IMG/VR virus record: IMGVR_UViG_2541047843_000008 | DNA: 40,690 nt | DNA from: a virus | Taxonomy: Duplodnaviria > Heunggongvirae > Uroviricota > Caudoviricetes | Strand: one strand, 5' to 3' | Shown: piece by piece, positions 1-40,690 of the stretch | Position numbering within the stretch: position 1 is the stretch's first letter | How the letters are laid out: the number at the start of each line of letters is the position of its first letter | Translations under genes and position numbers: made by a program | The notes under the pieces: model-generated | Seen by the model: only the letters and a program-made list of their open reading frames with translations | What the model was told of the DNA's origin: nothing | Databases searched by the model: none

Positions 1-516
1 ATGAAATTTAAAAAATGTCTTCTGCCTGTGGCAATGTTAGCGTCATTCACTCTGGCAGGATGCCAGTCAAATGCTGATGATCATGCCGCCGATGTTTATC
101 AAACCGATCAACTGAATACCAAACAAGAAACTAAAACCGTTAATATTATTTCCATTCTTCCCGCAAAAGTTGCCGTAGACAACGCCCAAAATAAACGGAA
201 CGCACAAGCCTTCGGCGCGCTTATTGGCGCTGTCGCTGGCGGTGTTATCGGCCACAACGTCGGGTCTGGCAGCAATTCCGGAACGACGGCAGGTGCAGTT
301 GGCGGCGGAGCTGTAGGCGCGGCAGCGGGTTCTATGGTGAATGATAAAACCTTAGTGGAAGGTGTTTCTTTAACATATAAGGAAGGCACCAAAGTGTATA
401 CCTCCACCCAGGTGGGTAAAGAGTGCCAGTTTACGACAGGTTTAGCCGTTGTTATTACCACGACGTATAACGAAACGCGTATTCAGCCAAATACCAAATG
501 TCCTGAAAAGAGCTAA
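1..516 (+). CDS. Outer-membrane lipoprotein with glycine-zipper region (SlyB/Pcp-like architecture); host flank or prophage cargo
   Basis: N-terminal lipobox LAGC; Gly/Ala-rich stretch GALIGAVAGGVIGHNVG...GAVGGGAVGAAAGS. Confidence 0.55.
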   Translation: MKFKKCLLPVAMLASFTLAGCQSNADDHAADVYQTDQLNTKQETKTVNIISILPAKVAVDNAQNKRNAQAFGALIGAVAGGVIGHNVGSGSNSGTTAGAVGGGAVGAAAGSMVNDKTLVEGVSLTYKEGTKVYTSTQVGKECQFTTGLAVVITTTYNETRIQPNTKCPEKS

Positions 517-531
517 TAATCAGGAGGAGTC

Positions 532-1071
532 ATGAAGAAAGTTTTTCTTTGCGCCATCTTAGCCTCCTTAAGCTATCCGGCTATCGCCTCATCATTGCAG
601 GATCAACTCTCGGCTGTCGCAGAAGCGGAACAGCAAGGTAAAAATGAAGAGCAAAGGCAGCATGACGAATGGGTCGCGGAGCGCAACAGGGAAATCCAGC
701 AAGAGAAGCAACGTCGCGCAAACGCCCAGGCCGCGGCTAATAAAAGAGCGGCAACGGCAGCAGCGAATAAGAAAGCTCGTCAGGATAAACTGGACGCCGA
801 AGCCACTGCGGACAAAAAACGCGATCAAAGTTATGAAGATGAGCTACGTAGCTTAGAGATTCAGAAACAAAAACTGGCGCTGGCGAAAGAAGAAGCCCGC
901 GTCAAGCGCGAAAACGAATTTATCGATCAGGAACTGAAGCACAAAGCTGCGCAAACCGATGTGGTGCAATCTGAAGCTGACGCAAACAGAAATATGACTG
1001 AAGGCGGTCGCGATCTGATGAAAAGCGTGGGTAAAGCAGAAGAGAATAAATCAGATAGCTGGTTTAACTAA
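532..1071 (+). CDS. Secreted charged coiled-coil protein, function unknown
   Basis: Signal-peptide-like N-terminus MKKVFLCAILASLSYPAIAS followed by K/E/Q/A-rich low-complexity sequence; SD-like AGGAGG upstream. Confidence 0.5.
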   Translation: MKKVFLCAILASLSYPAIASSLQDQLSAVAEAEQQGKNEEQRQHDEWVAERNREIQQEKQRRANAQAAANKRAATAAANKKARQDKLDAEATADKKRDQSYEDELRSLEIQKQKLALAKEEARVKRENEFIDQELKHKAAQTDVVQSEADANRNMTEGGRDLMKSVGKAEENKSDSWFN

Positions 1072-1110
1072 ACGATGTTAGTAACTTCAAACCTATAATT
1101 CTTTAGGATA

Positions 1111-1141
1111 AAAAAACCCTCTGTAGTAACAGAGGGTTTTG
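1111..1141. terminator. Bidirectional rho-independent terminator between the flank gene and Rz
   Basis: Stem ACCCTCTG / CAGAGGGT with 6-nt loop, flanked by an A-run upstream and T-run downstream. Confidence 0.5.
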
Positions 1142-1289
1142 TTCATTCATAGTGCAGGGTCAAATCATTCCCACTCAATTATTTACGATAACCATAACCA
1201 ATTGAGTGATAACATTTTTCCAAATCTCAATTTTTCCCGTACCGTTTTATATACCGTCACCGGAAATCAGTACCATGAAAAATGCCATG

Positions 1290-1772
1290 CTATCTGGTCA
1301 AAGTGTCGTACTGTTTTTCGCAGACTCTTCCGGCTTCGGCTGCCCGGTCAGCATACTCTGCCAGTTGTCTGTTTCTCTCGAGAGATTTGCTGAGCACGTC
1401 GGCAAGCAAAACTCCGGTGTCTGCGGCTGACGACCCAGCGCCGACAATGGCGTTATACTGCCTGAGCTGCTCACGGATGGCAAAGAGTTGTTGCTGCAAC
1501 CGGCCAGCGCTAGCGGCAGCATCAAGAGCATCATTGCGCTCCTGGTCGATCCTCTGCTGAGCTTCACGTTCATTGGTCACTTTCTCCTGTTCGTAGTACT
1601 GACGAACTTTGTCTTCTTCGGCTTTGCGGTCTTCTTCCGCCTGAGCATACCCGGCATCGTACTGGCGACTGCCGTGTATATTCCAGGCAACCACTCCTGA
1701 TATGACCAGAACAGCAAGCACTGCCACGATAAGAAACTGTTTCCAGTATGCTTTTACGAATGCCCAGATCAT
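1290..1772 (-). CDS. Rz-like i-spanin (lysis protein)
   Basis: N-terminal TM segment then charged coiled-coil; last gene of lysis cassette; contains embedded out-of-frame lipoprotein ORF. Confidence 0.65.
1298..1573 (-). CDS. Rz1-like o-spanin lipoprotein embedded in Rz (true start probably an internal Met near 1534)
   Basis: Lipobox LALAGCS in alternate frame fully inside Rz; Pro-rich mature part. Confidence 0.5.
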   Translation of the reverse strand: MNVKLSRGSTRSAMMLLMLPLALAGCSNNSLPSVSSSGSITPLSALGRQPQTPEFCLPTCSANLSRETDNWQSMLTGQPKPEESAKNSTTL

Positions 1773-2398
1773 ACCGCCAGCACCTTACTGGCAGTGATGT
1801 ACCGCGCTCGCCGGTCGTCGATGCCGTTCCGGCCACCATTGATAATCAGAGTTACACGTGCAATATCGCCGGTATACTTCATGCATCCTTTGCTGGCGAA
1901 GAACCACGCCGCGCTACGAGCCGCATATCCGTCCTGCGCCAGCAGTTCAGGGCTCTCCAGCAGGTCCACTTTCAGGCCGTTTCCGCAATCACGATAGTTA
2001 TTCAAACCGGTAATCTGGATAAGTCCGCGGCCACGGTAATTCCAGCCATCGCCGGGGGCATTGTTCCCCATGCGTTTGCTGTATACCAGATTTGCGATCG
2101 CGCGCTGGCGCTCAAGTGGCAATGGTGGTTCACCAGCACGGCGCCCCAGTGCATTAGCCTGCCCCTGAGTGAGACGCCCAGCCCGAACGAAGTTAGCCAG
2201 TCCGCTGACACTGTAGTTGAAATTCTCCTGCAACCTGGTGAAGCCCCCAGACTCATGCCCGACTTGAGCAATAAACATTGCCTGATCTTCTGCTTTGCTG
2301 ATACCAAACTCTTTCATCGCAGAAGTTATATGCGAGAACCAGCGTGCGGCCAGTGCCTCGCTGATACCAGCAGCTCGCTGGAATTGTTTAATCTCCAT
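1769..2398 (-). CDS. Endolysin, glycoside hydrolase family 19 (chitinase-like lysozyme)
   Basis: GH19-type motifs QVGHESGGF and [15 protein letters not shown]; start taken at internal ATG (MEIKQF...) overlapping the upstream gene end. Confidence 0.8.
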
Positions 2399-2696
2399 GT
2401 TTAGACCTCGATACTTTAAAAATTTGAACGACGTTACCGCGCGTTTTAATAACCGCAGCCAGCATGACAGCGTTGATAATGACCTCAGATAAATCCACAG
2501 CCATTGGCGTACGTAACCAGATTGCATAGGCGACTCGAACAGGAATACTGGCCGCAGCAACAATCAGGAAATAAGCAAGCCATCCTCCCCACCTTCGATG
2601 TTGAGAGCCGTTACGCCGGAATGTGACAACGCGAATTGCTATGCCAGTGCAAATAACTGCATTAGTGATAAGCAAAAAAAACTCATGCGTTACCAT
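2388..2696 (-). CDS. Small two-TM membrane protein, putative holin/antiholin partner
   Basis: Two hydrophobic segments; sits between holin and endolysin with overlapping ends. Confidence 0.4.
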
Positions 2697-3087
2697 CGTC
2701 TTTTCTCCCCGGAATTAACTCGCGTGGATTATCGGAACGGTGATAGAGCCATATACCAATACGCACAGCGACAATTGCTGACACGAATGCGCCTGCAGAG
2801 AAAACAATCCCTTTTTCAAAAGAGTCCTGCGTGATGGTAGGGATCAGGCTGGCTATGCCGATAAGAATTGATGCTGCTGGTTTGTAAAAGAGAAGGCCGC
2901 AAAGAAAGCTGAGCATCGACAGGAGCACCCGGCGACGGATGGGGTACTCTACTGCAGAGGTAACAAAAATTACCGCCCCAGCCAAAGCCCCTAAAGCAAC
3001 CTCCGGAGGGACACCTGCAATAACTGCAGCAAGAGAACCAAAACTAAGCAACTGATTTAATTGCTCACTTGTTACTTGAGCAGACAT
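2683..3087 (-). CDS. Holin (three predicted TM segments, charged C-terminus)
   Basis: Three hydrophobic helices and basic/acidic C-terminal tail; first gene of lysis cassette. Confidence 0.6.
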   Translation of the reverse strand: MSAQVTSEQLNQLLSFGSLAAVIAGVPPEVALGALAGAVIFVTSAVEYPIRRRVLLSMLSFLCGLLFYKPAASILIGIASLIPTITQDSFEKGIVFSAGAFVSAIVAVRIGIWLYHRSDNPRELIPGRKDDGNA

Positions 3088-3366
3088 ACTTTCTCCTGTT
3101 TACTATCTATAAGCCAGTCAATTATTGATGACTAAACCCGCATAGTAAACCATATATGAATCATTATTGTTCCATATCATATATCTCAATAAAAGTACTA
3201 ATGATTTTACAGAACGAGCCAGCAGAGTGGGGGCAGTTGTACAGGAACCATAGACTTAATTTTGTATTTAATAATGCTATGGTGTAATAAACCTGAACAT
3301 GTATTTAAAATACGTACTGATTCATGATAGAATTCAAAGATAACTTTTCACCAACTCAGTTTTTGA

Positions 3367-3395
3367 TGCCCGCAATATTTTGCGGGCTTTTTTTT
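3367..3395 (+). terminator. Rho-independent terminator, plus-strand orientation only
   Basis: Stem GCCCGCAA / TTGCGGGC followed by 8 T on the plus strand; abuts the tailspike stop. Confidence 0.5.
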
Positions 3396-6300
3396 AACGT
3401 TCTTCCAGAGACTGAACCCGCTCTTTTATCTTATCCATTTCTCTGCGCTGCCATGCTGCCTCGATATAGAATAAGAGATCAGGTCTGACCCCCCATCTAG
3501 ATCCTGCTGGCGTTATTTCAACGCGCTCAATGATGTCTTCCATTACCATCACTGGATTATCATCCTCATCAACAATGATGCTCCCGTCATTATCAGTCAG
3601 CGGCATTTCCCTTTGGCCAGTAATGACGTCATCATATACTGCGGGATAATCGTCATAGCAAAGAAAGGCATAGCGGCATGTTGTGCTTTCTTCTTCCATG
3701 AGTCCGTGAGAAATAAGAACATCACGAAGTTGCTGCGCGATTACACCATGATGTATCCTCGCCCCTTCTTCCCCCTTTATAGCGACAGCGTTCAGCCATT
3801 TATAAGCGATATACCTGACGTCACCCCAGGCATCCAGCAATGCTTCGTCAGGAGAGACAGGCTCTGTCTTTAATGTTCCGTCACTGGTAACCACAGGATT
3901 GGAGCCAAGATAAACTGTCGAGAACCTGTTTCCCGGACCACCAAGAGCATTTACATTATCAAGATAAGGTTTAACATCTCCGTTCTCAAAAAGATGTTCG
4001 AGTGCGTTATATACCGCGCGACGTGGAGTACTGCTTCCGGAACCATGCAACGTTATCATTGCACCATCTGCTGAAGACGTTGTTTCACCGCCGCTAACGA
4101 TTAATCTCTGAGCGGTAACATCATCAGACGGTACTTTCTTCGCAATAATGGCGTAATTACCCTCAAGTTTGACTTCCGCGCGAACTTGTCCTGATGTACC
4201 TGCATGGACAGTCAGTGACTGGACGGCAACATCATCTGTGAAATCAACGGGTACAGGAACCGTCCTCACGCCTGACGTCGACATAAAAGTAGGAAGCGTT
4301 CTGTTAGGAGTGGCTCCGTAGACAAAATCCCTTGAAACAAATTCTTCCTGTTTAATTTTCACCCTGAAACAATACAAATCAGCCGGGTGACCATCGTGAA
4401 CATAAGGATATTTTCTGTTGTTATCCCCTATGCTCCATGGGTTTAGAAAGTCTTCCCCACCGAAAATGTAGTACAGCCAGTTGTCTTTGATACAAACTGA
4501 ACCAACACCAACCGCAGAGTTAACTATTCCGCCCTGATAAATCTGATCAGTAACATTAACCCACTCTACATTATCCAGACTCCACTCATTGACGTTAACT
4601 CTGGTCATAAATGTTCTTGGATAATTTCCTGCATAACGGTTATCAGGTTCTCCTCCTTCCCACTCACCAAATGCGCGCTCACTGCCAAAAATAATCAGCT
4701 CATCGCCAACTTTGGCAAAAGGAAGGTTTGAGTGATGAACATTATTTGGGAAGCGAAGAGAATTCCATGATGTACCTAAATCAGAGCTTCTGTGCAATGA
4801 ACTACCGGGTTGAGTACTTAATGTCCCCCTGGTCGTCAGATACAGAATGCCATCATAATATTTTACACATGGCTCAGATGCATTCGCCTCATATTCTACA
4901 GGTATGCGTCTGCGAACAAAGCTACCAGGAGAACCGAAAGCATCAGAGAAATAGAGTATCCCAAGCTCGCGTGGACCAATATCACCATTATGGTAGCCAA
5001 CAGCAAAACTGTTATCGCTAATCGTCGCAAAACTGTGAATCTCAGTAACAGGAGTGCTTCCGTCAACAAAAGAAGGAATAGTTCCAAGACTGGTTTTTCT
5101 CCATGGTGACGAGTGAAATGATGTGCCAAAACTCCAGTATCTACCCTCGTTATTCTGATCCACATCCTGGGTATTTTGCGTCGTAACTGTAAAGGTATTT
5201 TTATCAATAACAGTAGTCACCGTCATATTCCCGGTAACACCTGTAACACCAGAGTTTGAGAAGTTGACAAAATCACCAGCAAATAATCCGTGATCAGTAA
5301 TGCGAATATAAGCGACTTGCTGATTTGCTGCTTTCGTTATACCACCATAAACGCGAAGGCTGCGACTCATTGGGCGATCCCACAACTCTGCAACCTGCAG
5401 TTTATTTCCTCTCACGGTCCGCGTCTCAATTACAGCAAAAAGGCGATTTCTGACAACCCCCATACTCATGCAGTGATAGTTAACTGTGGGATAGTTTTCA
5501 TGTAAATCTGTAAGCCATTCCGGCGTTGTCCAGGTCTTCCCGTCATCTCCTGAGCGAACCCATGCAACATGGAGGTTATTTACACCATGGCGGTCTCCAG
5601 CCATAAAAGGCGCATAGATGACATTGTCATATACAAACGTTTTATCCTGCGTCCAGGCGTTGTACCACGGTGTATCTGTAATTTTAAATAACTCTCCCTG
5701 GATAAAATCTTCAGAAGCATAAAAAAGAGGCTGGCCCGGTATTCTCTCAAATAAAAAACGAGCATTTTTAAATCGACTGACATCCGGAAGAGTTGATACT
5801 TTAAAAGTAAGCCCTAATCCGTCAATTTTATAACCTGGAGATGAGGCTTCAAGGCACGCGCTTATTGCAGTGGAATCGTCATTTATACCATCACCAACAG
5901 CTCCAAAATCTTTGGGGCTAATAGCATCACGCATTTTATCCTGGAACGTTCGGTACACAGCCCCAGAACCATACTGAATAAACCAACCAAAACCACCAAC
6001 AACCCCGGCGATTGCAGCATCGACATAATTACGCATTGAGCGATTATTTACAGCGTCCTGCTCAAGTGATGGATCTGCAAGGTTAGAAATTTTGTTTTGC
6101 TTTGCATCGTAATATTTTGCAAGCAAAGATGGTTTCATCAATGCACGTCTGAACCACCCAAAACATTGCTGGATCAGCATCGTCAGGTAGTCAAAAGCAT
6201 CTTCATGCACTTCGGGGAAAAATTTTCCCTGATTGCGAAGGTCTGTCTCCTGCACTACATCAAGCACACGATCTATCGTAATTCGCCATCCAGCAGCAAG

Positions 6301-6513
6301 CGGAGACGGAAGAACAACAGAACCGCCACTATAAGTGCCCGCCCCAGTTACCGTATAACCGGTATCCAGAACCAATTCTGTTACGTTCCCGTTCAGGTCA
6401 GACACCTGAACAACCAGGTCGGATTTTTTGAAAATACGGAAGGTATACGGAAATGATGTCGTAACGCCGTTACCTGTGTATTCGTTGTGGTCAACTTCGG
6501 TTGAGACCGTCAT
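3394..6513 (-). CDS. Tailspike/tail fibre: T7 gp17-like N-terminal anchor, depolymerase domain with sialidase-type Asp-boxes (candidate endosialidase), C-terminal intramolecular chaperone (S74-like) domain
   Basis: N-terminal ~120 aa with gp17-like pattern; DFGAVGDGINDDS; Asp-boxes SGDDGKTW and SSDLGTSW; C-terminal VTSDGTLKTEP...HHGVIAQQ chaperone-like region. Confidence 0.85.
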   Translation of the reverse strand: MTVSTEVDHNEYTGNGVTTSFPYTFRIFKKSDLVVQVSDLNGNVTELVLDTGYTVTGAGTYSGGSVVLPSPLAAGWRITIDRVLDVVQETDLRNQGKFFPEVHEDAFDYLTMLIQQCFGWFRRALMKPSLLAKYYDAKQNKISNLADPSLEQDAVNNRSMRNYVDAAIAGVVGGFGWFIQYGSGAVYRTFQDKMRDAISPKDFGAVGDGINDDSTAISACLEASSPGYKIDGLGLTFKVSTLPDVSRFKNARFLFERIPGQPLFYASEDFIQGELFKITDTPWYNAWTQDKTFVYDNVIYAPFMAGDRHGVNNLHVAWVRSGDDGKTWTTPEWLTDLHENYPTVNYHCMSMGVVRNRLFAVIETRTVRGNKLQVAELWDRPMSRSLRVYGGITKAANQQVAYIRITDHGLFAGDFVNFSNSGVTGVTGNMTVTTVIDKNTFTVTTQNTQDVDQNNEGRYWSFGTSFHSSPWRKTSLGTIPSFVDGSTPVTEIHSFATISDNSFAVGYHNGDIGPRELGILYFSDAFGSPGSFVRRRIPVEYEANASEPCVKYYDGILYLTTRGTLSTQPGSSLHRSSDLGTSWNSLRFPNNVHHSNLPFAKVGDELIIFGSERAFGEWEGGEPDNRYAGNYPRTFMTRVNVNEWSLDNVEWVNVTDQIYQGGIVNSAVGVGSVCIKDNWLYYIFGGEDFLNPWSIGDNNRKYPYVHDGHPADLYCFRVKIKQEEFVSRDFVYGATPNRTLPTFMSTSGVRTVPVPVDFTDDVAVQSLTVHAGTSGQVRAEVKLEGNYAIIAKKVPSDDVTAQRLIVSGGETTSSADGAMITLHGSGSSTPRRAVYNALEHLFENGDVKPYLDNVNALGGPGNRFSTVYLGSNPVVTSDGTLKTEPVSPDEALLDAWGDVRYIAYKWLNAVAIKGEEGARIHHGVIAQQLRDVLISHGLMEEESTTCRYAFLCYDDYPAVYDDVITGQREMPLTDNDGSIIVDEDDNPVMVMEDIIERVEITPAGSRWGVRPDLLFYIEAAWQRREMDKIKERVQSLEER

Positions 6514-6617
6514 GTTAAATCTCCAGATAGTCGCAGCACCCGTTGCGCCGCATATCTGGTTATTCTATTACCTGAAAAACCACATATGGATAGATAACCC
6601 ATAAATACGAAAAGATA

Positions 6618-6632
6618 TTACCTTTCAGGTGA
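6618..6632. promoter_or_regulatory. Operator-like palindrome variant TTACCTTTCAGGTGA
   Basis: One-mismatch copy of the recurring TTACCT-N3-AGGTAA palindrome, between the tailspike start and a plus-strand moron. Confidence 0.4.
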
Positions 6633-6669
6633 TTTGCAAAACGTGCTGGATAGCAAACAAATTATTTGA

Positions 6670-6689
6670 TACTGTATATTTATACAGTT
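6670..6689. promoter_or_regulatory. LexA (SOS) box upstream of the small antirepressor-like gene
   Basis: TACTGTATATTTATACAGTT fits CTGT-N8-ACAG with AT-rich spacer; 20-40 nt upstream of the ATG candidates at 6695 and 6710. Confidence 0.6.
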
Positions 6690-6709
6690 ATTGCATGGAG
6701 AAGATTAAG

Positions 6710-6967
6710 ATGCAGCAGTATCACTATCCACTGGAAGACGGATTTACCGAAAGGATTCACACGCCGGGAGGCGTCAGGTCACTGGTGGAGGGATCGCACT
6801 TGATGAAATTACTCCGGGATCTCGATAAGGATGGATTTAATGTCGATGGCCCACTTGCCGAACTGACTGCACTGATTAACTACGTCACCAGCTCACAGAT
6901 GTCTATGCAGGATCTGCAAACACATCTCGACTATTGTGCCGAACAATTACGAAAACAAACCAGATAA
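6710..6967 (+). CDS. Small antirepressor-like protein: stand-alone paralog of the C-terminal domain of the neighbouring antirepressor (Tum-like candidate); alternative start 6695
   Basis: About 80 aa align with the C-terminus of the 7285..7941 product (e.g. [36 protein letters not shown]); GGAG 9 nt upstream of ATG. Confidence 0.5.
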   Translation: MQQYHYPLEDGFTERIHTPGGVRSLVEGSHLMKLLRDLDKDGFNVDGPLAELTALINYVTSSQMSMQDLQTHLDYCAEQLRKQTR

Positions 6968-6998
6968 GGTTTGCAATTACCAAGTGGAGTGCTTATAT

Positions 6999-7013
6999 TT
7001 ACCTTTTCGGTAA
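6999..7013. promoter_or_regulatory. Operator-like palindrome TTACCTTTTCGGTAA
   Basis: Copy of recurring TTACC-N5-GGTAA palindrome downstream of the small ant-like gene. Confidence 0.45.
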
Positions 7014-7104
7014 ATTTACATCGCACTCCTCTTGTGCCATAGTAATCGGGCACTGGCAAAATCCAGTGCCGGGATTGGTCTCCCGGATTACTAAGTGGCG
7101 CATA

Positions 7105-7127
7105 CCACGCCAGACGTGGTTTTTTTA
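7105..7127 (+). terminator. Rho-independent terminator after the small antirepressor-like gene
   Basis: Stem CCACG / CGTGG with 5-nt loop followed by 8 T. Confidence 0.5.
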
Positions 7128-7284
7128 TGCGTATAGCACAGTCATGCCAGAATTATGGTGGGCTGAATGGGGGTCCGAAAGGACGCCGGTACCACTTAGG
7201 CCGGTAAGACCAACTCCGTTCAGTTCACCACCATCTGATTGGTCTCAGCGGTGGTGATGTAATTCGCTAAGTGGAGACGCCATC

Positions 7285-7941
7285 ATGAACGCTCAACTCA
7301 TCCCCGTATTCAACGGCACTATATCTAACGAAACAGCCCTACTTTGTAATGCCCGCGATCTGCACGCTTTTTTAGGTGTTAAAAAGGTGTTTGCAGCATG
7401 GATTACAAATCGCATATCAGAATACGAATTCATTGAAAATCAAGACTATATTTTGCTTTCCAATTTGGGAAAGCAAACATCTGGTAGAGGCGGCCACAAC
7501 CGCAAAGAGTACCACCTCACCCTTGATACAGCCAAAGAGCTGGCGATGGTCGAGCGTAACGAAAAAGGTCGCCAGGTGCGACGCTACTTCATTGAATGCG
7601 AGAAACGTTTAAGACAACAAGAAACAAAAGTGGAGAAGGTCTTGTCAGGCTTCATGCCCGCCATAATGGAGGCGATCAAGCTGGAAGACAAAAAAGAATA
7701 CAGCGCCCCACTGAAGCCCGGCTACCGCAGCCTGATTCATTCGCCGTCTGGTGTTCTCGGCCTGACGGAGAACTCACTGCTGATGAATCTGCTGAACCAG
7801 TTACAGGACGACGGGCACGACGTATCGGGCGCGGCGGCGGAGCTGACCACCATGTTCTGCTACATCGTCGGTGTGAGCAAATGCCTGCGTGATATCCAGA
7901 CCCACGCGGAGTACATCAACGACAAGGCAGGGTTCTTCTGA
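7285..7941 (+). CDS. Antirepressor-like protein (N-terminal Ant-type domain plus C-terminal domain shared with 6710..6967)
   Basis: N-terminus resembles phage antirepressor N-terminal domains as recalled; SD GGAGA upstream; C-terminal paralogy seen directly. Confidence 0.6.
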
Positions 7942-7949
7942 CGGGCGGT

Positions 7950-7972
7950 GGCACAGGGATGTGCCTTTAAAT
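7950..7972 (+). terminator. Putative terminator after antirepressor gene
   Basis: Stem GGCACA / TGTGCC with GGGA loop followed by TTTAAATAATT. Confidence 0.4.
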
Positions 7973-8013
7973 AATTCTGTACAGATTGCAGACCGGGGGT
8001 GAATAGCGTACTA

Positions 8014-8028
8014 TTACCTTAAAGGTAA
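8014..8028. promoter_or_regulatory. Operator palindrome TTACCTTAAAGGTAA upstream of the two-gene cassette
   Basis: Perfect TTACCT-N3-AGGTAA palindrome 43 nt upstream of the ATG at 8071. Confidence 0.5.
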
Positions 8029-8070
8029 ACCTGTTTTTATTTTATACCTGTAACTTACCGGAGATTAAAG

Positions 8071-8397
8071 ATGACAAAACTTGGATTCGTGATGAGAGGT
8101 CCGGTAAGAAGCGGAACTCATGCAAAGCGTAGCAAGAGTCGTATTTTTACTGGTAAGGTTGTAGCACGTAAATCAGCTATTGGCTCGTTCAATAGTGAAA
8201 ATGCGGCATTGCGCCATATTTTTATCAGCACAAAGCCAAGAGCATCCGCTGATGTGCATACAATGTCTATTCCTATCACAAAGAATATCAAGCGGATAAA
8301 AAAGCTCTCATCTGCAGAATCAAAAGAGATATCTTTCCGCCAGCTTAACTCATTAGAAACGCATATGAAGGAAGAGGAATTCGATGTTTTTGAGTGA
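8071..8397 (+). CDS. Hypothetical basic protein, first gene of unassigned two-gene cassette
   Basis: ATG with GGAG SD; K/R/S-rich N-terminus; AT-rich moron-like composition. Confidence 0.5.
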   Translation: MTKLGFVMRGPVRSGTHAKRSKSRIFTGKVVARKSAIGSFNSENAALRHIFISTKPRASADVHTMSIPITKNIKRIKKLSSAESKEISFRQLNSLETHMKEEEFDVFE

Positions 8398-8896
8398 GTA
8401 TAGCGGGAAGGTTATACCTACTGGTGAGTTTAAAACTGATGACTTTCTGATTTCGCTAAAAGATGCTTTTAAACAACACTGGCGTCATGGTCATCATCCT
8501 GATCTGGGAAAAGATACTCTTTTTGAAAGACCAGACGAAGTATTAGGCTTCCATCTCAGAAAGGTTCATGTCAATATTGGTGAATATGCATCATATTCAT
8601 ACTCATGTACTGAACAGTGTTGGGATGAGTGGTCATATGGATTGATTGATGAACAAGGAAATTACAGGCCAAAACCAACCAGTAACGCATATCTCATATA
8701 TGCAGTCAATGAAATAAGAGATGCAGCCTTACTAGCTTATTGGGACCCGCCCGCACACACCAAAGCTAACGCAAAAGTTTGGATGGATTCCGTATTGAAT
8801 TTCACAAAATTATTTCATGAACGAACGAATACAGCTCCACTTAGTAGAAATGTTTATCCGTGGGATTATTCGTACAAATCCAAAAAGCCTGCATAG
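8384..8896 (+). CDS. Hypothetical protein, second gene of cassette (His-rich segment HWRHGHHPD)
   Basis: ORF overlaps upstream gene end by 14 nt (translational coupling); no recognisable family. Confidence 0.5.
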   Translation: MFLSEYSGKVIPTGEFKTDDFLISLKDAFKQHWRHGHHPDLGKDTLFERPDEVLGFHLRKVHVNIGEYASYSYSCTEQCWDEWSYGLIDEQGNYRPKPTSNAYLIYAVNEIRDAALLAYWDPPAHTKANAKVWMDSVLNFTKLFHERTNTAPLSRNVYPWDYSYKSKKPA

Positions 8897-8977
8897 TAGT
8901 TTTTTATGGACGAAACAAAAGTCAGTGCTACACTCATTGACGCCACATTGAGGTGGCTTATAGATGGAAATGTCACA

Positions 8978-9139
8978 ATGAAAAAAGCATTTGCTGCACT
9001 GTTCGTTTTGTTGTCTCTGGTAGCTTCAACTCAGGCCTTTGCCGGTCGTTGTCAGCACGACAGCGACACTGCTGCTGACGGCTCACGCTGCGGTGGGCGT
9101 TCTGCGGATTCCCGCCCAGGCGGCGGTGGCATTCGTTAA
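8978..9139 (+). CDS. Small secreted Cys-containing peptide (signal peptide MKKAFAALFVLLSLVASTQAFA)
   Basis: Internal ATG begins a canonical signal peptide; about 30-aa mature part with 2 Cys and a Gly-rich tail. Confidence 0.4.
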   Translation: MKKAFAALFVLLSLVASTQAFAGRCQHDSDTAADGSRCGGRSADSRPGGGGIR

Positions 9140-9161
9140 AAACAAGGCCGCGAAAGCGGCC
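9136..9161 (-). terminator. Rho-independent terminator for the minus-strand membrane gene
   Basis: Stem GGCCGC / GCGGCC with GAAA loop; U-run on the minus-strand side (TTGTTTTT). Confidence 0.5.
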
Positions 9162-9170
9162 TGTGACATG

Positions 9171-9467
9171 TCACGTCCCTTTTCTGAATGATAGCCATTC
9201 GAAAAATGATGACATTCCACCGCAGACAATAGCAAAGATGATCCCACCAAAGAAGAGAAGGCCAGCCTGCCACCACTCCCACCGCCATACATCCACAGCG
9301 CCAACCATACCAACAATCGCTCCAACAAATGGAATATAGCTCACGATGAAAGCAATGGGGGCTGCAATTATCCAGTGCAATCCCCACCATGATTCAAGCC
9401 CAGCCATAATTGCTGCCAACTGAAAAAGACCAACGACGATATAAACAATGAATCCTATAGCTTGCAT
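9171..9467 (-). CDS. Multi-pass inner-membrane protein immediately after the ejection-protein genes; candidate superinfection-exclusion (SieA-position) protein
   Basis: Three or four hydrophobic helices, Trp-rich; start taken at ATG preceded by AGGTG SD. Confidence 0.5.
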   Translation of the reverse strand: MQAIGFIVYIVVGLFQLAAIMAGLESWWGLHWIIAAPIAFIVSYIPFVGAIVGMVGAVDVWRWEWWQAGLLFFGGIIFAIVCGGMSSFFEWLSFRKGT

Positions 9468-9663
9468 GTAGTCACCTAATTTACCCAGTAAAAATAAGAG
9501 GCCTCCCCTCAATAAGGCTTGCAACAAGAACTACTCCCTGCACAACAAAGATGAACCAGCAAATAGCTTGAGTCTGAGGGTTAAGAAAATATTTGTAGCG
9601 GTCAATAAATAACAATCCACCAGAAATTATCACACTCAAAATAATTAAAAACACAACACTTCC

Positions 9664-12138
9664 TTATTGCGGAGTGACATCCTGTGGTCGCCACCAGTAT
9701 GTCTGGTTAAACTCTTTCTTCGAACGTTGCTCCATTTTACGCAAATAACCTGGTGAAAAATACTCCTGCATCTGGTTAAAGATCATGTGATCGAGAGCCG
9801 CCTTTAAGTACCAGAGATTCGCACCTGGCATCAGACCTTTCCCCAGCTTAACCAGATCACCACCAGTCTGCTCATTCTTCCCTTCCACAGCATTTAACGG
9901 TATGCCCTGAGCAATCTTCACTACGTCATCAACCAGACCAGCTACCGGGCCAAGCATCGACGCCAGCGCGCCGCTTCCGTACCTAGTGTGATCTGACAAT
10001 AAAAAGTCACCGTAAAGGCCAAGACCACCACCTTTCAGTAGAGCACCAAGCCAAAATTTAGCAGCATCTTCTCCTGTCATCTCGCGAGGATTACGACCAG
10101 ACGCAAGGTCGTTAAGTTGCTGCGACAAAGCGCCAAGAATGGTCGTACTGGCAATAAACGTCGCAATATATGCCGCACGCCCACCAGCCGACGGCATACC
10201 CATAGCGCGTGACCAGTGACGCATAACCACCGAGATAGGGAACGATTTAAACAGGAAAACACTTCTCGTTAATTCACCTTTCCATGTTCCACGCTGAATA
10301 CCAGAACCGGTTATCAGTTGCTCACGTGCACCCGGTGTAATAACAGCCATATCAACTTCTTCAGTTACGGCACCGAGCAGTTTACGCATTGCCTCAAATT
10401 TCACGCGTTCAGGCTCACCAAGATGTTTAACTGCTGAATCAGGGATACGCATAATGCTTTCCGGTGTCAGCATCGTATTATTACCGTTCCCCCAGTCCTC
10501 CTGTTGCGCCAGCTTCCATACGCTCCAGTCTGTGTCAGTAATCCCTTTGCTTTTCAGGATACGAAAATCAGAATCATCGAGGCTACGAAGGTCTGGTGTC
10601 CGTGACACTACTTCTCCCAGGCTTCCCATCATGGTTACGCCATAGGCGCGCTTGTGCGCATCTGACCATGCTGTAAGCCCACTGGCACGCATTACCGCCG
10701 TTGCAGCCCAACGAGACACAGACGGCCCCATATTATCCATCGCCCAGCGGTTAACGCTGCCAAGTAGAGATTCCATCGCCAGACCAGCGCGGCGCGCCCG
10801 CGCAAGTTCTGTACGGTTCGTTGGGTCCATAGCTTCAAGCTGGTTGCGGAATAACTGGTTCATTGGAAGGTTGGTAACCTTCGCAGACAGATACATGGTT
10901 CCAAGATCAGAGAACGATGACAGCAACGCGGATCCGAGTCTGCTGGCAACCAGCCAGTTGCGGATATTGTCAGACCATCGCGCGATGTGCGGATTCGCTA
11001 CAGGCTGTGTCTTTCCGGAAATAAAGTTGTACAGATTCTCTGTGTTGTTCGCCAGCCGCTCGACTTTACCGGTTTTACTCGGGTTAGCTGTTGCCGTTTC
11101 TGCCTTCACCTGATCAAGAAGAGAGCGGAAAACATGATCGGGGTTTGGGCCATATGTTTCCACCAGTGCAATATCTTTACTGATACCTTCCAGGTGACCG
11201 ACCATGATTTCCCATAGAGAGCGATCGCCATAAAGTTGCTGATATTGCAGATAGGAATCTGCATCTTTGAAATGTATCTGTCGTGATGCATTACCCCGGT
11301 TAGCACGTGCGCCGGAAATTCGCATTCCGGTATCAGTAAGCTTATTCAGCCCACCAGTAGCGATCGTGTTATAAGCCTCTCCAAGAAATGCAGACAACTC
11401 GGCATCGTTCATCAGTTGTCCATCGACTCGGGTATAATATTTGCGATCCAGCTTACCTATAACATCGCTAACCCACTTATCCTTTGATACCGCCCCAACC
11501 TTTTCCATAGAATGATGTTGAGGGAGCCCCCAGTTTTCGAGATAGCCAATGTCCCCACCAGCATCATTAAACCGGCGGCGCAGTAGCTCTGTCACTTCTC
11601 TCCACGCCTTAGCACCTTTTCTTGCTTTAGCATTGCCAGTATTTTGCCCTCGCATTTCATATACCAGGTCACGCACGCCAGCTTCATCTTCAAACAGGCC
11701 AAAAAAGCGAGGATCAACTGCTTCAAATGCCTCCTGCAATTGACTCAATGCATAATCACGAGTGGCTTTTGTTCTGGATTCAACAGAGAGGAAATTCGAT
11801 TTACCGTCTGCATTAAAAGCAATAGTACGGTTAAGAGCGCCAAGTTTCCCATCAGCCCCTTGATAGCTATTGATAAATTTATCCAATCTCTGACGTGCGG
11901 CTATAGTGAGGGCCACACGACGTTTCTTTAATGCCGCTTCTCGCTGTAATTCTTCAGATGCCAATTGTGCTGCTCGATATAGCCGCTCTGATTCGGAAAG
12001 TTGTCGCCACGACATCGGGTCATCACGAGCAATGGAGCGCATATTTCGATAAATGCGGTCTTCAATGTTCTGTATTTCTCGCGCCGTTAACATGCGCTGC
12101 GCCGCCTGCTGGACCGCTTGTATACATTCCTGTCTCAT
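9664..12138 (-). CDS. Internal virion/ejection protein (large, T7 gp15/gp16 position)
   Basis: 824 aa, translationally coupled in a run of large genes between the tail tubular genes and the tailspike. Confidence 0.65.
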   Translation of the reverse strand: MRQECIQAVQQAAQRMLTAREIQNIEDRIYRNMRSIARDDPMSWRQLSESERLYRAAQLASEELQREAALKKRRVALTIAARQRLDKFINSYQGADGKLGALNRTIAFNADGKSNFLSVESRTKATRDYALSQLQEAFEAVDPRFFGLFEDEAGVRDLVYEMRGQNTGNAKARKGAKAWREVTELLRRRFNDAGGDIGYLENWGLPQHHSMEKVGAVSKDKWVSDVIGKLDRKYYTRVDGQLMNDAELSAFLGEAYNTIATGGLNKLTDTGMRISGARANRGNASRQIHFKDADSYLQYQQLYGDRSLWEIMVGHLEGISKDIALVETYGPNPDHVFRSLLDQVKAETATANPSKTGKVERLANNTENLYNFISGKTQPVANPHIARWSDNIRNWLVASRLGSALLSSFSDLGTMYLSAKVTNLPMNQLFRNQLEAMDPTNRTELARARRAGLAMESLLGSVNRWAMDNMGPSVSRWAATAVMRASGLTAWSDAHKRAYGVTMMGSLGEVVSRTPDLRSLDDSDFRILKSKGITDTDWSVWKLAQQEDWGNGNNTMLTPESIMRIPDSAVKHLGEPERVKFEAMRKLLGAVTEEVDMAVITPGAREQLITGSGIQRGTWKGELTRSVFLFKSFPISVVMRHWSRAMGMPSAGGRAAYIATFIASTTILGALSQQLNDLASGRNPREMTGEDAAKFWLGALLKGGGLGLYGDFLLSDHTRYGSGALASMLGPVAGLVDDVVKIAQGIPLNAVEGKNEQTGGDLVKLGKGLMPGANLWYLKAALDHMIFNQMQEYFSPGYLRKMEQRSKKEFNQTYWWRPQDVTPQ

Positions 12139-12143
12139 TTAAT

Positions 12144-13946
12144 TTAACCTCTCAAGAAACACGCCACAGCGACATCAAACAGGCTGGAATCCTGTATTGC
12201 CTGCTCACTTTCCCTGTTCGCTTCATCCAGTACTTCACGCGCACTGCGCGATTGTGGATTACCATCATCATCCAGCACGGTGATTATCATGTCCGGAGAT
12301 TCAAGCAGCGAGTCTTCAGCTATACGCAGATCAATATCTCCTGCCGGATCTGCCATCATTTTTTGTTCTGTCTGTTGCAATATCTTACCGGGCTCAAAAG
12401 GAGCTACTTCGTCTGGCGTCCTGACCTCTGCTGTTTTATAGAATGAAACAGCCTGAGCATTAAGTTCACTTTCTGCCTGCTGTCGTCGTGCCAGTTCTGC
12501 TCGAGCTTCAAAAAACTGACCGCCAGGCTCGTGCGGTACCAACGCGTTACGGGAAAACTCCAGGCGTTCTTGTGCCTGCCGGATTCGTTGATCAATATCG
12601 CGAAGTCTGGCCTGTTTATCTGATCGAGCACGAGACAAAGCTTTACCGCTACCGGCTGGATCTTCTGCAAGAATTTGTGCACGCTGTTCAGTGAGATTTT
12701 CAATAATTCGTTGGCTATTAGCGATTTCAGACTGGTAAACCTGTCTATCTCCACGCGGCAAAAGCTGCGCGGCCTGTTCTTCAAGCAACCGATTTTCTAT
12801 AGCGCGCGCCGTTATTCCATCATCTACAGATGACAGAGCCTCATTAACTGCCTGAGACAGCAGACTCTTGCGCCCAGGAATTTCACTGAAAGATGCAGAC
12901 TCAACAATGCTGGCAACGTCTACAGGTCTCCCCTGGCTAACATCAGACATAGCTTTTCGCAGAGCCTGAATGTGAGAATTACGCGAAAGCACGTTGATCG
13001 GCACGCCAGGAGCAATATCAATTTCAGCATGATGAGCGGCATTCGCCGCCAGTGCAGCATCGATATCAACTGGTGAAAAATTTGGTGTGCTTGTAGACTC
13101 GCCGCGAGAGTTAATAAATCTGCCGACACCACCAAACGCCACCCCAAGAACAGCATCAATAGCAATTGCCTGTCGATCCAACACATCATACTGGTTAGCC
13201 ATTTCGCTATAGCCACCATCACGAAGTGTTTTTGCAGTAAGCCCACGCTGTGCCATACCGAACGCAATATTTGTACCTGCGGCATAGGCAATATCTGGCG
13301 TTGCACGTACTGCTGTTGCTGCGGCGCGTCGCACTGAACTCTCACCCGTCCGTGCAAGCTGAGCCGCCACACCTTCCGCCAGCGCACCACCAGCACGTAA
13401 CCCGAGGCTCATAGGGATCAGTGTTCCGGCACCAGCAGTAATGCCCTGCACTAATCCCGCTTCCTGCGCCGTCCTGAAATCAACACCCTGTGCTGTCAGC
13501 CGTTCAAACTCAGAAAAACCCTGTAGCGAAGTTACCGCCGCTGCACCTCCGACAGGACCACCGAGCGTTGTACCGACAACAGCCTGCCCGCCCATATCGA
13601 ACAACCCATAAAGAACCTGCCCGGCGGTTCCGGTTGTCGCGGCATCAGGCGTCAGCCGCTTAACCTGCTGCTCTGCTAGTTTTCTCTGCTCAGCAATGTA
13701 TGAAACTGAAGTGTCATTGAGCGAGGTGTTTTCGTTAACAAACTGAGCAATCGGGGATACGATTTTATCCATCCCTGCCCATAGCAACTGATCTGGCTTT
13801 GCCACCAGCCCGGAGTACAAACCAGACAATGCCGCTCCTACAGCATTGTCGAAAAAACCAACATCGCTGTTAAAGCCAACTGGATTTGATGCTGCTTCGT
13901 CAAGCTGCTGATTCTGGTTTACTGGATTAAGGCCAAAGTAACTCAT
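12144..13946 (-). CDS. Internal virion/ejection protein
   Basis: 600 aa, Ala/Gly-rich N-terminal half and coiled-coil C-terminal half; same operon position. Confidence 0.6.
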   Translation of the reverse strand: MSYFGLNPVNQNQQLDEAASNPVGFNSDVGFFDNAVGAALSGLYSGLVAKPDQLLWAGMDKIVSPIAQFVNENTSLNDTSVSYIAEQRKLAEQQVKRLTPDAATTGTAGQVLYGLFDMGGQAVVGTTLGGPVGGAAAVTSLQGFSEFERLTAQGVDFRTAQEAGLVQGITAGAGTLIPMSLGLRAGGALAEGVAAQLARTGESSVRRAAATAVRATPDIAYAAGTNIAFGMAQRGLTAKTLRDGGYSEMANQYDVLDRQAIAIDAVLGVAFGGVGRFINSRGESTSTPNFSPVDIDAALAANAAHHAEIDIAPGVPINVLSRNSHIQALRKAMSDVSQGRPVDVASIVESASFSEIPGRKSLLSQAVNEALSSVDDGITARAIENRLLEEQAAQLLPRGDRQVYQSEIANSQRIIENLTEQRAQILAEDPAGSGKALSRARSDKQARLRDIDQRIRQAQERLEFSRNALVPHEPGGQFFEARAELARRQQAESELNAQAVSFYKTAEVRTPDEVAPFEPGKILQQTEQKMMADPAGDIDLRIAEDSLLESPDMIITVLDDDGNPQSRSAREVLDEANRESEQAIQDSSLFDVAVACFLRG

Positions 13947-16456
13947 TGCGGAATATCTCCGGAGAATCTCTGACGCTTCTGTGTCAGATCAAGAACAACA
14001 GGAGAACCATCATCTTTCAGCAGATAACCAGTACCAAGTTTCACCAGGTACTGACTATCGCCGTAACTTTGCAAACCATACTGACCAGGCGGTGTTTTTA
14101 TCCCAGAGCCGACAACTTGTTCATTCCAAGTCTGATTAACCTGCTTATCGAATTGCTCTGCAGACATTCCCCACGGCAAAAGGACATTCCCCATTCCGTT
14201 ATAGTCATGCACGCCACCTGTAGCTACGTTAACAGCCTGTTTCCAGACATCATTGTCAATTTCGCCTGATACCACGCCTTTTTTCGCCATCACACCAGCG
14301 TAATAATCCTTTGCGATCTCGTATGCCATTGATGCCCCCTGAGCGTCACCAGCAAATGCATCCTTCACCATGTCAGAAAACTCAAGGCGAAGATCAGCAT
14401 CTTTAGGCATCGGAATACCTTTCGCATCATCAGTACCTTTACGAGCCGCCGCGCCAGCAAGAATTGTCTGCGCAGCGGTTTCAGGAGACACGGAAACATC
14501 CGGATTAAACCAGTTTTTTTCTGCCAAAATACCACCTGGCTTATCCATCAGTATCCCGGCAACGGCAGCAGATGGAGCGTTGGCACTGATCTGCTGTAGT
14601 GCTGACATATACACCTGCCCACCACCAGTGCTCTGCCTGATGGTATCGAGATATGCTGCCTGTTGGGAAACGGGCGCATCACGAAAGAAAACACCGATCT
14701 GATTGGCCTCGTCTTTGGAAAAGAACGTCAGTGGAGTGCCATATGACTTAGCAAGGTCACTGACCTGAGCAGCACGCAAGGCAACGCTCTGTCCAAAGTT
14801 ATCCTTATTGCTCATGTCGATAGGCTTTGTCTGTCCGGCGGCAAGAGAGAACTGTACAGGATCAGCCTGTCGCTGCTTTATCACCTGACTTGCAGCCGAC
14901 ACAACGTTGTCATAAAGAGCGGCTCGTGCCGCATAACCCTCCCCTGTCTCACCAGTATCCGGGCGTAATTGCTCAACATATGCTGTAATGCTGCTTGTCG
15001 GCATGTTGCGGAAAGAGCCTATATACTGTCCGGCGATTTGCGTATTTCTGAACTCGGTATATCGCAGGTTTCCTTCTCTTACTCCATAAGCTGCAATAAA
15101 ATCAGCCTCACCAGGTGGGTTAGGAAATTCAACGCCACGCATATACGCAGCTGTCGCATCGCGAACCTGGCTGTCAATCATCGTTTTATATTCAGCCTGC
15201 TGCTGCCGACGCAGTTGATCCGCCTGTCGCATAAAACTTGCCTGCGCCTCAGGAGATGCCGCATCGAATGCTGCATTACCGGTATAGCGTTTGGTGTTGG
15301 TTGGAATTGTTGATAAACCAAGTGCTGCACTGACACCAGCAGTTAACTGCTGATCACTGTATGGCTGGCTACCGTTCTCATGATGGATAATGGCTGCACA
15401 AAGCGCCTTCAGGGTATCAGGATTAGATGCATCGAGAGGCTCATCAGCAGAAACGCCAAGTTGTTCGCACACTGCTTTGATATACGACATAGTGTCATTT
15501 TTATCAGCAGGCGGTGCCCAGCGATTAATTATCTCGCTGACGGTATCAATACCCTGCCTCTGATACGACATCAGGTTCCGCCCTAATGCACGAATCCCGT
15601 GTTCAGGTGTTTCGAATTTAGCAAATCGACCATCATCACCGGTCTGGCCTACCCACGGATTAGTTTTGCTGTATTCGAGATTTCCTGGGTTATTGTTGCG
15701 TATGCCACGGGCACGCTCGGAAGAGTCACTATCTGCTACAGCACGGCGAGCTCCAGCAGCAGTATCACTTAACTCGCCATTACTTTGGATGAATGCGGTC
15801 GCATTGTTTGCCGACCACTGGGACAATGCAGCATCAGCAACCTTCTCTTTAAACTCGATTTTCTTGGCCTGGATTTGCTCGTTGCTCCAGCCATGTGCAA
15901 CACCGTACTCCTCAATTTGCTGGAAAGTTTGTTTGTTAGCCAATACGTATGCGGCGTTGTCGCCATACAATGCTGCGGCATTTTTACCATTGTTCAGCAG
16001 TGTCGCCTGAAACTGGCCTTCTTCGTAGGCATTAATTTGCCCTATCTCGTGTCGCCCGGCCTGCGTAGTGAACTGAATGCGCTGCTGCTGCGCCTGCTGC
16101 ATGAAAGCATTACGAGCCTGTTCATCCGGCAGCGACATAGCCAGTTGTTCGACCTGAGCATCAAACTGCTGCGTATACTCATGGCCTTTTCCAATAGCAT
16201 TTTTCCCTTTCAGGTTAAGCAATCCTGTTTCAGGATTATTCAGCAGATCGCTGCTTATCTGACTGAGGTTAAGAGATGCCTCCTGAGCCAGAGCGATATT
16301 GGCACGCTGTTTTGCCTGCCCCAAAACATCAATTGCCTCTGTCCCTGCCCGAACAAAAGCATCACCAATACCTTGCTGAGAAAACGTCTGCAAGCCTGCT
16401 GACTGAACTCCACGACTCTCAACCTGACGTCCGGATACTGTTGGTACGACTGGCAT
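13943..16456 (-). CDS. Internal virion protein with a conserved-looking GIRNNNPGNLEY segment (possible cell-wall-active domain)
   Basis: Start at ATG 16456 overlapping upstream stop (TAATG), GGAGG SD; motif at about 15300-15750. Confidence 0.65.
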   Translation of the reverse strand: MPVVPTVSGRQVESRGVQSAGLQTFSQQGIGDAFVRAGTEAIDVLGQAKQRANIALAQEASLNLSQISSDLLNNPETGLLNLKGKNAIGKGHEYTQQFDAQVEQLAMSLPDEQARNAFMQQAQQQRIQFTTQAGRHEIGQINAYEEGQFQATLLNNGKNAAALYGDNAAYVLANKQTFQQIEEYGVAHGWSNEQIQAKKIEFKEKVADAALSQWSANNATAFIQSNGELSDTAAGARRAVADSDSSERARGIRNNNPGNLEYSKTNPWVGQTGDDGRFAKFETPEHGIRALGRNLMSYQRQGIDTVSEIINRWAPPADKNDTMSYIKAVCEQLGVSADEPLDASNPDTLKALCAAIIHHENGSQPYSDQQLTAGVSAALGLSTIPTNTKRYTGNAAFDAASPEAQASFMRQADQLRRQQQAEYKTMIDSQVRDATAAYMRGVEFPNPPGEADFIAAYGVREGNLRYTEFRNTQIAGQYIGSFRNMPTSSITAYVEQLRPDTGETGEGYAARAALYDNVVSAASQVIKQRQADPVQFSLAAGQTKPIDMSNKDNFGQSVALRAAQVSDLAKSYGTPLTFFSKDEANQIGVFFRDAPVSQQAAYLDTIRQSTGGGQVYMSALQQISANAPSAAVAGILMDKPGGILAEKNWFNPDVSVSPETAAQTILAGAAARKGTDDAKGIPMPKDADLRLEFSDMVKDAFAGDAQGASMAYEIAKDYYAGVMAKKGVVSGEIDNDVWKQAVNVATGGVHDYNGMGNVLLPWGMSAEQFDKQVNQTWNEQVVGSGIKTPPGQYGLQSYGDSQYLVKLGTGYLLKDDGSPVVLDLTQKRQRFSGDIPQ

Positions 16457-17001
16457 TATAATCCTCCGGGTAATCTGGTTCCTGCTGCTGCCCCGATTGG
16501 CGCAGGAGTGCTTTGAGTAAACGGACTCCACGTCCCACCAAACATCTGGTACGCACCGTATGCCTTCAGAGGCGCAGTGAGCAATGTTGTTGCTGCTCCC
16601 ACATTCCCCTGTTTACGGGCTGAACTGGCTTCTGCTTTATAGTTGGCAGCCTGAACCTGATAACCGTAAGCCTCGCGTTGCGCGTTATTCACCGTCGTCA
16701 GCGAATCAAGAGCGCCAAACTGGGCAGTGTCGCCAAATATATCCAGCGCGTTACCGGTAGATAAATCGGCGCCGGTCGCCCCCATTGTCGCCGCCTGTGT
16801 ACCAAGCCGCTGTCGGGTCTCTCTGCGCCGTTGCTCAGCTTCAGCGTTACCTCTGTTTATTGCATCATTTGCCTGAGCTGTGGCTATATCTGCGTTCGCT
16901 TCTGCAACCTTCGAGACATACTTTCCCTGTTGGTACTGGGTGTATGCCTGAATGCCACTCATGGCGAGCATTGCGCCACCAGCAATAACCGGATCGCACA
17001 T
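16456..17001 (-). CDS. Internal virion protein, T7 gp14-like
   Basis: About 180 aa, starts MC..., Ala/Gln-rich, C-terminal APIGAAAGT end similar to the T7 gp14 pattern as recalled. Confidence 0.55.
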   Translation of the reverse strand: MCDPVIAGGAMLAMSGIQAYTQYQQGKYVSKVAEANADIATAQANDAINRGNAEAEQRRRETRQRLGTQAATMGATGADLSTGNALDIFGDTAQFGALDSLTTVNNAQREAYGYQVQAANYKAEASSARKQGNVGAATTLLTAPLKAYGAYQMFGGTWSPFTQSTPAPIGAAAGTRLPGGL

Positions 17002-17465
17002 TATTTTCTCTCCATGTGAAATCTGTGGAAATTAAGACCAAGAGCACCATAAGGCGCGGCTTCTTCAAGCCTGAATCCAAGCCAGTGCAGCCATGCTTTG
17101 GCAACATGGTTTCGCTCGTCGACGTAGTTTTCCAGGCGCGGATAAACTGCCAGCATCTGCTGCAATACAGGGAGGCAGTGGCGAAGAAATGTCTTCTGAT
17201 ATTTTTCAATACGGCTGGTTCCTACCAGCCAGGGCGTACCATTGCCACCGATCATTGACGCCGGAGATACGCCAAACATGGTTACCAGTTCTCCGTTCGC
17301 AAATCCTGACCAGGCCATAGTCGCAGTACGCAGACCAACACGCAGCGCATCTTCGGTAGTCATCAGTGATACCGCATACAGTTCGTCAATATCAGCCTGA
17401 CGAACATCCGGCAAAATCATCTGAAGATGCTCTTCGGTTGCGGGAATAATTTGAACATCGACCAT
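17001..17465 (-). CDS. Virion-associated protein (T7 gp13 position), function unknown
   Basis: 154 aa, translationally coupled between the tail tubular B-like and gp14-like genes. Confidence 0.4.
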   Translation of the reverse strand: MVDVQIIPATEEHLQMILPDVRQADIDELYAVSLMTTEDALRVGLRTATMAWSGFANGELVTMFGVSPASMIGGNGTPWLVGTSRIEKYQKTFLRHCLPVLQQMLAVYPRLENYVDERNHVAKAWLHWLGFRLEEAAPYGALGLNFHRFHMERK

Positions 17466-19936
17466 CAGAATCCCCCAACAGTAAGGCGAGGAATAACGGC
17501 AAGAACAGACAGCGGCAACGGATCAAGCTGACGGATTTTTACACGTCCGTTTTTGCCCCAGTTACTGTCCAGTTTCACTTCTACTTTTCCGGTAGCATCA
17601 TCAACAGGATCATCGTAGAACTCGAATTCACGCTGTGGATATTCGTACCATTTACCGCCGGGCGTAGTCGCCCAGATGCCGCGACTGGCATTCACAACCA
17701 GAGTAACGGACGGGATCACCTGTTTTTTGTCCAGCAGCGTTTCCTGTCCGTTAATGTTGATATCCAGTGTTTCGAATTCAGCAGTTATTGGCAGGCCGAT
17801 GTGCACAACAGCCCCAGGTGATTCCAGCGTGACGGCACCTCCGGAAACCACTTTCTGTGGTTCCACGTTCGCATCAGAGAGGATGTTTACGGTCTGGCCT
17901 TCAAGATGAGACAAGCCGCCAAATGTCCGGCGCGCCATCTGCCAGTTCGTGGTGGCCACATTCCTGAGGGATGGCGGGACGTTCCTGTTAGCACGAACCA
18001 CTACAGCGGTATTGCTGGTTACAGAAATAATGTCGCAACGTAATTCTTTTGACACCTCATCGCCAGTATCAGGATCAGTTCCGGTATAAGGGAACTGTAG
18101 TTGCGCGCCGACATCACTACTGGTGAAGTACGCACCACCAGAAACACTGATTGTATATTCCGCGCAGTAATCCCATTCGCCAGAACCACCAGTGATGGTC
18201 ATCGTTCTGTCAGACGTATTTCTTCCATCATAGCTAAGGCCAGAATCAACAAAGAAAGCATCTTCATCGCTGGTAAATAAACGGCTGGACAGTCGCTCGA
18301 TGTATCTCACTGTTTGCCCGTTAACGGTTCGGTTAATGACGAAATACACCGCATCTTCATTGCCTTCGCTGATACTGCATGTGCTTTCATATTTTCCGGT
18401 ACTGGACTGTGGTGCCCATGCAAAAACCTGTTGATCACGCAAATAGGTCATCACCAGTAATTTACCGTCATCACGAATGCAGAAGGCGCTGGAGTAAGGG
18501 ACTATCGAGAAGCACCAGTCAACAATGCTGTGCTTCTGAAAAAGATGATTGGCAAGGATGGTCAGGTCGTTCCCCTGATAGCCGTCAACATCGAATGAGT
18601 AGGCCAGATCACGGACAACGCTGCCTTTCTCCTGGACGAACAGAGCAATATTCGCCACGGCAATTGGTGGGACATTGCTCGAGCCATTTGATCCCTGAGA
18701 GCTGAATGCAAATGATGATGGGGTAAGCACTTTGTTCTGGTCGCCAGTGATGACGTACTCACCTCCGGAAGTCAGCGCCACCAGCGAACCAACATCAATC
18801 AGGTGACGGATCTCATTAACCTGACGCCCGGCATAGGTGTAGATAATTCTGTCGTCATCCTGCGTAGGATTGCTTTTGCCAAAATCCTTATAATCCCCAG
18901 TACGGCTGGCCCAGATAGTCTGAGGGAACGCAGTCGATGCGGCGAAGTAAAGACGCTGTTGATAATAAACAACAGTGCCAGGATAACCATTAACACTGTT
19001 CCAGGCATATTTAGCCCATTTATAGCTGGCATTATCCTCGCCCACGACCTGCGAAGGGATATAGGAAATCACCTCGGCAGTTGCAGTAGTTCCATTTGCA
19101 GCAGTGATACGGGCAATGCCAAAACCACTGTGCAGATATTCCCACTCAATGCCAGTATCATCATCACCGGATCCGCCCCAGCCATCCCATGATGTGCCTT
19201 CTGTATGCGAAGGGCGCAAAGTACCTGTTTTGCCTGCTGTAACGGCGCGATAGTAGTTACTGTCTGCACGGCGAATATCGCCAATCGACGTACTCTTACT
19301 GGTTTCCCATACCGGCACAGAATCCACTGCAGGCTGTTCCAGATAGAACAATTTGCCTACCTGCTCCGCGCCAAAAATAGAGGCGCTTGCCGTTAACGTA
19401 ATTGTCCCGGTGCTGGCGCTGGCATAAACCGTCAATGACTCATCAATATTGATATCTTCAAATGGCCCGTTCTTCGTTACCACATCAACCAGTTGCCAGT
19501 TGTCATGCGCATAGCGACGCAACTCTTTCGGCGGGTATGCCGGATGAACAAGCGTAAGCACGTCTGCGCTTTGCGTGAATTTAATTCGGAACAGATCGGC
19601 TTCAGTATATGGCGTGGCAATTTCATAAATAACATTGCTGCTGTTCAGCACCAACGCACCATCTTTGATAACGCGCATGTACTGGTGTCCGAACTCCAGA
19701 GCATAGGTCTGAACCGTCGAGAACTGGAACGGGATCAGGCGGCATTTCCGATTTGGGTATTTGGCGGCACCGACAAAACGCGTACCAGGTCGATTCTCAA
19801 CGCCGCCATACTGCCGCACGATAAAGTTATCGCACTTGCGCAATGCCACCTGGTACTTCGCCATGTCGATACGTCCGTACAACGACGGTCCAATCTCACC
19901 ACCAGCAAAGCTGGGCTGGATCCAACTGATAGCCAT
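17465..19936 (-). CDS. Tail tubular protein B-like (nozzle), T7 gp12 position
   Basis: 823 aa directly after the gp11-like gene; size and position match T7 gp12. Confidence 0.6.
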   Translation of the reverse strand: MAISWIQPSFAGGEIGPSLYGRIDMAKYQVALRKCDNFIVRQYGGVENRPGTRFVGAAKYPNRKCRLIPFQFSTVQTYALEFGHQYMRVIKDGALVLNSSNVIYEIATPYTEADLFRIKFTQSADVLTLVHPAYPPKELRRYAHDNWQLVDVVTKNGPFEDINIDESLTVYASASTGTITLTASASIFGAEQVGKLFYLEQPAVDSVPVWETSKSTSIGDIRRADSNYYRAVTAGKTGTLRPSHTEGTSWDGWGGSGDDDTGIEWEYLHSGFGIARITAANGTTATAEVISYIPSQVVGEDNASYKWAKYAWNSVNGYPGTVVYYQQRLYFAASTAFPQTIWASRTGDYKDFGKSNPTQDDDRIIYTYAGRQVNEIRHLIDVGSLVALTSGGEYVITGDQNKVLTPSSFAFSSQGSNGSSNVPPIAVANIALFVQEKGSVVRDLAYSFDVDGYQGNDLTILANHLFQKHSIVDWCFSIVPYSSAFCIRDDGKLLVMTYLRDQQVFAWAPQSSTGKYESTCSISEGNEDAVYFVINRTVNGQTVRYIERLSSRLFTSDEDAFFVDSGLSYDGRNTSDRTMTITGGSGEWDYCAEYTISVSGGAYFTSSDVGAQLQFPYTGTDPDTGDEVSKELRCDIISVTSNTAVVVRANRNVPPSLRNVATTNWQMARRTFGGLSHLEGQTVNILSDANVEPQKVVSGGAVTLESPGAVVHIGLPITAEFETLDININGQETLLDKKQVIPSVTLVVNASRGIWATTPGGKWYEYPQREFEFYDDPVDDATGKVEVKLDSNWGKNGRVKIRQLDPLPLSVLAVIPRLTVGGF

Positions 19937-20544
19937 CAGGACAACCTCGCAATGGTAAACTCGTCAACCGGTGGCTGTGGTTCCTGTGATTCATTCTGGC
20001 TATGCGAGCCAGCACTAAGAATCACGCGATTGTACATATTGAGAGCAAATGTACCGAGATCCGCATTCCCAGTCAGCGCCATGTTAATGGCTGCCGCAAG
20101 ACGCCAGGCCAGCGCCTCCATAAAAATGGCATCAAACATGTTTACATCTGAAACGCGAGAGACATACTTGAGCCATGCCTGAGGCTGGTCTGTGTAGATC
20201 AACTTTCCTGTTCCGTTGGTGTCTGCACCAACTTCGTACTGAACGCGCATTGCTGCTGTTGGATTGCGTACACCAGGAAGCATAATTTCAGTAATGCGCA
20301 GACAATCTGACGGGTACTGGTACGCATATTCCCAGTCAGGCGGTGGATTGCTCGTATCTGCAAGCGCCACGCGTTTGGTAGCAAAGTTCCAGTCAAAATC
20401 AGAAAGCACAGCATCACGGCAGGCCTCAAAGTGCAGCGAACATTCCCCCGCTTCCTTGCTGGCTTCCGTCAGGCTGTTAATGCTGCGGCTGTTGCCAATA
20501 TTGGACAGCGCACGATTACAGATCTCTACTACAGAGGCCATCAC
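19936..20544 (-). CDS. Tail tubular protein A-like (adaptor), T7 gp11 position
   Basis: 202 aa directly before the gp12-like gene with overlapping stop/start. Confidence 0.5.
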   Translation of the reverse strand: MMASVVEICNRALSNIGNSRSINSLTEASKEAGECSLHFEACRDAVLSDFDWNFATKRVALADTSNPPPDWEYAYQYPSDCLRITEIMLPGVRNPTAAMRVQYEVGADTNGTGKLIYTDQPQAWLKYVSRVSDVNMFDAIFMEALAWRLAAAINMALTGNADLGTFALNMYNRVILSAGSHSQNESQEPQPPVDEFTIARLS

Positions 20545-20864
20545 TCACCTCCGTTACCGTACAGAGTTTCAGCCGCTGATTTTTCTACATCCCCGGAAAC
20601 AGGAGCGATCGCCATATCAGTGATCTGCAGATCGGCGCTGCGATTAACACCATCGTCAGTTTCTCTGGCAGACAGGCCTCGAATAACAGCCTTTGCAGTT
20701 ATCATCACTTCTGTTCCGACGCCCTGAGGTTGCGCCTTCAGCTTATTCAATGTGTCGTTATTAAGAGTGATGCACAGCCCCCACGGGTATTCATCGCGAG
20801 TTCTGGTTTCTCCGCTCTCATCCTGGTAGCTGTCAGTGCCGGTTTTGAGGTTTACGAGTTCCAT
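20541..20864 (-). CDS. Hypothetical virion protein
   Basis: ATG with AGGAG SD immediately after a GC-rich hairpin. Confidence 0.4.
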   Translation of the reverse strand: MELVNLKTGTDSYQDESGETRTRDEYPWGLCITLNNDTLNKLKAQPQGVGTEVMITAKAVIRGLSARETDDGVNRSADLQITDMAIAPVSGDVEKSAAETLYGNGGE

Positions 20865-20880
20865 ATACACTCCTGCAATA

Positions 20881-20896
20881 AAGGGGCCGAAGCCCC
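20881..20896 (-). other. Intra-operon stem-loop (AGGGGC / GCCCCT, UUCG loop in the transcript) after head genes
   Basis: Perfect 6-bp GC stem with tetraloop followed by UUAUUG and then SD/ATG of the next gene. Confidence 0.45.
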
Positions 20897-20914
20897 TTGT
20901 CTGATCCGCGAGGC

Positions 20915-21259
20915 TTACACGCCCAGTTCTTTACGCTTATCTGCGATCTTCTCGCGGAGCGTTTCGGCTTTGGCGTTATGGTGTGGCTTCTCGTTAAAGA
21001 GCAATTCGTACTCTTCACGGAGCTTATCCAGTTCACCATCATCTGACACGTCGTTGATGATTTTGGTGCTGGTTGCTGCCATTGACACCTTTCCTGCAAC
21101 TTTTGCTTTTGCCTGTCTGGCTGCATCGTTAACAGGTTCCAGTGCGCTACCAGGCTCACCTTCGTATTCGATTTCTGCCCCCTCCGGCCACAGAGTGTTA
21201 TGGATATGAGAGAGGCGCAGAACGCGGTATCTTGGTTTCTCACCTGACATCGATATCAC
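20915..21259 (-). CDS. Hypothetical head-associated protein
   Basis: ORF in structural operon, coiled-coil C-terminus. Confidence 0.4.
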   Translation of the reverse strand: MISMSGEKPRYRVLRLSHIHNTLWPEGAEIEYEGEPGSALEPVNDAARQAKAKVAGKVSMAATSTKIINDVSDDGELDKLREEYELLFNEKPHHNAKAETLREKIADKRKELGV

Positions 21260-21260
21260 C

Positions 21261-21698
21261 TTAACCAGTTACTTTTGAGCGGATCGGATACGGCGTATTG
21301 GCATCAACATCAAGACTGATACCAGCAGTGAATTCGCCAGCCGTTAGTGGGCCAGTTGCGACGGAGTAGTTAACACGCAGATATCGCTGAACACCGGCAG
21401 GCACCTTTGCAGAAACAACTCGTTTACCTGCTGTCAGGGCGGTCTTTGCCAGTGCGCCACTATCATAAATAGTGGTCCATGAGCTGTTATTCTCACTCGT
21501 CTGCAACTGGATGTTTACAGTTGCATCACCGCTTGCTGCGGCGGCTGTGTTAACCAGCGCCCAAAACTCAAGCGGGTAACCCACGCCGATATCACGACGT
21601 TTTCCGTCAATTGGACCGAGATCGATTACGTCAGTAGAAGCCGCGGTATTCGTAACCGCCTGAGCTTCGGAGAACATCAACAGTTTGTCGGTGATCAT
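21261..21698 (-). CDS. Hypothetical virion structural protein (possible capsid decoration)
   Basis: 145 aa, Thr/Ser/Ala-rich beta-type composition, directly after the capsid gene. Confidence 0.45.
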   Translation of the reverse strand: MITDKLLMFSEAQAVTNTAASTDVIDLGPIDGKRRDIGVGYPLEFWALVNTAAAASGDATVNIQLQTSENNSSWTTIYDSGALAKTALTAGKRVVSAKVPAGVQRYLRVNYSVATGPLTAGEFTAGISLDVDANTPYPIRSKVTG

Positions 21699-21713
21699 CT
21701 TCTTTCTCCATTA

Positions 21714-21733
21714 GTGGGTCTGTTACGACCCAC
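21714..21733 (-). other. Stem-loop (GTGGGTC / GACCCAC) between capsid and next gene
   Basis: 7-bp inverted repeat with 6-nt loop, followed on the minus strand by GGAG and ATG. Confidence 0.4.
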
Positions 21734-21749
21734 AGGTTAATAACAGGCG

Positions 21750-22742
21750 TTACACCACGCGGGCTTCTGTTTCCAGAAGCGCATCAGTTTCACGGATTGG
21801 TACACCACGGAATGAAGTCCACCACTCGCCTTCTGTCTCTTTTACGCTGATAGCCAGAGATGTTTTCTCCAGAGACTGCAGATCAAGAGCCTGGCCTACA
21901 GTGCGGTTCATGTAGAACACCGGGCGGCCCATGCCACGGTTTGGAATGCGATGTAGTGCTTTAACCATCAACTTCGCAATATTTGCGGCAGAGGATGGTT
22001 CTGAAAGATTGCTGACATCGATGTTTGCAATGCGAACAACATAACGCCAGTCACGCAGAGCAAGTCCGTTATCCCATTTGTAATGGGTGCGATAGCCTTC
22101 GTACTTGCCGCCATTAGCATCTTCCAGTGTCACCTGGCCTTTATCTTCCATCTGGATGCCAGCCTTCTGCCCTTTCGGGAAGATGCCATGCACGGTGTTT
22201 TCGCCCCACACCACTAACCAGATTGAGGTGTTATCTGTACCCGTGCCACCAGCATCAATGATGTTCTGAGCATTACCCGCAGACAGGCTGGAATAGCGGG
22301 AGGACAGTCCCATAAACTGCTGAGGGTTAACGCTGGAATCACCATAAAACAGCGTCTGCGCCATCTGCTGATTCATCGCTTCAATAAATGCGCGGTCTTC
22401 AGACAGGCGGAATTCGGCGGTATTGCCGTTCAGATCAGCCAGTGACTTATCGACTTCCGCATAGGTTTCCAGCATGCCAACGGAATCGGTTACCTGCACT
22501 GTGGTTGATTTGCTTGGCTGTACGCCATAGTTCAGCAAACGCCAGGTAGCTGAAGGTAAACCAGAACGAATGGTGGTTCGGTGTCCGGTAGGAAGGTTCC
22601 CTTCGACAAAAGGCATATCCTGAAGGATCGGGTTAGTTTGACCGAGAAGCTCGATAATCTTATCGACTTTCCCGTTTTGATCGACGCGCTTACCCCAGTC
22701 AGCCAGCGTTAGCGCAGTTAAGCCTTTAACAGCCATTGTCAT
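21750..22742 (-). CDS. Major capsid protein
   Basis: 330 aa immediately after the scaffold gene; classic portal-scaffold-capsid order. Confidence 0.7.
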   Translation of the reverse strand: MTMAVKGLTALTLADWGKRVDQNGKVDKIIELLGQTNPILQDMPFVEGNLPTGHRTTIRSGLPSATWRLLNYGVQPSKSTTVQVTDSVGMLETYAEVDKSLADLNGNTAEFRLSEDRAFIEAMNQQMAQTLFYGDSSVNPQQFMGLSSRYSSLSAGNAQNIIDAGGTGTDNTSIWLVVWGENTVHGIFPKGQKAGIQMEDKGQVTLEDANGGKYEGYRTHYKWDNGLALRDWRYVVRIANIDVSNLSEPSSAANIAKLMVKALHRIPNRGMGRPVFYMNRTVGQALDLQSLEKTSLAISVKETEGEWWTSFRGVPIRETDALLETEARVV

Positions 22743-22750
22743 TTCCTCTC

Positions 22751-23452
22751 TTATTTGCCATAGAGCACTTCGGCCGCACTACGCTGGCCTTCATTACCAC
22801 CGGTGACCATGCCATCTTCAGACATCGCCTTTCCGATTTTCACGAACGTTTTGACCAGATCAGGGTGATTACCCAGCCCGGTGGTGTTCAGATATTCTTT
22901 GAGTTCAGGTGTCCCGAACTGGTCAAGCGCACGCTGTGCGGCGCTAAGGTTAGAAATCAACTTGTCGCCACCGATTTCTTTGTCGGCTTTTACATCCGCA
23001 GCCCACTGCTCGGTTGTTTTCTGCCAGGCTTCTGCCTGGCGCTGCTGAACACCTGCCAGAATCTTCGGATAAGCATCAACCAGCTTTTGCGCTTGCTCGT
23101 TGGTCAGGTTTAGTTCTCGCGCCACCGGCTCGAATTCCTTCAACGCTTCTGTATCCAGCTCTACGCCTTCGGCAGCCTGAAACTCGTACTTTTCAGGCGC
23201 ACCCTCTGGTTTATCGCCGTCCTTTTTTTCATCCTGCTTATCGTTTTCAGGCTTTTTGTCATCAGCAGGTTTATCGCCATCAGCAACAGGTTGTGGCTTA
23301 TCACCTTCCTGTTGTGATGGATCACCAACTGGAGCAGGGTTATCACCTGCAGGCGCTGACGGTTCTGACGCAGCCGGAGCTGCTCCACCATCGACTGGTT
23401 GCTCATTGCAAAGACGGCGATACAGCAAACGCTCAAATAAATTCATGATCAC
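22751..23452 (-). CDS. Scaffolding protein
   Basis: Acidic, Pro/Asp/Lys-rich low-complexity N-terminal half and helical C-terminal half, between portal and capsid. Confidence 0.6.
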   Translation of the reverse strand: MIMNLFERLLYRRLCNEQPVDGGAAPAASEPSAPAGDNPAPVGDPSQQEGDKPQPVADGDKPADDKKPENDKQDEKKDGDKPEGAPEKYEFQAAEGVELDTEALKEFEPVARELNLTNEQAQKLVDAYPKILAGVQQRQAEAWQKTTEQWAADVKADKEIGGDKLISNLSAAQRALDQFGTPELKEYLNTTGLGNHPDLVKTFVKIGKAMSEDGMVTGGNEGQRSAAEVLYGK

Positions 23453-23745
23453 TCCTGTTCACTGGCCTCTTTGGCCATCTTCAAATACTGTTCAGGGCAA
23501 TGCGCCATAACGCGCTGAAACAGTTCCAGCGCCAGATTGCGTTGCCCCTCATTAAATGCCATTGCCATAGCATCCATCGGAGAGATAGCGGAAAACACCC
23601 GGCCTTTCTCCAGCACCGACCAGACAACGCGACGCCCCTGTTCACTGCTCATGACAAAGCGAATGTCATCAATTTCACGCTGCTCCATGTCACGTTGCTT
23701 ACGGGCGTTTTCTTCTTTCAGTTGATCGTCTTCGTAATCTGTCAT
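23449..23745 (-). CDS. Hypothetical protein between portal and scaffold
   Basis: 98 aa, overlapping start/stop with neighbours. Confidence 0.4.
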   Translation of the reverse strand: MTDYEDDQLKEENARKQRDMEQREIDDIRFVMSSEQGRRVVWSVLEKGRVFSAISPMDAMAMAFNEGQRNLALELFQRVMAHCPEQYLKMAKEASEQE

Positions 23746-25421
23746 TGTGATTGCCCACCCTGACCACTAACTGCATTCGCCATAGCTGACAAAACACTCG
23801 GATCCGAAGTTTTAGCTTCGCTTAGCGTCTTGGCGCCCTGTGCCGCCGCCATCCCCATCGCCATCATTTGTTGCTGCTGTTGCTGCTGTGCCCGTTGCTG
23901 GCGAGCCTGCTCAACCTGTTCCTGCGGAACAATGACGGTTGGAGACACTCCGGACATATCAGCGAATGCATCGATCGCCTGATCAACGTTGAGTTTGTCG
24001 AGAGCTTCTGGTTTCGCTTGCGCAAGTTGACCAATGAAGTTAACCGTGGACGCCAGACTGGACAGGCCGATAGACTTCTGCGCCTGAGCCATGACGGAAA
24101 TGTATTCGACCTTCAGGGGCATACCTTCCATCACGTCTGGCGGTGGCGGCAGCATGTTTTTACGCACCATCATCGAGAAAGAGCGGTCAATGAGAGGATT
24201 AAGACATTCGTCGTTCAGACGCTCCAGAACCGGCCCCAACATCAGAAGTTTTTCTTCTTTCATTTCGATCACCGCTTCAACAGGCATCGAGCGGGTATTG
24301 ATGTTCTGCAACATCATGAACAGATCGACAAAGTAGGCGCTGTTAATGATTTGACGAGTGTCCTGAATGTCTGCCACCAAATCTGCTGTACTGGGGTTAA
24401 CCAGATAAGCAGGCCTGAAACCATCCTGACCAGTAATCTGATCGATATACGTGATGTCGCCAGGAAGAAGGGAGGCACGCTGATTCTTGAGGGAAGTCGG
24501 AGCAACCATCGGCGGATTGGTGGCTTTATCAATCAACTGCGACTTGCGCTTCTGGAGAAGCTGCAATGCCTTAACAGGTCCAAGCGCCAGCATACCCGGG
24601 CATGATGATCCATAAACATCTTCGCCGTTAACTTCCCAGCGCGGAGCCATAATTGGAAACTCATCGAATCCGGACTCACGCAACAACTTGTCGTTATCGC
24701 CACCAACCTCGTAATAAACCGATTTGAATGGCTTGTTCTTGCTATCCAGCTTCGATGTATCGCGGTCAATGTTCGGGTAAACCGAATGCATCACTTCAAT
24801 CCACTTCTCGTAGGTTCCGCTTTCCCACATGCTTTTTACGGATTCGCTGACGTTATTTAGCCCGAACTCCTGAACAAGCTGACGAACAGTCATAGAGAAC
24901 TTGCGAAAACAGGTGTCCACACTGCCACGAGGTGAGTTAGCCAGGTAGTAACTGCCTATCGGGAATGGCATTGTGCGAATGATGTCCTCGTCATCCTCCA
25001 GCACTGCCATTGCACCAGTGCTGTATGTGCCGAGGCTTCCGTATAACTGCGGCAGCGACTGATAGAGATTCGACTTATTGAACATATCGTTCATGCGGTT
25101 CTGCACCGCCTCAAGCCACAACTTAACAGGGCCATAATCCATCATTTCAGGATCTGGCGTAGCCAGGCGAAACCACGGACGCGCGGGGCTTGTGATGCCT
25201 GACATCATGCCGCTGGCGAGAGTGCGCGCCGCCATAGTCCCGGTCGAATCAATAATGCGTGTATTGCGTCGATCGTTACGGTTGGCCTCAGAAGTCAGAA
25301 AGCGGGAACCACGCGGGTTGATGTAATCACTCAACTCGCGCCAGTGCGGCTCGAACGACTGACGCTCGCTTTCAAGTTGTGCGAACTGTTTGTTCAATCG
25401 CTCTTTAGTTGTTTCCGCCAT
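23742..25421 (-). CDS. Portal (head-tail connector) protein, T7 gp8-like
   Basis: 559 aa; Gln/Met/Ala-rich C-terminal tail as in T7 gp8 as recalled; GGAG SD. Confidence 0.8.
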   Translation of the reverse strand: MAETTKERLNKQFAQLESERQSFEPHWRELSDYINPRGSRFLTSEANRNDRRNTRIIDSTGTMAARTLASGMMSGITSPARPWFRLATPDPEMMDYGPVKLWLEAVQNRMNDMFNKSNLYQSLPQLYGSLGTYSTGAMAVLEDDEDIIRTMPFPIGSYYLANSPRGSVDTCFRKFSMTVRQLVQEFGLNNVSESVKSMWESGTYEKWIEVMHSVYPNIDRDTSKLDSKNKPFKSVYYEVGGDNDKLLRESGFDEFPIMAPRWEVNGEDVYGSSCPGMLALGPVKALQLLQKRKSQLIDKATNPPMVAPTSLKNQRASLLPGDITYIDQITGQDGFRPAYLVNPSTADLVADIQDTRQIINSAYFVDLFMMLQNINTRSMPVEAVIEMKEEKLLMLGPVLERLNDECLNPLIDRSFSMMVRKNMLPPPPDVMEGMPLKVEYISVMAQAQKSIGLSSLASTVNFIGQLAQAKPEALDKLNVDQAIDAFADMSGVSPTVIVPQEQVEQARQQRAQQQQQQQMMAMGMAAAQGAKTLSEAKTSDPSVLSAMANAVSGQGGQSQ

Positions 25422-25435
25422 TTCAATGACTCCGG

Positions 25436-25642
25436 TTACTGACCAAGCAGCGTTTTACCGCTGGTATTAGCGGTTGATGTGTCACCCTGAGAACCGGTAA
25501 GCAGCGTAGAACTACGACCAGCAGCAGCGCGACGGCGACGAGTTTCTTCGTCGCGGGCATCAACAACGGCGGCATCCTGCTCCTGTGGTGCTGCCTGAAC
25601 TTCTGGTGTTGCAGGCACTGACGGTGAGCTACCCATGCACAT
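25436..25642 (-). CDS. Small hypothetical protein preceding portal
   Basis: ATG with a GGAGTCATTGA translation-initiation region that is duplicated in front of the portal gene. Confidence 0.4.
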   Translation of the reverse strand: MCMGSSPSVPATPEVQAAPQEQDAAVVDARDEETRRRRAAAGRSSTLLTGSQGDTSTANTSGKTLLGQ

Positions 25643-25710
25643 ATCAATGACTCCGTACGCAATTAAATTATTACCAATTTAACCACATATGATTTATTTA
25701 TCGTAGATAG

Positions 25711-25747
25711 TTGACATTTAACGCACGAATTATTACCTTTCAGGTAA
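25711..25747. promoter_or_regulatory. Promoter-like region (TTGACA) with operator palindrome TTACCTTTCAGGTAA upstream of tRNA moron and portal operon
   Basis: TTGACA hexamer at about 25711-25716; perfect palindrome at about 25733-25747. Confidence 0.5.
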
Positions 25748-26069
25748 GCAAATGGTTCATTCCGGTTATTAACCTGACTGGCTTGTCGTTAAATTGAACA
25801 GGTGGAGTGAGCTTTTATTTTGAGCAGTACGGCGTATGGCACATGCGCCGATAGCGGTCTGGATACGTTTAAGGGGCACCCTCCCTTGCTCGGGCAAACG
25901 AACCAGGTAGCCGGAATGTGCAAGTCGAGCGGTTTTATTCCGCGCACGGGGATTCACCATCCCGGCGATTCGGTGTGACGCCTCGGAAGAGACGAGGGTA
26001 CAACGATGAGAGCATTTATGGAGCCGCGACAAAGTGTGGTGCCTTAACAGGCTAAGTGCTCTCAGCGTT

Positions 26070-26146
26070 GTGGCATTAGCTCAGTCGGACAGAGCAACCG
26101 CCTTCTAAGCGGTTGGTCGCAGGTTCGAATCCTGCATGCCACGCCA
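26070..26146 (+). tRNA. tRNA-Arg (anticodon UCU, reads AGA), phage-encoded
   Basis: Cloverleaf read by hand: acceptor GTGGCAT/ATGCCAC, D-arm GCTC..GAGC, anticodon loop CUUCUAA, T-arm GCAGGTTCGAATCCTGC, discriminator G, CCA end. Confidence 0.9.
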
Positions 26147-26189
26147 GAATCACGCCTAAGGACCGTGATGCCAGAAGTTCCAGGTGCTT

Positions 26190-26232
26190 GGCGGTGATGG
26201 TTTCCCTTGAAGGACTATCACCGCCCTTTTTA
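26190..26232 (+). terminator. Rho-independent terminator after the tRNA
   Basis: 9-bp stem GGCGGTGAT / ATCACCGCC followed by CTTTTTA. Confidence 0.5.
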
Positions 26233-26349
26233 CAGCAGGACGCCATTGCGATGACTTCATGCTGTAAACCAGTACAGCCACGGAAGGCATAACTCATTGC
26301 TTCCAGTTCGCCCGGTTCGCAGGGCATTTTTTTAAGGTGAGATTAGACT

Positions 26350-26721
26350 ATGAGTGAAAAAGACATTGAATCTGAAATTCAGGCTAAAGGTTTAGCCGCG
26401 CCGCGCGTTACGCCAGACCATATCGAGAGCATTATTGCTCAGGAGGCATATTTCACAGCAGAAGATGGTGCCTTTGGCGTAGCCATAAAAGCGAAACATA
26501 CTGGCGGAGAGGTAAACTACCAGCCGCACGAATCACTTTCTCTGCTGACGTTCTGCGTCCTGGTGCTGCGCAACGGCTTCACCGTCACCGGAGAGAGCGC
26601 CTGTGCAAGCCCGGAAAACTTTGATGCAGAAATTGGTCGGAAGATTGCCCGACAGAATGCTGTAAACAAAATCTGGATGCTCGAAGGTTACTTGCTGAAG
26701 CAGAAGTTAAGCGAGCAATAA
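26350..26721 (+). CDS. Hypothetical moron protein downstream of the tRNA
   Basis: ATG with AAGGTGAG SD; opposite strand to the flanking packaging and head genes. Confidence 0.55.
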   Translation: MSEKDIESEIQAKGLAAPRVTPDHIESIIAQEAYFTAEDGAFGVAIKAKHTGGEVNYQPHESLSLLTFCVLVLRNGFTVTGESACASPENFDAEIGRKIARQNAVNKIWMLEGYLLKQKLSEQ

Positions 26722-26741
26722 CACCGTGACATATCACAAAC

Positions 26742-26768
26742 AGCCAGCCTATGAGCTGGCTTTGTTTT
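26742..26768. terminator. Putative terminator between moron gene and terminase large subunit
   Basis: Stem AGCCAGC / GCTGGCT with 6-nt loop followed by TTGTTTT. Confidence 0.45.
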
Positions 26769-26811
26769 ATCCTCATCAGAGGATATCAACAACATTATCC
26801 CCTCAAGCGGA

Positions 26812-28287
26812 TTAAGCATAGGGATCGTAATCTGTAATGGCCCTTCCCTGCTGGCTTTGCTGTCCTGGTATATTTATGCGTTTCGAGACCGGGAAAGCAA
26901 ACGTCAGCAGTAGCGCATCGCCTTTACCCGGCGAACGCCCAAGCCGCTCCTTGATATCTTCCTTCGGTTCGATAACGATTTTACCGTCCACTCGAACTTT
27001 GTACTCTGCCGCCGACAGGTCGTCCGCTGTTTCCTGGTCATCCAGCATGCCGCCCAGCCTCAGCCATGTCTTGCATGAGTTGAACATCTCCCCACGCTTG
27101 TTGAGCATCTGCGGGTCAGTAGACGCGCCACCGAACGGAACAAGTTGCCATGTACGACCCCAGCCGTCACCGATTGACTTCAAACCGGTTCCGTAACCGA
27201 AGTCGATGAACACCGCGTCAGCCTGATACTGGTCTTCAAAGTCAGCGATACGCTTCGCCATAATCAGATCGTCGGTAGTCTTGTTGCCAGTCCACAGCAC
27301 CTTACTGTGTAGCCCCTGCCGCAGGTATATCACAGCGTCATCAACGCCGGAGTATGCCGGGTCAACGCCGATTATCACCGGAGCATGTGCAACCTGCGCA
27401 GCGGTTACCACCCGTTTCATTGCCTCGTCAGTAAGACCGGTAGGGATAAACTGCAATTCAGATGCATCAGGGAATATGCCACGCACACGGATTTTAACGA
27501 AGTCGCTGTCTTCCCCGTAGTCATCAACCCATTTCTGCAACTGCTGTTTGTTGGTACCTTCCACCGTCCGACTGTCAATCTGCGCAGTTTTCCAGCGGTG
27601 TTTATACTTGCGGAAACATTCACGGAAACGTCCGGTATTACGCGTCGGGTTTCCGAACGCCACCCAGATAATCTCAGTGTCTTCGTCCGTTAGCGCACCT
27701 TCGGCAACTTCCCACACCAGATCCGCAATGTTCGACGCTTCATCAAACACCACGATGATGCGTTTGCGCTCGTTGTGTAGTCCGGCGAACGCCTCAGTGT
27801 TGTGCTCAGACCAGGGTATTGCGTCAGCACGCCACCGCTTGTCGTGCCCAGGGTCATTGCTGTACATCGCGGTAGCGGTACAGGTAAACCAGTCTTTCGT
27901 GATAGCAAGGTTCGACCACTTGATAATTTCCGGCCAGGTCTTCGTTCGTAGCTGGTTGTCGGTGTTGGCGGTCACCACGACCTTACAATCCTCGCAAGTG
28001 GACATGCCCCAGTTGATCAGCATTGAGATGAATGCGGATTTACCAATACCGTGACCAGAAGCACGTGCCAGCATAAGCGGCTGATATCTCGTCTCTGGAT
28101 TCTGCAGGTGATCACGTATCTCTCGGAACGCATCGGCCTGCCACTGACGTGGACCGGTGGCATGTGCCAGTTCAGTACCCTCTTCCCCCCACGGGAACGC
28201 ATAGAGGGCATAGCCAAGCGGATCGTGAGTGAACCCTGCAATATCCTCGATCAACTGCTCTTCAGGAGATAACGCTGTATCTGTCAC
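26812..28287 (-). CDS. Terminase large subunit
   Basis: 491 aa; Walker A-like ASGHGIGKS; acidic nuclease-type C-terminal half; GTG start overlapping the TerS stop. Confidence 0.9.
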   Translation of the reverse strand: MTDTALSPEEQLIEDIAGFTHDPLGYALYAFPWGEEGTELAHATGPRQWQADAFREIRDHLQNPETRYQPLMLARASGHGIGKSAFISMLINWGMSTCEDCKVVVTANTDNQLRTKTWPEIIKWSNLAITKDWFTCTATAMYSNDPGHDKRWRADAIPWSEHNTEAFAGLHNERKRIIVVFDEASNIADLVWEVAEGALTDEDTEIIWVAFGNPTRNTGRFRECFRKYKHRWKTAQIDSRTVEGTNKQQLQKWVDDYGEDSDFVKIRVRGIFPDASELQFIPTGLTDEAMKRVVTAAQVAHAPVIIGVDPAYSGVDDAVIYLRQGLHSKVLWTGNKTTDDLIMAKRIADFEDQYQADAVFIDFGYGTGLKSIGDGWGRTWQLVPFGGASTDPQMLNKRGEMFNSCKTWLRLGGMLDDQETADDLSAAEYKVRVDGKIVIEPKEDIKERLGRSPGKGDALLLTFAFPVSKRINIPGQQSQQGRAITDYDPYA

Positions 28288-28880
28288 TGATTACCATCCT
28301 GACGTTCTTTGAGTCGCTTCCTGGCTGCTGCTATGCGATCAGCAATTGTCACATTCACATTAACATCCAGACGTTCTTTGAACGCGTTGACATCAACATG
28401 CTTACCAATCAGCTCAAGGTTCTTCACCTTGTCAGGCCATTTAATTTTTTTGAGGATTGTCTCTATCGAATCCTCGTTCATGTTCATGATGGTCGATGAC
28501 AGATCAAAGCCACTAAGCGTAGTGCGCCAGATTTTCGGCCACTCGCGGATTGGCTTAAGGCTCCCATCGTCGTTGAGGATGTCGATCACGTCCATCTGGT
28601 CGATCTCCACCAGGCGCATGAGAACGTAATCAGCACTGACGCGCATTCGTTTGTTGCGCTCCTCCATCAACTCGGCAATCCGTTTTTGAATGCGTTCATC
28701 GCGCATCATGACACTGGCTTTAACTGCCGCTGTATTTGGGGAGAATCCTGCGTTAATCGCTGCCTGAGTCTGGTTTTCAGGCGTTTTGATGTATGACTGG
28801 CAATAAGCCTCCTGCATTGCTGTTAGTGGCTTAAATTGCGTTGATTTGCGTTTATAGGTTTTAGGTTCAGCAGGCATCAT
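28284..28880 (-). CDS. Terminase small subunit
   Basis: KPLTAMQEAYCQSYIKTPENQTQAAINAGFS matches the common terminase small subunit N-terminal HTH pattern; start taken at internal ATG after a terminator. Confidence 0.7.
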   Translation of the reverse strand: MMPAEPKTYKRKSTQFKPLTAMQEAYCQSYIKTPENQTQAAINAGFSPNTAAVKASVMMRDERIQKRIAELMEERNKRMRVSADYVLMRLVEIDQMDVIDILNDDGSLKPIREWPKIWRTTLSGFDLSSTIMNMNEDSIETILKKIKWPDKVKNLELIGKHVDVNAFKERLDVNVNVTIADRIAAARKRLKERQDGNQ

Positions 28881-28887
28881 AACCACC

Positions 28888-28916
28888 GTGGTAATAGTTA
28901 CCGTTGTGGTAATAGT
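28888..28916. repeat. Tandem direct repeat GTGGTAATAGT x2 in the terminase leader
   Basis: Two 11-bp copies 18 bp apart, between an upstream terminator and the TerS start. Confidence 0.5.
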
Positions 28917-28931
28917 ACCATGCAAAATAAA

Positions 28932-28955
28932 GCCGCCATAGTTGGCGGCAGTATT
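28932..28955 (-). terminator. Rho-independent terminator separating nin-like genes from the packaging/late operon
   Basis: Stem GCCGCCA / TGGCGGC with 4-nt loop, U-run (UUUAUUUUG) on the minus-strand side. Confidence 0.5.
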
Positions 28956-29188
28956 CAAAGTCCATCAAATTCATCGTAAAAACTCTCGTCAAGATACCCT
29001 TCCCATTTACCGCGAATGAAAATTACATCCTCGCCGCAAGGGTGCTGACTGTCGATAACTATATCCCTCCTGGCGCAACCATACTTATGCATGAGAAATT
29101 TAACCTCTTTCGGAAAATTTGCTGAGTTATCTCTCATATCTTCAAGGTCGTAGCGTATTTTTGGCATAACACCTTCGTGACATGTCAC
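28955..29188 (-). CDS. Hypothetical protein
   Basis: 77-aa ORF in nin-like block. Confidence 0.4.
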   Translation of the reverse strand: MTCHEGVMPKIRYDLEDMRDNSANFPKEVKFLMHKYGCARRDIVIDSQHPCGEDVIFIRGKWEGYLDESFYDEFDGL

Positions 29189-29526
29189 ACTATTAATTTC
29201 GTTTCATGCCAGCCTTTGGTCACCCAGCATTGCGAGTCACCATTACACGGGCATGAATTAACTGGAACTCTCTCGCCGCACTTACCGCAACGTTTTCTGC
29301 TGATCGATTTTATACGCCCGCGCACGCGTGCATCATCCTGGCGGATCAGTAACGCTATATACTCACCAAATTCGTAAGGCGCACGCCCGGGGCGACGCGT
29401 GGCACAGTTACGCTCCAGCATTTCAATTTCCTGAGCATCAAGCACAATCTCCAGTTTACGCACACCAGATGCAGCTTGTCTGGCTCTCTGAGCGGCTTTG
29501 CGCTCTGCTGCTGATTTAGCCATCAA
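29185..29526 (-). CDS. Hypothetical Cys-rich (zinc-finger-like) protein
   Basis: CGKCG...CPCNGDSQC cluster; basic N-terminus. Confidence 0.4.
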   Translation of the reverse strand: MMAKSAAERKAAQRARQAASGVRKLEIVLDAQEIEMLERNCATRRPGRAPYEFGEYIALLIRQDDARVRGRIKSISRKRCGKCGERVPVNSCPCNGDSQCWVTKGWHETKLIV

Positions 29527-29797
29527 TATTCACCTTTATCGCGAACACCTTTACCGGTTTATCGCCGAAGTGCGGATGTGTGATTGTCTTGATTTCATAT
29601 CCGTCATACGGGACGTCAATTCTGCGGCTGGAATCGTCGCGCTTCGGATATCCCTTTGTGATAATCAGGCGGTCATACTCGCGGAACATAATTCGCTTAT
29701 TCCAGTAGTCATTACACAGGCGATACTCTTCCGTTTTCTCTCCGCGAATCATGGCATCGAAGTATTCACCTTTAACGGCAAGTTGCAGGTTAGCCAC
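29516..29797 (-). CDS. ASCH/PUA-like (DUF3850-type) small protein
   Basis: N-terminal LAVKGEYFDAMIRGEKTEEYR resembles the ASCH-domain start. Confidence 0.45.
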   Translation of the reverse strand: MANLQLAVKGEYFDAMIRGEKTEEYRLCNDYWNKRIMFREYDRLIITKGYPKRDDSSRRIDVPYDGYEIKTITHPHFGDKPVKVFAIKVNIDG

Positions 29798-29880
29798 GAC
29801 CTTCCTCCTTTGGCTTGTGAATTTGTATCGTCATGCCGCTTTGAGTGGTGACTACAACGACAGAACCAGGCTGAAGACTG

Positions 29881-30078
29881 TTAAGATTGAATGCTTCGTA
29901 AAACGAAGCCAAGGCCAGCGCTTTTTTTATTCTTTCGGTTCCACCAACGCCATCCATTGCTACAGGCTACACTGACAATCCACTGTCCACTCCTGTAAGC
30001 CATATAAAACCAGATGAGCAAAACCTGAATGAATGCTATCCAGTCAATAATCGTATATTTCGCGAAGGAGACCATCAA
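29881..30078 (-). CDS. Small putative membrane protein
   Basis: 65 aa with one hydrophobic segment; start overlaps upstream stop. Confidence 0.3.
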   Translation of the reverse strand: MMVSFAKYTIIDWIAFIQVLLIWFYMAYRSGQWIVSVACSNGWRWWNRKNKKSAGLGFVLRSIQS

Positions 30079-30509
30079 TTAACCTCCTGCGGCGGTTCCG
30101 GTAGAGGCATCCAGTACAAGGCGTTCCCTAACCACGATAAAGTGCCGTCGCTCAACTCCACGTATTCCCCTTGTACCTGTCCTGCCATATACTCGCCGTG
30201 CTTTGAATAAATTAAAATCCAATCATCTTGAGGGGGCATTCGCTCACTACAGCTTATCCAACCATCCGGAGTTACCGGATAGTTGCCCGACAGCTCGTTC
30301 AACTTGTAAGTTTGGCTTACAGGTTCTGCACTATCAGCTTCGCGCCGCTTCTGTAGCTCTGCTGCCATCGCTCTCACGACTTCAACTGGTGCCCTTGCAG
30401 CAAACTCTATGTTGGTGATCAGCTCATTAAGATATTGCTCGCCTGGATACTGTTTCTTATCGGTTATAGTGGTCATATCACTCTCCTTTGATGCGAATGC
30501 CTGTTGCAA
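30075..30509 (-). CDS. DUF551-type phage protein
   Basis: C-terminal WISCSERMP...W...Y pattern typical of DUF551 as recalled. Confidence 0.5.
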   Translation of the reverse strand: MQQAFASKESDMTTITDKKQYPGEQYLNELITNIEFAARAPVEVVRAMAAELQKRREADSAEPVSQTYKLNELSGNYPVTPDGWISCSERMPPQDDWILIYSKHGEYMAGQVQGEYVELSDGTLSWLGNALYWMPLPEPPQEVN

Positions 30510-31026
30510 TGCTGTTTATGATGCTGTCAGTGCATGGGGTAGAAAGCTGGGCATCTCCAGCAATTTTCATGACCTCAACATCTGCATATCGAATACCGAG
30601 GTGTATCAGACCGGCTATGCCTGACTTAAGCCGAGCATTTTCCATAAATAGAACTTTTGCCCGCTGTTTTTCTGCTTCAAGCTCAACGCGCAGCTTCCCT
30701 ACCGTTAGCGCAATATCCTCGTTCTCCTTGTCGCGGGATTTTATGTATTGCTGGTTTCTTTCCCGTTCATCCAGTAGTGCCAGCGCAACATTTGGATTAA
30801 AGGCAGCAATAAATTCAGCGTTTGCGTAAGCCTGAGCATCTGTTTCAACCAGGCAGTTAACATGACATTCTGCAATCACGCCACCGGGTTCTCCTTTCCA
30901 TTTTTGGCAAACAAAAACTCCTGTTAAATTGCCGTGCTGGTTAACAGATGTATGCCCTACGATGTAGCTCCCTTTCGTTGCCTTTTCTGCCGCATCACGC
31001 AGTGCCTGATAATTAATTTCGCTCAC
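30478..31026 (-). CDS. Ead/Ea22-like protein
   Basis: N-terminus MSEINYQALRDAAEKAT resembles Ead/Ea22-like prophage proteins; coiled-coil middle. Confidence 0.45.
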   Translation of the reverse strand: MSEINYQALRDAAEKATKGSYIVGHTSVNQHGNLTGVFVCQKWKGEPGGVIAECHVNCLVETDAQAYANAEFIAAFNPNVALALLDERERNQQYIKSRDKENEDIALTVGKLRVELEAEKQRAKVLFMENARLKSGIAGLIHLGIRYADVEVMKIAGDAQLSTPCTDSIINSIATGIRIKGE

Positions 31027-31247
31027 TCTTCATCCTCCAAGTCGGCAACGGCGTCCATCACATCAGAACCGCGAATAACCTCAAAAGCACGGCAGGCCAT
31101 TTGAAATACCAGTTGCTCTTGCGGGTGAGGAGACTCCCAATATTTGAAGCCTGGGCGATGCGTGTACCCCATCATTGAATAAAAATCACCAGCAAGCTTA
31201 ATCGCGGCATCGACAAGCTCTCTGTTAGTCATTCTTTTTCCGCTCAC
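31023..31247 (-). CDS. Hypothetical protein
   Basis: 74-aa ORF with coupled start/stop. Confidence 0.35.
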   Translation of the reverse strand: MSGKRMTNRELVDAAIKLAGDFYSMMGYTHRPGFKYWESPHPQEQLVFQMACRAFEVIRGSDVMDAVADLEDEE

Positions 31248-31539
31248 TGGCTGCCTCCTTTACTGGGCTTTCGAATGTATCAAACTCAAACAACTTAACT
31301 ACGTCATCAAACAGGACATAATCGCCATCAGAATCTTCAGTCATGTCAGCGCCACAATCCTGACCGAACGAGTCACAACCATCCATATCAAGCTCGTATC
31401 GCTTGAGTTTTGCGATATTTGATAAATTCAGCGCCAGTACAGCAAGGTCATAAACCTCATCAGCGGTATACCCGGCACCATGCCCATACATTTCAATACG
31501 GGATATGATTTCTTCTACACGTTGTTTTGTGATCGTCAT
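31225..31539 (-). CDS. Hypothetical acidic protein
   Basis: 104-aa ORF in nin-like block. Confidence 0.35.
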   Translation of the reverse strand: MTITKQRVEEIISRIEMYGHGAGYTADEVYDLAVLALNLSNIAKLKRYELDMDGCDSFGQDCGADMTEDSDGDYVLFDDVVKLFEFDTFESPVKEAASERKKND

Positions 31540-31952
31540 TTTTGCTCACCTTCCTGTTCTTCCAGAAAAATACGCATAGCCTCAAGCATCTCTTCGGTAT
31601 CATACGGAGACAGCTTGTCACGCAGGATGTGTTCAATGCTGTTAATGAACTTGCGGATTGCTTTGCGTTCAATTTCAGCCAGGAAAGCGTCGGTGGCTGG
31701 GGTTTCCGTGAAGTTGTCCTCCCAACCGTAGTACTCCTGACGACAGAAGTTATTAAATTCCTTCTCCGACTGTTTAAGCCCAGCATTCTCCGCTGCCAGC
31801 GCATTAGCACGCACCAGTTGCACTTCCAGTTGCGTTGCCAAATCGCTGATCAGCTTTGCCACACTGCGCATATCAACGGCACCACATTCTGCGTTCAGTT
31901 CCGAAGCCATCTCATGCCCGGCGGCAACTAACCCTTTGATATTACTTTCCAT
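31536..31952 (-). CDS. Hypothetical protein
   Basis: 138-aa ORF in nin-like block. Confidence 0.4.
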   Translation of the reverse strand: MESNIKGLVAAGHEMASELNAECGAVDMRSVAKLISDLATQLEVQLVRANALAAENAGLKQSEKEFNNFCRQEYYGWEDNFTETPATDAFLAEIERKAIRKFINSIEHILRDKLSPYDTEEMLEAMRIFLEEQEGEQK

Positions 31953-32013
31953 CTTTACCCTCGCTTATCCACATAACTTATTGATTACATTGATAACTAA
32001 AAAGATCGTCGAT

Positions 32014-32358
32014 TCAGAACTCTTCGATGTTCCAGCCGCCACCTGCTTTCTTTGGTTTAACCGTTACCCCGATGATTCGGAACGGATACTGATCTGCGGC
32101 GACTTTGGTTTTCACCCTGGCGTCGTCGGTCCAGAAACCTTTCACTTCGTGCAGTTCCATCTCTCCGGTGGCGAGCATCACAGCGAAATCTGGCGTATAG
32201 AACGTGTTGTCAGCTAACCGCAGCTTGATACCCTCGAATCGATACCAGGCGATTTCCCCTGCACGTTTACGCAGCTCAAGGTGCTGGCAATACGCAGATT
32301 CAGTTTTGTTCATCTGGCCTGTTTTGAGTCGACCAAGAGCCTGTATCTGTTTTCTCAT
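32014..32358 (-). CDS. DUF1064-type phage protein (nuclease-fold family)
   Basis: 114 aa with the AYCQHLELRKRAGEI...FYTPDF...HEVKG pattern. Confidence 0.55.
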   Translation of the reverse strand: MRKQIQALGRLKTGQMNKTESAYCQHLELRKRAGEIAWYRFEGIKLRLADNTFYTPDFAVMLATGEMELHEVKGFWTDDARVKTKVAADQYPFRIIGVTVKPKKAGGGWNIEEF

Positions 32359-32361
32359 GAT

Positions 32362-32438
32362 TTACCTCTGAGGTAATTAAAAACCACATAAGACATGAAA
32401 TCAATAGAGTTTACAATATTTTGTTACCTAACAGGTAA
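32362..32438. promoter_or_regulatory. Regulatory hub: two TTACCT-N3-AGGTAA palindromes (about 32362-32376 and 32424-32438) flanking an AACCACATA element
   Basis: Two perfect palindromes about 62 bp apart between the P-like stop and the DUF1064 start. Confidence 0.5.
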
Positions 32439-32475
32439 TTATCGAGGCGTAAAAAAATGCGCTATCGCGCTGGTA

Positions 32476-33252
32476 TTACTTGATAAATCCTGCCGCCTTT
32501 CCCCGCCTGTATTCCTCCATCAGCCACTGCGCCGGTGTTATTCCCCCAAGGGTGGCGGCGTTAGGCATGCACCCGAAACTTCGCCCTGGTGGATGGTAAA
32601 CGTCTCTCCCTGTGTCCGGAGGTGTACTCATGGGCTCTGGCTTTGCCTGTATGCTGATCACCGGATCGGGTATCTGCTGTCCGGAAGCCACCTTTTTCGC
32701 CCAATCATCGAGCAGCCTGCGCGCGTGTTTCTCAACCTCACTCTCGCTAAGCTGGCGCTGATACATTGCACGACGGGTATCACATACGACCCAGTACATA
32801 ACCGGATGCCGCCACGGGAATCTTTCGGGACCACCAGGATATAAACTTTTTTCCTTGCTGTACCGGTGAAACTCCGCCATCACATCGTCAATGGTGACGC
32901 CAAGAACCATCTTGCTGTCTTTGCACCACTTGATGAATTGCCCTGGCGACGGCCAGAACGGAGATTCACTGGCGCGGGCGTGGCGCATACCAGCGTTAAC
33001 CTGTTCCATTGTAGTGATCCCATTCTCCAGAAACGCAAGCATCCATTGCTTACGGAATTCATTAAGTTTGTTCTGCTCCCTTATGGTCGAAACGCTTGCA
33101 GGAAATGCAGCCTGTAACTGGACAAATAGTTCATTGAAAATTCTAGCAACCTGCTCCTTTTTGCCATTGCTGTCACGCCGCTCTTCATGCACAGCAACAC
33201 CATGCTCACGTAAGCGATCGTACTCATTGAGAAGTTCTGGAGTTGATTTCAT
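32476..33252 (-). CDS. Replication protein P-like (DnaB helicase loader)
   Basis: Long colinear similarity to lambda P as recalled: FPAS...NEFRKQW.LAF.ENGITTMEQVNAGMR.AR...PF.PSPGQF..WC. Confidence 0.8.
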   Translation of the reverse strand: MKSTPELLNEYDRLREHGVAVHEERRDSNGKKEQVARIFNELFVQLQAAFPASVSTIREQNKLNEFRKQWMLAFLENGITTMEQVNAGMRHARASESPFWPSPGQFIKWCKDSKMVLGVTIDDVMAEFHRYSKEKSLYPGGPERFPWRHPVMYWVVCDTRRAMYQRQLSESEVEKHARRLLDDWAKKVASGQQIPDPVISIQAKPEPMSTPPDTGRDVYHPPGRSFGCMPNAATLGGITPAQWLMEEYRRGKAAGFIK

Positions 33253-34066
33253 CCCACACCCCTTCTATCCAGTCAGTGTTATTCCAGTCAAGCTCATCGC
33301 TTTTCCCGGCATTTTTTGATTTTCCCCTGATATGATTTACGTGCCTGGCGAATTTTTGTTCCCACTGAACCTGCGTGAACACTTTGCCCTCAGCCATCCA
33401 GTAATCCCGGAATGCAGCAAGTTCAGCAGGTGTAAATTCCGGTTCCGGCAGGGCCGTTCCCCACAGCGCAGCACGCCGCCGAAAATCTGGCGACGGTAGC
33501 CAGCCATCTGTCATCGGAAATTTCCCGATGGGTTCACTCAGGCCATCCAGAAATTCAGGTTCTGCCACCTGCAACGGCGTACTGTTCGCTTCACTGGTCG
33601 GAGCACCCTCGCGCACGTGCGCTATGTGTGGGGTTTTATATATATCTTCCTCTTCCTCTGGTAACTCCTTTTGTAACGCTGTTGGCGTTACTTTTTGCGT
33701 TACTCGTTTTCGATGCTCTGCCACTCTTCTATTCGTAAGTGCACGTTTTTTCGATGATTCTCCATTATGTCGCTCAAAGTTTGGAAGAATTAGTTTGCCG
33801 TCATGATAAGCAAGCCATCCGACGCTAATGAGGGCGTCAGCAAATCCTGTAATAAAAGCGAGTCTATCAAGTACTCCTTTTGTAACGCTGCCAGCGTTAC
33901 CGTCTATTGTTTGCTGGTCAGCCCATGCCCATATACGAACCAGCTTTCCAAGAACAGCATCTGGATCAATACCCAGAATTTCTGCTATCTGAAAAATTTC
34001 AGGTTTATCAGGAGTGATAACTTCAACCTTAATCCAGCTGCTTGCCATAGGTTTCCCCTCTTGCAC
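33224..34066 (-). CDS. Replication initiator (O-like position), with internal origin-like repeats; start may be internal ATG near 34048
   Basis: Directly upstream of and coupled to the P-like gene; contains two copies of a 27-bp palindromic element. Confidence 0.55.
   Translation of the reverse strand: MQEGKPMASSWIKVEVITPDKPEIFQIAEILGIDPDAVLGKLVRIWAWADQQTIDGNAGSVTKGVLDRLAFITGFADALISVGWLAYHDGKLILPNFERHNGESSKKRALTNRRVAEHRKRVTQKVTPTALQKELPEEEEDIYKTPHIAHVREGAPTSEANSTPLQVAEPEFLDGLSEPIGKFPMTDGWLPSPDFRRRAALWGTALPEPEFTPAELAAFRDYWMAEGKVFTQVQWEQKFARHVNHIRGKSKNAGKSDELDWNNTDWIEGVWDEINSRTSQ
33665..33900. repeat. Two copies of a 27-bp element CTCCTTTTGTAACGCTGnnnGCGTTAC (palindrome GTAACGC-N5-GCGTTAC) plus an extra half-site; candidate origin iterons
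   Basis: Copies at about 33665-33691 and 33874-33900 lie in two different reading frames of the same gene; extra GCGTTAC at about 33696-33702. Confidence 0.55.
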
Positions 34067-34241
34067 TCTTTAGTGCACAAGCAAATTCATTACGATGGCG
34101 GTTGGCGCTATTCATTGCACATTCAACACATGTTCCGTTCAGAACATACCTTTCAGAGAGATGGCCGTGACGGCACCGCTTTCCTGTGAAATAGCGATTT
34201 AACCCGGCTTTTGCGGCCTCCATTCTGGTTACTATCTTCAA
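34029..34241 (-). CDS. Small Cys/His-containing protein between Cro-like and O-like genes (cII-position regulator candidate)
   Basis: CRHGH...CVEC motif; non-ATG start in ORF track, internal ATG near 34223. Confidence 0.35.
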   Translation of the reverse strand: MKIVTRMEAAKAGLNRYFTGKRCRHGHLSERYVLNGTCVECAMNSANRHRNEFACALKSARGETYGKQLD

Positions 34242-34340
34242 TTTTTCCGCCCCTTTTTGTTATTGATATTGGCTATTTTGCACAATTGGAAAATTTGATC
34301 AACCAGATTTGGTTTTTTATTACCTTTGAGGTACGAATAG

Positions 34341-34368
34341 ATATGAAAAGACCGCCGGGTGGCGGTCT
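34341..34368 (-). terminator. Rho-independent terminator immediately downstream of the Cro-like gene (tR1-like position)
   Basis: 8-bp stem AGACCGCC / GGCGGTCT with GGGT loop; U-run on the minus-strand side. Confidence 0.5.
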
Positions 34369-34389
34369 ACAGAGGGTTGTAGCTGGATA

Positions 34390-34620
34390 TCATGAGTAGA
34401 AGAAGTATGCCAGTTCTGCTTTTGAGCGCAGCCATTGTCTTGTTTTACAGGCTTTAAAAAGCCCATTCATCAATACCTTACCTGGCATTTTGCGCTTGCC
34501 TGTTAAGTGAGTCTGGATATAGTGACTCGTCGTTCCGGCTTCCTGTGCGAAGGCTTCACGCTCATCCGGAGTAAGTGCAAGCCAGTGCTTTTTGAAATCG
34601 AAATGTCCGTTATCGCTCAT
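34390..34620 (-). CDS. Cro-like HTH regulator
   Basis: 76 aa, HTH-like segment, divergent from the repressor gene across the operator cluster. Confidence 0.55.
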   Translation of the reverse strand: MSDNGHFDFKKHWLALTPDEREAFAQEAGTTSHYIQTHLTGKRKMPGKVLMNGLFKACKTRQWLRSKAELAYFFYS

Positions 34621-34656
34621 AGCTATTGCCTGATATTTATTTCAGATAATAAATAT

Positions 34657-34720
34657 TCACCCATAAGGTAACAAAAATCAAGGATAGTTACCTATGAGGT
34701 GCATTTACCTGTTGGGTAAT
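34657..34720. promoter_or_regulatory. Immunity-region operator cluster: three TTACC-N5-GGTAA-type palindromes between the divergent Cro-like and repressor genes
   Basis: TCACCCATAAGGTAA, TTACCTATGAGGTGC, TTACCTGTTGGGTAA at about 34657-34671, 34688-34702, 34706-34720. Confidence 0.55.
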
Positions 34721-34774
34721 ATTGCTTTAAATTGAATCATCTACTGATTCATATATGAGGCGATTTTCCAGAAA

Positions 34775-35359
34775 ATGAAAAGTATCCAGGACGTCCGCAG
34801 GCAAAATCTCAACGACTTGATCGACCGTGAATTCAATGGTGTTCAGACGCGGATGGCAGAAAAACTTGGAACTCAGGCAAATCTGGTAAACCGCTGGGCT
34901 CTTGGCAAGAAGGTTATCGGCGACCAGGTTGCACGAAAAATTGAAGCTGCCGCCAATAAACCCCGTAACTGGCTTGATATTGATCGTTCGCTTTCTCAGG
35001 AGGGTTTTCAGCCTGTCGGCCCGAGCGATATAGGTCAGCTGGCGGCTCACAATCTGGAACGCTGGATGAGCGAAAGCCGCGACCTTTCAACACAGGGAAA
35101 ACTTCACCGCGCATCCGGCGTCGCCCAGGTGACAATCAGCCGCCTGTTAAACAATGAGGTCAGCGTTTCCATTTCCACCCTGGAGAATGTTGCATCCGCA
35201 TTCGGGCGTCACGGATATGAACTACTGATTCACCCGCACGACCCTGCGACTATCAACTATGACCGCTCACGCTACGCATTGTTACCCGAAACCGAGAAAG
35301 CAAAGATCGAAAGTTACATTGAATTTGTCATCAACCAGAACGAAAAAAGCAAACAATAA
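34775..35359 (+). CDS. Repressor candidate with two XRE-type HTH domains and no LexA-like autocleavage domain
   Basis: HTH-like segments VQTRMAEKLGTQANLVNRWALGKK and LHRASGVAQVTISRLLNNEVSVSISTLENVASAFG; own terminator downstream. Confidence 0.6.
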   Translation: MKSIQDVRRQNLNDLIDREFNGVQTRMAEKLGTQANLVNRWALGKKVIGDQVARKIEAAANKPRNWLDIDRSLSQEGFQPVGPSDIGQLAAHNLERWMSESRDLSTQGKLHRASGVAQVTISRLLNNEVSVSISTLENVASAFGRHGYELLIHPHDPATINYDRSRYALLPETEKAKIESYIEFVINQNEKSKQ

Positions 35360-35380
35360 AACTATATTTTTCAGTAAGTA

Positions 35381-35406
35381 AGCCGCCTCATGGCGGCTTT
35401 TTTATT
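35381..35406 (+). terminator. Rho-independent terminator after repressor gene
   Basis: Stem AGCCGCC / GGCGGCT with 5-nt loop followed by 7 T. Confidence 0.6.
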
Positions 35407-35416
35407 GCCAGATAGA

Positions 35417-35493
35417 TTACCTTACGGGTAATTTTTTTAACTCATATCTATTGACACCAAACCAAATAAGCATAATTATTACCTCAACGGTAA
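35417..35493. promoter_or_regulatory. Early (PL-like) promoter region with TTGACA flanked by two operator palindromes
   Basis: TTACCTTACGGGTAA (about 35417-35431), TTGACA (about 35451-35456), AT-rich -10 candidates, TTACCTCAACGGTAA (about 35479-35493). Confidence 0.55.
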
Positions 35494-35512
35494 CAGACCG
35501 AGGTAACAAGTT

Positions 35513-35665
35513 ATGCAGTGGAAAATCATCAACGGTTGGTACTGCGTTACTGCATGCGGATTCATGAGCTGGAAGTTCCGCACCTTACAGGAAGGCATTA
35601 AGTGGGCTTTCGTCAGCAAAGAAGCTCGCGATGTAGCCAACGATAACGAGATATGGGAGGGCTGA
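35513..35665 (+). CDS. Small 50-aa Trp/Cys-containing ORF, first in early operon (below the ORF-track size cutoff)
   Basis: ATG right after the operator; MQWKIINGWYCVTACGF...; stop overlaps next gene's SD. Confidence 0.3.
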   Translation: MQWKIINGWYCVTACGFMSWKFRTLQEGIKWAFVSKEARDVANDNEIWEG

Positions 35666-35667
35666 TA

Positions 35668-35967
35668 ATGAACGTTAATCAGCAGAAAAATCTTCAAAAA
35701 ATCATGCTGGCATTCGACAAGGACTACCGCCTGTCAGAACAGCTATATGACCGACAAGTTGAACTGATTGAGAGCATCCGACTTCATCAACTGTCCTCAA
35801 CTTTCGACGTTGTAACAGGCAAAGGCGTTCGTCAGGAAGTGCTGGAGGCTGCTAAAGACAGCCCTGAGTTCGAAGAACTGATAGATTCCTACCGGCGCGA
35901 GGCAATGGCAATTATCGCCCGCTGGGATCTGGCGGATCGGATTGATGGGCAGAGGGAAGCGGCATGA
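35668..35967 (+). CDS. Hypothetical early protein upstream of exonuclease (position of Gam/Abc-type anti-nuclease)
   Basis: 100 aa, GGGAGGG SD; function unassigned. Confidence 0.45.
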   Translation: MNVNQQKNLQKIMLAFDKDYRLSEQLYDRQVELIESIRLHQLSSTFDVVTGKGVRQEVLEAAKDSPEFEELIDSYRREAMAIIARWDLADRIDGQREAA

Positions 35968-36863
35968 TGCAGAACGCTGGAATCATGGATAGAACAAAAT
36001 ACATCGGAGGAAGCGATGTTGCAGGGATTCTTGGAATTAGCCCATGGCGCACCCCGCTTGAGGTTTATCTGGATAAGGTCCAGCCACGTGTCAAACCAGT
36101 AGACCCAAGCAAGCAGAAAGTTTTCACGCGTGGCCAGCGTATGGAGCCATACGTAATAGACCTGCTTTCTGAGGAAACAGGGATGGAAATCGTTCATCGC
36201 GGAAACCGCTATATCCACCGTGATTACGATTTTATTGCAGCTGAGATCGATGCAGAAGCAGCGTCAGGCGAGAACATTGAGATCAAAACAGTTAGTCCGT
36301 TCAAAGCCAAAGAATGGGGAGAAATCCAGACAGATGCAATTCCTGTGCATTACACGGCCCAGGCCATGCACGGGTTGATGGTTACAAACAAACAGGTATG
36401 CGTTTTCGGTGTGCTTATCGGTGGCGACGACTTCCGAATCTATCGGGTTGAGCGTGATGAAGAAACTATCCAGGCGATCTTAGAAAAAGAAATCGCTTTC
36501 TGGGACCGAGTGAAAAATCTTAACCCGCCGGAAGCTACCAGCGTAAGCGATGTATCGCTGATGTTTGAGAAAGATGCCGGGACAAGTATCGAGGCTGACG
36601 GAAAGGCACTCGCACTATTCAACGATCTACGAGACATGAAGTCACGCAGAAAATCACTGGAAGAAGAAATAGCTATATCAGAAGAGAAGCTGAAGATGTA
36701 CATGCAAGAGCACTCAGTCCTGACCCTGGACGGAAAGCCGCTCTGCACATGGAAATCTCAGATCAGCAACAGATTCGACCAGAAGCTATTCCAGTCAGTA
36801 CACCCTGAGTTATTCGAAAAATTCAAAACAACAACGACACAACGCGTCTTCAGAATGAAGTAA
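35964..36863 (+). CDS. Recombination exonuclease, YqaJ/RecE-like
   Basis: N-terminal YIGGSDVAGILGISPWRTPLEVY resembles YqaJ-type viral recombinase domain; paired with RecT. Confidence 0.7.
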   Translation: MMQNAGIMDRTKYIGGSDVAGILGISPWRTPLEVYLDKVQPRVKPVDPSKQKVFTRGQRMEPYVIDLLSEETGMEIVHRGNRYIHRDYDFIAAEIDAEAASGENIEIKTVSPFKAKEWGEIQTDAIPVHYTAQAMHGLMVTNKQVCVFGVLIGGDDFRIYRVERDEETIQAILEKEIAFWDRVKNLNPPEATSVSDVSLMFEKDAGTSIEADGKALALFNDLRDMKSRRKSLEEEIAISEEKLKMYMQEHSVLTLDGKPLCTWKSQISNRFDQKLFQSVHPELFEKFKTTTTQRVFRMK

Positions 36864-36872
36864 GGAGAAAAA

Positions 36873-37895
36873 ATGTCTATCAATGCACTTAAGGCAGCGG
36901 CTACCGGTAACCAAGTTGCACATCATAATGAGAAACCAACAACTCTGGCCGGACTTCTGGCAGACCCAAAAATTAAAGCTCAGATGGCTTTGGCACTTCC
37001 AAAGCACATGACAGCAGACCGTCTGGCGCGCATAGCAACCACAGAGATCCGAAAGGTTCCAAAACTTGCATCATGCGACCAAGCCAGCTTCCTGGGGGCA
37101 ATTATGCAATGTGCCCAATTGGGTCTTGAACCAGGCGGAGCTCTTGGACACGCTTACCTGATACCGTTCGACAAACGCCAGAAAGTAAATGGAAGATGGG
37201 AAACCGTATCTACAGAAGCACAGCTGATTATCGGCTATCGCGGAATGATTGACCTTGCCCGCCGCTCTGGGCAGATCCTGAGTATCTCGGCTCGTACCGT
37301 ACATACAAACGACAAATTCAGCTACTCATACGGCCTGGAAGAAACGCTCGAGCATTTACCTTGCGAAACAGGTGACCGCGGAGAATTAACGCACGTTTAC
37401 GCCGTTGCACGACTGAAAGATGGCGGAGTCCAATTTGAAGTTATGAGCCGGGCAGACATTGAGAAAGTTCGTGCACTGAGCAAAGCCGGTAGCAGTGGCC
37501 CATGGGTTGATCACTTCGATGAGATGGCTAAAAAAACAGTAATTCGCCGACTATTCAAATATCTTCCTGTTTCTATTGAAATGCAGAAGGCTGTTGTTAT
37601 GGATGAGCGCGCTGAAGCTGGACTTAGCCAAGATAACGCAGCTGTTATCACTGGTGAATATTCCGTAGTTGACGATGAGCGTCAACACCTGTCGCCAATT
37701 TCAGATTCAGAACGAGAAGAAGCTCGAGAATATATCATCGCGATACTTAATAGCCTGGATCCATCTGCTGAAGATGCAAAAACGATGTTCAAGCGCGCTG
37801 AAAATGAGATTAACACCATGGCTGAAAAGCTCGGTGATGAATATCACCAAAAATTCATGATGACGCTTAACGATATGCGTCCAGAATTCGAGTAA
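36873..37895 (+). CDS. recT: RecT-family single-strand annealing protein
   Basis: Central conserved-looking block SCDQASFLGAIMQCAQLGLEPG...AYLIPF typical of RecT; AGGAG SD. Confidence 0.85.
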   Translation: MSINALKAAATGNQVAHHNEKPTTLAGLLADPKIKAQMALALPKHMTADRLARIATTEIRKVPKLASCDQASFLGAIMQCAQLGLEPGGALGHAYLIPFDKRQKVNGRWETVSTEAQLIIGYRGMIDLARRSGQILSISARTVHTNDKFSYSYGLEETLEHLPCETGDRGELTHVYAVARLKDGGVQFEVMSRADIEKVRALSKAGSSGPWVDHFDEMAKKTVIRRLFKYLPVSIEMQKAVVMDERAEAGLSQDNAAVITGEYSVVDDERQHLSPISDSEREEAREYIIAILNSLDPSAEDAKTMFKRAENEINTMAEKLGDEYHQKFMMTLNDMRPEFE

Positions 37896-37944
37896 CCACC
37901 ACCGCGGTGCCACACGCGCCGCACTGCAACCAAGAGAGGTATTT

Positions 37945-38193
37945 ATGAAAGGTGCATTAGGTAAGAAGGAACTCCTGGCGGTGGTGCCACTGTCATGGAG
38001 CACTATCGACCGTATGGAGCGCGCAGGGGAATTTCCTAAACGCTGGTATATCACTGACAAACGCTGCGCATGGAACCGTGACGAAGTTGAGCGTTGGCTT
38101 GATGAACGTCAGGCAGCAAGCCCGGCAGAGTTCCAGGGTAAAAAACCTCCTGTTCAGCAACGTGTATATCGTCCCGTGAGCAACGCTGCATGA
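37945..38193 (+). CDS. AlpA-family regulator/excisionase-like protein
   Basis: LSWSTIDRMERAGEFPKRWYITDKRCAWNRDEVERWL matches the AlpA/Xis-type HTH pattern. Confidence 0.65.
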   Translation: MKGALGKKELLAVVPLSWSTIDRMERAGEFPKRWYITDKRCAWNRDEVERWLDERQAASPAEFQGKKPPVQQRVYRPVSNAA

Positions 38194-38302
38194 GTGCGCT
38201 GCTAAGGCACTGGATCAAATGGTCAGGATGGTACTTATTCCTGGCCTCTGTTTCAGCATGGCTTTATCTGCTGGCATTAATTTTCAGAGAGGGTTGGATT
38301 AA

Positions 38303-38602
38303 GTGAGAAAGTTAAGCCGACTTGAAAAATATCACATGAATAAGGTTTCAATGCGCAGTCCGTCAAAGATTGTCGCCGTTACTCCTGCGGCGATAGAGAT
38401 CGAAAAACGCGCGATTGAAAGAGAGAAAAAAGGGCAGTTCCGCATTGCCGCTCACCTTTGGCTTCAGTGTATGGATGTTGCTTCTGGTGATGTTGAGCGT
38501 GCAAGGATCGCGGTTCGCAGGGACCAATGTATCACAAAAGGTAACGGCCTTCGCCGTGGAGACTATAGCGGTATAGGATGTTGCGGGGTGGTTTATGACT
38601 AA
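38303..38602 (+). CDS. PerC-like transcriptional regulator candidate (start may be ATG near 38336)
   Basis: Segment KKGQFRIAAHLWLQCMD resembles the PerC-family core as recalled. Confidence 0.45.
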   Translation: MRKLSRLEKYHMNKVSMRSPSKIVAVTPAAIEIEKRAIEREKKGQFRIAAHLWLQCMDVASGDVERARIAVRRDQCITKGNGLRRGDYSGIGCCGVVYD

Positions 38603-39245
38603 GAAATACACACTAATCTATGCAGATCCACCCTGGGTATACCGGGACAAAGCCGCAGATGGTAATCGCGGTGCCGGTTTTAAATATCCAGTTATGAGTG
38701 TGCTGGATATCTGCCGCCTTCCTGTGTGGGATTTGACCGCTGAAAACTGTCTGTTGGCCATGTGGTGGGTGCCAACACAACCACTCGAAGCACTAAAAGT
38801 TGTTGAAGCCTGGGGATTTCGTCTGATGACGATGAAGGGCTTCACGTGGATAAAATGTGGTAGTCGACAACCAGATAAACTGGTTATGGGTATGGGACAC
38901 ATGACTCGCGCCAATAGTGAAGATTGCCTGTTTGCGGTAAAGGGAAAACTACCTACGCGCATTAATGCAGGGATCGTTCAGTCATTTACCGCACCGCGGC
39001 TTGAGCATTCAAGAAAGCCAGATATCGTTCGTGAAAAACTTGTGCAATTATTAGGCGATGTTTCTCGCATTGAACTGTTCGCCCGCCAGACGTCTCATGG
39101 CTTCGATGTTTGGGGTAATCAGTGCGAAGACCCGGCAGTGCAACTACACCCTGGATACGCGTTGGATATTGGCGGATTAACAAATGCATTCAGCAATGCT
39201 CCGCTGTCACCAACAGACATCCAGGGGCGAGAGCGTGCTGCATGA
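38595..39245 (+). CDS. DNA N6-adenine methyltransferase, MT-A70 family
   Basis: Catalytic DPPW motif (LIYADPPWVY). Confidence 0.85.
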   Translation: MTKKYTLIYADPPWVYRDKAADGNRGAGFKYPVMSVLDICRLPVWDLTAENCLLAMWWVPTQPLEALKVVEAWGFRLMTMKGFTWIKCGSRQPDKLVMGMGHMTRANSEDCLFAVKGKLPTRINAGIVQSFTAPRLEHSRKPDIVREKLVQLLGDVSRIELFARQTSHGFDVWGNQCEDPAVQLHPGYALDIGGLTNAFSNAPLSPTDIQGRERAA

Positions 39246-39436
39246 ACAGGGCATCACCAGCAGATTTAAGAAAATGCCTTGAAACTGCAAACATGCTTGC
39301 ACACAGCGGGATCAGGTTTGTTCCAATTCCCGCTGTCACTGATGCTGAATTTGCAACACTGTCAGCAATATTCGAAAACAAAATTGAATCACTGGCAGCA
39401 GAAGCAGAGATGGAAGAAAATCAGCAGAACTATTAA
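39242..39436 (+). CDS. Hypothetical small protein
   Basis: ATG overlapping the methyltransferase stop; 64 aa. Confidence 0.4.
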   Translation: MNRASPADLRKCLETANMLAHSGIRFVPIPAVTDAEFATLSAIFENKIESLAAEAEMEENQQNY

Positions 39437-39439
39437 ACG

Positions 39440-40690
39440 TTATTCCCCCGCCATCCACTTCTCAAACTTCGACGGGGAGAACGGAATCAGATCCGTATGC
39501 TCCCCGTCAATCCATGAATCAATCATATCGGCCCACTGCTGCAACATGTAGGCGCGCTGTCTGGCGTATTCCGCTTTGTTATATACGGCGCGCACACCTT
39601 TCTGCTCATGTGCCAGAGCCTTTTCAATCCAGTCTGAAGGATAACCAGCCTCATGCAACAACGTACTGGCTGTACGGCGCATATCGTGTACGGTGAAGCC
39701 CTGAATATGCTCACCATCTTCATTTATTATTTTCACCGTTCTGTCGATCAGAGAGTTCAGCGCGGCATTAGATAATGGCTTCCGGAAATTGTAACGACCA
39801 GGAACCAGATATTCACTTCCACCAGCGCACATCTGCAACCCGACCAATATATCCTGTGCCTGTTTAGGCAGGTAAATAACGTGCGCCCGGCTTCCCTTCA
39901 TGCGGTCTGGAGGAATTGTCCATGTCCATTTTTTAAAATCTATTTCATCCCACGTTGCATTGGTGAATTCGCCCTTACGAACCATAGTGATAAGCACCAG
40001 TTTTAAAGCCATTTTCATAGTGCCCATAGCACCAATGGCATCCAGCGTGCGGAAGAACAGGCCAATTTCTTCTGGTGTCAGTGTTCGCTCTCGTGGTTTA
40101 AATATGGCGATAGACGAAGGTTTAATGTCAGCCGCAGGATTAAACAAACCATGACCACGGTCATTGGCGTGACGGTATACGCTACTGATGATCTCCCTGG
40201 CCTGCACTGCTGTTGCCCGACCACCGCGTTCGACAATCCGGTCACACAAATCACGAACCATCGATGTGGTAATTTCAGCCATCATTTTGTTGCCAAGAAC
40301 CGGAAGTATGTCACGGTCGATCACCGCCTGCTTCATTGCGCGGGTACTGTCAGCCAGGATGACGTGTTTCATATAACTGTCGGTATGTACCGCAAACGTC
40401 TCGGCACCACGAATCTTTTTGATACCGTCACGTTTAGCCGCAGCCGGTGACTGGCCTGCTTTAAGCAGCTTCTTTGCAGCAATCAGTTCTTCTCGCGCTT
40501 CTGCCAGGCTGATACCGTCACGCCCATACTGCCCGATTACCAGTGTTTCGCGGCGACCGTTGATACGGTAGTCATAGCGAAACGAGACCGTGCCTGACGT
40601 AAGCACAGCTACATACAGCCCGTCACGATCGGAGACCTTGTACAGTTTGTCCTGCGGCTTGAGGTTTTTTAATTTTGTATCGGTAAGCAC
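39440..40690 (-). CDS. int: Tyrosine integrase (P4/IntA-like); start coincides with window edge
   Basis: N-terminus MLTDTKLKNLKPQDKLYKVSDRDGLYV typical of this integrase family; C-terminal catalytic region with R...HDMRRT...Y pattern. Confidence 0.9.
   Translation of the reverse strand: MLTDTKLKNLKPQDKLYKVSDRDGLYVAVLTSGTVSFRYDYRINGRRETLVIGQYGRDGISLAEAREELIAAKKLLKAGQSPAAAKRDGIKKIRGAETFAVHTDSYMKHVILADSTRAMKQAVIDRDILPVLGNKMMAEITTSMVRDLCDRIVERGGRATAVQAREIISSVYRHANDRGHGLFNPAADIKPSSIAIFKPRERTLTPEEIGLFFRTLDAIGAMGTMKMALKLVLITMVRKGEFTNATWDEIDFKKWTWTIPPDRMKGSRAHVIYLPKQAQDILVGLQMCAGGSEYLVPGRYNFRKPLSNAALNSLIDRTVKIINEDGEHIQGFTVHDMRRTASTLLHEAGYPSDWIEKALAHEQKGVRAVYNKAEYARQRAYMLQQWADMIDSWIDGEHTDLIPFSPSKFEKWMAGE

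Follow-up and report, generated by a model that had tools for sequence, protein, structure and literature searches.

A temperate short-tailed prophage at guaA of K1 Escherichia coli, very probably a Uetakevirus, with tail and ejection genes remotely related to those of T7

The closest described relatives of the prophage analysed here are phages of the genus Uetakevirus, of which epsilon15 is the type species and to which ZX5 is assigned. Experiments with ZX5 have shown a short tail by electron microscopy, integration at guaA, and effects of both its repressor and its antirepressor, and the att core sequence of ZX5, phiV10 and epsilon15 has been published (PMC9782041). In epsilon15, a TTACC-N5-GGTAA palindrome is annotated as repressor sites. 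The T7 relationship of the epsilon15 tail and internal proteins is likewise already in Hardies et al. 2016, where its tubular tail B, IVP-A, IVP-B and IVP-D are linked to T7 counterparts and gp17 is named as the IVP-D homologue; the epsilon15 RefSeq record notes that gp11 matches T7 gp11 by HHpred. For BPP-1, Carin-1 and LME-1, the closest phages for which virion structures have been solved, the LME-1 paper describes portal-tail complexes that closely resemble the T7 tail. An epsilon15-type prophage with T7-related tail and ejection genes is a matter of published record and is not new.

The window, a stretch of 40,690 nucleotides from an IMG/VR virus record (IMGVR_UViG_2541047843_000008), begins in the E. 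coli chromosome (yfgH, yfgI) and very probably continues into an apparently intact, epsilon15-like Uetakevirus prophage of the phiV10/ZX5 clade. The prophage is one coherent element extending from position 1163 to beyond 40690, and is a temperate short-tailed phage, nearly complete in the window and integrated at guaA of K1 E. coli. Its left boundary is the att core AATCATTCCCACTCAAT at 1163..1179, exactly the reverse complement of attgagtgggaatgatt at the guaA 3' end, and ZX5 homology starts precisely there. The window ends at the start codon of a 416-aa tyrosine integrase gene (39440..40690, minus strand; Pfam Arm-DNA-bind_3, Phage_int_M and Phage_integrase), whose product is 99% identical to that of ZX5 and 87% to that of epsilon15. 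K1 ExPEC/APEC genomes have this same prophage between yfgI and guaA, and in strain BEN5202 guaA is directly beyond the integrase of the matching prophage. A sequence-only reading of this DNA had presented the segment 9664-40690 as a mosaic in which lambdoid control and replication genes are joined to a T7-supergroup virion module; the tailspike (3394-6513) and lysis genes (1290-3087) that it counted in lie outside that segment, and the element itself begins with the att core (1163-1179) and ends just past the end of the window.

Across 9664-34000, the 24-kb late region with adjacent replication and nin-like genes, DNA identity is 98% over 85-90% of the length to ZX5, HEMP4, O157 typing phages 9/10, PAS61 and phiv142-3, and 98% over 79% to phiV10. 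By tblastn, 39 of the 49 genes are common to ZX5 and 37 to epsilon15; the counts are three each for the lambda right arm and P22, and zero for T7. It is very unlikely that this is a defective remnant from which particles are no longer made, as might be argued from the position of attR outside the window, beyond its end, and from accessory modules that differ from those of the phiV10/ZX5 group. In comparison with ZX5 the differences lie at 7258-9664, with the antirepressor C-terminus and a gene pair that bears a YafO-type toxin-antitoxin annotation, at 29523-31783, with nin-like genes, and at 35967-37892, with the exonuclease/RecT alleles. Yet every ORF for structure, lysis, packaging, replication and integration is full-length, with 95-100% identity to its counterpart in viable ZX5; the att core is intact, and the segments that differ carry intact alleles of another type, the exonuclease and RecT, for example, being epsilon15-like (91-93% identical) and missing from ZX5. 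The YafO-type pair (8071..8896, plus strand), an accessory cargo (moron) module, takes its name from the RefSeq annotation of the BEN5202 prophage copy; its Pfam YafO_toxin match is weak (E 9.5e-4, under the cut-off), and it has no counterpart in ZX5 or epsilon15.

All gene classes listed in the sequence-only reading are there. The terminase genes were correctly placed upstream of the portal gene, the small subunit at 28284..28877 and the large at 26812..28287 (Pfam Terminase_2 and phrog_2 for the pair); these and the other virion genes are on the minus strand. The large subunit is of the P22/Sf6 kind (hhalign 90%, versus 27% for T7 gp19), and not T7-type. The portal (23742..25421; Pfam Head-tail_con, E 1.6e-187) belongs to the family of T7 gp8, itself a Head-tail_con member, and aligns with T7 gp8 by hhalign over 485 columns (98%, E 6e-14), with no hhalign match to the P22 portal. 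A 233-aa protein (22751..23452) is labelled 'protease' in databases (phrog_458) and has no Pfam or NCBIfam match; its N-terminal half is low-complexity, and in an eight-phage alignment only M1, P86, A121, G162 and F203 are invariant, with no conserved Ser, His, Cys or Asp, such that despite the label it looks like a scaffolding protein. The major capsid protein (21750..22742; Pfam GP7, E 3e-149) is of the epsilon15 gp7/BPP-1 type and not the T7 type, with PDB matches to 3j4u (BPP-1, E 1.3e-127), 8cjz (Carin-1) and 3j40 (epsilon15); its profile matched neither T7 gp10 nor the P22 coat protein. Capsid decoration genes follow, encoding a Bbp16-like cement protein (21261..21698; Pfam Bbp16, E 4.7e-47) and an epsilon15 gp10-like staple (20541..20870; Pfam Gp10-like, E 1.2e-51), with a small ORF among them (20915..21243). 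We note that a tRNA-Arg gene (anticodon TCT; 26070..26146, plus strand; ARAGORN, and Rfam tRNA at 73 bits) is also annotated in O157 typing phages 9/10.

The tail genes comprise a 202-aa head-to-tail adaptor of T7 gp11 type (19936..20544), an assignment supported by structure, and an 823-aa nozzle with a T7 gp12-type central domain (17465..19936), the latter matching the Carin-1 'Tail Nozzle' (PDB 8ck1_A, E 8e-218) and, as a second PDB relative, LME-1 9efk_M. Only the central residues of the nozzle align with T7-group gp12 (hhalign 97%, E 9e-11, 218 columns); its AF2 model has a pLDDT of 46, adaptor and nozzle profile searches against PDB sequences did not reach T7 gp11 or gp12, and a tblastn search of 50,697 phage records gave no T7-family relative of the nozzle above 30% identity among the matches listed. 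Straight after the nozzle are encoded a gp13-like protein, a gp14-like protein and three large proteins. The 154-aa gp13-like protein (17001..17465; phrog_308, E 1e-61) shares its PHROG with T7 gp13 (hhalign 96%, E 4e-9), and the 181-aa gp14-like internal virion protein (16456..17001) shares Pfam T7_gp14 with T7 gp14 (E 2.6e-7, 31.2 bits, cut-off 27), the hhalign match between them being full length but weak (30%, E 5e-4). The 837-aa protein (13943..16456), an epsilon15 gp15 homologue, matches phrog_992 'head protein' and transglycosylase PHROGs, and the profile of its central lytic transglycosylase domain matches the Slt70 catalytic domain (E 2.2e-5). The 600-aa epsilon15 gp16 homologue (12144..13946; phrog_1145, function unassigned) has no PDB match and, with a 110-sequence profile, no match to any T7 or P22 protein including T7 gp15; it is presumed to be an internal virion protein by position only, and an internal role for it and the 837-aa protein is presumed from position and PHROG labels. 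Neither shows a detectable relationship to T7 gp15 by profile comparison. In the 824-aa ejection protein (9664..12138; epsilon15 gp17 homologue, phrog_684 'virion structural protein'), the C-terminal half resembles the C-terminal region of T7-group gp16 (hhalign 83%, E 8.7e-6, 405 columns). The 1039-aa tailspike (3394..6513; Pfam End_N_terminal, End_beta_propel, End_beta_barrel, End_tail_spike and Peptidase_S74) consists of a gp17-like N-terminal attachment domain (residues 1 to about 175), an endosialidase acting as K1 capsule depolymerase, and a C-terminal S74 chaperone; its N-terminus matches that of T7-group gp17 (hhalign 96-97%, E 1e-9 to 1e-10) and not that of P22 gp9.

Remote homology links the portal, adaptor, nozzle, gp13-, gp14- and gp16-like proteins and tailspike anchor to T7 gp8, 11, 12, 13, 14, 16 and 17. 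All-against-all hhalign gave cognate matches only, pairwise BLASTP gave no significant match between cognate proteins, and the likeness is detectable only by profiles or structure. CUS-3 also carries an endosialidase tailspike, and a P22-like (Lederbergvirus) K1 prophage of that kind, with structural proteins related to P22 and not T7, would share with this element its large terminase and its gene order, which runs terS, terL, portal, coat, adaptor, nozzle, ejection proteins, antirepressor region, tailspike and att/int as in P22 and not as in T7; one review's trees also put the epsilon15 gp14- and gp16-like proteins nearer to P22 than to T7. Such an identity is nonetheless scarcely credible, as the P22 portal, adaptor, nozzle, ejection proteins and tailspike anchor have no match to those here and the tail set is nearer to T7 than to P22, the placement that the sequence-only reading had staked itself on.

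Following the tailspike is a lysis cassette on the minus strand (1290..3087) encoding an Rz-like DUF2514 protein (1290..1772; Pfam DUF2514), a GH19 endolysin (1769..2398; Pfam Glyco_hydro_19), a holin (2388..2696) and a second holin-like protein (2683..3087), with Pfam Phage_holin_3_7/Phage_holin_8 matches within it; it is 99-100% identical to that of ZX5 and 83-92% to that of epsilon15. Of the O/P-like replication genes claimed earlier, P is clear (32476..33252, minus strand; Pfam Phage_lambda_P, E 5e-56; 39% identity to lambda P), and in place of O is a DnaT-domain initiator (33224..34066, minus strand; Pfam DnaT, E 1.6e-18) outside the lambda O family. The repressor/Cro arrangement was well recognised: a cro-like gene (34390..34620, minus strand) in the Pfam-annotated early region and a divergent HTH repressor gene (34775..35359, plus strand) flank operators at 34657-34671 and 34705-34719. 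The TTACC-N5-GGTAA palindrome occurs 13 times, scattered over the genome, versus 0.56 expected, and two copies at 28880-28912 lie directly upstream of the terminase genes. No peptidase domain was detected in the repressor, which appears from its sequence to be of a non-cleavable type. The early-left operon (35964..39245, plus strand; Pfam) encodes a YqaJ-type ('RecE-like') exonuclease (35964..36863), RecT (36873..37895), an AlpA-type excisionase/regulator, PerC and an MT-A70 methyltransferase. A second immunity region (6672..7941, plus strand) contains a LexA box, CTGTATATTTATACAG (6672-6687), a small ORF (6710-6967), an operator (6999-7013), isrK RNA (7050-7126) and C4 antisense RNA (7151-7235), both Rfam gathering matches (67.7 and 61.2 bits), and an AntA antirepressor gene (7285-7941; Pfam AntA). 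Upstream of the terminase genes, and separated from them by a 77-aa ORF (28955-29188), the last gene with a named function encodes a 113-aa 'transcriptional regulator' (29185..29526, minus strand; phrog_536, E 8e-55), a homologue of epsilon15 gp49 with no Pfam or NCBIfam match; it is a candidate late-gene regulator and not a Q family member. Pfam and PHROG profile searches of the window gave no N or Q family match, and no unexplained ORF is of RNA polymerase size, as the first reading had observed for Q and the polymerase. With lambda P present and N and Q missing, control is only loosely lambdoid, and the classical lambda scheme of CI self-cleavage and an N/Q cascade gives way to probable antirepressor induction.

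That the element is a novel and recent mosaic, a new temperate T7-like phage with a lambdoid early region on an Autographiviridae virion module, has almost no likelihood. In its favour are the distant T7 homology of the tail and ejection genes, the lambda P homologue and the Ea22-type genes. It is contradicted by the near-identity to named Uetakevirus isolates, and the arrangement is conserved in full across Uetakevirus, in epsilon15 and many isolated phages. BLASTP and tblastn gave no significant match of any T7 protein to its counterpart. Neither the capsid nor the terminase nor the gene order resembles that of T7, genes for an RNA polymerase and for T7-type replication are missing, and the lambda right arm is matched by only three of 49 genes. 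What endures of the earlier proposal is that the phage is temperate, has a short tail and encodes no RNA polymerase. A phage RNA polymerase is the defining feature of the family in the term 'Autographiviridae-like', which does not fit.

By analogy with solved homologues, the virion of this Uetakevirus prophage would be short-tailed, its capsid of BPP-1/epsilon15 type and HK97 fold, bearing cement and staple proteins. Its portal would be of the T7 gp8 family, its adaptor ring of gp11 type and its nozzle of gp12 type. Six tailspikes would dock through the gp17-like N-terminal domain, with the endosialidase cutting the K1 polysialic acid capsule. Presumably the particle contains the gp13-like protein, the gp14-like protein and the three large ones as an internal core, and ejects them to form a trans-envelope channel; DNA would be packaged by the P22/Sf6-like terminase. 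Transcription is probably entirely by host RNA polymerase. Lysogeny would be maintained by the one HTH repressor acting on TTACC-N5-GGTAA at the immunity switch and at other operons, predicted sites adjoining several of these, among them the operons of the terminase and portal genes, where the sites lie upstream; the sequence, together with the ZX5 experiments, suggests that induction most likely proceeds via the LexA-controlled, small-RNA-gated antirepressor and not by repressor self-cleavage. We suggest that the likeness to T7 goes back to an ancient common ancestry of tail and ejection apparatus among podoviruses, and not to recent lambda-T7 recombination.

Compared with known systems, P22/Sf6 (Lederbergvirus) are likewise temperate enterobacterial podoviruses with a similar overall genome layout, a related large terminase and ea-type genes in common, and, as here, their antirepressor region separates the genes for ejection proteins from the tailspike; unlike P22, the element lacks a tail needle and the antiterminator genes 24 (N-like) and 23 (Q-like), and its lysis cassette follows the tailspike and not a Q homologue. 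With T7 it shares a homologous portal, adaptor, nozzle centre, gp13, gp14, gp16 C-terminus and gp17 N-terminus in the same relative order, and a transglycosylase in an internal protein, here the separate 837-aa protein; unlike T7 it is temperate, with genes on both strands, a P22/Sf6-like terminase upstream of the portal and a capsid of another family, and lacks a recognisable gp15, a phage RNA polymerase, T7 DNA polymerase and primase-helicase. BPP-1, Carin-1 and LME-1 have only 10-13 of the 49 genes in common, other replication genes and other hosts, and in BPP-1 and Carin-1 one giant protein replaces the large proteins after the transglycosylase; their capsid (3j4u, 8cjz), adaptor and nozzle (8ck1, 9efk) and structural gene order are as here. 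Epsilon15 keeps the order of its common genes, the operator palindrome, the att site and the position of the lysis cassette, with 81% identity in the portal, 88% in the nozzle and 94% in TerL; its capsid protein is only 43% identical (BPP-1, 61%), its counterparts of the 600-aa and 824-aa proteins only 28-30%, its tailspike has only the N-terminal 165 residues in common, and it has O-antigen conversion genes, absent here, and no lambda P replication protein. Closest of all are ZX5, phiV10, phiv142-3 and O157 typing phages 9/10, whose gene order, guaA att core and repressor are those of this prophage, ZX5 sharing in addition the 1039-aa endosialidase tailspike.

The prophage in the window belongs to the known genus Uetakevirus, in the phiV10/ZX5 clade of epsilon15-like phages, and is neither a member of the T7 family nor a new mosaic. 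ORF listing, composition, and tRNA scans place two host genes at the left end, followed by ~39.5 kb of phage genes: a long block on the minus strand (1290-34620) broken by plus-strand islands at 6629-9139 and 26070-26721, an early block on the plus strand (34775-39245, from the ORF listing), and, 3' of the early block, a minus-strand integrase gene that runs to the window's last base. The left 12 kb matches the chromosomes of K1 ExPEC/APEC strains, which carry this prophage between yfgH-yfgI and guaA-guaB; in BEN5202, a strain with the same prophage, guaA follows directly on from the integrase. The published att core attgagtgggaatgatt (PMC9782041) is present, reversed, at 1163-1179, which is exactly where homology to ZX5 (vB_EcoP_ZX5, a near-identical phage isolate) starts; integration at the 3' end of guaA through this core is a Uetakevirus trait. 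With the core and the start of ZX5 homology at 1163-1179 and guaA located past the integrase, the element extends from 1163 to just past 40690. The sequence-only reading had set a range of 9664-40690, which lies within the element but omits the tailspike and lysis cassette, both named in its text, as well as a second immunity region.

A megablast search of 50,697 phage records with the late region (9664-34000) as query aligned 85-90% of it at ~98% identity with ZX5, HEMP4, the O157 typing phages 9 and 10, PAS61, and phiv142-3, and 79% of it with phiV10; Enterobacter phage Tyrion and Salmonella phage epsilon15 matched less closely (75-82%). The ICTV guideline for a genus is ~70% nucleotide similarity genome-wide, and similarity to recognised Uetakevirus members is high across the genome; ~33.1 kb of the 39.5-kb prophage aligns with ZX5 at ~98%. 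ZX5 is assigned to Uetakevirus by GenBank and epsilon15 by RefSeq. Gene content and order are also those of the genus: 37 of the 49 proteins have an epsilon15 homologue, with the order kept through terS, terL, portal, capsid, adaptor, nozzle, internal proteins, tailspike, lysis genes, att, int, and early genes. Mosaicism within the genus is seen when 20541-22742 is set against 9664-13946, in that the capsid protein is 61% identical to that of BPP-1 and only 43% to that of epsilon15, and the 600-aa (12144-13946) and 824-aa (9664-12138) proteins are only 28-30% identical to those of epsilon15, against 81-94% for the flanking portal, nozzle, and TerL. A virion with a short tail, six tailspikes, and an internal core is typical of the genus and predicted for the window phage; electron microscopy of the near-identical ZX5 shows a short tail (PMC9782041), and a core stack is cited for epsilon15 (PMC8954989).

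The gene classes named in the sequence-only reading are borne out by a Pfam and PHROGs inventory. Among the early genes, Pfam identifies a tyrosine integrase, a YqaJ-type exonuclease with RecT, an HTH repressor with a divergent small cro-like gene, an AlpA-type regulator, PerC, and an MT-A70 methyltransferase. The replication genes had been called O/P-like, and the P family is clear (Pfam E 5e-56; 39% identity to lambda P), but the initiator encoded upstream of the P gene contains a Pfam DnaT domain and is not of the lambda O family. The late genes encode TerS (Terminase_2), TerL, a portal (Pfam Head-tail_con), a Bbp19-like protein, a 233-aa protein (22751-23452) labelled 'protease' in PHROGs, a capsid protein of the epsilon15 gp7 type, Bbp16-like and epsilon15 gp10-like decoration proteins, an adaptor and a nozzle (both with 'tail protein' labels; 202 aa and 823 aa), two small 'internal virion proteins', one of them above the Pfam T7_gp14 cut-off, and three large proteins of 837 aa (13943-16456), 600 aa, and 824 aa. 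Neither Pfam nor NCBIfam gave a match for the adaptor, the nozzle, TerL, or the three large proteins. The tailspike (3394-6513) has a full endosialidase domain set and an S74 chaperone, and is followed by lysis genes for two holin-like proteins, a GH19 endolysin, and an Rz-like protein; 9664-12138 was considered as a tailspike and rejected, its product being an epsilon15 gp17-type internal protein. All ORFs of at least 400 aa have functions other than RNA polymerase, tblastn found no match to T7 gene 1, and no N or Q family match was found in Pfam or PHROGs, so that the reported lack of a phage RNA polymerase and of a Q-like antiterminator is confirmed. A plus-strand tRNA-Arg(TCT) gene (26070-26146) has a strong Rfam score (73 bits) and shares its sequence with a minus-strand ORF (26076-26327) listed in ZX5 as a hypothetical protein; of these annotations, one is likely to be spurious. 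Two genes at 8071-8896, annotated as a toxin-antitoxin system of the YafO type, are absent from ZX5 and epsilon15, and the Pfam YafO match is below the cut-off.

Any link to T7 is remote, since BLASTP comparison of 21 window proteins with 18 T7 proteins gave no significant match between cognates, and tblastn found a match in T7 for none of the 49 genes. A control scan of T7's own proteins showed that gp8 shares a Pfam family with the window portal, gp14 shares one with the 181-aa protein (16456-17001), and gp13 shares a PHROG with the 154-aa protein (17001-17465); T7 gp11, gp12, capsid, scaffold, and terminase fall in families different from those of the window proteins. A homologue search with the nozzle and a locus search on viral contigs returned only copies 82-100% identical, which are of no use for deep profiles, and profiles were therefore made from fetched phage genomes: seven relatives of the window phage (epsilon15, Carin-1, BPP-1, MPK9, Olaya, HTVC024P, and KL4), five Autographiviridae (T7, SP6, phiKMV, P-SSP7, and gh-1), and two P22-like phages. 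When 11 window families were compared by hhalign with all 21 T7 and P22 families, matches were obtained between the portal and gp8 (98%, E 6e-14, 485 columns), the adaptor and gp11 (90%, E 1.5e-6, 191 columns), the nozzle and gp12 (97%, E 9e-11, 218 columns in the central domain), the 154-aa protein and gp13 (96%, E 4e-9, 131 columns), the 181-aa protein and gp14 (30%, E 5e-4, 177 columns, full length), and the 824-aa protein and the C-terminal region of gp16 (83%, E 8.7e-6, 405 columns). Only cognate pairs scored, all non-cognate pairs being at or below 9.5%. TerL matched the P22/Sf6 TerL (90%, E 1.9e-6, 167 columns) and T7 gp19 at only 27%; the capsid, 233-aa, 837-aa, and 600-aa proteins matched no T7 or P22 family. 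The P22 tail and ejection proteins, whose profiles come from only two genomes, gave no hhalign match to window proteins.

Tailspike residues 1-175 match the N-terminal domain of T7-group gp17 (96-97%, E 1e-9 to 1e-10) and do not match the P22 gp9 head-binding domain; the T7-like domain was also noted by the ZX5 authors (PMC9782041). An AF2 model of the adaptor (pLDDT 86.7) retrieved from the PDB with Foldseek, in order, the Carin-1 connector, the LME-1 adaptor, cyanophage and PhiM1 adaptors, and T7 gp11 (7box_M; E 1e-5, TM 0.58-0.60, full length). The nozzle has a solved relative in the Carin-1 'Tail Nozzle' (8ck1_A, E 8e-218); its AF2 model, built on a shallow alignment, is too poor for a fold search (pLDDT 46). 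Profile searches of PDB sequences with the adaptor and nozzle reached only Carin-1 and LME-1 and not T7, and no PDB match was found for TerL by sequence or for the 600-aa and 824-aa proteins by profile. Profiles of 5 and of 110 sequences for the 600-aa protein, a candidate gp15, matched neither gp15 nor gp16 nor P22 gp7/20/16. The 837-aa protein contains an Slt70-like transglycosylase domain, an activity that in T7 resides at the N-terminus of gp16.

The T7 resemblance is thus one of remote homology only: the portal, gp13-like, and gp14-like proteins lie in T7's own Pfam or PHROG families, it takes hhalign or structure to reach counterparts of gp11, gp12, and gp16, and no gp15 is found. The sequence-only reading was to fall if its gp11, gp12, and gp14 assignments failed or the structural proteins clustered with P22; neither happened, and most of the homologies it named are correct. 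The link between T7 gp12 and the tubular tail B protein of epsilon15 had already been made by Hardies et al. 2016 (PMC4819975) with PSI-BLAST and HMM-HMM comparison, at E below 1e-10 and in the central domain only, and each of these points is reproduced here. The epsilon15 RefSeq record likewise gives an HHpred match of its gp11 to T7 gp11, the tails of Carin-1 and LME-1 are described as closely resembling that of T7 despite no sequence similarity (PMC12407071), and in a review (PMC8954989) the ejection proteins of epsilon15 form an outgroup or fall nearer to P22, with a core stack noted as T7-like.

The 233-aa protein encoded between portal and capsid genes carries the label 'protease' in both PHROGs and RefSeq. 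No catalytic-type residue (Ser/His or equivalent) is conserved: in an alignment from eight phages only M, P, A, G, and F residues are invariant, the N-terminal half is of low complexity, and no protease family in Pfam or NCBIfam is matched. Scaffold, as first proposed, is therefore the better reading; the protein looks like a scaffold from its sequence, and 'protease' like a propagated misannotation.

The palindrome TTACC-N5-GGTAA occurs at 13 sites (6618, 6999, 8014, 25733, 28880, 28898, 32362, 32424, 34320, 34657, 34705, 35417, and 35479), with 0.56 expected. Sites lie at the repressor/cro switch, 3' of the repressor gene, in the gap between the P gene and the one beside it, in the antirepressor region, and directly upstream of the terminase genes (28880-28912) and the portal operon (25733). 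Every annotated epsilon15 'repressor' binding site rests on this palindrome, which is absent from T7, Carin-1, and BPP-1. The half-sites in epsilon15 are the same as those in the window, although the repressors are only 43% identical.

Regulation had been described as lambdoid, and a divergent repressor/cro pair with operators is present; the 194-aa repressor, however, shows HTH domains only and no CI-type S24 self-cleavage domain, in place of which the phage has an antirepressor and a LexA box. This box (6672-6687) is perfect, and behind it come a small ORF, an operator, the isrK and C4 antisense RNAs (both Rfam-significant), and an AntA antirepressor that ends at 7941, an arrangement resembling the immI-type second immunity region of P1 and P22, which in P22 also sits between the ejection genes and the tailspike. 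Overexpression of the ZX5 repressor blocked lytic growth, and the antirepressor promoted it (PMC9782041). There is no N/Q antitermination cascade with lysis genes 3' of Q, the lysis genes instead following the tailspike. Control is by repressor and antirepressor with a P22 immI-like second region, and is therefore lambdoid only loosely, in its divergent repressor/cro, lambda P homologue, and ea-type genes.

A sigma-70 consensus scan of the terminase/portal region found no promoter-like site on the late-gene strand. A terminator-like GC hairpin with a T-run (28932-28949, minus strand) lies just upstream of two operators and the TerS start, and suggests that read-through from the early-right operon stops there and that late transcription starts anew or needs a factor. 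Tentatively, and with rather more doubt than confidence, we propose a lysogeny circuit simpler than that of lambda and mechanistically undescribed, in which a single non-cleavable repressor, acting at scattered TTACC-N5-GGTAA operators, would repress seven or more transcription units directly, among them the terminase and portal operons, in place of a Q-type late switch; the sole exit from lysogeny would be the LexA-controlled antirepressor, further gated by IsrK/C4-type RNAs. On this proposal the 'protease' would be the scaffold, and the 600-aa protein would correspond to gp15 but have diverged too far to be recognised.

Several features are not T7-like. The nearest solved relatives of the capsid protein are BPP-1 (E 1.3e-127), Carin-1, and epsilon15, and the terminase, encoded 5' of the portal, is P22/Sf6-like, in agreement with the epsilon15 RefSeq notes. 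Assignment to the P22-like phages (Lederbergvirus) is not supported either, as none of the P22-type portal, gp4, gp10, gp26 needle, gp7/20/16, and gp9-type head-binding domain is found. The label 'Autographiviridae-like' fails on that family's defining trait, as there is no phage single-subunit RNA polymerase. Members also have all genes on one strand, a T7-type DNA polymerase and primase-helicase, and a strictly lytic life; in the window phage, genes lie on both strands, the replication genes are lambda P and one for a DnaT-domain protein, and an integrase and repressor are present.

The finding is real, yet it concerns a known genus and a published deep relationship rather than a new mosaic: the phage group, integration site, regulators, and distant T7 ancestry of the tail and ejection proteins are all published. 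A T7-like tail and a T7-like phage are different claims, of which the window provides a worked example, and the tail and ejection machinery of podoviruses is an ancient module carried by temperate lineages (epsilon15, BPP-1, LME-1) whose replication and control genes are unrelated. The tailspike, an endosialidase, is specific for the K1 polysialic acid capsule, and K1 ExPEC/APEC genomes carry the prophage; the phage thus targets the capsule type of its own lysogens, which is relevant to work on capsule-targeting phages. The lysis position had been called T7-type and is so only loosely: in T7 the holin gene alone comes after gene 17, with the spanin genes further on, between those for the two terminase subunits, and the lysin, the gp3.5 amidase, encoded far upstream, whereas a lysis cassette after the tail fibre, as in the window phage, is found in the wider group, for example in KL4. 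In its overall order – terS, terL, portal, capsid, adaptor, nozzle, ejection proteins, antirepressor region, tailspike, att, and int – the prophage parallels P22 rather than T7.

Follow-up and report, generated by a model that had tools for sequence, protein, structure and literature searches.

Two conserved hairpins in the head-gene spacers of a phiV10-type prophage: a candidate leaky terminator and a candidate exonuclease barrier

The structural operon examined here carries a perfect GC-rich hairpin in the spacer after the capsid gene and a second one in a spacer two genes later. This arrangement raises the question of whether the two hairpins are anything but chance palindromes and, if so, what each of them does for the late mRNA. 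The window (the whole stretch of DNA that was analysed, 40,690 nucleotides, IMG/VR record IMGVR_UViG_2541047843_000008) can be assigned to a phiV10-type Escherichia coli prophage of the genus Uetakevirus, epsilon15 group. Over the 2.4 kb surrounding the hairpins, identity to the Escherichia phages phiV10, HEMP4, PAS61 and TL-2011b is 98.8–99.5%. The structural operon lies on the minus strand, and its gene order was derived from the open reading frames, from PHROGs and Pfam, and from the phiV10 annotation. The features to which the text refers are as follows.

25421–23742, minus strand: portal, first in the listed order, followed by a 98-aa gene and then by the protease.
21750..22742, minus strand: major capsid protein, GP7 family (Pfam PF20911, E 3e-149; PHROG 212; phiV10 annotation).
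21699..21749, minus strand: spacer 1, 51 nt, from the capsid stop to the Bbp16-like start; a 16-nt linker, hairpin 1, then UAAU-GGAG-AAAGAAG-AUG.
21714..21733, minus strand: hairpin 1, GUGGGUC-GUAACA-GACCCAC, a perfect 7-bp stem with a 6-nt loop.
21261..21698, minus strand: Bbp16-like gene (BPP-1 cement-protein family), 145 aa, directly downstream of hairpin 1 (Pfam PF21190 Bbp16, E 5e-47).
20915..21250, minus strand: 111-aa gp9-like gene (epsilon15 gp9; PHROG 590; phiV10p12 annotation).
20865..20914, minus strand: spacer 2, 50 nt, from the gp9-like stop to the Gp10-like start; a 16-nt linker, hairpin 2, UAUUGC, the SD AGGAG, and AUG at 20864.
20881..20898, minus strand: hairpin 2, AAGGGGC-UUCG-GCCCCUU, a perfect 7-bp stem with a C(UUCG)G tetraloop and the core GGGGC-UUCG-GCCCC.
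20541..20864, minus strand: Gp10-like capsid decoration gene, 107 aa, directly downstream of hairpin 2 (Pfam PF21628, E 1e-51).
20541–19936, minus strand: adaptor/tail tubular A-like protein, followed by large tail and internal virion proteins.
9145..9162, minus strand: terminator-like hairpin at the operon end, AGGCCGC-UUUC-GCGGCCU followed by UGUUUUUAAC (terminator discriminant +6.7).

The stop codon of the capsid gene is the TAA at 21752–21750; its start may be 22736, as in the phiV10 annotation. The phiV10 counterpart of the 145-aa gene, phiV10p11, carries a note of its resemblance to Bbp16. The 111-aa gp9-like gene, to which no function is assigned, is the last one upstream of hairpin 2. 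The gene after hairpin 2 is not a tail gene; the match to PF21628 makes it a Gp10-like capsid decoration gene.

Hairpin 1 was found on the minus strand exactly as a sequence-only reading of this DNA had described it, GTGGGTC/GACCCAC after the capsid gene at 21714–21733. It folds with a dG of −12.4 kcal/mol (z −4.3), begins 16 nt past the capsid stop and ends 4 nt upstream of the SD GGAG (21709–21706), the next ATG being at 21698. Hairpin 2, placed earlier at 20881–20896, is likewise present, but its coordinates had been 1–2 nt off: AGGGGC-UUCG-GCCCCU occupies 20897..20882, and the full stem 20898..20881. Its dG is −12.1, with five of the seven base pairs G/C and UAUUG after the stem. It begins 16 nt past the stop TAA (20917–20915) and ends 6 nt upstream of the SD AGGAG (20874–20870).

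By energy alone the hairpins are unexceptional, since about 20 hairpins per strand reach a dG of −12 or lower in the 40.7-kb window. When the energy of each whole spacer was compared with shuffles, the result was significant for spacer 1 (z −2.5) and not significant for spacer 2 (z −0.8). The case was therefore made on placement, which is exceptional: between the gp3-like and the gp14-like gene, no gaps but spacers 1 and 2 exceed 14 nt, and every other junction is an overlap or a gap of at most 14 nt. Both share the same layout: stop, 16 nt, hairpin, about 15 nt with the SD, and AUG. Within the coding sequence of this operon, only 1.0% of the 51-nt windows contained a perfect hairpin with a dG of −12 or lower. 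Measured against this control, two hairpins in two spacers are therefore far from chance, the joint probability being roughly 1e-4 if the two are independent. Both long spacers exist to hold a hairpin.

Relatives of the locus came from three sources: GenBank phages, a set with a single genome for each species (53 loci), and IMG/VR, where 80 near-identical loci were kept of roughly 500. Among the matches listed, the 51-nt spacer 1 of the phiV10 type occurred as 78 identical copies and four variants. One variant (L066) has a U-A pair of the stem broken to a C.A mismatch, and in another (L078) the same pair is restored as a compensated C-G. Of the remaining two, L100 disrupts another pair of hairpin 1 and L104 is changed outside the stem.

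When spacer 1 of all the enteric relatives was aligned by MAFFT, stems of unequal length fell out of register, and a covariance-model alignment was used instead. A model made from eight close sequences served to align 17 enteric relatives, all of them distinct; among these were Tyrion, 65FD, a Klebsiella phage, and prophages of Erwinia, Kluyvera, Rahnella, Buttiauxella and Pantoea. In this structure-guided alignment 98.3% of the hairpin 1 cells were paired, six of the seven pairs showed compensatory changes, and 26 double-change cells were counted where shuffling gave 5.4 (none of 500 shuffles reached 26); the alignment being fitted to the structure, these numbers are somewhat inflated, and the lineages are not independent. 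As a control, the partner strand was slid by one to three columns, whereupon pairing fell to 24–53%. The raw spacer-1 sequences agree, in that the flanks (UAAC..CUG..AUUAAC and UGGAGAAAGAA) are constant while the stem changes. The compensatory pair changes across the 17 enteric relatives thus indicate that hairpin 1 is selected as a structure.

The length of spacer 1 in relatives is bimodal, either 10–26 nt without a hairpin (the epsilon15 type) or about 35–85 nt with a GC hairpin. As relatives of the epsilon15 type are entirely without hairpin 1, it must be dispensable in some backgrounds. In farther relatives the spacer-1 sequences are unalignable and the hairpins unrelated in sequence, but the position is kept; Bordetella phage BPP-1, for example, has CGGGGGCGG-GCGA-CCGCCCCCG in the bbp17/bbp16 gap, after its capsid gene bbp17.

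Readthrough or frameshifting at hairpin 1, which would yield a longer capsid protein, was also considered and rejected. In the 0 frame another stop comes 8 codons later, the sequence ahead of the capsid stop contains no X XXY YYZ slippery heptamer, and the distance from stop to hairpin varies in distant relatives.

Both hairpins have the general form of an intrinsic terminator, that is, a GC-rich stem-loop of about 5–12 bp with a short loop, situated after a stop codon. Terminator discriminants were calculated after d'Aubenton-Carafa (1990) but with modern energies from ViennaRNA, and the scores are accordingly rough. Hairpin 1 is without a U-tract; its tail, UAAUGGAGAAAG, gave a T of 1.2 and a discriminant of −35. 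In hairpin 2, the last two U of the stem open the run UUUAUU (20882..20877), so that the U-run (UUUAUUG) is short and interrupted. Framed with its 5-bp core, hairpin 2 had a dG of −9.6, a T of 3.2 and a discriminant of +7.4; framed with the full 7-bp stem, it had a discriminant of −18.5 and failed the 5-of-8 T rule. The 5-bp score is close to that of the operon-end hairpin at 9162..9145, the equivalent place of which carries an annotated terminator in epsilon15, and it is below that of a terminator-like hairpin before terS (+21). A simple terminator scan listed neither hairpin of the head region, hairpin 2 lying just under the T-count rule and hairpin 1 having no T-run. An internal promoter after hairpin 2 was also sought, and the idea was rejected: no sigma-70-like match was found on the minus strand near 20860–21000, and only 16 nt separate hairpin 2 from the AUG.

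The two positions differ in the same way among relatives. Hairpins of the hairpin 1 class are nearly always without a U-tract, and only 3 of about 33 lineages have a positive discriminant. For the other position, the 1.3 kb downstream of the Bbp16-like gene was searched for its best terminator-like hairpin, which in most lineages was located in the gap behind the small gp9-like gene. This hairpin, standing before the Gp10-like or adaptor gene, had a U-tract and a positive discriminant in about 40 of 57 loci, and in 36 loci a terminator-like hairpin lay 3–65 nt upstream of the Gp10 or adaptor homologue. Pseudomonas prophages have a textbook terminator here (GGGCCC-UUCG-GGGCCC-UUUUUCUUUU), and BPP-1 has CGGGGGC-UUCGU-GCCCCCG-CUUUUUCUU before bbp14. 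In enteric relatives the stem of hairpin 2 is almost invariant while its flanks vary; the support for hairpin 2 therefore consists of this conservation together with its replacement by other terminators in distant relatives. With a Gp10-like gene next in line, the U-tract was weaker, at a median T of 3.2 (n = 19), than directly ahead of the adaptor, where the median T was 4.25 (n = 17; Mann–Whitney p 0.0025). This comparison is confounded by phylogeny and only suggestive of a dependence on the next gene.

The epsilon15 RefSeq record annotates the site equivalent to hairpin 2 as a rho-independent terminator (stem_loop 7664–7686 in NC_004775.2, predicted, between gp9 and gp10), which is the same syntenic position. 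The two sites are alike in having a GC hairpin with a 4-nt loop, and in epsilon15 a U-rich tail follows (CGGGGCC-AUUC-GGCCCCG-CUUUUCU). They differ in the sequence and length of the stem (7 bp of G/C in epsilon15 against a core of 5 G/C here) and in the tail. The epsilon15 record also marks its site as bidirectional, and its annotation is a computational one, no experiment having mapped the terminator. Records of phiV10 type mark neither hairpin. Rfam 15, searched at gathering thresholds and at E ≤ 10, gave no match in 20700–21900, the whole-window matches lying elsewhere. A search of the literature for transcript mapping of the late genes of epsilon15, phiV10 or BPP-1 found none.

A conserved U-tract is required for termination but not for nuclease blocking. 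As the U-tract is kept in one class and missing in the other, the two hairpins would be expected to do different things. We put at roughly 0.5 the probability that both are selected late-mRNA structures of two classes, hairpin 2 being a leaky terminator and hairpin 1 an exonuclease barrier. Termination, exonuclease blocking and an effect on protein ratios are all functions that we infer from comparison of sequences. The suggestion that the hairpins are partial terminators thus holds in part: it suits hairpin 2, with its orthologous U-tract terminators and the epsilon15 annotation, and not hairpin 1, which has no U-tract and a discriminant of −35, and whose class almost never has one. Termination at hairpin 2 is probably only partial, given its short U-tract. 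For hairpin 1 the best reading is that of a 3′-exonuclease barrier or mRNA-stability element, another role that had been proposed for both.

On this two-class reading, hairpin 2 (20898..20881) would act as a weak intrinsic terminator for the host RNA polymerase, so that a fraction of the transcripts would end there. This would lower the mRNA dose of all the downstream genes and would leave a head mRNA with a nuclease-resistant 3′ hairpin. Hairpin 1 (21733..21714) would not terminate, but would halt the 3′-to-5′ exonucleases PNPase and RNase II. Once the distal transcript had been cut and degraded, decay would halt at hairpin 1, and the capsid cistron would outlast the rest. The result would be a staircase of mRNA levels, with capsid at or above cement/gp9-like, and these above the Gp10-like and tail genes. 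With 16 nt separating each hairpin from the stop and about 15 nt from the following AUG, both could stay folded while ribosomes terminate upstream of them and initiate downstream.

There are precedents in E. coli for the role proposed for hairpin 1. There, U-less 3′ structures at operon-internal boundaries protect the upstream cistrons, as at malE-malF and at the consecutive hairpins of menBCE (PMC5927463), the latter being a parallel for the occurrence of hairpins 1 and 2 in one operon. Like the protective structures described by Dar and Sorek (2018, PMC5927463), hairpin 1 is stable, U-less, intercistronic and conserved, and stands after the most-needed cistron. Under the definition given in that work (a U-less stem-loop at the 3′ boundary of an abundant cistron, with its structure conserved), hairpin 1 would be classed as a protective 3′ stem-loop. 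It departs from the E. coli cases in that it is by sequence not a REP element, is borne by a phage, and occupies a spacer of its own where they are mostly inside the next coding region.

The closest counterpart of the whole arrangement is that of BPP-1, where bbp17/bbp16 and bbp15/bbp14 show the same layout: the capsid gene is followed by a U-less GC hairpin, and the small gene downstream of the cement gene by a canonical terminator. The proteins flanking these hairpins are homologous to those of the window. The hairpin sequences are unrelated to those here, however, and the stems are longer (9 and 7 G/C pairs). BPP-1 also has a full U-tract, and a tail/adaptor gene comes directly next because there is no Gp10-like gene in that phage. 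Neither intergenic hairpin is annotated in the BPP-1 record. No virion proteins of BPP-1 are more abundant than its capsid and cement proteins, which occur 1:1 (PMC3863775); a hairpin separating the genes for these two therefore cannot be a strong attenuator, which fits the missing U-tract. Given this 1:1 need, a large excess of capsid over cement is not obviously useful. Hairpin 1 could also have an extra role outside the known classes, such as insulating the translation of two equimolar capsid proteins.

In T7, the terminator T-phi lies after the capsid gene and is believed to boost capsid output. The sequence-only reading had drawn on this case, and the analogy is apt for function but not for mechanism. 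T-phi and its LUZ100 counterpart are likewise hairpins right after the capsid gene, reported as terminators and thought to raise capsid over later genes (PMC10134795). They differ from the present hairpins in having U-tracts and in acting on a phage single-subunit RNA polymerase; no RNA polymerase gene of the phage's own was found in the epsilon15 annotation, and here the host polymerase would be at work. The arrangement differs as well, the hairpin after the capsid gene having no U-tract in the window and the terminator-like one coming two genes later. The accompanying idea of a head-over-tail stoichiometry is only partly apt, since hairpin 1 precedes a homologue of the Bbp16-type cement protein and hairpin 2 a Gp10-like decoration gene.

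The most serious competitor to the two-class reading, although an unlikely one, is that both hairpins are purely post-transcriptional stability elements, with hairpin 2 fully read through, for example by an antiterminated polymerase. If late transcription is antiterminated, hairpin 2 would not terminate and would be a nuclease barrier only. The U-tract of hairpin 2, short and interrupted, is weaker than in relatives, and the hairpin directly before terS resembles a terminator, an arrangement also known from Q-type late operons. Just downstream of hairpin 2, moreover, lies the gene for an abundant capsid decoration protein. The Gp10-like decoration protein of epsilon15 is as abundant as the capsid protein, so that strong attenuation at this point fits poorly and would be counterproductive. 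A full U-tract is nevertheless kept at the hairpin 2 position in most relatives, which nuclease blocking would not need. No antiterminator is annotated in epsilon15, and Pfam recognised none in the 113-aa protein upstream of terS; of the proteins considered for this role, the 113-aa and the 93-aa one were both without a Pfam match.

Somewhat less probable still is that hairpin 1 serves the gene downstream of it. RNase E would cut in the AU-rich 16-nt linker CGCCUGUUAUUAACC and leave a 5′ hairpin that shields the Bbp16-like mRNA, as in papBA; or else the hairpin would keep the SD region open and defined. In the enteric group the end of hairpin 1 is indeed a fixed 4–6 nt from the SD, with the linker and the SD flank conserved. 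The papBA case provides a precedent for a 5′-terminal protective hairpin (PMC5927463), and the cement protein is required in high amounts. In distant relatives, however, the hairpin tracks the capsid stop, lying near it or overlapping it, while the number of nucleotides up to the next AUG ranges from 13 to 46, and this ties it to the upstream cistron. An RNase E consensus (RN|WUU) is not obvious in the linker, as judged by eye only.

That the hairpins are protein-binding sites, either for a repressor of translation at the following RBS or for a DNA-binding regulator at an inverted repeat, appears improbable. Both hairpins adjoin an SD, and inverted repeats are typical of operators, yet among relatives the stem and loop sequences are replaced completely with the pairing kept. 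The loops are UUCG, GNRA or arbitrary and vary freely; such freely varying loops of generic stability motifs argue for a structure-only role and against a sequence-specific ligand. By virtue of G.U pairs, the sense strand folds better than the antisense in 24 of 33 spacer-1 lineages (Wilcoxon p 7e-4, the lineages not being independent), and this advantage points to an RNA structure rather than to a site in duplex DNA.

RNase III processing, which had also been put forward for these hairpins, is very improbable. T7 has RNase III sites between its late genes, and the epsilon15 record has predicted RNase III sites elsewhere in the genome. The stems here are of 7 bp, however, against about two helical turns in natural RNase III substrates. 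Minimum-energy folds of the 51- and 71-nt contexts added only a few weak outer pairs to the stems and gave no extended duplex of the order of 20 bp or more, and the epsilon15 annotators called no RNase III site at the position equivalent to hairpin 2. Finally, although the window has many hairpins of comparable energy and the whole-spacer z-score of hairpin 2 is weak, functionless chance palindromes are hardly credible in view of the placement, the covariation and the positional conservation out to BPP-1.

Their placement thus bears out the claim that the hairpins are real and punctuate the head genes of the late operon in a non-random manner, and their conservation in relatives settles the question of non-randomness. 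From these comparisons we regard both as real, conserved and conventional phage operon punctuation, the orthologue of hairpin 2 being already annotated in epsilon15 and hairpin 1 being unannotated but of a known kind. A tentative extension, which we hold to be more doubtful than probable, is that an ancient two-tier punctuation of the head module is present in BPP-1/epsilon15-like podophages. A U-less protective hairpin after the capsid gene would come first, followed at the border of head and tail genes by a true terminator whose U-tract may be adjusted to the copy number of the gene that follows, being stronger before the 12-copy adaptor than before the Gp10-like gene.

The practical value of the finding is mostly annotation. 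In the engineering of phiV10 reporter phages, insertions in spacers 1 and 2 could disturb the balance of head proteins. If their proposed roles are correct, the hairpins also provide a leaky terminator and a nuclease barrier in compact and portable form. The familiar phage theme of making more head than tail protein is repeated here. If true, the proposed roles would explain how a temperate podophage that depends on the host polymerase obtains its capsid, cement, decoration and tail proteins in their ratios from one long operon.

The U-tracts of the hp2-class hairpins (the window's hairpin before the Gp10-like capsid decoration gene, and its counterparts in relatives) were compared according to the gene that follows, Gp10-like or adaptor, with loci L016–L057 set against the window and L001–L015. 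The U-tract was found to be weaker before the abundant Gp10-like gene, with a median score T of 3.2 as against 4.25 before the adaptor gene (p = 0.0025, phylogeny not corrected for).

Immediately upstream of the terS start (ATG 28880/28877), the following elements were found, in this order:
28949–28932, minus strand: terminator-like hairpin GCCGCC-AACUAU-GGCGGC, then UUUAUUUUG; discriminant (a rough terminator score) +21
28919–28906 and 28902–28888, minus strand: two direct repeats, GGTACTATTACCAC and GGTAACTATTACCAC, 3′ of that hairpin
The equivalent place in the epsilon15 record is annotated as a repressor site. The arrangement could bear on the start of late transcription, or on readthrough in it.

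A plus-strand insert, antisense to the late genes, separates the terminase genes from the portal module and carries:
26070–26146, plus strand: tRNA-Arg, anticodon TCT
26190–26225, plus strand: very strong terminator hairpin, a 14-bp stem then CUUUUU, 3′ of the tRNA

A further hairpin directly follows the tailspike stop (3394):
3368–3387: hairpin GCCCGCAA-UAUU-UUGCGGGC, with a U8 run on the plus strand only
Because the U run is confined to that strand, the hairpin looks like the terminator of the convergent plus-strand genes, not of the tailspike gene.

The capsid gene DNA (21750–22742) was 66–71% identical to the capsid genes of BPP-1, BcepC6B, and other non-enteric podophages. It gave no match to the epsilon15 capsid gene, whereas the query sequence does match epsilon15 at its adaptor end. 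The head module (capsid gene, the U-less hairpin hp1, and the Bbp16-like gene) looks mosaic relative to epsilon15. The capsid start annotated in phiV10 corresponds to window position 22736, not 22742.

Two adjoining Rfam matches, both above the gathering score, were located upstream of plus-strand ORFs:
7050–7126, plus strand: isrK Hfq-binding sRNA
7151–7235, plus strand: C4 antisense RNA (P1/P7 immunity type)
In this prophage, the pair may make up an antirepressor control module.

Follow-up and report, generated by a model that had tools for sequence, protein, structure and literature searches.

Structured RNAs that stand at the start of operons, such as EAR (eps-associated RNA) of Bacillus and other processive-antitermination leaders, bring about read-through of distant terminators. 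The C4 RNA of phages P1 and P7 and the CI immunity RNA of P4, each some 77 nt in length, are matured by RNase P and act as antisense RNAs on known targets. RNAs of the HK022 put type suppress downstream terminators in cis, which depends on the zinc-binding domain of the RNA polymerase beta' subunit, and both early operons of HK022 contain such a site. The two, putL and putR, are cis-acting antiterminator RNAs of an N-less lambdoid phage, in which put RNA acts after PL; a put RNA is about 70 nt long and folds into two stem-loops (PMC9378689).

The DNA analysed here, a stretch of 40,690 nucleotides referred to as the window (IMG/VR record IMGVR_UViG_2541047843_000008), is a phiV10/epsilon15-like prophage. 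It carries a tRNA-Arg(UCU) gene whose leader is a member of a widespread, mobile and unannotated family of folded phage RNAs. The main features of the window are these:

7050-7235: isrK/C4 pair (Rfam scan of the window)
23742-25421, minus strand: portal gene (PF12236, E 1.6e-187)
25711-25739, plus strand: predicted sigma-70 promoter (-35 TTGACA at 25711-25716, 17-nt spacer, -10 TACCTT at 25734-25739)
25733-25747, no strand: operator-type palindrome TTACCTTTCAGGTAA, overlapping the -10 hexamer
26070-26146, plus strand: tRNA-Arg(UCU) with encoded CCA (ARAGORN; Rfam RF00005)
26190-26231, plus strand: intrinsic terminator-like hairpin (14-pair stem with 7 G-C at 26190-26225, then CTTTTT)
26310-26333, plus strand: weak second hairpin, GCCC-N8-GGGC with one A and seven T behind it, read from the sequence
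26350-26721, plus strand: ORF of 123 aa, Phage_gp49_66 family (PF13876, E 2.3e-35)
26812-28287, minus strand: large terminase ORF (the phiV10 counterpart is annotated as large terminase)
28284-28958: small terminase (PF03592)
34775-35359: HTH repressor-like ORF
39440-40690: integrase, at the window end

The tRNA gene is intact, as the original prediction had it. ARAGORN places the anticodon tct at position 35, the gene scores 73.3 bits on Rfam RF00005 against a gathering score of 29, and its 3' end (...CACGCCA at 26146) shows that the CCA is encoded. The same gene is annotated as tRNA-Arg in the E. coli O157 typing phages 9 and 10, with 98.1% identity over the locus. It had also been predicted that the tRNA unit lies on the strand opposite to the portal and large terminase genes, and that the tRNA is cargo located far from the integrase at the end of the element; both hold. 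A check of codon usage in the phage ORFs gave 7.1 AGA and 4.2 AGG per 1000 codons, about three times the usage in E. coli. The tRNA does not differ from those that other enterobacterial phages carry (typing phages 9 and 10, and P1 in its ban operon): it is ordinary rare-codon cargo, and the new part is the RNA joined to its 5' side.

The leader has a G+C content of 57.5%, compared with 48.8% for the whole window, and the prediction that it is GC-rich and structured and may hold a discrete small RNA is supported by a covarying fold. The RNA module (25830-26069) folds into six helices and a pseudoknot. Five covarying helices were tested jointly on one alignment; the sixth, a long hairpin at the 3' end, was tested separately. 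Its elements in the window, all on the plus strand, are:

25830-25850, plus strand: helix H1, CGGCGUAUG, loop GCA, CAUGCGCCG (nine pairs, 97.5% of cells paired)
25854-25862 with 25903-25911, plus strand: helix P2, with a variable insert at 25863-25902
25912-25924, plus strand: conserved unpaired segment CGGAAUGUGCAAG, invariant in 9 BLAST-found copies
25929-25943, plus strand: predicted variable hairpin P3 (GCGG / CCGC in the window), read from the sequence only
25949-25952 with 25960-25963, plus strand: helix P4, loop UUCACCA, found by covariation
25955-25958 with 25972-25975, plus strand: pseudoknot, loop CACC with GGUG
25964-25967, plus strand: invariant GGCG
25981-25997, plus strand: helix P5, CCUCG, loop GAAGAGA, CGAGG
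26001-26014 with 26057-26070, plus strand: long hairpin P6, with a variable tip at 26015-26056

Over the 30 pairs of the fold alignment, 96.5% of cells are paired, compared with 26-45% when the partners are slid. Compensatory changes occur at 13 of the 30 pairs, and the observed score was reached in none of 500 shuffles. Examples are found throughout the fold: alignment columns 50:62 (GC 79, AU 36) and 48:64 in H1; 76:132 in P2, which is CG in 60 sequences and UA in 57; 183:195 (CG 85, GC 29) and 185:193 (AU 71, CG 26, UG 19) in P4; 188:208 in the pseudoknot (CG 91, AU 26, zero exceptions); and four of the five pairs of P5, such as 218:229 (CG 59, GC 44). Three pairs are G.U in nearly all sequences, two of them without exception. 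Folding is possible on the plus strand only, and the two invariant G.U pairs, located in P2, identify that strand as the RNA. P3 differs in length and sequence across the family, while AUGUGCAAG is retained in 29 of 31 full-length members recovered with an independent probe. The 3' module, P6, is found in 105 of 138 distinct loci; 8-10 of its 10 positions pair in 20 of 26 distinct strand pairs (controls, 5-7), four positions show compensatory changes, and its final pair takes in the first base of the tRNA (26070). Two other interpretations of these segments were discarded. RNAalifold proposed a long-range pairing between GCACAU on the loop side of H1 and AUGUGC; both segments are invariant, which makes the pairing untestable, and the covarying local H1 was preferred. 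A resemblance of the 3' strand of P6 (UGCUCUUU) to boxA was dropped, as this segment is base-paired with covariation.

That the conservation reflects a small protein gene, either the 13-codon leader ORF that had been suggested or antisense ORFs, or else a site acting as DNA, is scarcely credible. In its favour, 107 of 155 loci have a minus-strand ORF of 60 aa or more across the element, annotated in mEp460 and others, and the peptide MRAFMEPRQS.. is shared by 50 distinct copies. But the spacing between conserved blocks takes every value modulo 3 (62/30/25 and 55/39/23), whichever strand is read, at most 44 of 117 sequences keep a given frame open, and the ATG (26006) of the 13-codon ORF, which lies in the variable tip of P6, is present in 69 of 138 distinct copies and absent from the other 69; the remaining peptides, of 5-53 aa, are unrelated. 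With neither frame nor start codon conserved among homologues, a small protein gene or leader peptide was rejected, and the G.U pairs together with the compensatory changes point to a single-stranded molecule of the plus strand rather than to a DNA site. Some records carry spurious ORF annotations over the RNA.

Of 5426 complete E. coli genomes, 1840, about a third, carry a member of the family; E. coli ML35 matches a 250-nt leader query at 100%. Outside the phiV10/epsilon15 type, it was found in P1, cdtI, mEp460, Stx2a and Stx2c phages, and Klebsiella and Salmonella phages, always within enteric bacteria, a host range to which put is also confined. P1, phiV10 and mEp460 are phages in laboratory use. 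The RNA had been taken for a leader of the tRNA; it is more than that, an independent conserved module, with no tRNA near 105 of 155 copies. Where a tRNA is adjacent, it lies on the same strand as the RNA (51 of 51): in 30 loci the tRNA is fused directly to the 3' end of the RNA, and in 18 P1-like loci the RNA follows a tRNA by about 15 nt. Members nearly always head a transcription unit with co-oriented genes downstream, and in all 13 annotated records examined the next co-oriented gene is no more than about 1 kb away. The copy in P1 lies in mid-operon between trnI and ban, 15 nt after the tRNA and not behind a promoter. In phage epsilon15 only about the first 85 nt of the RNA are left, the terminator and the ORF are kept, and an RNase III site is annotated at the remnant. 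Each phage has one copy; no second copy was found in the right operon of cdtI.

The family appears to have escaped annotation. An Rfam check had been proposed for the locus. Rfam 15, searched with E up to 10, confirmed the tRNA in positions 25400-26500 of the window and gave otherwise only noise, so that the leader has no covariance-model match and yet is strongly conserved; the region 2880-3560 of cdtI likewise gave nothing above noise. Text searches of a collection of papers for four conserved strings of the RNA, and keyword searches as well, found no mention of it, a result that covers publications other than King et al. 2011 with its put-like candidates; that paper (J Bacteriol 193:5784) is said to describe further antiterminator RNAs. 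A large motif catalogue did not show the RNA in the first 200 of its 408 supplement files.

How the unit is controlled can be read in part from its upstream region, where a TTGACA-containing promoter/operator had been predicted and was recovered. The promoter has 9 of 12 hexamer matches and was found by a relaxed scan, being below the threshold of the strict one; transcription is expected to start near 25746. In related phages, the relaxed scan also found TTGACA-17-TACCTT ahead of the RNA, though not at a fixed distance, and promoter-like sites on the plus strand precede the RNA in 59 of 114 distinct loci, where both controls gave 6 of 114. The operator motif TTACC-N5-GGTAA occurs at 13 sites in the window where 0.56 are expected (no shuffle of 100 reaches 13), with clusters near the HTH repressor-like ORF and near the isrK/C4 region. 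In lambdoid relatives, the RNA comes directly after OL/PL and is the sole element between PL and the early-left genes. For example, in cdtI the cI stop codon is followed by a terminator, a TTGACA-16-CATAAT promoter overlapped by operators matching OR, and the RNA, about 45 nt past the predicted start at OL/PL. The P1 ban operon, which holds the RNA, is C1-controlled according to its annotation. Taken together, the operator over the -10 hexamer, the position after OL/PL in lambdoids and the C1 control of the ban operon make the tRNA/leader locus look like an early, repressed unit, and not like a lysogen-expressed moron. The term moron, which implies expression in the lysogen, had been used for the unit; it fits insofar as the unit has its own promoter and terminator and is inserted amid an operon of the opposite strand, whereas the overlap of operator and -10 hexamer argues against expression in the lysogen.

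On the downstream side, hairpin scans identified the expected terminator behind the tRNA, with its 14-pair stem and CTTTTT tail, so that both the promoter/operator and the terminator attributed to the unit are in place. A plus-strand terminator, located 184-751 nt from the start of the conserved 19-mer, is present in 46 of 48 distinct loci of the phiV10/epsilon15-type context, as counted with a finder limited to loops of up to 8 nt and blind to the long-loop hairpins of lambdoid loci. In a relaxed scan with minus-strand controls, the stretch from the RNA to the following ORF contained a terminator in 26 of 39 distinct phiV10/epsilon15-type loci (control, 0 of 39) and in 33 of 57 lambdoid loci (control, 2 of 57). 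The terminator scan that called 26190-26231 did not list the weak hairpin at 26310-26333, which lies just ahead of the ribosome-binding site of the next ORF. This ORF (26350-26721), which has a weak match to PDB 9e4w, 'anti-CBASS 4 (Acb4)' (E 0.0068), is likely the protein cargo of the tRNA/leader transcription unit.

Among the described systems, put is the closest in position. The lambdoid members of the family directly follow a repressor-controlled PL, have terminators downstream, and have no N gene annotated or found after PL, while Q is present. The position of the RNA after OL/PL in cdtI, with no N, and the operator overlapping the -10 hexamer in the window both agree with a put-type arrangement, and in HK639 a putL-like antiterminator RNA is annotated at the very position that the family occupies in lambdoids. 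In structure the two are different: the core of the family RNA measures about 170 nt and comprises five helices and a pseudoknot, to which the long 3' hairpin is added, and a phage has one copy instead of the two of HK022. Covariance model R1, run with filters off against HK022 (22-40.7 kb) and HK639 (28-40 kb), gave nothing better than E 0.21, and Smith-Waterman scores of the RNA against put were equalled by 32, 198 and 153 of 300 shuffles. Three blocks matched by eye (ACGGCG..CAUGCGUCG, GGUC.GGAUG and AAUG.UGC) are a lead only, since neither the model nor the shuffles support homology. An inverted-repeat search for putL and putR in HK022 found none. The putL-like region of HK639 also has no match in Rfam, and the missing match to a put-type model is therefore uninformative for the RNA. 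EAR differs in host group and in its setting outside phages, and Rfam gave no match of the family to it at E up to 10. C4 and the P4 CI RNA resemble the family as phage RNAs in repressor-controlled operons, but the family RNA is three times larger, matches no model of the C4 clan, and a search of the window for antisense targets of its conserved segments found none.

We tentatively propose, with somewhat less than even confidence, that the RNA is a cis-acting leader promoting terminator read-through, put-like in its action although not detectably homologous. The proposal draws on the location of the RNA after PL in phages without an N gene, the terminators downstream, and the putL-like RNA of HK639 at the same position. 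In the window, the operator-covered promoter would drive a structured RNA of about 240 nt (25830-26069), followed by the tRNA-Arg(UCU), the intrinsic terminator and the accessory ORF. RNase P cleavage at the tRNA 5' end would part the structured RNA from the tRNA, which may then provide AGA decoding to the AGA-rich phage genes. The structured RNA may act in cis on its own RNA polymerase or on termination factors, and polymerase would thereby pass the terminator or terminators ahead of the downstream genes, as it does with the HK022 put RNA after PL. Several observations go against cis read-through: the P1 copy sits in mid-operon behind a tRNA with no promoter ahead, epsilon15 has lost most of the RNA and still keeps terminator and ORF, there is a single copy per phage with put homology undetected, and the repeated fusion to tRNAs would suit a released, trans-acting RNA too. 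Such a trans-acting early RNA, cut out by tRNA-processing enzymes or ended by the terminator and serving as decoy, sponge or inhibitor of a host protein or defence, with its position ahead of genes being incidental, seems to us somewhat unlikely. RNase P and 3'-end processing at the tRNAs fused behind it or lying upstream of it would yield exact RNA ends, the unit of phiV10/epsilon15-like phages is short and closed by a strong terminator, it has gp49/66-type and DUF2829-type accessory genes for neighbours, including the weakly Acb4-like ORF of the window, and strongly conserved unpaired nucleotides suit a specific partner. What makes us hesitate is the co-oriented gene in each annotated record examined, the RNA standing alone between PL and the early-left genes of lambdoids, and the lack of a complementary target in the window.

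The 5' position of the RNA and its adjacency to tRNAs in a third of copies also fit a processing or stability element, a 5' domain that shields early transcripts from RNases or guides tRNA maturation, as does the RNase III site at the epsilon15 remnant. This is decidedly unlikely: simple protective hairpins need neither a pseudoknot nor near-invariant unpaired segments kept across otherwise unrelated phage types, and the majority of copies have no tRNA. A riboswitch-like leader tying early phage expression to a small molecule would likewise explain the leader location, covarying helices, pseudoknot, near-invariant junction nucleotides and downstream terminator. We regard it as highly improbable, because no overlap of aptamer and expression platform is visible: more than 120 nt separate the terminator from the conserved core, with a variable hairpin and, in the window, the tRNA as well in between, and the downstream genes vary among contexts. 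Lastly, it is unlikely, but worth stating, that the RNA belongs to a new class of large phage RNA with a function that no other phage leader RNA has. Once released early in infection, it could disarm a host defence or take over a host enzyme; or, as a leader, it could sense a small molecule, e.g. an immune second messenger, and switch on the counter-defence genes behind it. Bearing on this reading are the near-invariant unpaired nucleotides, the pseudoknot, the repeated joining to tRNAs that define ends and, in phiV10/epsilon15-like phages, the location of the RNA ahead of sponge-like accessory genes.

If the family is truly undescribed, a folded RNA has gone unannotated in the model phage P1, in phages that carry Shiga toxin and in the prophages of roughly one in three complete E. 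coli genomes. To our knowledge, the put RNAs of HK022 are the only known case in which early terminators are passed without a protein. Located at the head of repressor-controlled early operons, the RNA described here may explain how terminators are passed in lambdoid phages that lack N. If this is true, it would be a second, structurally unrelated RNA in the role of put, and RNA-only control of RNA polymerase would have evolved more than once.

The leader RNA encoded on the plus strand at 25830-26069, directly 5' of tRNA-Arg(UCU), belongs to a real, widespread family of structured RNAs of enterobacterial phages that is apparently undescribed. The tRNA is already known and ordinary. Over 1.2 kb around the locus, phiV10 and the E. 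coli O157 typing phages 9 and 10 are 98% identical to the window, which is thus recognizable as a phiV10/epsilon15-like (Uetakevirus) prophage. The features around the tRNA are:

23742-25421, minus strand, portal (PF12236)
among the genes flanking the tRNA unit, minus strand, small gp3-like ORF
26070-26146, plus strand, tRNA-Arg(TCT), called by ARAGORN, sole tRNA in the 40.7 kb window
26190-26225, plus-strand unit, terminator-like hairpin of 14 pairs, 3' of the tRNA
26350-26721, plus strand, gp49/66 family ORF of 123 aa (PF13876), downstream of and co-oriented with the tRNA
26812-28287, minus strand, large terminase (phiV10 annotation)
near the large terminase, minus strand, small terminase (PF03592)
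39440-40690, integrase

The tRNA scores 73.3 bits in Rfam (threshold 29), and its 3' CCA can be read from the sequence. The original prediction of an intact tRNA-Arg(UCU) is thereby borne out, as are its orientation opposite to the portal and terminase genes, its own terminator and its distance from the integrase. AGA and AGG, counted over 43 ORFs of the window, occur at 7.1 and 4.2 per 1000 codons, about three times their usage in E. coli, and rare-codon supply is therefore a reasonable rationale for the tRNA.

The leader, a mobile conserved module, is found far beyond this prophage. BLAST of 25690-26069 against phage records delimits a conserved core at about 25829-25991, with many matches reaching 26069. 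In P1 and its relatives the RNA lies between trnI, a tRNA-Ile gene, and ban, within the C1-controlled ban operon; in the lambdoid phages cdtI, mEp460, Ayreon and 2H10 and the Stx2a and Stx2c phages it lies just beyond the cI repressor gene; and Klebsiella, Salmonella and Enterobacter phages also carry it. The phage matches listed have no fitting annotation, or at most an overlaid 'hypothetical protein'. It is present in 1840 of 5426 complete E. coli genomes at 2474 places, 554 of them on plasmids; among 60 E. coli matches listed, one is annotated 'hypothetical protein' and the others are unannotated. A conserved 19-mer, used as an exact probe, matches at least 120 IMG/VR contigs and 24 stretches in GTDB species-representative genomes, all from Enterobacteriaceae or Erwinia save one chance match and one 1.7-kb Bacillota MAG contig. 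The copies in that contig (L033) and in Stenotrophomonas phage BUCT708 (L012, host as recorded) likely reflect bin contamination or host misassignment.

In epsilon15 (NC_004775, 2001-2089) the upstream leader and the first helix, H1, about 85 nt, are all that remains of the RNA; sites for RNase III, a repressor and IHF are annotated there, and the terminator and a gp49/66-like ORF are retained. Upstream of H1, phiV10/epsilon15-type loci carry GGAGTGCGCTTCCAGGTGTG (L008, about 1454-1500; L007, about 2020-2046), of which the window has a degenerate version, GGTGGAGTGAGCTTT.., at 25800-25829. This stretch is near-identical to the 3' strand and tail of the last helix, P6, elsewhere (GGAGTGCGCTTCCAGTTGTG, e.g. 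in L041), and looks like a tandem-copy scar or a preferred site of recombination between modules.

The RNA is independent of the tRNA. No tRNA is nearby in 105 of 155 loci; tRNA-Arg(TCT) abuts the P6 3' end in 30, the window among them, and in 18 P1-like loci a CAU-anticodon tRNA (tRNA-Ile in the P1 annotation) ends about 15 nt 5' of H1. In the window the first tRNA base takes part in the last P6 pair, so that RNase P cleavage would set the 3' end of the RNA. About 60-110 nt past P6, loci L014 and L022 have T-arm-like sequences (CCGGGTTCGATTCCGGG, GCTGGTTCGACTCCAGC) and no called tRNA, and in L022 P6 is also followed by a D-arm-like GCTCAACGG..GAGC. ARAGORN may here be missing tRNAs that are decayed or unusual, in which case tRNA-like 3' ends would be linked to more than 50 of the 155 loci.

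Aligned with MAFFT, 117 distinct copies support a fold of five helices, counting a pseudoknot. The 30 pairs are formed in 96.5% of cells, a share that falls to 26-45% if the 3' partners are shifted by 1-3 columns, and two-sided changes occur in 13 pairs (320 cells). None of 500 column shuffles gave as high a covariation score, a control that is not a probability because the copies are related by descent. Pairs exchange at columns 50:62 (GC 79, AU 36), 76:132 (CG 60, UA 57), 183:195 (CG 85, GC 29), 185:193 (AU 71, CG 26, UG 19), 218:229 (CG 59, GC 44) and, in the pseudoknot, 188:208 (CG 91, AU 26, zero exceptions). G.U is found in 117/117 copies at two pairs and in 114/117 at a third; only the plus strand can fold, because these are A.C mismatches on the other. 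Each of the 51 tRNAs within reach shares the strand of the RNA, and 59 of 114 distinct loci have a promoter-like site on that strand in the 200 nt upstream (controls: 6/114 on the opposite strand, 6/114 downstream). P6, a long hairpin (26001-26014 with 26057-26070) whose tip varies from tens to a few hundred nucleotides, is a sixth helix present in 105 of 138 distinct loci, with compensatory changes (GAGAGCA/UGCUCUC, AAGAGCA/UGCUCUU, AAGCGCA/UGCGCUU).

The invariance of the 19-mer in the alignment is a consequence of its use in gathering the copies. Another probe, from the block of P4 and its pseudoknot, was filtered by a covariance model of the RNA (R1), which the window matches at 136.5 bits (E 2e-39), and yielded 33 further members, two with a different 5' domain. 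Of these, 31 are full-length; their 19-mer varies in its 5' half, the P2 3' strand, and AUGUGCAAG is intact in 29, each exception differing by one base. The most constant part therefore comprises AUGUGCAAG, P3, P4 and its pseudoknot, GGCG..GGUGUGAC and P5.

The region is non-coding. Spacings of conserved blocks modulo 3 fill all classes (62/30/25 and 55/39/23), and no single frame of either strand stays open across the core in more than 44 of 117 sequences. The 13-codon leader ORF proposed earlier, which starts in the P6 5' strand and continues into the variable tip, does not hold up: its ATG is present in 69 of 138 distinct copies, of which 50, all of one tip variant, encode MRAFMEPRQS.. and the rest unrelated peptides of 5-53 aa. 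Minus-strand ORFs over the RNA, in 107 loci and some GenBank records, are best read as by-products of conserved G+C-rich sequence. Hypothetical proteins are annotated opposite the tRNA or RNA in phiV10 (PhiV10p04, NC_007804, 3477-3728, in a RefSeq record that does not annotate the tRNA itself), mEp460 (mEp460_037, opposite the RNA, 1943-2311) and cdtI (3282-3737), and are probably spurious.

Upstream of the leader, a 17-nt spacer separates TTGACA (25711-25716) from a -10 hexamer, TACCTT, which the palindrome TTACCTTTCAGGTAA (25733-25747) overlaps. With one mismatch allowed, TTACC-N5-GGTAA has 13 sites in the window against 0.56 expected, a number reached in 0 of 100 shuffles: 6618, 6999, 8014, 25733, 28880, 28898, 32362, 32424, 34320, 34657, 34705, 35417 and 35479. 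Because they cluster on both sides of an HTH repressor-like ORF (34775-35359) and around the isrK/C4 immunity RNAs, they are probably the operator set of the prophage repressor; sites also lie 5' of RecT/YqaJ recombination genes. With such an operator on its -10 hexamer, the tRNA/RNA unit is probably kept off in the lysogen and expressed early upon induction or infection. The unit has its own putative promoter and terminator as originally predicted, and 'moron' in the usual sense is probably the wrong label for it. Sites 28880 and 28898 fall within the small terminase ORF, inside its start as called. The isrK/C4 pair (7050-7235, plus strand), an isrK Hfq-binding RNA (Rfam 67.7 bits) with a C4 antisense RNA (61.2 bits) immediately after it, forms an immI-like region for antirepressor control, of P1/P7 type, in a phiV10/epsilon15-like podophage; operator sites adjoin it.

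The layout around the RNA is shared between contexts. In cdtI the order is:

cI stop codon
2894-2911, intrinsic terminator
promoter TTGACA-16-CATAAT (11/12 matches) with overlapping operators, the same as between cI and cro, i.e. OL/PL
H1, about 45 nt past the predicted start site
leader of about 590 nt from predicted start to first ORF

A second promoter-like site was not found in this leader. The RNA takes the place of lambda nutL and of putL, an antiterminator RNA, in HK022 and HK639; the HK639 record annotates a putL-like antiterminator RNA at exactly that place. No N gene was seen in the carrier lambdoid phages; Q is present, and their first ORFs encode a 120-aa protein without family match and a DUF2303 protein. 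In a relaxed scan, 33 of 57 distinct lambdoid loci have a plus-strand terminator-like hairpin between RNA and first ORF, and so do 26 of 39 phiV10/epsilon15-type loci (opposite-strand controls, 2/57 and 0/39). In 13 of 13 annotated records examined, the RNA has a co-oriented gene no more than about 1 kb downstream.

The leader, earlier suspected of carrying a small RNA, has no covariance-model match in Rfam 15 at E up to 10. Since the HK639 putL-like region is likewise without a match in Rfam 15, HK022 putL and putR and HK639 putL were compared directly. R1, with filters off, found nothing in the put regions (best match E 0.21, elsewhere), and in local alignment 32, 198 and 153 of 300 shuffles, respectively, scored at least as high. 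The put RNAs consist of two stem-loops in about 70 nt (PMC9378689); the new RNA is three times that size and includes a pseudoknot. On this evidence it falls outside the put family; position and surroundings are nevertheless those of put. By position the RNA would join the known early leader or antiterminator RNAs of phages, but with a new architecture. The two putL share the block GGCGGGYUCAGGAWGARCGGCAAU and a stem ACGGCGCG..UGCGUCGG (HK022 put regions in L157, minus strand from about 6290 downward and plus strand from about 7460; HK639 putL-like RNA in L159, 6188-6313). H1 (ACGGCG..CAUGCGUCG) resembles the shared stem, a likeness without statistical support. A literature text search with four conserved strings returned no paper, and the RNA turned up neither in keyword searches nor in one motif catalogue, of whose 408 supplement files 200 were covered.

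We tentatively favour a cis-acting early leader with put-like action: a repressor-controlled early promoter would transcribe the RNA first, and the folded RNA would act on the polymerase that made it, which would then pass terminators toward the co-oriented genes downstream. The RNA lies just past promoters under repressor control, has terminators and co-oriented genes downstream, occurs in lambdoid carriers that lack N and is confined to enteric hosts, all of which is consistent with this; the mid-operon copy of P1, the single copy per phage and the loss of most of the RNA in epsilon15, which kept terminator and ORF, argue against it. That the RNA is a stability or processing element is improbable, as its near-invariant unpaired nucleotides would go unexplained, and a riboswitch, for which no expression platform is visible, is more doubtful still. 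A coding or DNA site is hardly credible given the plus-strand covariation and G.U pairs, the frame statistics and the 13-codon ORF survey.

The main rival to cis action, a released RNA acting in trans by binding a host or defence factor, is somewhat unlikely; the repeated tRNA fusions and the accessory genes behind the RNA in phiV10/epsilon15-like phages speak for it. One such gene in the window, the ORF at 26350-26721 (N4 gp49 / Sf6 gp66 family), has a weak match to 9e4w, 'anti-CBASS 4 (Acb4)' (E 0.0068), and its Klebsiella counterpart is annotated DUF2829. Its product may be a signalling-nucleotide sponge, in which case the gap between terminase and portal would be an early counter-defence locus.

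Follow-up and report, generated by a model that had tools for sequence, protein, structure and literature searches.

A putative Acb4-type counter-defence gene in a replaceable one-gene cassette between the terminase and portal genes of phiV10/epsilon15-like prophages

An Acb4-family gene between the terminase and portal genes

The stretch of DNA analysed here (referred to as the window; 40,690 nucleotides) is a phiV10/epsilon15-like (Uetakevirus) prophage of Escherichia coli, with an integrase, an AntA antirepressor, isrK/C4 RNAs, a terminase and a portal protein among its content, and phiV10 is 97.9% identical to its positions 25400-26850. Between its terL and gp3-portal genes lies a gene that very probably encodes a counter-defence protein of the Acb4 type, carried in a replaceable one-gene cassette. 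By homology to characterized Acb4 proteins, this small protein would assemble into a homotetramer and bind cyclic dinucleotide immune signals in four pockets at the protomer interfaces. The likely ligands would be 3′3′-cGAMP and, probably, signals of the c-di-AMP type, as for other homologues from Gram-negative-phage genomes, and their sequestration would keep the host CBASS effectors inactive during phage replication. The gene and its surroundings consist of the following features.

23742..25421, minus strand: portal gene (PF12236, E value of 1.6e-187)
Minus strand, neighbour on the terL-portal side: gp3 homologue of 68 amino acids (PHROG 831)
26070-26146, plus strand: tRNA-Arg(UCU), anticodon tct (ARAGORN; 73.3 bits with Rfam)
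26190..26231, plus strand: intrinsic terminator after the tRNA, a 14-bp hairpin (26190-26225) and then CTTTTT
26310-26325, plus strand: terminator-like hairpin GCCCGG-TTCG-CAGGGC, then T7 (26327-26333), directly adjoining the Shine-Dalgarno sequence
26334-26341, plus strand: Shine-Dalgarno sequence AAGGTGAG, 8 nt 5′ of the ATG; left boundary of the swappable cassette
26350..26721, plus strand: acb4-family gene from the list of open reading frames, 123 amino acids, ATG start; its orthologues (“Gp49 family protein,” PF13876) are phiV10p03, epsilon15p50 and Sf6 gp66
26742..26770, plus strand: terminator 3′ of the acb4 gene, a hairpin (26742-26761) and then TTGTTTTAT; right frame of the cassette
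26812..28287, minus strand: terL (PHROG 2)
28284..28958, minus strand: terS (PF03592)

The initial annotation of this locus had described a 123-codon open reading frame opposite to the late operon, with a strong Shine-Dalgarno sequence, located downstream of a tRNA and its terminator and followed by a hairpin with a T-run, and each of these elements was recovered at the positions given above. The reading frame is real and lies on the plus strand, opposite to terS, terL and the portal gene on the minus strand. Its ATG start is unambiguous, because an in-frame TAG (26344-26346) stands two codons 5′ of it. The second hairpin, at 26310-26325 with its T7 tract, had been overlooked. Its stem has one G·A mismatch in the copy of the window but is perfect in TL-2011b (GCCCGG/CCGGGC) and shows compensatory changes in epsilon15 (GCCCAC/GTGGGC), in whose record a terminator is annotated at this site. 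A terminator is likewise annotated in the phiV10 record at the site equivalent to 26742..26770, and in a terminator scan the copy of the window also scores on the minus strand. The records of phiV10 (p04), TL-2011b (gp24) and others list a “hypothetical protein” for an 83-amino-acid open reading frame (26076..26327, minus strand) that runs antisense to tRNA-Arg and its terminator; it is very likely a spurious gene call.

Family assignment and predicted fold

No family had been assigned to the protein by eye, but one can be assigned: its residues 20 to 120 match the whole of the Pfam model PF13876 (Phage_gp49_66; model positions 1-82 of 82) with 121.4 bits, against a cut-off of 27, and an E value of 2.3e-35. 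It also matches PHROG 322, has more than 8,000 homologues in the databases and is named “Gp49 family protein” by PGAP in RefSeq genomes of E. coli. A spurious or chance reading frame is ruled out by the match over the entire Pfam model and by the number of homologues. The founding member of the family, Acb4 of phage SPO1, belongs to PF13876 and is a tetrameric sponge for 3′3′-cGAMP and related CBASS signals (Chang et al., bioRxiv 10.1101/2024.12.30.630793). In the same work, 3′3′-cGAMP was bound by all eight of the further homologues that were purified, c-di-AMP in addition by the ones whose phages infect Gram-negative hosts, and c-di-GMP by none (bioRxiv 10.1101/2024.12.30.630793). Table S3 of that study lists phiV10 Q287B5, epsilon15 A0AR14, Sf6 gp66 and N4 gp49 as Acb4 homologues, and carries no mark on which eight homologues were assayed (bioRxiv 10.1101/2024.12.30.630793). 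In a second paper, Acb4 is defined by PF13876. Taken together, the papers report binding of CBASS cyclic dinucleotides and inhibition of CBASS for the proteins of SPO1, the eight homologues, N4, Bas69, Ab09 and Pm86, and Acb4-Sequestin and Acb4-Tad2 fusions are active as well. The N4 protein has an affinity of 111 nM for c-di-AMP and sets off PanDA, a guard system of E. coli. A length of 123 residues and an origin in a phage or prophage fit Acb4, a short phage-encoded protein.

The closest catalogued relative, phiV10p03 (Q287B5), is 97.6% identical to the protein of the window (3 of 123 residues differ) and is encoded at the same junction and on the same strand, with the same Shine-Dalgarno sequence and terminators; epsilon15p50 (A0AR14), at the same junction, is 77% identical. 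Sf6 gp66 (Q716B1) has a C-terminal core identical to that of the window protein, although its gene lies among unrelated neighbours, with the lysis genes on one side and terS on the other. The gene is thus an already catalogued member of a characterized family and adds nothing new to the Acb4 story as such.

Structure prediction, which the initial annotation had proposed as a check, led to the same family. The AlphaFold2 model of the monomer (pLDDT of 81, pTM of 0.70) has strands at residues 29-36, 67-73 and 78-83 and a helix at 93-122. When it was compared with the PDB using Foldseek, the best 13 matches were all chains of SPO1 Acb4 (9e4w; probability of 1.00) and the next match had an E value of 0.13; 9e4w was also the sole PDB match with phmmer. 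The target-normalized TM scores to the 9e4w chains (0.60-0.68, with rmsd of 3.4-6.3 Å) indicate a moderate similarity, as obtained with a monomer model. The model contains the elements of the Acb4 protomer, namely, N-terminal helices, a three-stranded antiparallel sheet, an extended β3-α4 loop and a long C-terminal helix.

Compared with SPO1 Acb4 (PDB 9E4W), the window protein has the same order of fold elements and the ENF(N/D)xEIGR motif on the β3-α4 loop, kept here as ENFDxEIGR at the loop-helix transition, but the two are only 38% identical over 48 residues, and the window protein is longer by about 27 residues inserted between β1 and β2 and by an N-terminal extension of 20 residues. In SPO1 Acb4 the ligand is contacted by K36, F48, E49, V56, Y57, F62, N63, I66, T70 and K81, with N63 acting through its backbone. 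The residues aligned to these positions are L65, F77, T78, C85, A86, F91, D92, I95, I99 and M110. Three of the ten (F77, F91 and I95, which are stacking or hydrophobic contacts) are identical and seven differ, including polar contacts that read the base or the phosphate (K36 to L65, E49 to T78, Y57 to A86 and T70 to I99).

The pattern of contact residues is close to that of N4 gp49, an assayed Acb4 of an E. coli phage, which is 45% identical to the window protein over 108 residues and shares with it F, T, C and F at the positions of SPO1 F48, E49, V56 and F62. N4 gp49 differs by a shorter β1-β2 connection and a Cys-rich C-terminal tail. SPO1 Acb4 rejects c-di-AMP, which the Gram-negative homologues accept. 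From the pattern of contact residues, we regard the protein as a putative cyclic-dinucleotide sponge and do not commit to an exact ligand range.

The terL-portal junction as a cargo slot

To compare the locus with related prophages, as the initial annotation had also proposed, we fetched 80 IMG/VR loci with a terL at least 98% identical to that of the window and compared their terL-gp3 intervals. Slot content was counted in 77 loci with terL at least 98% and portal about 99% identical. The left ∼700 nt of the slot, including the tRNA, are conserved at 97-99% up to window positions 26333-26345, that is, the Shine-Dalgarno sequence, and in the related loci conservation resumes on the right at 26717-26742, with the stop codon and the terminator. 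At the equivalent of window 26345-26717, between these edges, the related loci (L004-L083) carry alternative cargoes, and the slot contents are distributed as follows.

39 of 77 loci: Acb4 alleles, 65-100% identical
19 of 77 loci: 140-amino-acid protein of PHROG 4846
7 of 77 loci: 246-amino-acid protein of PHROG 4780, with transmembrane and coiled-coil segments
5 of 77 loci: 110-amino-acid protein of PHROG 27507
4 of 77 loci: protein of PHROG 3163, similar to TL-2011b gp23
1 of 77 loci: orphan of 99 amino acids
4 of 77 loci: empty, with a mini-ORF of 8 codons

These counts sum to 79, as two loci have two cargoes in tandem. Acb4 thus occupies the slot in 39 loci, one or more of five unrelated genes in 34, and the remaining 4 are empty. 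Because the content is replaced between conserved edges in these 77 relatives, we consider the gene accessory cargo in a one-gene slot, outside the head module. The initial annotation had called this an unusual place for cargo, a view that this lineage contradicts: the gene has the same position in phiV10 (p03) and epsilon15 (p50), and the terL-portal junction is the regular cargo slot of the group. Among complete E. coli genomes, about 4% (223/5426) have the slot with an allele like that of the window.

One of the loci with tandem cargoes (IMG/VR locus L053, slot positions ∼700-1520) carries the PHROG 4846 and PHROG 27507 genes one after the other, each preceded by its own copy of the hairpin-T7-Shine-Dalgarno junction. 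Such an arrangement points to the junction as the unit in which cassettes are inserted.

When the alternative cargoes were searched against Pfam, NCBIfam and PADLOC, no meaningful match was obtained, apart from coiled-coil noise for the 246-amino-acid protein. A defence-system identity, either for the acb4 gene or for the alternative cargoes, received no support from PADLOC, NCBIfam or Pfam.

The variable occupancy bears on a reading of the gene as an accessory factor of head assembly or packaging, to which we assign next to no probability. Only its position between terminase and portal speaks for such a role, whereas the gene is on the opposite strand with terminators on both sides, 38 of 77 near-identical head modules lack it or have another gene in its place, and its family is found in nonstructural regions of other phages. 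A structural or packaging role was rejected on the variable occupancy and on the lack of a structural-family match in Pfam and PHROG. Rather than being universal with the head module and related to a structural protein, the gene is variably present at this junction and belongs to a counter-defence family.

The constant neighbour of the cargo is tRNA-Arg(UCU), present in 79 of 81 slots, and an RNA-binding protein acting on this tRNA or on the leader RNA upstream of it has to be weighed, since the Acb4 fold resembles those of double-stranded RNA-binding domains and ribosome hibernation factors. We consider this reading very improbable: Sf6, ASO78B, Stx2a and N4-like phages have the gene without that tRNA or leader, unrelated genes replace the cassette while the tRNA stays, and Foldseek gave no match to a double-stranded RNA-binding domain better than an E value of 0.6.

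Candidate promoter, operator-like palindromes and an upstream RNA-like element

Upstream of the tRNA we located three further features.

25711..25747, plus strand: candidate promoter TTGACA-N17-TACCTT (−35 box at 25711-25716; to 25739 without the end of the palindrome), its function being predicted
25733-25747: perfect palindrome TTACCTTTCAGGTAA, operator-like, overlapping the candidate promoter
25829..26004, plus strand: structured RNA-like element of ∼180 nt (homology to about 26073), between the candidate promoter and the tRNA

The palindrome TTACCT-N3-AGGTAA occurs in 15 copies in the window, compared with 0.8 expected, with perfect copies also at 8014, 32362 and 32424 and 11 near copies. 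Most of them lie by regulatory genes, namely, in the isrK/C4-AntA region, near the gene for a helix-turn-helix regulator (34775..35359) and at the candidate promoter of the tRNA and acb4. Bases around the −35 box and the palindrome vary among the 77 loci and epsilon15, but these two elements themselves are fixed, and the epsilon15 record has a repressor site annotated at the candidate promoter. The palindromes are probably the operator set of the prophage repressor, scattered as in P1. In the regulatory region named above, Rfam matches to isrK (7050-7126, 67.7 bits) and to C4 antisense RNA (7151-7235, 61.2 bits), both on the plus strand, stand directly 5′ of the AntA antirepressor gene (7285..7941); with this isrK/C4/AntA arrangement, the Uetakevirus-like prophage carries an immI module of the P1/P7 type.

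At the threshold of our scan, no sigma-70-like site was found in 25400-26900, and no promoter of the gene’s own was detected between the two upstream terminators and the Shine-Dalgarno sequence, where inspection of 26232-26333 by eye revealed only weak hexamers. The sole good candidate promoter is ∼600 nt upstream of the gene and shared with the tRNA, and two terminator-like hairpins lie between it and acb4. The gene had been called a moron. Its variable presence agrees with that term, and a terminator stands downstream of it, but no promoter of its own was found and its GC content does not set it apart from the phage (0.495 versus 0.488 for the window). A compositional anomaly was thus discarded, and the gene is no textbook autonomous moron.

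The likeliest arrangement is a single unit of promoter, 320-nt leader, tRNA-Arg, two terminator-like hairpins, acb4 and terminator. The cassette, framed by the hairpin/T-run and Shine-Dalgarno sequence on the left and the terminator on the right, sits in the tRNA-containing intergenic slot of phiV10/epsilon15-like phages. The gene would be expressed by read-through from the repressor-controlled promoter upstream of the tRNA; the unit would be repressed in the lysogen, and expression would be expected upon infection or induction.

The RNA element in the leader has homologues with 70-84% identity in lambdoid and P1-like phages and in phages of Salmonella, Klebsiella, Enterobacter and Stenotrophomonas. 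In lambdoid phages (mEp460, cdtI and Stx2 phages) it is located downstream of cI, whereas P1/P7-like phages have it between trnI and ban. At 80-90% identity it matches about 700 E. coli records, and in the matching records it is almost always unannotated. Its stems covary, with three compensatory variants of the hairpin CCTCG-GAAGAGA-CGAGG, and its invariant single-stranded blocks are GGTAGCCGGAATGTGCAAG and GGCGATTCGGTGTGAC. We obtained no Rfam match to the element at E values up to 1, no similarity to the put region of HK022 and no paper in a literature search for the invariant blocks, which together rule out a known family among those compared. In mEp460, a promoter-like site precedes the element by ∼30 nt and a terminator follows it. 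As a working hypothesis only, the element may act in cis as an antiterminator, allowing transcription through the two terminators before the cassette.

A hypervariable loop in an otherwise conserved putative sponge

The Acb4 alleles of the slot differ mainly in one segment.

26417..26551, plus strand: hypervariable segment by pairwise identity, about residues 23-67, between β1 and β2

Among 38 distinct Acb4-bearing slots, the mean pairwise nucleotide identity is 0.46-0.71 in 26417-26551 versus 0.95-0.99 in the flanks, falling from about 0.97 before the segment and returning to at least 0.95 from 26582. The C-terminal core (residues 65-123) is nearly invariant, while residues ∼30-64 fall into about six discrete loop types within near-isogenic prophages, one of which equals that of Sf6 gp66. 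Loop variability with an invariant core is seen across the Enterobacteriaceae as well. Homologues of 100 amino acids lack the segment, which adds ∼27 residues between β1 and β2. In SPO1 Acb4, the guanine-reading K36 is on the β1-β2 turn, and from the sequence and the published description of that structure, the insertion would occupy the equivalent turn.

Homology to Sf6, vB_EcoS_ASO78B and an Stx2a phage, at 92-95% identity in the DNA, does not extend beyond the coding sequence, and the alleles are probably shuffled by recombination inside the conserved 3′ half. Two other sources of this diversity were rejected: a diversity-generating retroelement, since the alleles differ by indels and discrete types are shared with other phages such as Sf6, and a mobile cassette that includes its flanks, since homology to Sf6, ASO78B and the Stx2a phage stops at the coding sequence.

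Guard systems such as Panoptes, PanDA and Panoptoo detect sponges through decoy dinucleotides, and N4 gp49 activates both PanDA and Panoptes. The β1-β2 insertion (residues ∼37-64) may be a swappable module of specificity or evasion, and its diversity might have arisen in an arms race with these guard systems and with the variety of CBASS signals.

The same variability could be read in favour of another job for the same sponge fold, either the capture of a non-CBASS signal (gcADPR of Thoeris or cyclic mononucleotides of Pycsar) or expression in the lysogen that alters the cyclic-dinucleotide signalling of the host, as a lysogenic conversion. SPO1 Acb4 reads the base through residues that are not kept here, the loop that supplies K36 in SPO1 is hypervariable, and sponges are known to shift ligands, with an Acb4-Sequestin fusion binding gcADPR through its other domain. 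However, every PF13876 protein that was assayed bound CBASS dinucleotides, and c-di-GMP, which in E. coli is the sole homeostatic cyclic dinucleotide, was bound by none of them; expression in the lysogen is further disfavoured by the operator-like palindrome that overlaps the candidate promoter. On balance we regard such another job as unlikely, and favour CBASS signals as the targets of the putative sponge.

Comparison with anti-defence hot spots and significance

As in the anti-signalling island of N4-like phages, the hot spots of P2 and P4 and the morons of lambdoid phages, a fixed junction here holds alternative small cargoes, including a known sponge. The slot of the window differs from those hot spots in that it holds a single gene, its edges are exactly the Shine-Dalgarno sequence and the stop codon, and it is located in the late region on the opposite strand, together with a tRNA. 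The gene for N4 gp49, for example, belongs to an anti-signalling hot spot in the neighbourhood of the SSB and vRNAP genes and does not lie between packaging genes. The other cargoes of the slot differ as well, as they have no match to a known defence or anti-defence family.

A joint explanation, in which the loop is a specificity or evasion module, the five alternative cargoes are counter-defence candidates and the RNA element is an antiterminator, is speculative, and we think it has a modest chance of being right. If it were, the proteins of PHROG 4846, 27507, 3163 and 4780 and the 99-amino-acid orphan would be candidate new counter-defence genes. For the annotation of phiV10/epsilon15-like prophages, the labels “hypothetical” and “Gp49 family protein” can be replaced by putative Acb4 cyclic-dinucleotide sponge.

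Beyond the putative sponge itself, the hypervariability of the loop, the alternative cargoes and the RNA element are worth a further look. The locus amounts to a natural experiment, a one-gene cassette site with sharp edges that offers six versions of the loop of one putative sponge in an isogenic setting and five alternative cargoes that can be screened for counter-defence activity.

Follow-up and report, generated by a model that had tools for sequence, protein, structure and literature searches.

Candidate repressor operators and a putative promoter between a predicted terminator and the terminase genes of an epsilon15-like prophage

Genes on either side of the TerS start

The window, by which we mean the whole stretch of DNA analysed (40,690 nucleotides, one strand, IMG/VR record IMGVR_UViG_2541047843_000008), comes from a phiV10/epsilon15-like (Uetakevirus) prophage of Escherichia coli. 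Positions 28284..29800 are 78-99% identical to phiV10-, TL-2011b- and epsilon15-like podoviruses of the genus Uetakevirus, and 283 of 5426 complete E. coli genomes carry most of this stretch. About 10% of the window is non-coding. The element described here and the genes around it are read on the minus strand. An accessory block of nin/ea-like genes (DUF1064, Ead/Ea22, DUF551, DUF4752 and ASCH-like) lies upstream and is followed by a 113-aa gene, a 77-aa open reading frame, the element itself, TerS, TerL and a bidirectional terminator. Lysis genes lie on the minus strand at 3087..1290. The genes nearest the element are:

29185..29526, minus strand: 113-aa gene, homologue of epsilon15 gp49 (phrog_536, 'transcriptional regulator'), with a Cys-rich C-terminal part
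28955..29188, minus strand: variable small ORF, listed with 77 aa; follows the 113-aa gene and precedes the terminator
28284..28877, minus strand: TerS, Terminase_2 family (Pfam E = 1e-29), start ATG 28877
26812..28287, minus strand: TerL ORF, second and last gene of the TerS-TerL unit; the phiV10 record has a terminator after TerL
26761..26742, both strands: bidirectional terminator after TerL, from the terminator scan

The small ORF is the least constant member of this series. Its true start is probably ATG 29167; its match to phrog_1541, a family of unknown function, begins at residue 11. It is missing from TL-2011b, phiV10 and epsilon15, and its spot is taken by other small genes in BUCT554 and a Klebsiella phage. 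At the other end of the element TerS opens with ATGATG at 28880..28875. We set the start at 28877 by the conserved N-terminus MPAEPK, shared with epsilon15, Tyrion and BUCT554.

Within the element itself, four features follow one another on the way to TerS:

28924..28949, minus strand: predicted intrinsic terminator; stem GCCGCCA/TGGCGGC (28949..28932), loop ACTA, tail TTTATTTT (28931..28924)
28920..28912, minus strand: putative extended -10, TGgTACTAT, without recognisable -35; predicted start near 28905
28913..28897, minus strand: O-a, candidate operator, ATTACCACAACGGTAAC; ATTACC-ACAAC-GGTAAC, one mismatch to ATTACC-N5-GGTAAT; overlaps the -10 and the predicted start
28895..28879, minus strand: O-b, candidate operator, ATTACCACGGTGGTTAT; ATTACC-ACGGT-GGTTAT, one mismatch, 18 bp from O-a

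The hairpin had been taken, in a reading made from the sequence only, for a terminator that ends a nin-like block, and we arrive at the same view from its canonical features, its position after the last ORF and its annotation in relatives. The terminator scan gives a stem of 7 bp with 6 GC pairs, a loop of 4 nt and a U-rich tail directly 3'. Its energy of -13.8 kcal/mol is similar to that of this prophage's other terminators. It begins 6 nt past the TGA stop (28957..55) of the 77-aa ORF, where the last upstream ORF ends, and the epsilon15 and phiV10 records label the homologous hairpin a rho-independent terminator. In an alignment of nine distinct lineages the hairpin is present in five and absent in four; in those four a different small gene stops 14 nt before the TG of the -10. 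Terminator-like sites are common in this part of the window (15 observed in 26000..34000, 7.9 +/- 2.8 expected). The prediction, then, is of a canonical intrinsic terminator that closes the accessory block.

Two palindromes of a dispersed motif

What first draws the eye beyond the hairpin is a repeat. Two exact copies of ACTATTACCAC stand 18 bp apart on the minus strand before TerS; on the plus strand the 11-mer GTGGTAATAGT occurs exactly twice in the window, at 28888..98 and 28906..16, 18 bp start to start, and GGTAA-TAG-TTACC lies at 28890..28902. All of these had been reported by the sequence-only reading, and all were located, in the direction of the genes. The window holds two further close direct repeats of 11-12 nt, both within long ORFs, so an 11-bp repeat alone is not beyond chance.

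The functional unit proposed earlier, an 11-bp tandem repeat or a GGTAA-N3-TTACC dyad, has to be replaced. As a tandem repeat or iteron the 11-mer is exact in one lineage only, the phiV10 group; what the other lineages have in common is just the half-site (A/T)TATTAC(C/T). GGTAA-N3-TTACC arises where two dyads meet, and BUCT554 and an Erwinia prophage have N5 in place of N3. The unit is instead a pair of 17-bp palindromes, ATTACC-N5-GGTAAT. The 11-mers are the left halves of two adjacent dyads plus flanking bases. Both the 11-bp repeat and the GGTAA-N3-TTACC dyad would thus be by-products of two palindromes placed 18 bp apart, and for annotation the repeats are better read as two operator dyads. 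O-b spans a Shine-Dalgarno-like GGTGG (28887..83) and the first ATG. We also considered an RNA structure over the TerS ribosome-binding site and set it aside: the fold z-score is -5.6, but tandem palindromes pair with each other by construction, and the score is not independent of them.

The palindrome is not peculiar to TerS. The window contains 14 matches to ATTACC-N5-GGTAAT at two mismatches or fewer, against 1.03 expected, and none of 100 shuffles reaches 14. The ten copies with at most one mismatch are all intergenic or touch a gene start. Four lie beside the gene for the presumed repressor (34656, 34704, 35416 and 35478), in this setting:

34775..35359, plus strand: Rep, presumed repressor for O-a and O-b, matching the SPC32H Rep structure 5D50 (E = 3.5e-42)
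34620..34390, minus strand: cro-like gene, divergent from Rep

The motif occupies the space between these divergent genes, where in relatives the sites abut at 17-bp spacing. Just downstream of Rep there are two to four copies, one of which overlaps a perfect TTGACA-17-AATTAT promoter. A pair at 62-bp spacing in front of the DUF1064 gene overlaps TTGATT-17-TTTAAT. The pairs 35416/35478 and 32361/32423 are 61-63 bp apart centre to centre, a spacing kept in six prophages from other genera (L014-L019), which suggests looping by a Rep tetramer.

Relatives from seven genera keep the motif at the same spots, and its spacer varies. Six prophages, two from Citrobacter and one each from Pseudocitrobacter, Erwinia, Klebsiella and Scandinavium, repeat this map down to the pair before TerS; epsilon15 and BUCT711 share it likewise. 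None of the relatives examined, BUCT711 and the six prophages of other genera included, departs from this motif or from this Rep family, and no heteroimmune relative was found among them.

At the TerS site itself, the alignment of nine lineages distinguishes the two palindromes. On the left side of O-a the bases TG, TA and TATTACC are invariant; the right half-site GGTAA is invariant save for one G-to-A change in the Erwinia prophage (AGTAAT). The N5 spacer of O-a occurs in seven versions (ACAAC, AAAAC, ATAAC, TGCAT, TTCAT, AAAAT and TAAAA). Of the nine lineages, six have O-b with two mismatches or fewer and one has a 1-nt insertion in it; the two Klebsiella lineages carry a degenerate form. 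Part of the conservation of O-b could be attributable to the ribosome-binding site. O-a and O-b are 18 bp apart, except that BUCT554 and the Erwinia prophage have 20 bp.

Which protein would bind such a motif? Its place around the repressor and cro-like genes and at the head of early operons fits a repressor operator, not a late-activator, antiterminator or pac site. The epsilon15 record NC_004775 labels the homologous 16-bp site (12..27, just before TerS) 'protein_bind: repressor'. It annotates seven repressor sites in all, including six in the immunity region or before other operons, with the common dyad ATTACC-N5-GGTAAT. The window Rep and epsilon15 Rep share 43% identity and, in the N-terminal part, a conserved NLVNRW segment. 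From this genomic logic and the NC_004775 annotation we infer that Rep binds the motif; the palindrome is probably a prophage repressor binding site. A tetramer of Rep reportedly binds palindromic sites (PMC9638917), which fits paired operators. In phage ZX5, repressor overexpression lowered the transcripts for endolysin and holin by over 99.9% (PMC9782041), a loss compatible with either direct or indirect repressor control. A protein of the window also matches PHROG anti-repressor (Ant) families.

Several features elsewhere in the window are recorded here beside the motif map. A tRNA-Arg gene (anticodon TCT, 26070..26146, plus strand) lies opposite late genes, under the ORF annotated p04 in phiV10. 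It appears to be its own unit, with TTGACA-17-TACCTT (25711..25748) overlapped by an operator at 25732..25748 and a 14-bp-stem terminator at 26190..26225. On the plus strand, just upstream of ant (7285..7941), Rfam finds an isrK Hfq-binding RNA (67.7 bits) and a C4 antisense RNA (61.2 bits) at 7050..7126 and 7151..7235. Downstream of ant, at 8013..9139 (plus strand), an operator over a TTGCAG-17-TACTAT promoter-like site heads three genes of unknown function (phrog_5933, 1651 and 3117), of which the phrog_3117 gene also matches a membrane-associated 'moron' family. A block of about 70 nt near 25620..25700 (minus strand), before the gp3/portal genes, is near-invariant in eight phages and more conserved than its surroundings; it holds an extended -10-like TGgTTAAAT, with a full operator about 60 bp upstream. 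The sequence CATATGTGGTT(T/A) occurs on the gene strand (minus) at 6577..6588, 25680..25691 and 32381..32392, upstream of the tailspike, gp3/portal and DUF1064 units; its enrichment is marginal (11 against 5.7 expected at two mismatches). Finally, the operon downstream of Rep includes a gene for a PerC-family 'transcriptional activator' (phrog_868, 38303..38602, plus strand), a candidate for late or host gene control.

A putative promoter and the readings that compete with it

The putative extended -10 has no -35 and received no call in a consensus promoter scan at 28920..28912, and the argument for it comes from the alignment. TGnTA(C/G/T)TAT is invariant in all nine lineages, while the sequence upstream falls into two unrelated classes, and homology between the two classes starts at about the TG. 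Such retention of TGnTAnTAT beside unrelated upstream sequence marks out an extended -10 promoter of the kind that works without a -35. TGgTACTAT shares its final two bases with the beginning of O-a (the AT of ATTACC), and the same register is seen at TTGACA-17-AATTAT (35478) and TTGATT-17-TTTAAT (32361). A promoter probably stands before TerS, its activity being predicted from these sequence features.

The reading we prefer, to which we give a probability of roughly 0.6, has a terminator and, after it, a promoter of TerS-TerL under the control of Rep. The intrinsic terminator would stop transcription arriving from the accessory-gene block. Three nucleotides past it would lie a -35-less extended -10 sigma-70 promoter; O-a would cover the -10 and the start site, and O-b the leader, the ribosome-binding site and the start codon. 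Transcription starting near 28905 would give a 25-28-nt leader with GGTGG, then TerS and TerL, and end at the terminator beyond them. In a lysogen an SPC32H-type Rep would sit on both operators, probably as one tetramer (a stoichiometry that we infer), and block RNA polymerase. With stray upstream transcription excluded by the terminator, no terminase would be made in the lysogen. Inactivation of Rep, in this family by the Ant antirepressor, would free the promoter. Direct Rep control alone leaves the delay of the packaging genes relative to the early genes unaccounted for.

Part of what had been proposed for the site survives. It was described as a late promoter or late regulatory site at the entry to the packaging/late operon. 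Regulatory DNA does lie before TerS, with a promoter probable, and TerS-TerL does begin here. The late-activator or antiterminator part is not supported, the motif being distributed as a repressor operator would be, and TerS-TerL is only a two-gene unit with its own terminator (26761..26742), not the whole late operon.

Could the Rep sites stand here without a promoter? Transcripts from the promoter at 32361 would then pass a leaky terminator and supply TerS-TerL, and bound Rep would be a roadblock or an anchor for looping, resembling the 'stoperators' of mycobacteriophage L5. The missing -35 and the silent promoter scan favour this, as does the position of the sites just inside the start of the TerS-TerL unit; in the four lineages without the terminator the upstream gene abuts the operators, and co-transcription is plausible. 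Against it stand the invariance of TGnTAnTAT, in the same operator register as two better early promoters, and the start of homology between the two classes at about the TG, as expected for a functional module that begins there. We consider a promoter-less site unlikely.

A second proposal leaves the operators as a lysogenic lock only and looks for the timing of late genes elsewhere, in the 113-aa gene and a palindrome of its own. The palindrome is found near terminators:

29177..29188, 26726..26737 (one mismatch) and 9163..9174: perfect 12-bp palindrome GTGACATGTCAC

The first copy overlaps the stop codon of the 113-aa gene; the second lies beside the terminator after TerL and the third beside the terminator that ends the structural operon. 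The palindrome is invariant at the corresponding positions in epsilon15 (L013: 39612, 2142 and 19517) and phiV10. Copies lie at 3785 in L021 and at 8267 in L024. In six other prophages the DNA compared reaches the first two sites only, and both are kept, one copy having a single mismatch. In the Pectobacterium myovirus ZF40, which is unrelated, the palindrome also stands after the homologous gene, and in N15 a variant, GTGACTGGTCAC, overlaps the stop of gene 46. A 14-mer, TGTGACATGTCACG, is present in 120 IMG/VR contigs, 46 of which encode a homologue of the 113-aa protein; in 40 of these 46 the palindrome lies within 40 nt of the 3' end of that gene, at protein identities down to 46% and in contigs without an epsilon15-type terminase. 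The linkage of the 113-aa gene to GTGACATGTCAC, judged across these genomes, is solid. One possible use of the palindrome was tried and rejected: its GTGACA as a -35 feeding the terminator fits epsilon15 but is not conserved, by eye, in phiV10-type sequences.

The protein itself offers few clues. It has 726 close homologues, all unnamed, with invariant cysteines; its sequence has no Pfam, NCBIfam or PDB match. An AlphaFold model of low confidence (pLDDT 61) has a strand and helices in the N-terminal part, and Foldseek found no meaningful match to it in the PDB (E > 6). The proposal is that phages without Q have an undescribed late-timing system in which the 113-aa protein reads GTGACATGTCAC, as DNA or as an RNA hairpin, and modulates termination. 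Through modulated termination, one late transcript would span the early, the packaging and the structural units; the function so assigned is conjectural. It is weakened by the occurrence of the 113-aa gene together with Q-like genes in ZF40 and N15, from which we conclude that the gene is not simply a substitute for Q. We hold such a system to be distinctly unlikely as stated.

The same protein enters a third account, in which the repeats are the site of a late activator or antiterminator and a second -10-like element, AACTAT, is a sigma-70 pause for a Q-like factor, possibly the 113-aa protein. The -10-like element is indeed duplicated, AACTAT following TACTAT by 18 bp in what would be the early transcribed region, and a promoter that looks weak might need help. 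The 113-aa protein is predicted to bind DNA and is conserved in all relatives, and its gene stands where lambdoid phages have Q. The motif itself argues otherwise, since it flanks Rep and cro and heads early operons. The sequence upstream of the -10 is not conserved, which leaves no upstream activator site, and the second -10-like copy is lost in several lineages (AATTAT and AAAATT, for example). Nor does the layout agree: a Q-type arrangement has a promoter and then a terminator to be read through, and here the terminator (28949..28924) precedes the only promoter-like element (28920..28912). No Q-family, sigma or Ogr-like gene was found among the 24 early-region, accessory and regulatory ORFs scanned, in agreement with the earlier remark that no Q-like gene is evident. 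As for the suggestion that the Cys-rich 113-aa protein is the late factor, we see no link to the ATTACC dyads, only to its own conserved palindrome elsewhere, and ZF40 and N15 have genuine Q-like genes beside a member of its family. On balance a late-activator site here is improbable.

In SPP1, TerS is likewise of the Terminase_2 family and binds a series of repeated boxes around its own gene start. By that analogy the repeats might be a pac-type element bound by TerS to start headful packaging, as had also been entertained from the sequence. The position directly before TerS resembles the SPP1 arrangement, the Terminase_2 match agrees with it, and phages such as Tyrion are circularly permuted headful packagers (PMC5754475). 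The motif is dispersed, however, over at least ten good copies genome-wide, including the immunity region; it is not specific to packaging and alone cannot specify a unique pac. Records that start near the element do so by convention. A pac function is highly improbable.

It is scarcely credible, lastly, that the repeats are coding (TITT..TITT) in a TerS that starts at TTG 28958, 27 codons upstream: the frame is open from there and the phiV10 (41..715) and PAS61 (12387..13061) records begin TerS at the equivalent TTG, but the long frame crosses the terminator hairpin, lineages with different upstream sequence and no hairpin have no counterpart of its extension, the conserved N-terminus reads MPAEPK, and the TL-2011b, epsilon15 and Tyrion records have a short TerS of 594-597 nt. 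On the strength of the MPAEPK conservation and the missing extension we reject the long form; phiV10-type TerS starts have probably been called 27 codons too early.

Comparison with known systems

If Rep does sit on a terminase promoter, widespread prophages silence packaging directly and not only through the early-to-late cascade. Such control would bear on phiV10/SPC32H reporter-phage design and on induction, a modest, family-level point. The more open lead is the 113-aa gene with GTGACATGTCAC: is it part of late timing in a temperate phage that lacks Q?

The nearest familiar arrangement is that of lambda, whose OR and OL contain tandem, partly symmetric 17-bp operators over -10 and -35 elements, common to the repressor and Cro and bound cooperatively. 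O-a and O-b are likewise tandem, partly symmetric 17-bp sites over promoter elements; here sharing with a Cro is only possible. In lambda these operators are known only at PL and PR, and the late genes are under Q. Here, in contrast, the operator also stands before the packaging genes, the tRNA unit, the tailspike and other units, at spacings of 17-18 or 62 bp. The lambda Q/PR'-tR' region offers a second parallel: a terminator and a short regulatory region at the nin-like/late boundary, with a small putative DNA-binding gene upstream. It differs in that no Q homologue was found here among the ORFs scanned, the terminator comes first with the putative promoter after it, and the repeats agree in sequence with the immunity operator.

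Dispersal of repressor sites recalls L5 more than lambda. The gp71 stoperators of L5 are asymmetric 13-mers that act on elongation in one orientation; they are dispersed between genes, late regions included, and silence the whole prophage. The prophage studied here likewise has many dispersed intergenic candidate repressor sites, but its sites are symmetric 17-mers, several of them over promoter elements.

Closest of all are the members of its own family. The window has both a homologue of the SPC32H Rep and a match to the Ant family (PDB 5D50/5D4Z; Kim and Ryu 2013; Kim et al. 2016). In epsilon15 (NC_004775; Kropinski et al. 2007) there is a hairpin terminator at the end of the record, a dyad before TerS and six further copies. 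The layout of terminator and repressor site was thus already predicted for epsilon15 and is largely ordinary. Where epsilon15 has one site annotated before TerS, a second adjacent site is present there with two mismatches, unannotated. Relative to epsilon15, what is proposed for the window is the second candidate operator and the extended -10 that overlaps O-a; the window differs further in the inserted 77-aa ORF and in a Rep of 43% identity.

Follow-up and report, generated by a model that had tools for sequence, protein, structure and literature searches.

The DNA analysed, hereafter referred to as the window, is a stretch of 40,690 bp that is 98-99% identical to the Escherichia phages TL-2011b and vB_EcoP_ZX5, which are epsilon15-like podoviruses. 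Its minus strand carries a replication initiator gene followed by the gene of a helicase loader. The loader is homologous to the P protein of phage lambda (39% identity, E 7e-50) and matches both the Pfam family Phage_lambda_P (E 5e-56) and PHROG 109, 'P-like helicase loader'. Upstream of the initiator gene are found a small ORF without known function, a cro-like gene, and a divergent repressor-like gene. The cumulative GC-skew reaches its minimum near 34-35 kb, but a divergent switch of transcription at about 34.7 kb makes gene orientation a confounding factor. No DnaA box lies near the repeats described below, the single perfect box being located at 31965, and no Rfam family was matched in 32400-35400 at E up to 1. 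The features of interest are as follows.

32476..33252, minus strand: helicase-loader gene, lambda P homologue, overlapping the 3' end of the initiator gene
33224..34048, minus strand: replication initiator gene, 274 amino acids, with a winged-helix-like N-domain, a linker, and a DnaT-like C-domain
33634..33644, minus strand: AT-rich stretch, TATATATAAAA on the gene strand, continuing the purine tract
33645..33659, minus strand: homopurine tract, AGAGGAAGAGGAAGA on the gene strand, two bases past the last heptamer
33661-33703, minus strand: cluster B, four heptamer half-sites with an exact 12-bp period, gene nt 346-388
33869-33900, minus strand: cluster A, a perfect palindrome GTAACGC-tggca-GCGTTAC (33882-33900) and a decayed third half-site

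The initiator protein matches PHROG 2509, 'replication initiation protein', with an E value of 1.6e-127. In the AlphaFold model, a compact helical domain with a beta-hairpin (amino acids ~10-90) and a long basic helix (96-118) are followed by a disordered linker (128-171) and the DnaT-like domain (~177-247). The C-domain matches the DnaT ssDNA-binding family PF17948 (E 1.6e-18), and Foldseek aligns it with 6aeq/4ou6 at a TM score of 0.9 and 56-58% identity. An assignment of the whole protein as DnaT was rejected; NCBIfam PRK02854 scored 92.7 bits against a cut-off of 201, and the match was limited to amino acids 169-250. For the N-domain, fold searches returned generic winged-helix matches only, the first 120 residues matched no Pfam model even at E up to 10, and a search of solved structures with the initiator sequence gave no matches. 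DUF1376 (PF07120) is likewise absent from the initiator even at E up to 10, and a profile comparison with the K-12 YdaU/DUF1376 protein was negative. In the first-pass annotation, the gene had been termed O-like. This holds in the sense of an analogue of the lambda O gene, but not in the sense of detectable homology, the hhalign probability for lambda O versus the initiator being 0.2%, without any match to an O-family model of Pfam or NCBIfam.

Within this gene, the inverted repeat GTAACGC-N5-GCGTTAC occurs at 33673-33691 and at 33882-33900, and these are the sole two occurrences in the 40,690 bp even when up to two mismatches are allowed. Shuffled sequences give a mean expectation of 0.03, and none of 100 shuffles got to two, so that a chance origin of the pair is excluded. 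The first-pass annotation, which had noticed a palindrome present twice inside the gene, was thus right in the strict sense that there are exactly two copies, both in the minus-strand ORF 33224-34048. On the plus strand, ACTCCTTTTGTAACGCTGTTGGCGTTAC extends over 33664-33691 and ACTCCTTTTGTAACGCTGCCAGCGTTAC over 33873-33900; these two 28-base copies share 25 of 28 bases, and their starts are 209 bp apart. An extra GCGTTAC half-site, previously placed near 33696, is real and located at 33697-33703. A fourth half-site, degenerate by one mismatch, had been overlooked; it lies at 33661-33667 and reads GTAACTC on the plus strand and GAGTTAC on the gene strand. No further heptamer cluster is present anywhere in the window. 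The repeating unit is the 7-bp half-site, phased at 11-12 bp, rather than the 27-bp element of the first-pass annotation. The similarity of the two places over 27-28 bp follows from their having the same half-site arrangement, namely a forward half-site, five bases, a reverse half-site, four to five bases, and another reverse half-site.

On the gene strand, cluster B reads GTAACGC-aaaaa-GTAACGC-caaca-GCGTTAC-aaaag-GAGTTAC, with two half-sites pointing one way and the next two the other way, and encodes amino acids 116-130; it is proposed, from its sequence, to be the core initiator-binding array. In cluster A, situated 209 bp upstream of cluster B in gene direction and within the part of the gene that codes for the DNA-binding domain, the palindrome is followed on the gene strand by AAAAGGAGTACTT, which includes the decayed third half-site (GGAGTAC). 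This cluster is proposed to be a separate, accessory site of putative initiator binding. It encodes GNAGSVTKGV, amino acids 50-59, a loop between helices of the N-domain. As had been supposed, the palindromes are read in different frames, because they begin at gene nt 149 and 358; one is translated as GNAGSVTKG and the other as VTPTALQKE. The corresponding parts of the product are ...DGNAGSVTKGV... (amino acids 50-59) and ...VTQKVTPTALQKELPEEEED... (amino acids 116-135).

On the promoter-distal side of cluster B, the purine tract and the AT-rich stretch together form AGAGGAAGAGGAAGATATATATAAAA (33634-33659). The tract of the window is (AGAGGA)2, a local form of the family-wide (AGAGA)n. For the 26 bases starting at 33634, corresponding to 25 nearest-neighbour steps, dG is -27.4 compared with a window mean of -35.1 (sd 3.0). 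The tract and the AT-rich stretch contain the least stable 25-mer of the gene, which ranks 225th of about 40,600 25-mers in the window (top 0.6%). Together they would make up a DNA-unwinding element. No unwinding tract lies beside cluster A. In relatives, the tract is usually (AGAGA)4-5, with TA-rich sequence following it in most of them; in 30 of the 41 representative lineages, it begins within 1-2 nt of the end of a half-site. Both cluster B and the purine tract are coded within the predicted disordered interdomain linker, and the conserved peptide ALPEKRREEK is the translation of the 5-bp-periodic tract. An E/K/R-rich peptide of this kind could have a role of its own at the protein level. 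As the whole explanation of the tract such a role is disfavoured, because AGA is used exclusively for arginine: 86 of 86 arginine codons in the tract across the 41 representative lineages are AGA, versus 8% in the N-domain.

The relatives compared comprised 179 distinct gene 5' halves from IMG/VR and GTDB genomes. Members of the N-domain family come from Enterobacterales, Pseudomonas, Burkholderiales, phages of Xanthomonas and Ralstonia, Planctomycetota, Verrucomicrobiota (Akkermansia), and others; a profile search retrieved 10,942 clusters (50% identity) at E <= 0.001, 3,645 of them at E <= 1e-30. The first-pass annotation had suggested looking for the same element in related prophages, and across the 179 relatives heptamers do recur at the same two gene positions. 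In nearly all, the exact heptamer is present at about nt 149-200 (cluster A) and about nt 340-400 (cluster B), an equivalent of cluster B being found in 171 and one of cluster A in 170 of the 179. Heptamer density in 40 lineages at <=70% amino acid identity is 13.1 per kb within gene nt 130-450, versus 0.127 per kb in the remaining 118 kb of flanking DNA. Inverted pairs are spaced at 12 bp (71 cases) and direct pairs at 11 bp (46) or 12 bp (34), with multiples of 22 and 33 bp occurring as well. Many relatives possess additional half-sites 11 and 33 bp downstream of the cluster A palindrome, and some have an extra palindrome over the ribosome-binding site, as in the Rac-like prophage L245 (-32 to -14) and, similarly, in L128 and L118. 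Counted by exact heptamers, cluster A is absent from 7 of 41 representative lineages, among them the diverged members L155 and L160, which have no cluster A of any form, and is therefore not indispensable. Across the family, between 220 and 287 bp separate the cluster A palindrome from the onset of the purine tract, and the helical phasing between the clusters is weak; for this reason, no looping geometry is claimed.

That conservation resides at the DNA level, as stated earlier from the two frames of the window, is borne out by codon choice. In a codon alignment of 91 relatives at <=90% amino acid identity, the entropy of codon use stays at background level for nearly all of codons 2-115 and collapses only at codons 50-59, 65-66, and 116-134; synonymous positions are saturated outside these codons and frozen only at the heptamer positions and in the (AGAGA)n tract. 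Among 23 lineages at <=70% identity, the codons of the cluster A peptide G[ND]A.[SG]VT are almost fixed: glycine is encoded by GGT in 22 of 23 (background 22%), asparagine by AAC in 23 of 23 (49%), serine by AGC in 17 of 17 (22%), and valine by GTT in 23 of 23 (40%). Cluster A, including its spacer, is 100% conserved among phages that are 80-84% identical in nucleotides. Members differ in the frame in which they translate the shared DNA word, which yields NAxSVT in most of them and VTQKVTPTALQ in the window. Where the site is GTCACGC, the loop has GHA in place of GNA; this exchange of asparagine for histidine tracks the site, which thus dictates a portion of the protein sequence. Judged from these alignments, purifying selection acts on the DNA of the sites.

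Sites and protein also vary together. The lineage L190 has GTCACGC at all seven sites, and an Akkermansia lineage has CCGTTAC in clusters A and B alike. In epsilon15, the N-domain of which is 33% identical to that of the window, each of two clusters contains four copies of GTCCGC (9 matches versus 1.5 expected), and the purine tract is the same despite the altered heptamer. These comparisons, which involve few lineages, support the notion that the sites change with divergence of the N-domain and that both clusters would do so together; the Fisher p-values for joint change of site and protein were calculated across the 179 genes with shared ancestry ignored. Mosaic exchange leads in the same direction. 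The segment shared with BUCT554 and a Klebsiella phage is confined to 33645-34048, comprising the N-domain and the sites, and that shared with an Actinobacillus phage to 33325-33643; the mosaic joint coincides with the point where the purine tract ends. In Rac-like prophages, the N-domain segment is exchanged for a DUF1376 N-domain that has its own repeats at the equivalent position. The N-domain is the only coding sequence linked to the sites in every locus; C-domains and neighbours vary, the next gene in relatives coding for a P-like protein, an IstB/DnaC-like protein, or a DnaB helicase. Inheritance of the N-domain and the sites as one mosaic module is supported by these sequence relationships.

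On this evidence, the locus is most likely a phage replication origin resembling ori-lambda, placed within the gene for its own initiator, with 33634-33703 as the core. The core is assigned to this interval because its layout matches ori-lambda in position, polarity, and partner gene. The first-pass annotation had put forward the gene as the site of a candidate phage origin, and all sequence-based tests that were run favour this proposal. The core origin would most likely consist of the downstream cluster B and the purine/AT tract, with the upstream copy being accessory; for cluster A, bridging, copy control, or autoregulation are candidate roles. The parts of the process, with the initiator as binder, unwinding at the tract, and the start of replication at this place, are deduced from the sequence and may be envisaged as follows. 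The winged-helix-like N-domain of the 33224-34048 product would recognize the heptamer GTAACGC. Several initiator subunits would then bind along one face of the DNA at clusters B and A, since the half-sites are one helical turn (11-12 bp) apart, and the two clusters would possibly be bridged by the initiator. The resulting complex would strain and open the adjoining purine tract and AT-rich stretch (33634-33659). In a last step, host DnaB helicase would be recruited to the melted region through the DnaT-like C-domain of the initiator together with the lambda-P-like loader (32476-33252).

It is improbable that the heptamers bind the initiator for purposes of control only, such as autorepression, a transcriptional roadblock, titration, or handcuffing, with the origin being located elsewhere. 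A pure operator would not need a purine tract 1-2 nt past cluster B, as seen in 30 of 41 lineages, nor the TA-rich sequence past that tract in most lineages; the position and polarity of cluster B copy those of ori-lambda, and no other heptamer cluster is available in the window. Some of the observations do fit control: cluster A has no adjoining unwinding tract, and L245, L128, and L118 carry their extra palindrome over the ribosome-binding site. Because some relatives have a palindrome at this site, the heptamers are plausibly operators as well. Quite improbable, too, is that another host or phage protein is the binder, or that the heptamers are short homologies serving as recombination linkers between mosaic modules. 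The coincidence of mosaic joints with the end of the purine tract would agree with this, as would the tract that is unchanged in epsilon15 though the heptamer differs; the latter implies that whatever gives the N-domain its specificity does not read the tract. Against it stands the fact that only the N-domain always accompanies the sites, in cis, with varying neighbours. A host factor of identical specificity is implausible for hosts ranging from E. coli to Planctomycetota and Akkermansia, DnaA boxes are absent nearby, and selection for recombination alone would fix neither the 11-12-bp phasing nor the palindromic arrangement.

Least credence is given to the palindromes acting as hairpins, be it as an mRNA stem-loop, an antisense terminator, a DNA cruciform, or a single-strand initiation signal, which is a very improbable explanation. 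Each palindrome could form a 7-bp stem, and in a scan both copies were terminator-like on the plus strand, the copy at 33673-33691 being followed by TTTTT. Variation in the relatives speaks for a different constraint: of 332 inverted pairs, 121 have lost pairing through a change in one arm, 11 differ in both arms and are not complementary, and compensatory change is seen in only 4. Non-pairing direct repeats of the heptamer are equally conserved, the copy at 33882-33900 has no T-run, and no Rfam family was matched. Since it is the sequence of the heptamer and not its pairing that is conserved, with direct repeats being kept too, a function based on hairpins is regarded as excluded. An intrinsic terminator was rejected as a separate candidate; only one copy has a T-run, it is antisense to the gene, and the variation is not compensatory.

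If the reading as an origin within the initiator gene is true, origins could be annotated from sequence, by heptamer clusters together with (AGAGA)n, in thousands of prophages and phages. Targets would be epsilon15-like and Rac-like elements as well as phages of Pseudomonas, Xanthomonas, Ralstonia, Akkermansia, and planctomycetes; the initiators of such relatives are currently labelled, for instance, 'primosomal protein I' or 'hypothetical protein'. The locus would also be an unusually clean case of overlapping codes, in which putative binding sites in the gene of their own binder shape codon choice and even the peptide. In lambdoid phages, iteron sequences differ between phages; a recognition word that is nearly invariant across phyla contrasts with this. 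The strict homopurine tract offers a testable handle on the opening of such origins, and a compact origin-initiator cassette found in prophages of many phyla would be potentially useful in vector building.

A more far-reaching proposal is advanced with reserve and is, on balance, doubtful: that these loci represent a very large, unrecognized class of phage origin-initiator cassettes, spread across phyla and set apart from lambda by three traits. It is based on a family of about 10,900 protein clusters (50% identity), the N-domain of which has no model in Pfam. In such a class, the recognition word would be nearly unchanged across phyla, with the GNAxSVT loop being the translated binding site. 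The origin would be bipartite, one of its two clusters having a regulatory or architectural role and lying where the gene codes for the DNA-binding domain. Finally, the invariant (AGAGA)n of the sense strand could be more than an AT-rich region that melts: as a polypurine element, it could capture the transcript of the initiator gene in a stable RNA:DNA hybrid (R-loop or primer) or form a triplex; if true, this would explain in physical terms the 'transcriptional activation' of these origins. In the literature, as far as an incomplete search extended, no description of the heptamer, the tract, or the origin of epsilon15-like phages was found, nor were binding or replication data for the initiator family.

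Elements of this layout are known from other replicons. In iteron plasmids (RepA, pi, TrfA) and in the G38P/oriL system of phage SPP1, initiators of winged-helix type bind phased repeats beside an unwinding element, an arrangement that the present locus, with its predicted winged-helix-like N-domain and its proposed unwinding element, would resemble. In SPP1, the origin is situated within the initiator gene. Plasmid iterons differ in being direct repeats of 17-22 bp that lie outside the rep gene.

The YdaU proteins of some Rac-like prophages (E. coli 442/2, O157:H7) are closer to the window, with an N-domain that is 66% identical to its own and with the same heptamers and tract. The Rac prophage has an experimentally active origin, oriJ (cited in PMC11014345 and PMC3945230). 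K-12 Rac, the element used in the oriJ experiments, has a DUF1376 N-domain (PF07120, 2.7e-26), which is unrelated by HMM and profile comparison, and its YdaU gene carries four repeats of its own, AAGCAGATGTTCAA, at the equivalent position (gene nt 353-444). Because both the N-domain and the repeats differ in K-12 Rac, the oriJ experiments do not validate the site of the window. The loader also differs, being the DnaC-like YdaV in Rac and P in the window. DopC/DopE is a domesticated pair resembling lambda O/P (Brezellec et al. 2017, PMC5509034). Like the initiator described here, DopC combines a DNA-binding N-domain with a DnaT C-terminal motif and is encoded next to a P-like protein (PMC5509034). 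Its N-terminus is reported as HTH_36 and O-like; no iterons were found in dopC, which its authors conclude to be no longer an origin (PMC5509034). The window, by contrast, is phage DNA in which both iterons and tract have stayed intact.

The most extensive correspondence is with ori-lambda. In both, the initiator gene itself contains the array, nearly equally far from the gene start (nt 346-388 here and nt 349-433 in lambda), the sites are dyad-symmetric, and the array is coded in the interdomain linker. The lambda iterons (O gene nt 349-433) are followed by ACAAAAGACACTATTACAAAAGAAAAAAGAAAAGATTATT on the sense strand, so that a purine-rich, AT-rich stretch lies past the sites on the sense strand with the same polarity in either phage; a P-type helicase loader comes next (39% identical to lambda P), and points of mosaic exchange fall at the origin. 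Differences concern the initiator, which has no detectable similarity to O and a DnaT-like C-domain, and the sites, with 7-bp half-sites at an 11-12-bp period here and, in lambda, four iterons of 18 bp whose starts are spaced at about 20-24 bp. Furthermore, the window has a second conserved cluster about 200 bp upstream, in the region coding for the DNA-binding domain, and its proposed unwinding tract is strictly homopurine, of the form (AGAGA)n or (AGAGGA)n. As far as can be judged from sequence, what is described here is an origin of the lambda style whose initiator belongs to a non-homologous family that is very large and unannotated. It departs from ori-lambda in this initiator family, in the presence of two site clusters, in the recognition word common to several phyla, and in the strict homopurine tract.

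In the window as a whole, the proposed initiator-binding heptamer GCGTTAC/GTAACGC is found 15 times, compared with 3.8 occurrences expected from shuffles. Ten of the 15 copies lie outside the origin gene (e.g., at 16748, 16844, and 35544), where they are single, dispersed, and unclustered; the excess may be a mere k-mer bias that is missed by dinucleotide shuffles.

Two other phages or prophages carry different repeats in the initiator gene:

L248 (Salmonella phage epsilon15), 955-1006 and 1234-1274: two site clusters, each with four copies, two forward and two reverse
L247 (E. coli K-12-type Rac), 1057-1148: four repeats of approximately AAGCAGATGTTCAA, at nucleotides 353-444 of the YdaU gene

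In the epsilon15 initiator gene, GTCCGC/GCGGAC is present in place of GTAACGC, with nine matches against 1.5 expected. The upstream cluster is shifted and now occupies gene nucleotides 55-106. After the downstream cluster comes the purine tract (CAGAGAAGAGAAGAGAAGAGAAGAT), as after cluster B, the proposed core array. The repeats of K-12 YdaU, which has a DUF1376 N-domain, occupy a relative position equal to that of cluster B of the window, and are candidate iterons of oriJ, an origin known from experiments.

Some members of the family contain a palindrome close to the initiator start:

L245 (Rac-like prophage of E. coli 442/2), 1196-1214: additional perfect palindrome GTAACGCtgcgaGCGTTAC, 14-32 nt 5' of the initiator start codon

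This palindrome adjoins the ribosome-binding site of the initiator gene, and in two further relatives (L128 and L118) a similar palindrome is found 5' of the gene start. Its location beside the ribosome-binding site suggests that the initiator would be autoregulated in some members. The window lacks a site of this kind.

The following features relate to the purine tract or lie beyond it:

Window 26070-26146, plus strand: tRNA-Arg with anticodon TCT, reading AGA
Window 33611-33622: perfect 12-bp palindrome GCGCACGTGCGC, immediately past the AT-rich stretch
Relatives (e.g., L089, L208, L217, L211, L097, and L245), 10-40 nt past the purine tract: paired C-runs

AGA, the codon read by this tRNA, is the exclusive arginine codon of the family's purine tract; the window's own tract codes for Glu and Asp only. 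After the tract and a TA-rich tail, two C5-6 runs spaced 3-6 nt apart (CCCCCttaCCCCC) recur in the relatives, where they code for a proline-rich linker, and of these the window keeps just CCCCACAC (33623-33630). The palindrome GCGCACGTGCGC is not conserved in the close relatives compared. In lambda, a palindrome lies to the right of the AT-rich region.

Upstream of the initiator gene, two features were found in the window:

34029-34241, minus strand: ORF of 70 amino acids showing the pattern CxHxH...CxxC and belonging to PHROG 1081 (function unknown)
34349-34368, minus strand: strong terminator-like hairpin AGACCGCCACCCGGCGGTCT, then a T-run

The ORF overlaps the initiator gene start, and its product is possibly an accessory replication or regulatory protein; BUCT554 and a Klebsiella phage have an ORF at the equivalent position. 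The hairpin separates the cro-like gene (34390-34620) from the replication genes, a placement which implies that the initiator operon would be under antitermination or read-through control; tR1 of lambda is similarly positioned.

Follow-up and report, generated by a model that had tools for sequence, protein, structure and literature searches.

The hairpin that follows the Cro-like gene of this phage probably ends the short RNA made from PR, and the replication genes beyond it probably start from an internal sigma-70 promoter, so that no antitermination factor would be required; judging from the sequence and its relatives, we give this reading a rough probability of 0.55. The stretch of DNA that was analyzed (40,690 nt, hereafter the window) is a Uetakevirus genome, that is, a podophage of the phiV10/epsilon15 type and of prophage type. 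In the proposed arrangement, the PR-cro transcript would end, at least partly, at the hairpin, which in this E. coli lineage would be an intrinsic terminator of moderate efficiency. The Cys/His, O-like and P-like genes would then be transcribed mainly from their own sigma-70 promoter, located 47-94 nt beyond the hairpin, with a start near 34268. Because the U-run of the hairpin is imperfect, the replication genes may in addition receive substantial transcription from PR past the hairpin.

The gene order of the region is that of lambda, flipped (rep-PL / PR-cro-T-x-O-P; Table 1). Between 33200 and 35700 the window shares 97.6-98.6% identity with the Escherichia phages HEMP4, vB_EcoP_ZX5 and TL-2011b, and phiV10 is 97% identical to it from 34297 onward. 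The immunity module occurs in 539 of 5,426 complete E. coli genomes (~10%), and since it is this common and phiV10 serves as a reporter phage, an accurate map of its transcription has practical value. The Cro-like gene is divergent from the repressor gene, with three operators in the gap between them, and ends in a TGA codon (34392..34390). Its product is a homologue of epsilon15 gp39 with 100% identity to phiV10 p41, and a sequence search of the PDB with it gave no relative. Inside the O-like/DnaT-domain gene, the plus strand carries two copies of ACTCCTTTTGTAACGCTG..GCGTTAC (33673-33691 and 33882-33900, 209 bp apart), a sequence with an 8-bp inverted repeat; by analogy with the lambda ori, which lies within O, these copies may be origin iterons. 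At some distance from the early region, isrK (Rfam, 67.7 bits; 7050-7126, plus strand) and a C4 antisense RNA (61.2 bits; 7151-7235, plus strand) are followed directly by an AntA-family antirepressor gene (7285-7941, plus strand) and preceded by an operator (6999-7013); together they form an immI-like control region. Between the portal-side and the terminase-side late genes lies a tRNA gene (Rfam, 73 bits; 26070-26143, plus strand).

Table 1. Positions of the features discussed in the text, numbered along the window.
Feature	Position	Strand	Remarks
Two-HTH repressor gene (rep)	34775..35359	+	homologue of SPC32H Rep, PDB 5D50, E 3.5e-42
Terminator 3' of rep	35380-35399		PL downstream of the terminator
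PL			TTGACA-17-AATTAT; followed by two small ORFs, exonuclease gene, RecT gene
PR and operators OR1-OR3	34646..34719	-	TTGTTA-17-TATTAT at 34674..34646
Cro-like HTH gene, first in PR operon	34390..34620	-	phrog_35 'transcriptional repressor', E 5.6e-13
C-rich, G-poor spacer, stop codon to hairpin	34369..34389	-	possible Rho loading tract
Hairpin AGACCGCC-ACCC-GGCGGTCT	34368..34349	-	8 bp, 6 G-C, tetraloop
U-rich tail TTTCATATCTATTC	34348..34335	-	5 T in first 8
O2', palindrome TTACCTTTGAGGTAC (GTACCTCAAAGGTAA on the minus strand)	34320..34334		one mismatch from TTACC-N5-GGTAA
A-tract and imperfect palindrome CCAAATCTGG	34303..34319	-	adjoins the -35 hexamer
Predicted -35, TTGATC	34297..34302	-	TTGA invariant in relatives
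Predicted -10, CAAAAT	34275..34280	-	16-bp spacer; start expected near 34267-34269
Shine-Dalgarno AAGGGGCGG of Cys/His gene	34255..34247	-	
Cys/His protein gene (70 aa), epsilon15 gp40 family	34029..34241	-	phrog_1081; TTG start
O-like replication initiator gene with DnaT domain	33224..34066	-	PF17948 E 1.6e-18; phrog_2509 E 1.8e-127
Lambda P-like helicase loader gene	32476..33252	-	PF06992 E 5e-56
After-P unit	32362..32470	-	weak hairpin GCGCGATAGCGC and T7; O2 32438..32424; TTGATT-17-TTTAAT; O1 32376..32362; DUF1064 gene
Late-gene copies of CCATATGTGGTT	6578-6589 and 25681-25692		

An earlier note on this DNA had described an 8-bp GC hairpin with a U-run within 25 nt of the Cro-like stop, ahead of the Cys/His and O/P-like genes and in the position of lambda tR1, and both the anatomy and the analogy proved right. 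The hairpin begins 21 nt past the TGA and has a predicted folding energy of -14.5 kcal/mol, and the 101-nt stretch around it folds more stably than 200 of 200 shuffled sequences (z = -4.05). It is real and not new, being already annotated in the near-identical phage phiV10, whose GenBank record (DQ126339.2) labels it a 'putative rho-independent terminator'. Its tail, UUUUCAUAU, gives four U, counting the last U of the stem, and then a C, which makes a real but sub-optimal U-run, an intrinsic terminator being expected to have about 6-8 uninterrupted U directly behind its stem. A rough terminator score was +6.6 for this hairpin; two other terminators that the phage carries reached +23 and +17, and the epsilon15 and Klebsiella homologues about -40 (-39 and -42). 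The pattern of a hairpin plus T-run was found 12 times in 7 kb against 6.9 expected by chance; the hairpin after cro is more than a chance match because it is conserved, with covariation, in 234 related loci. It is not a classical attenuator, since the upstream sequence offers its 5' arm no alternative pairing partner.

These 234 loci, each with a homologue of the Cro-like gene, were collected from phage records, GTDB genomes and IMG/VR and comprise 147 distinct downstream sequences. A GC hairpin occurs at the same place in every lineage (234/234 loci), and its loop sequence is free (ACCC, ATCC, TTCT, GCCT, TCCCC, ACCCCCA and others). MAFFT set the arms of the hairpin out of register between lineages, and the pairs were counted with an anchored script instead. 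Among the 22 distinct stems, the pair next to the core is A-T in 3, G-T in 3 and G-C in 16, and core pair 4 is C-G in 19 and T-G in 3, the latter being a wobble that pairs only in the cro-sense RNA. At core pair 3, G-C has changed to A-T on both sides in a Scandinavium lineage (L016). The compensatory changes and the wobble pairing confined to the cro-sense RNA indicate that the stem is selected at the RNA level. The U-run is present in E. coli, Enterobacter, Buttiauxella, Pseudocitrobacter and Scandinavium and absent from Salmonella (epsilon15, SPN1S), Citrobacter and Klebsiella, whose sequences end in TCCTTCCTGC or TCCTGCCTCTCC. As the epsilon15 and Klebsiella lineages lack it, 'intrinsic terminator' describes particular lineages and not the family as a whole.

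Just downstream of the hairpin and of O2' lie the hexamers of the predicted internal promoter, and of the two routes to the replication genes that had been proposed before, antitermination or a promoter near the downstream operator, it is the promoter that we favor. The pattern TTGAT[C/A]-N15-18-[C/G/A]AAAAT is present in 144 of the 147 distinct intergenic sequences, with a spacing of 16 bp (78 sequences), 17 bp (62), 18 bp (3) or 15 bp (1), and the letters within the spacer vary. Of the three exceptions, two have TTGACC, and the third (L228), with TCAGAT in place of CAAAAT, counts against the promoter. The sole variants of the -35 hexamer, TTGATA and TTGACC, are both closer to TTGACA than TTGATC is; they bring the match to 9 of 12 consensus positions, and in loci that carry them the promoter scan calls the site, next to PR. 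The version found in the window, TTGATC-16-CAAAAT, matches the consensus at 8 of 12 positions, with A at -11, T at -7 and no T at -12, and stays below the threshold of the promoter scan, which counts against an internal promoter. In a rough PWM scan, it ranks 66th of 81,310 positions, and a sister promoter at 32404 ranks 53rd. When diverse relatives are aligned, the invariant islands in the otherwise variable spacer are GGTAA(T/C), CC..T..GG, TTGATC and AAAAT. Moreover, the mosaic joint between the immunity and replication modules falls at 34297, the downstream edge of the -35 hexamer, whether the window is compared with phages of the phiV10 type or with most of the 539 module-carrying E. coli genomes, and CAAAAT stands at the right distance in both types of replication module despite their differing spacer and leader sequences. 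Conserved hexamers with a free spacer are the signature expected of a sigma-70 promoter and would be hard to explain otherwise.

Several other explanations of the sequences around the hexamers were considered and rejected. Dam dependence of the GATC within the -35 hexamer is unlikely because the natural variants TTGATA and TTGACC destroy it, and the TTGATC block, judged by eye, is no match to the IHF consensus WATCAANNNNTTR. On the plus strand, a promoter for which the operator would serve as O1 (TTTTAT ending at 34320) lacks an A at -11, and its only -35 candidate is 14 bp off and absent from phiV10-type sequences. Two antisense promoter-like matches on the plus strand were dismissed as well: the hexamers of the first (34366-34393) are not kept in relatives, as judged by eye from the alignment, and those of the second (34496-34523), inside cro, are not kept at synonymous sites. 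The second match, TTGCCT-16-TATAGT, looks strong (PWM rank 10) and points toward the repressor gene.

The operator-like palindrome beyond the hairpin was likewise confirmed, and it belongs to a family of sites. The window contains 13 matches to TTACC-N5-GGTAA with at most one mismatch, where 0.56 would be expected, and this is the pattern of the three operators between rep and cro and of the two at PL. Operator positions are scattered throughout the genome (6618, 6999, 8014, 25733, 28880, 28898, 32362, 32424, 34320, 34657, 34688, 34705, 35417 and 35479), including sites 5' of the antirepressor region and of the portal, terminase and DUF1064 genes. The mismatch in O2' is a G for T at position 1, and the site is as close to the consensus as OR2. 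From OR2 (GCACCTCATAGGTAA, 34688-34702) it differs at two positions, and a frequent natural variant, GCACCTCAAAGGTAA, at one. Across lineages, only the GGTAA half is invariant. The left half reads GTACC, GCACC, TCACC, ACACC or ATACC and is lost in three lineages (L012, L014 and L016). O2' lies about 59 bp upstream of the predicted start, in the place that O2 takes at PL, and is probably a degenerate form of the upstream operator in an 'O2, promoter, O1' unit. A homologue of SPC32H Rep is encoded nearby, and such a tetrameric repressor could still affect the internal promoter through O2'. No full operator overlaps the predicted -10, which, like the loss of the left half of O2' in those three lineages, counts against our preferred explanation. 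Operators also coincide with translation signals in the window: operator O1 of PL and an extra GAGGTAA half-site form a 13-pair inverted repeat (35476-35509) at the start of the PL transcript that includes the Shine-Dalgarno of the first PL ORF, and the operator at 32362-32376 supplies the Shine-Dalgarno of the DUF1064 gene.

The arrangement after cro is not isolated. Four units consisting of a hairpin with a T-run, 14-19 nt and an operator were found, after rep, after cro, after P and before terS. In the unit after rep, the hairpin is followed by O2, 19 nt, TTGACA, 17 nt and AATTAT, which overlaps O1. The unit after P has the same 19 nt between O2 and the -35, and its TTTAAT overlaps O1; the phiV10 record annotates its hairpin as a terminator too, and its promoter has homologues in epsilon15 and in a Klebsiella phage that the promoter scan calls. 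In the unit ahead of the small terminase gene, the hairpin is followed by two adjacent operators. The last long ORF (at least 90 aa) ahead of that terminator and double operator is a phrog_536 'transcriptional regulator' gene (29188-29526, minus strand) of the epsilon15 gp49 family, which had no Pfam or NCBIfam match and whose product is a candidate late-gene regulator. After cro, the order is hairpin, O2', 17 nt, TTGATC, 16 nt and CAAAAT, and in most lineages TACC, the left half of an O1, is found 3' of CAAAAT. The operators are spaced 62 bp apart in the PL and after-P units, and the corresponding offset in the after-cro unit is 59-60 bp. With this layout, the element after cro resembles the standard early-promoter module in a decayed form. 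Every minus-strand terminator has operators and a promoter-like site downstream, and we read the genome as several 'terminator, operator, promoter' units on one strand, with each gene block started and repressed locally and not through an antitermination cascade.

The alternative that best withstands the evidence, and that we nevertheless consider rather unlikely, is that the hairpin is only a leaky attenuator, a partial terminator that sets the ratio of cro to replication-gene expression, with the replication genes expressed purely by read-through from PR and TTGATC...CAAAAT serving some other end. The terminator of lambda at this position, tR1, is itself leaky. Here, a U-run broken after four U and a barely positive score would fit a partial terminator, the promoter is sub-threshold in the window, and the epsilon15 and Klebsiella lineages, which have no U-run, must still express the same genes. 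What such a reading leaves unexplained is why invariant hexamers should stand 15-18 bp apart around a free spacer, why their natural variants move toward TTGACA, and why CAAAAT is kept across the mosaic joint.

It is less probable still that the hairpin is a pause site or a stem-loop protecting the 3' end within a Rho-dependent terminator, in which case it would be a true analogue of tR1, or a stability element of the cro mRNA, the U-run being a secondary gain in the E. coli lineage. This alternative overlaps with our preferred explanation. In its favor, the stem is retained, with covariation, where the tails of other lineages read UCCUUCCUGC or UCCUGCCUCUCC, and the terminator scan made no call at the post-cro hairpin in epsilon15 or in one Klebsiella phage. 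That lineages without a U-run conserve the hairpin also counts against our preferred explanation, since it shows that intrinsic termination cannot be the only role for which the hairpin is selected. In addition, the tract after the stop is strongly rich in C and poor in G: over 65 nt past the cro stop (34325-34389, minus strand), C exceeds G by 14, a value at the 99.7th percentile for that strand. The ratio of C to G after the stop is 2-3.5 in all lineages except L014, the Salmonella and Klebsiella relatives keep the hairpin inside such a tract, and L014, the only lineage without the bias, has the best U-run. This distribution of C-rich tract and U-run among lineages suggests that Rho contributes, as at lambda tR1. 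On the other hand, C-richness is only a compositional hint, and the hairpin and U-run of the window conform to the usual pattern of an intrinsic terminator. The preferred reading also leaves room for Rho, which may help termination by acting on the C-rich untranslated tract; in the Salmonella and Klebsiella lineages, this tract is the one termination-like feature that remains.

A more elaborate scheme arises from the palindrome that adjoins the -35 hexamer. It reads CCAAATCTGG in the window and CCATATATGG in phage Tyrion, and among 37 representatives its CC..T..GG core shows little or no variation. The related motif CCAWATNYGGTT (core CATATGTGGTT) was found 9 times against 2.8 expected. Copies on the minus strand of the window lie at 3148-3159, 6578-6589, 25681-25692 and 34301-34312, and others in locus L243 at 2987, 24750 and 33751. 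In both the window and epsilon15, the lysis, tailspike, portal and replication genes have copies 45-65 nt upstream, on their own strand, and a conserved phage regulator may act at them. One could imagine that this regulator binds CCAWATNYGG and switches on the internal and late promoters, in an activator cascade that replaces the lambda-type antitermination cascade; its simplest identity would be the Cro-like protein, with its nearly invariant recognition helix GTTSHYIQTHLTG. We regard this scheme as improbable. If it were true, PR would make only the regulator, and the hairpin, whether intrinsic or Rho-assisted, would insulate it.

Antitermination was the other route offered by the earlier note, with the first two PL ORFs (35513..35665 and 35668..35967) as candidate factors, and its observation that no antiterminator is recognizable was borne out: no N-, Q-, nut-, boxA- or put-like element was found. 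Rfam searches, in gathering and E-value modes, returned only isrK, C4 and the tRNA elsewhere in the window and nothing near the hairpin. Strings resembling boxA occur at chance frequency, and none was seen in 34390-34640, in the PR and PL leaders or before the hairpin. With leaders of only about 19 nt at PR and 27 nt at PL and a non-coding gap of 21 nt between the cro stop and the hairpin, there is no room outside coding sequence for nut or for put, a two-stem RNA of ~70 nt. Among 20 early proteins, searches of Pfam, PHROGs and NCBIfam gave no match to N, Q or other antiterminator families. The two candidate ORFs encode neutral or acidic proteins (pI 6.1 and 4.9) with no arginine-rich motif at the N-terminus and no family matches, which speaks against the role proposed for them. 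A strong plus-strand terminator was not found in the PL operon, leaving nothing there to overcome, and the minus-strand terminators each have operators and a promoter-like site behind them. Processive antitermination by such a phage protein or by an RNA element, which would let polymerase read through the hairpin, therefore seems very improbable, even though the position matches that of lambda tR1 and several early ORFs are without known function, and the view that the replication genes need an antiterminator is not upheld.

Compared with known systems, the layout that we favor, local promoters behind terminators, is an ordinary modular one, and its lesson is modest and fits known principles. 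Across cro, the hairpin and O2', the DNA of the nearest relatives, phiV10 and epsilon15, is 97-99% identical to that of the window. For epsilon15, the GenBank record marks scattered repressor sites of the TTACC-N5-GGTAA type 5' of the terminase, portal, tailspike, PL and RuvC-like genes and none after gp39, and both records leave the gap between the cro homologue and the gene that follows it free of annotated promoters and operators. Exactly from the -35 hexamer on, the window and phiV10 differ in their replication modules. The Rep-Ant switch of SPC32H (PDB 5D50) is similar in its homologous repressor, in the presence of an antirepressor gene and in its paired operators, as suits a tetramer that binds two sites, whereas the site after cro is a single, degenerate putative Rep operator. 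The many repressor sites spread across the genome in short intergenic gaps recall the stoperators of mycobacteriophage L5. Stoperators are asymmetric sites that act as elongation blocks; in contrast, the sites in the window are palindromes at promoters, each after a terminator. The phage family appears to run on terminator-separated units that are promoted and repressed locally. Finally, lambda tR1 with N and nutR is alike in having a terminator directly after cro, before the gene in the cII position and the O and P genes, and in having a C-rich tract of the kind found at Rho-dependent sites. Unlike lambda, the window has a hairpin of the intrinsic type with a conserved predicted promoter downstream and shows neither an N-like protein nor nut or boxA, which cautions that a terminator placed after cro is not always evidence for an N-like system.
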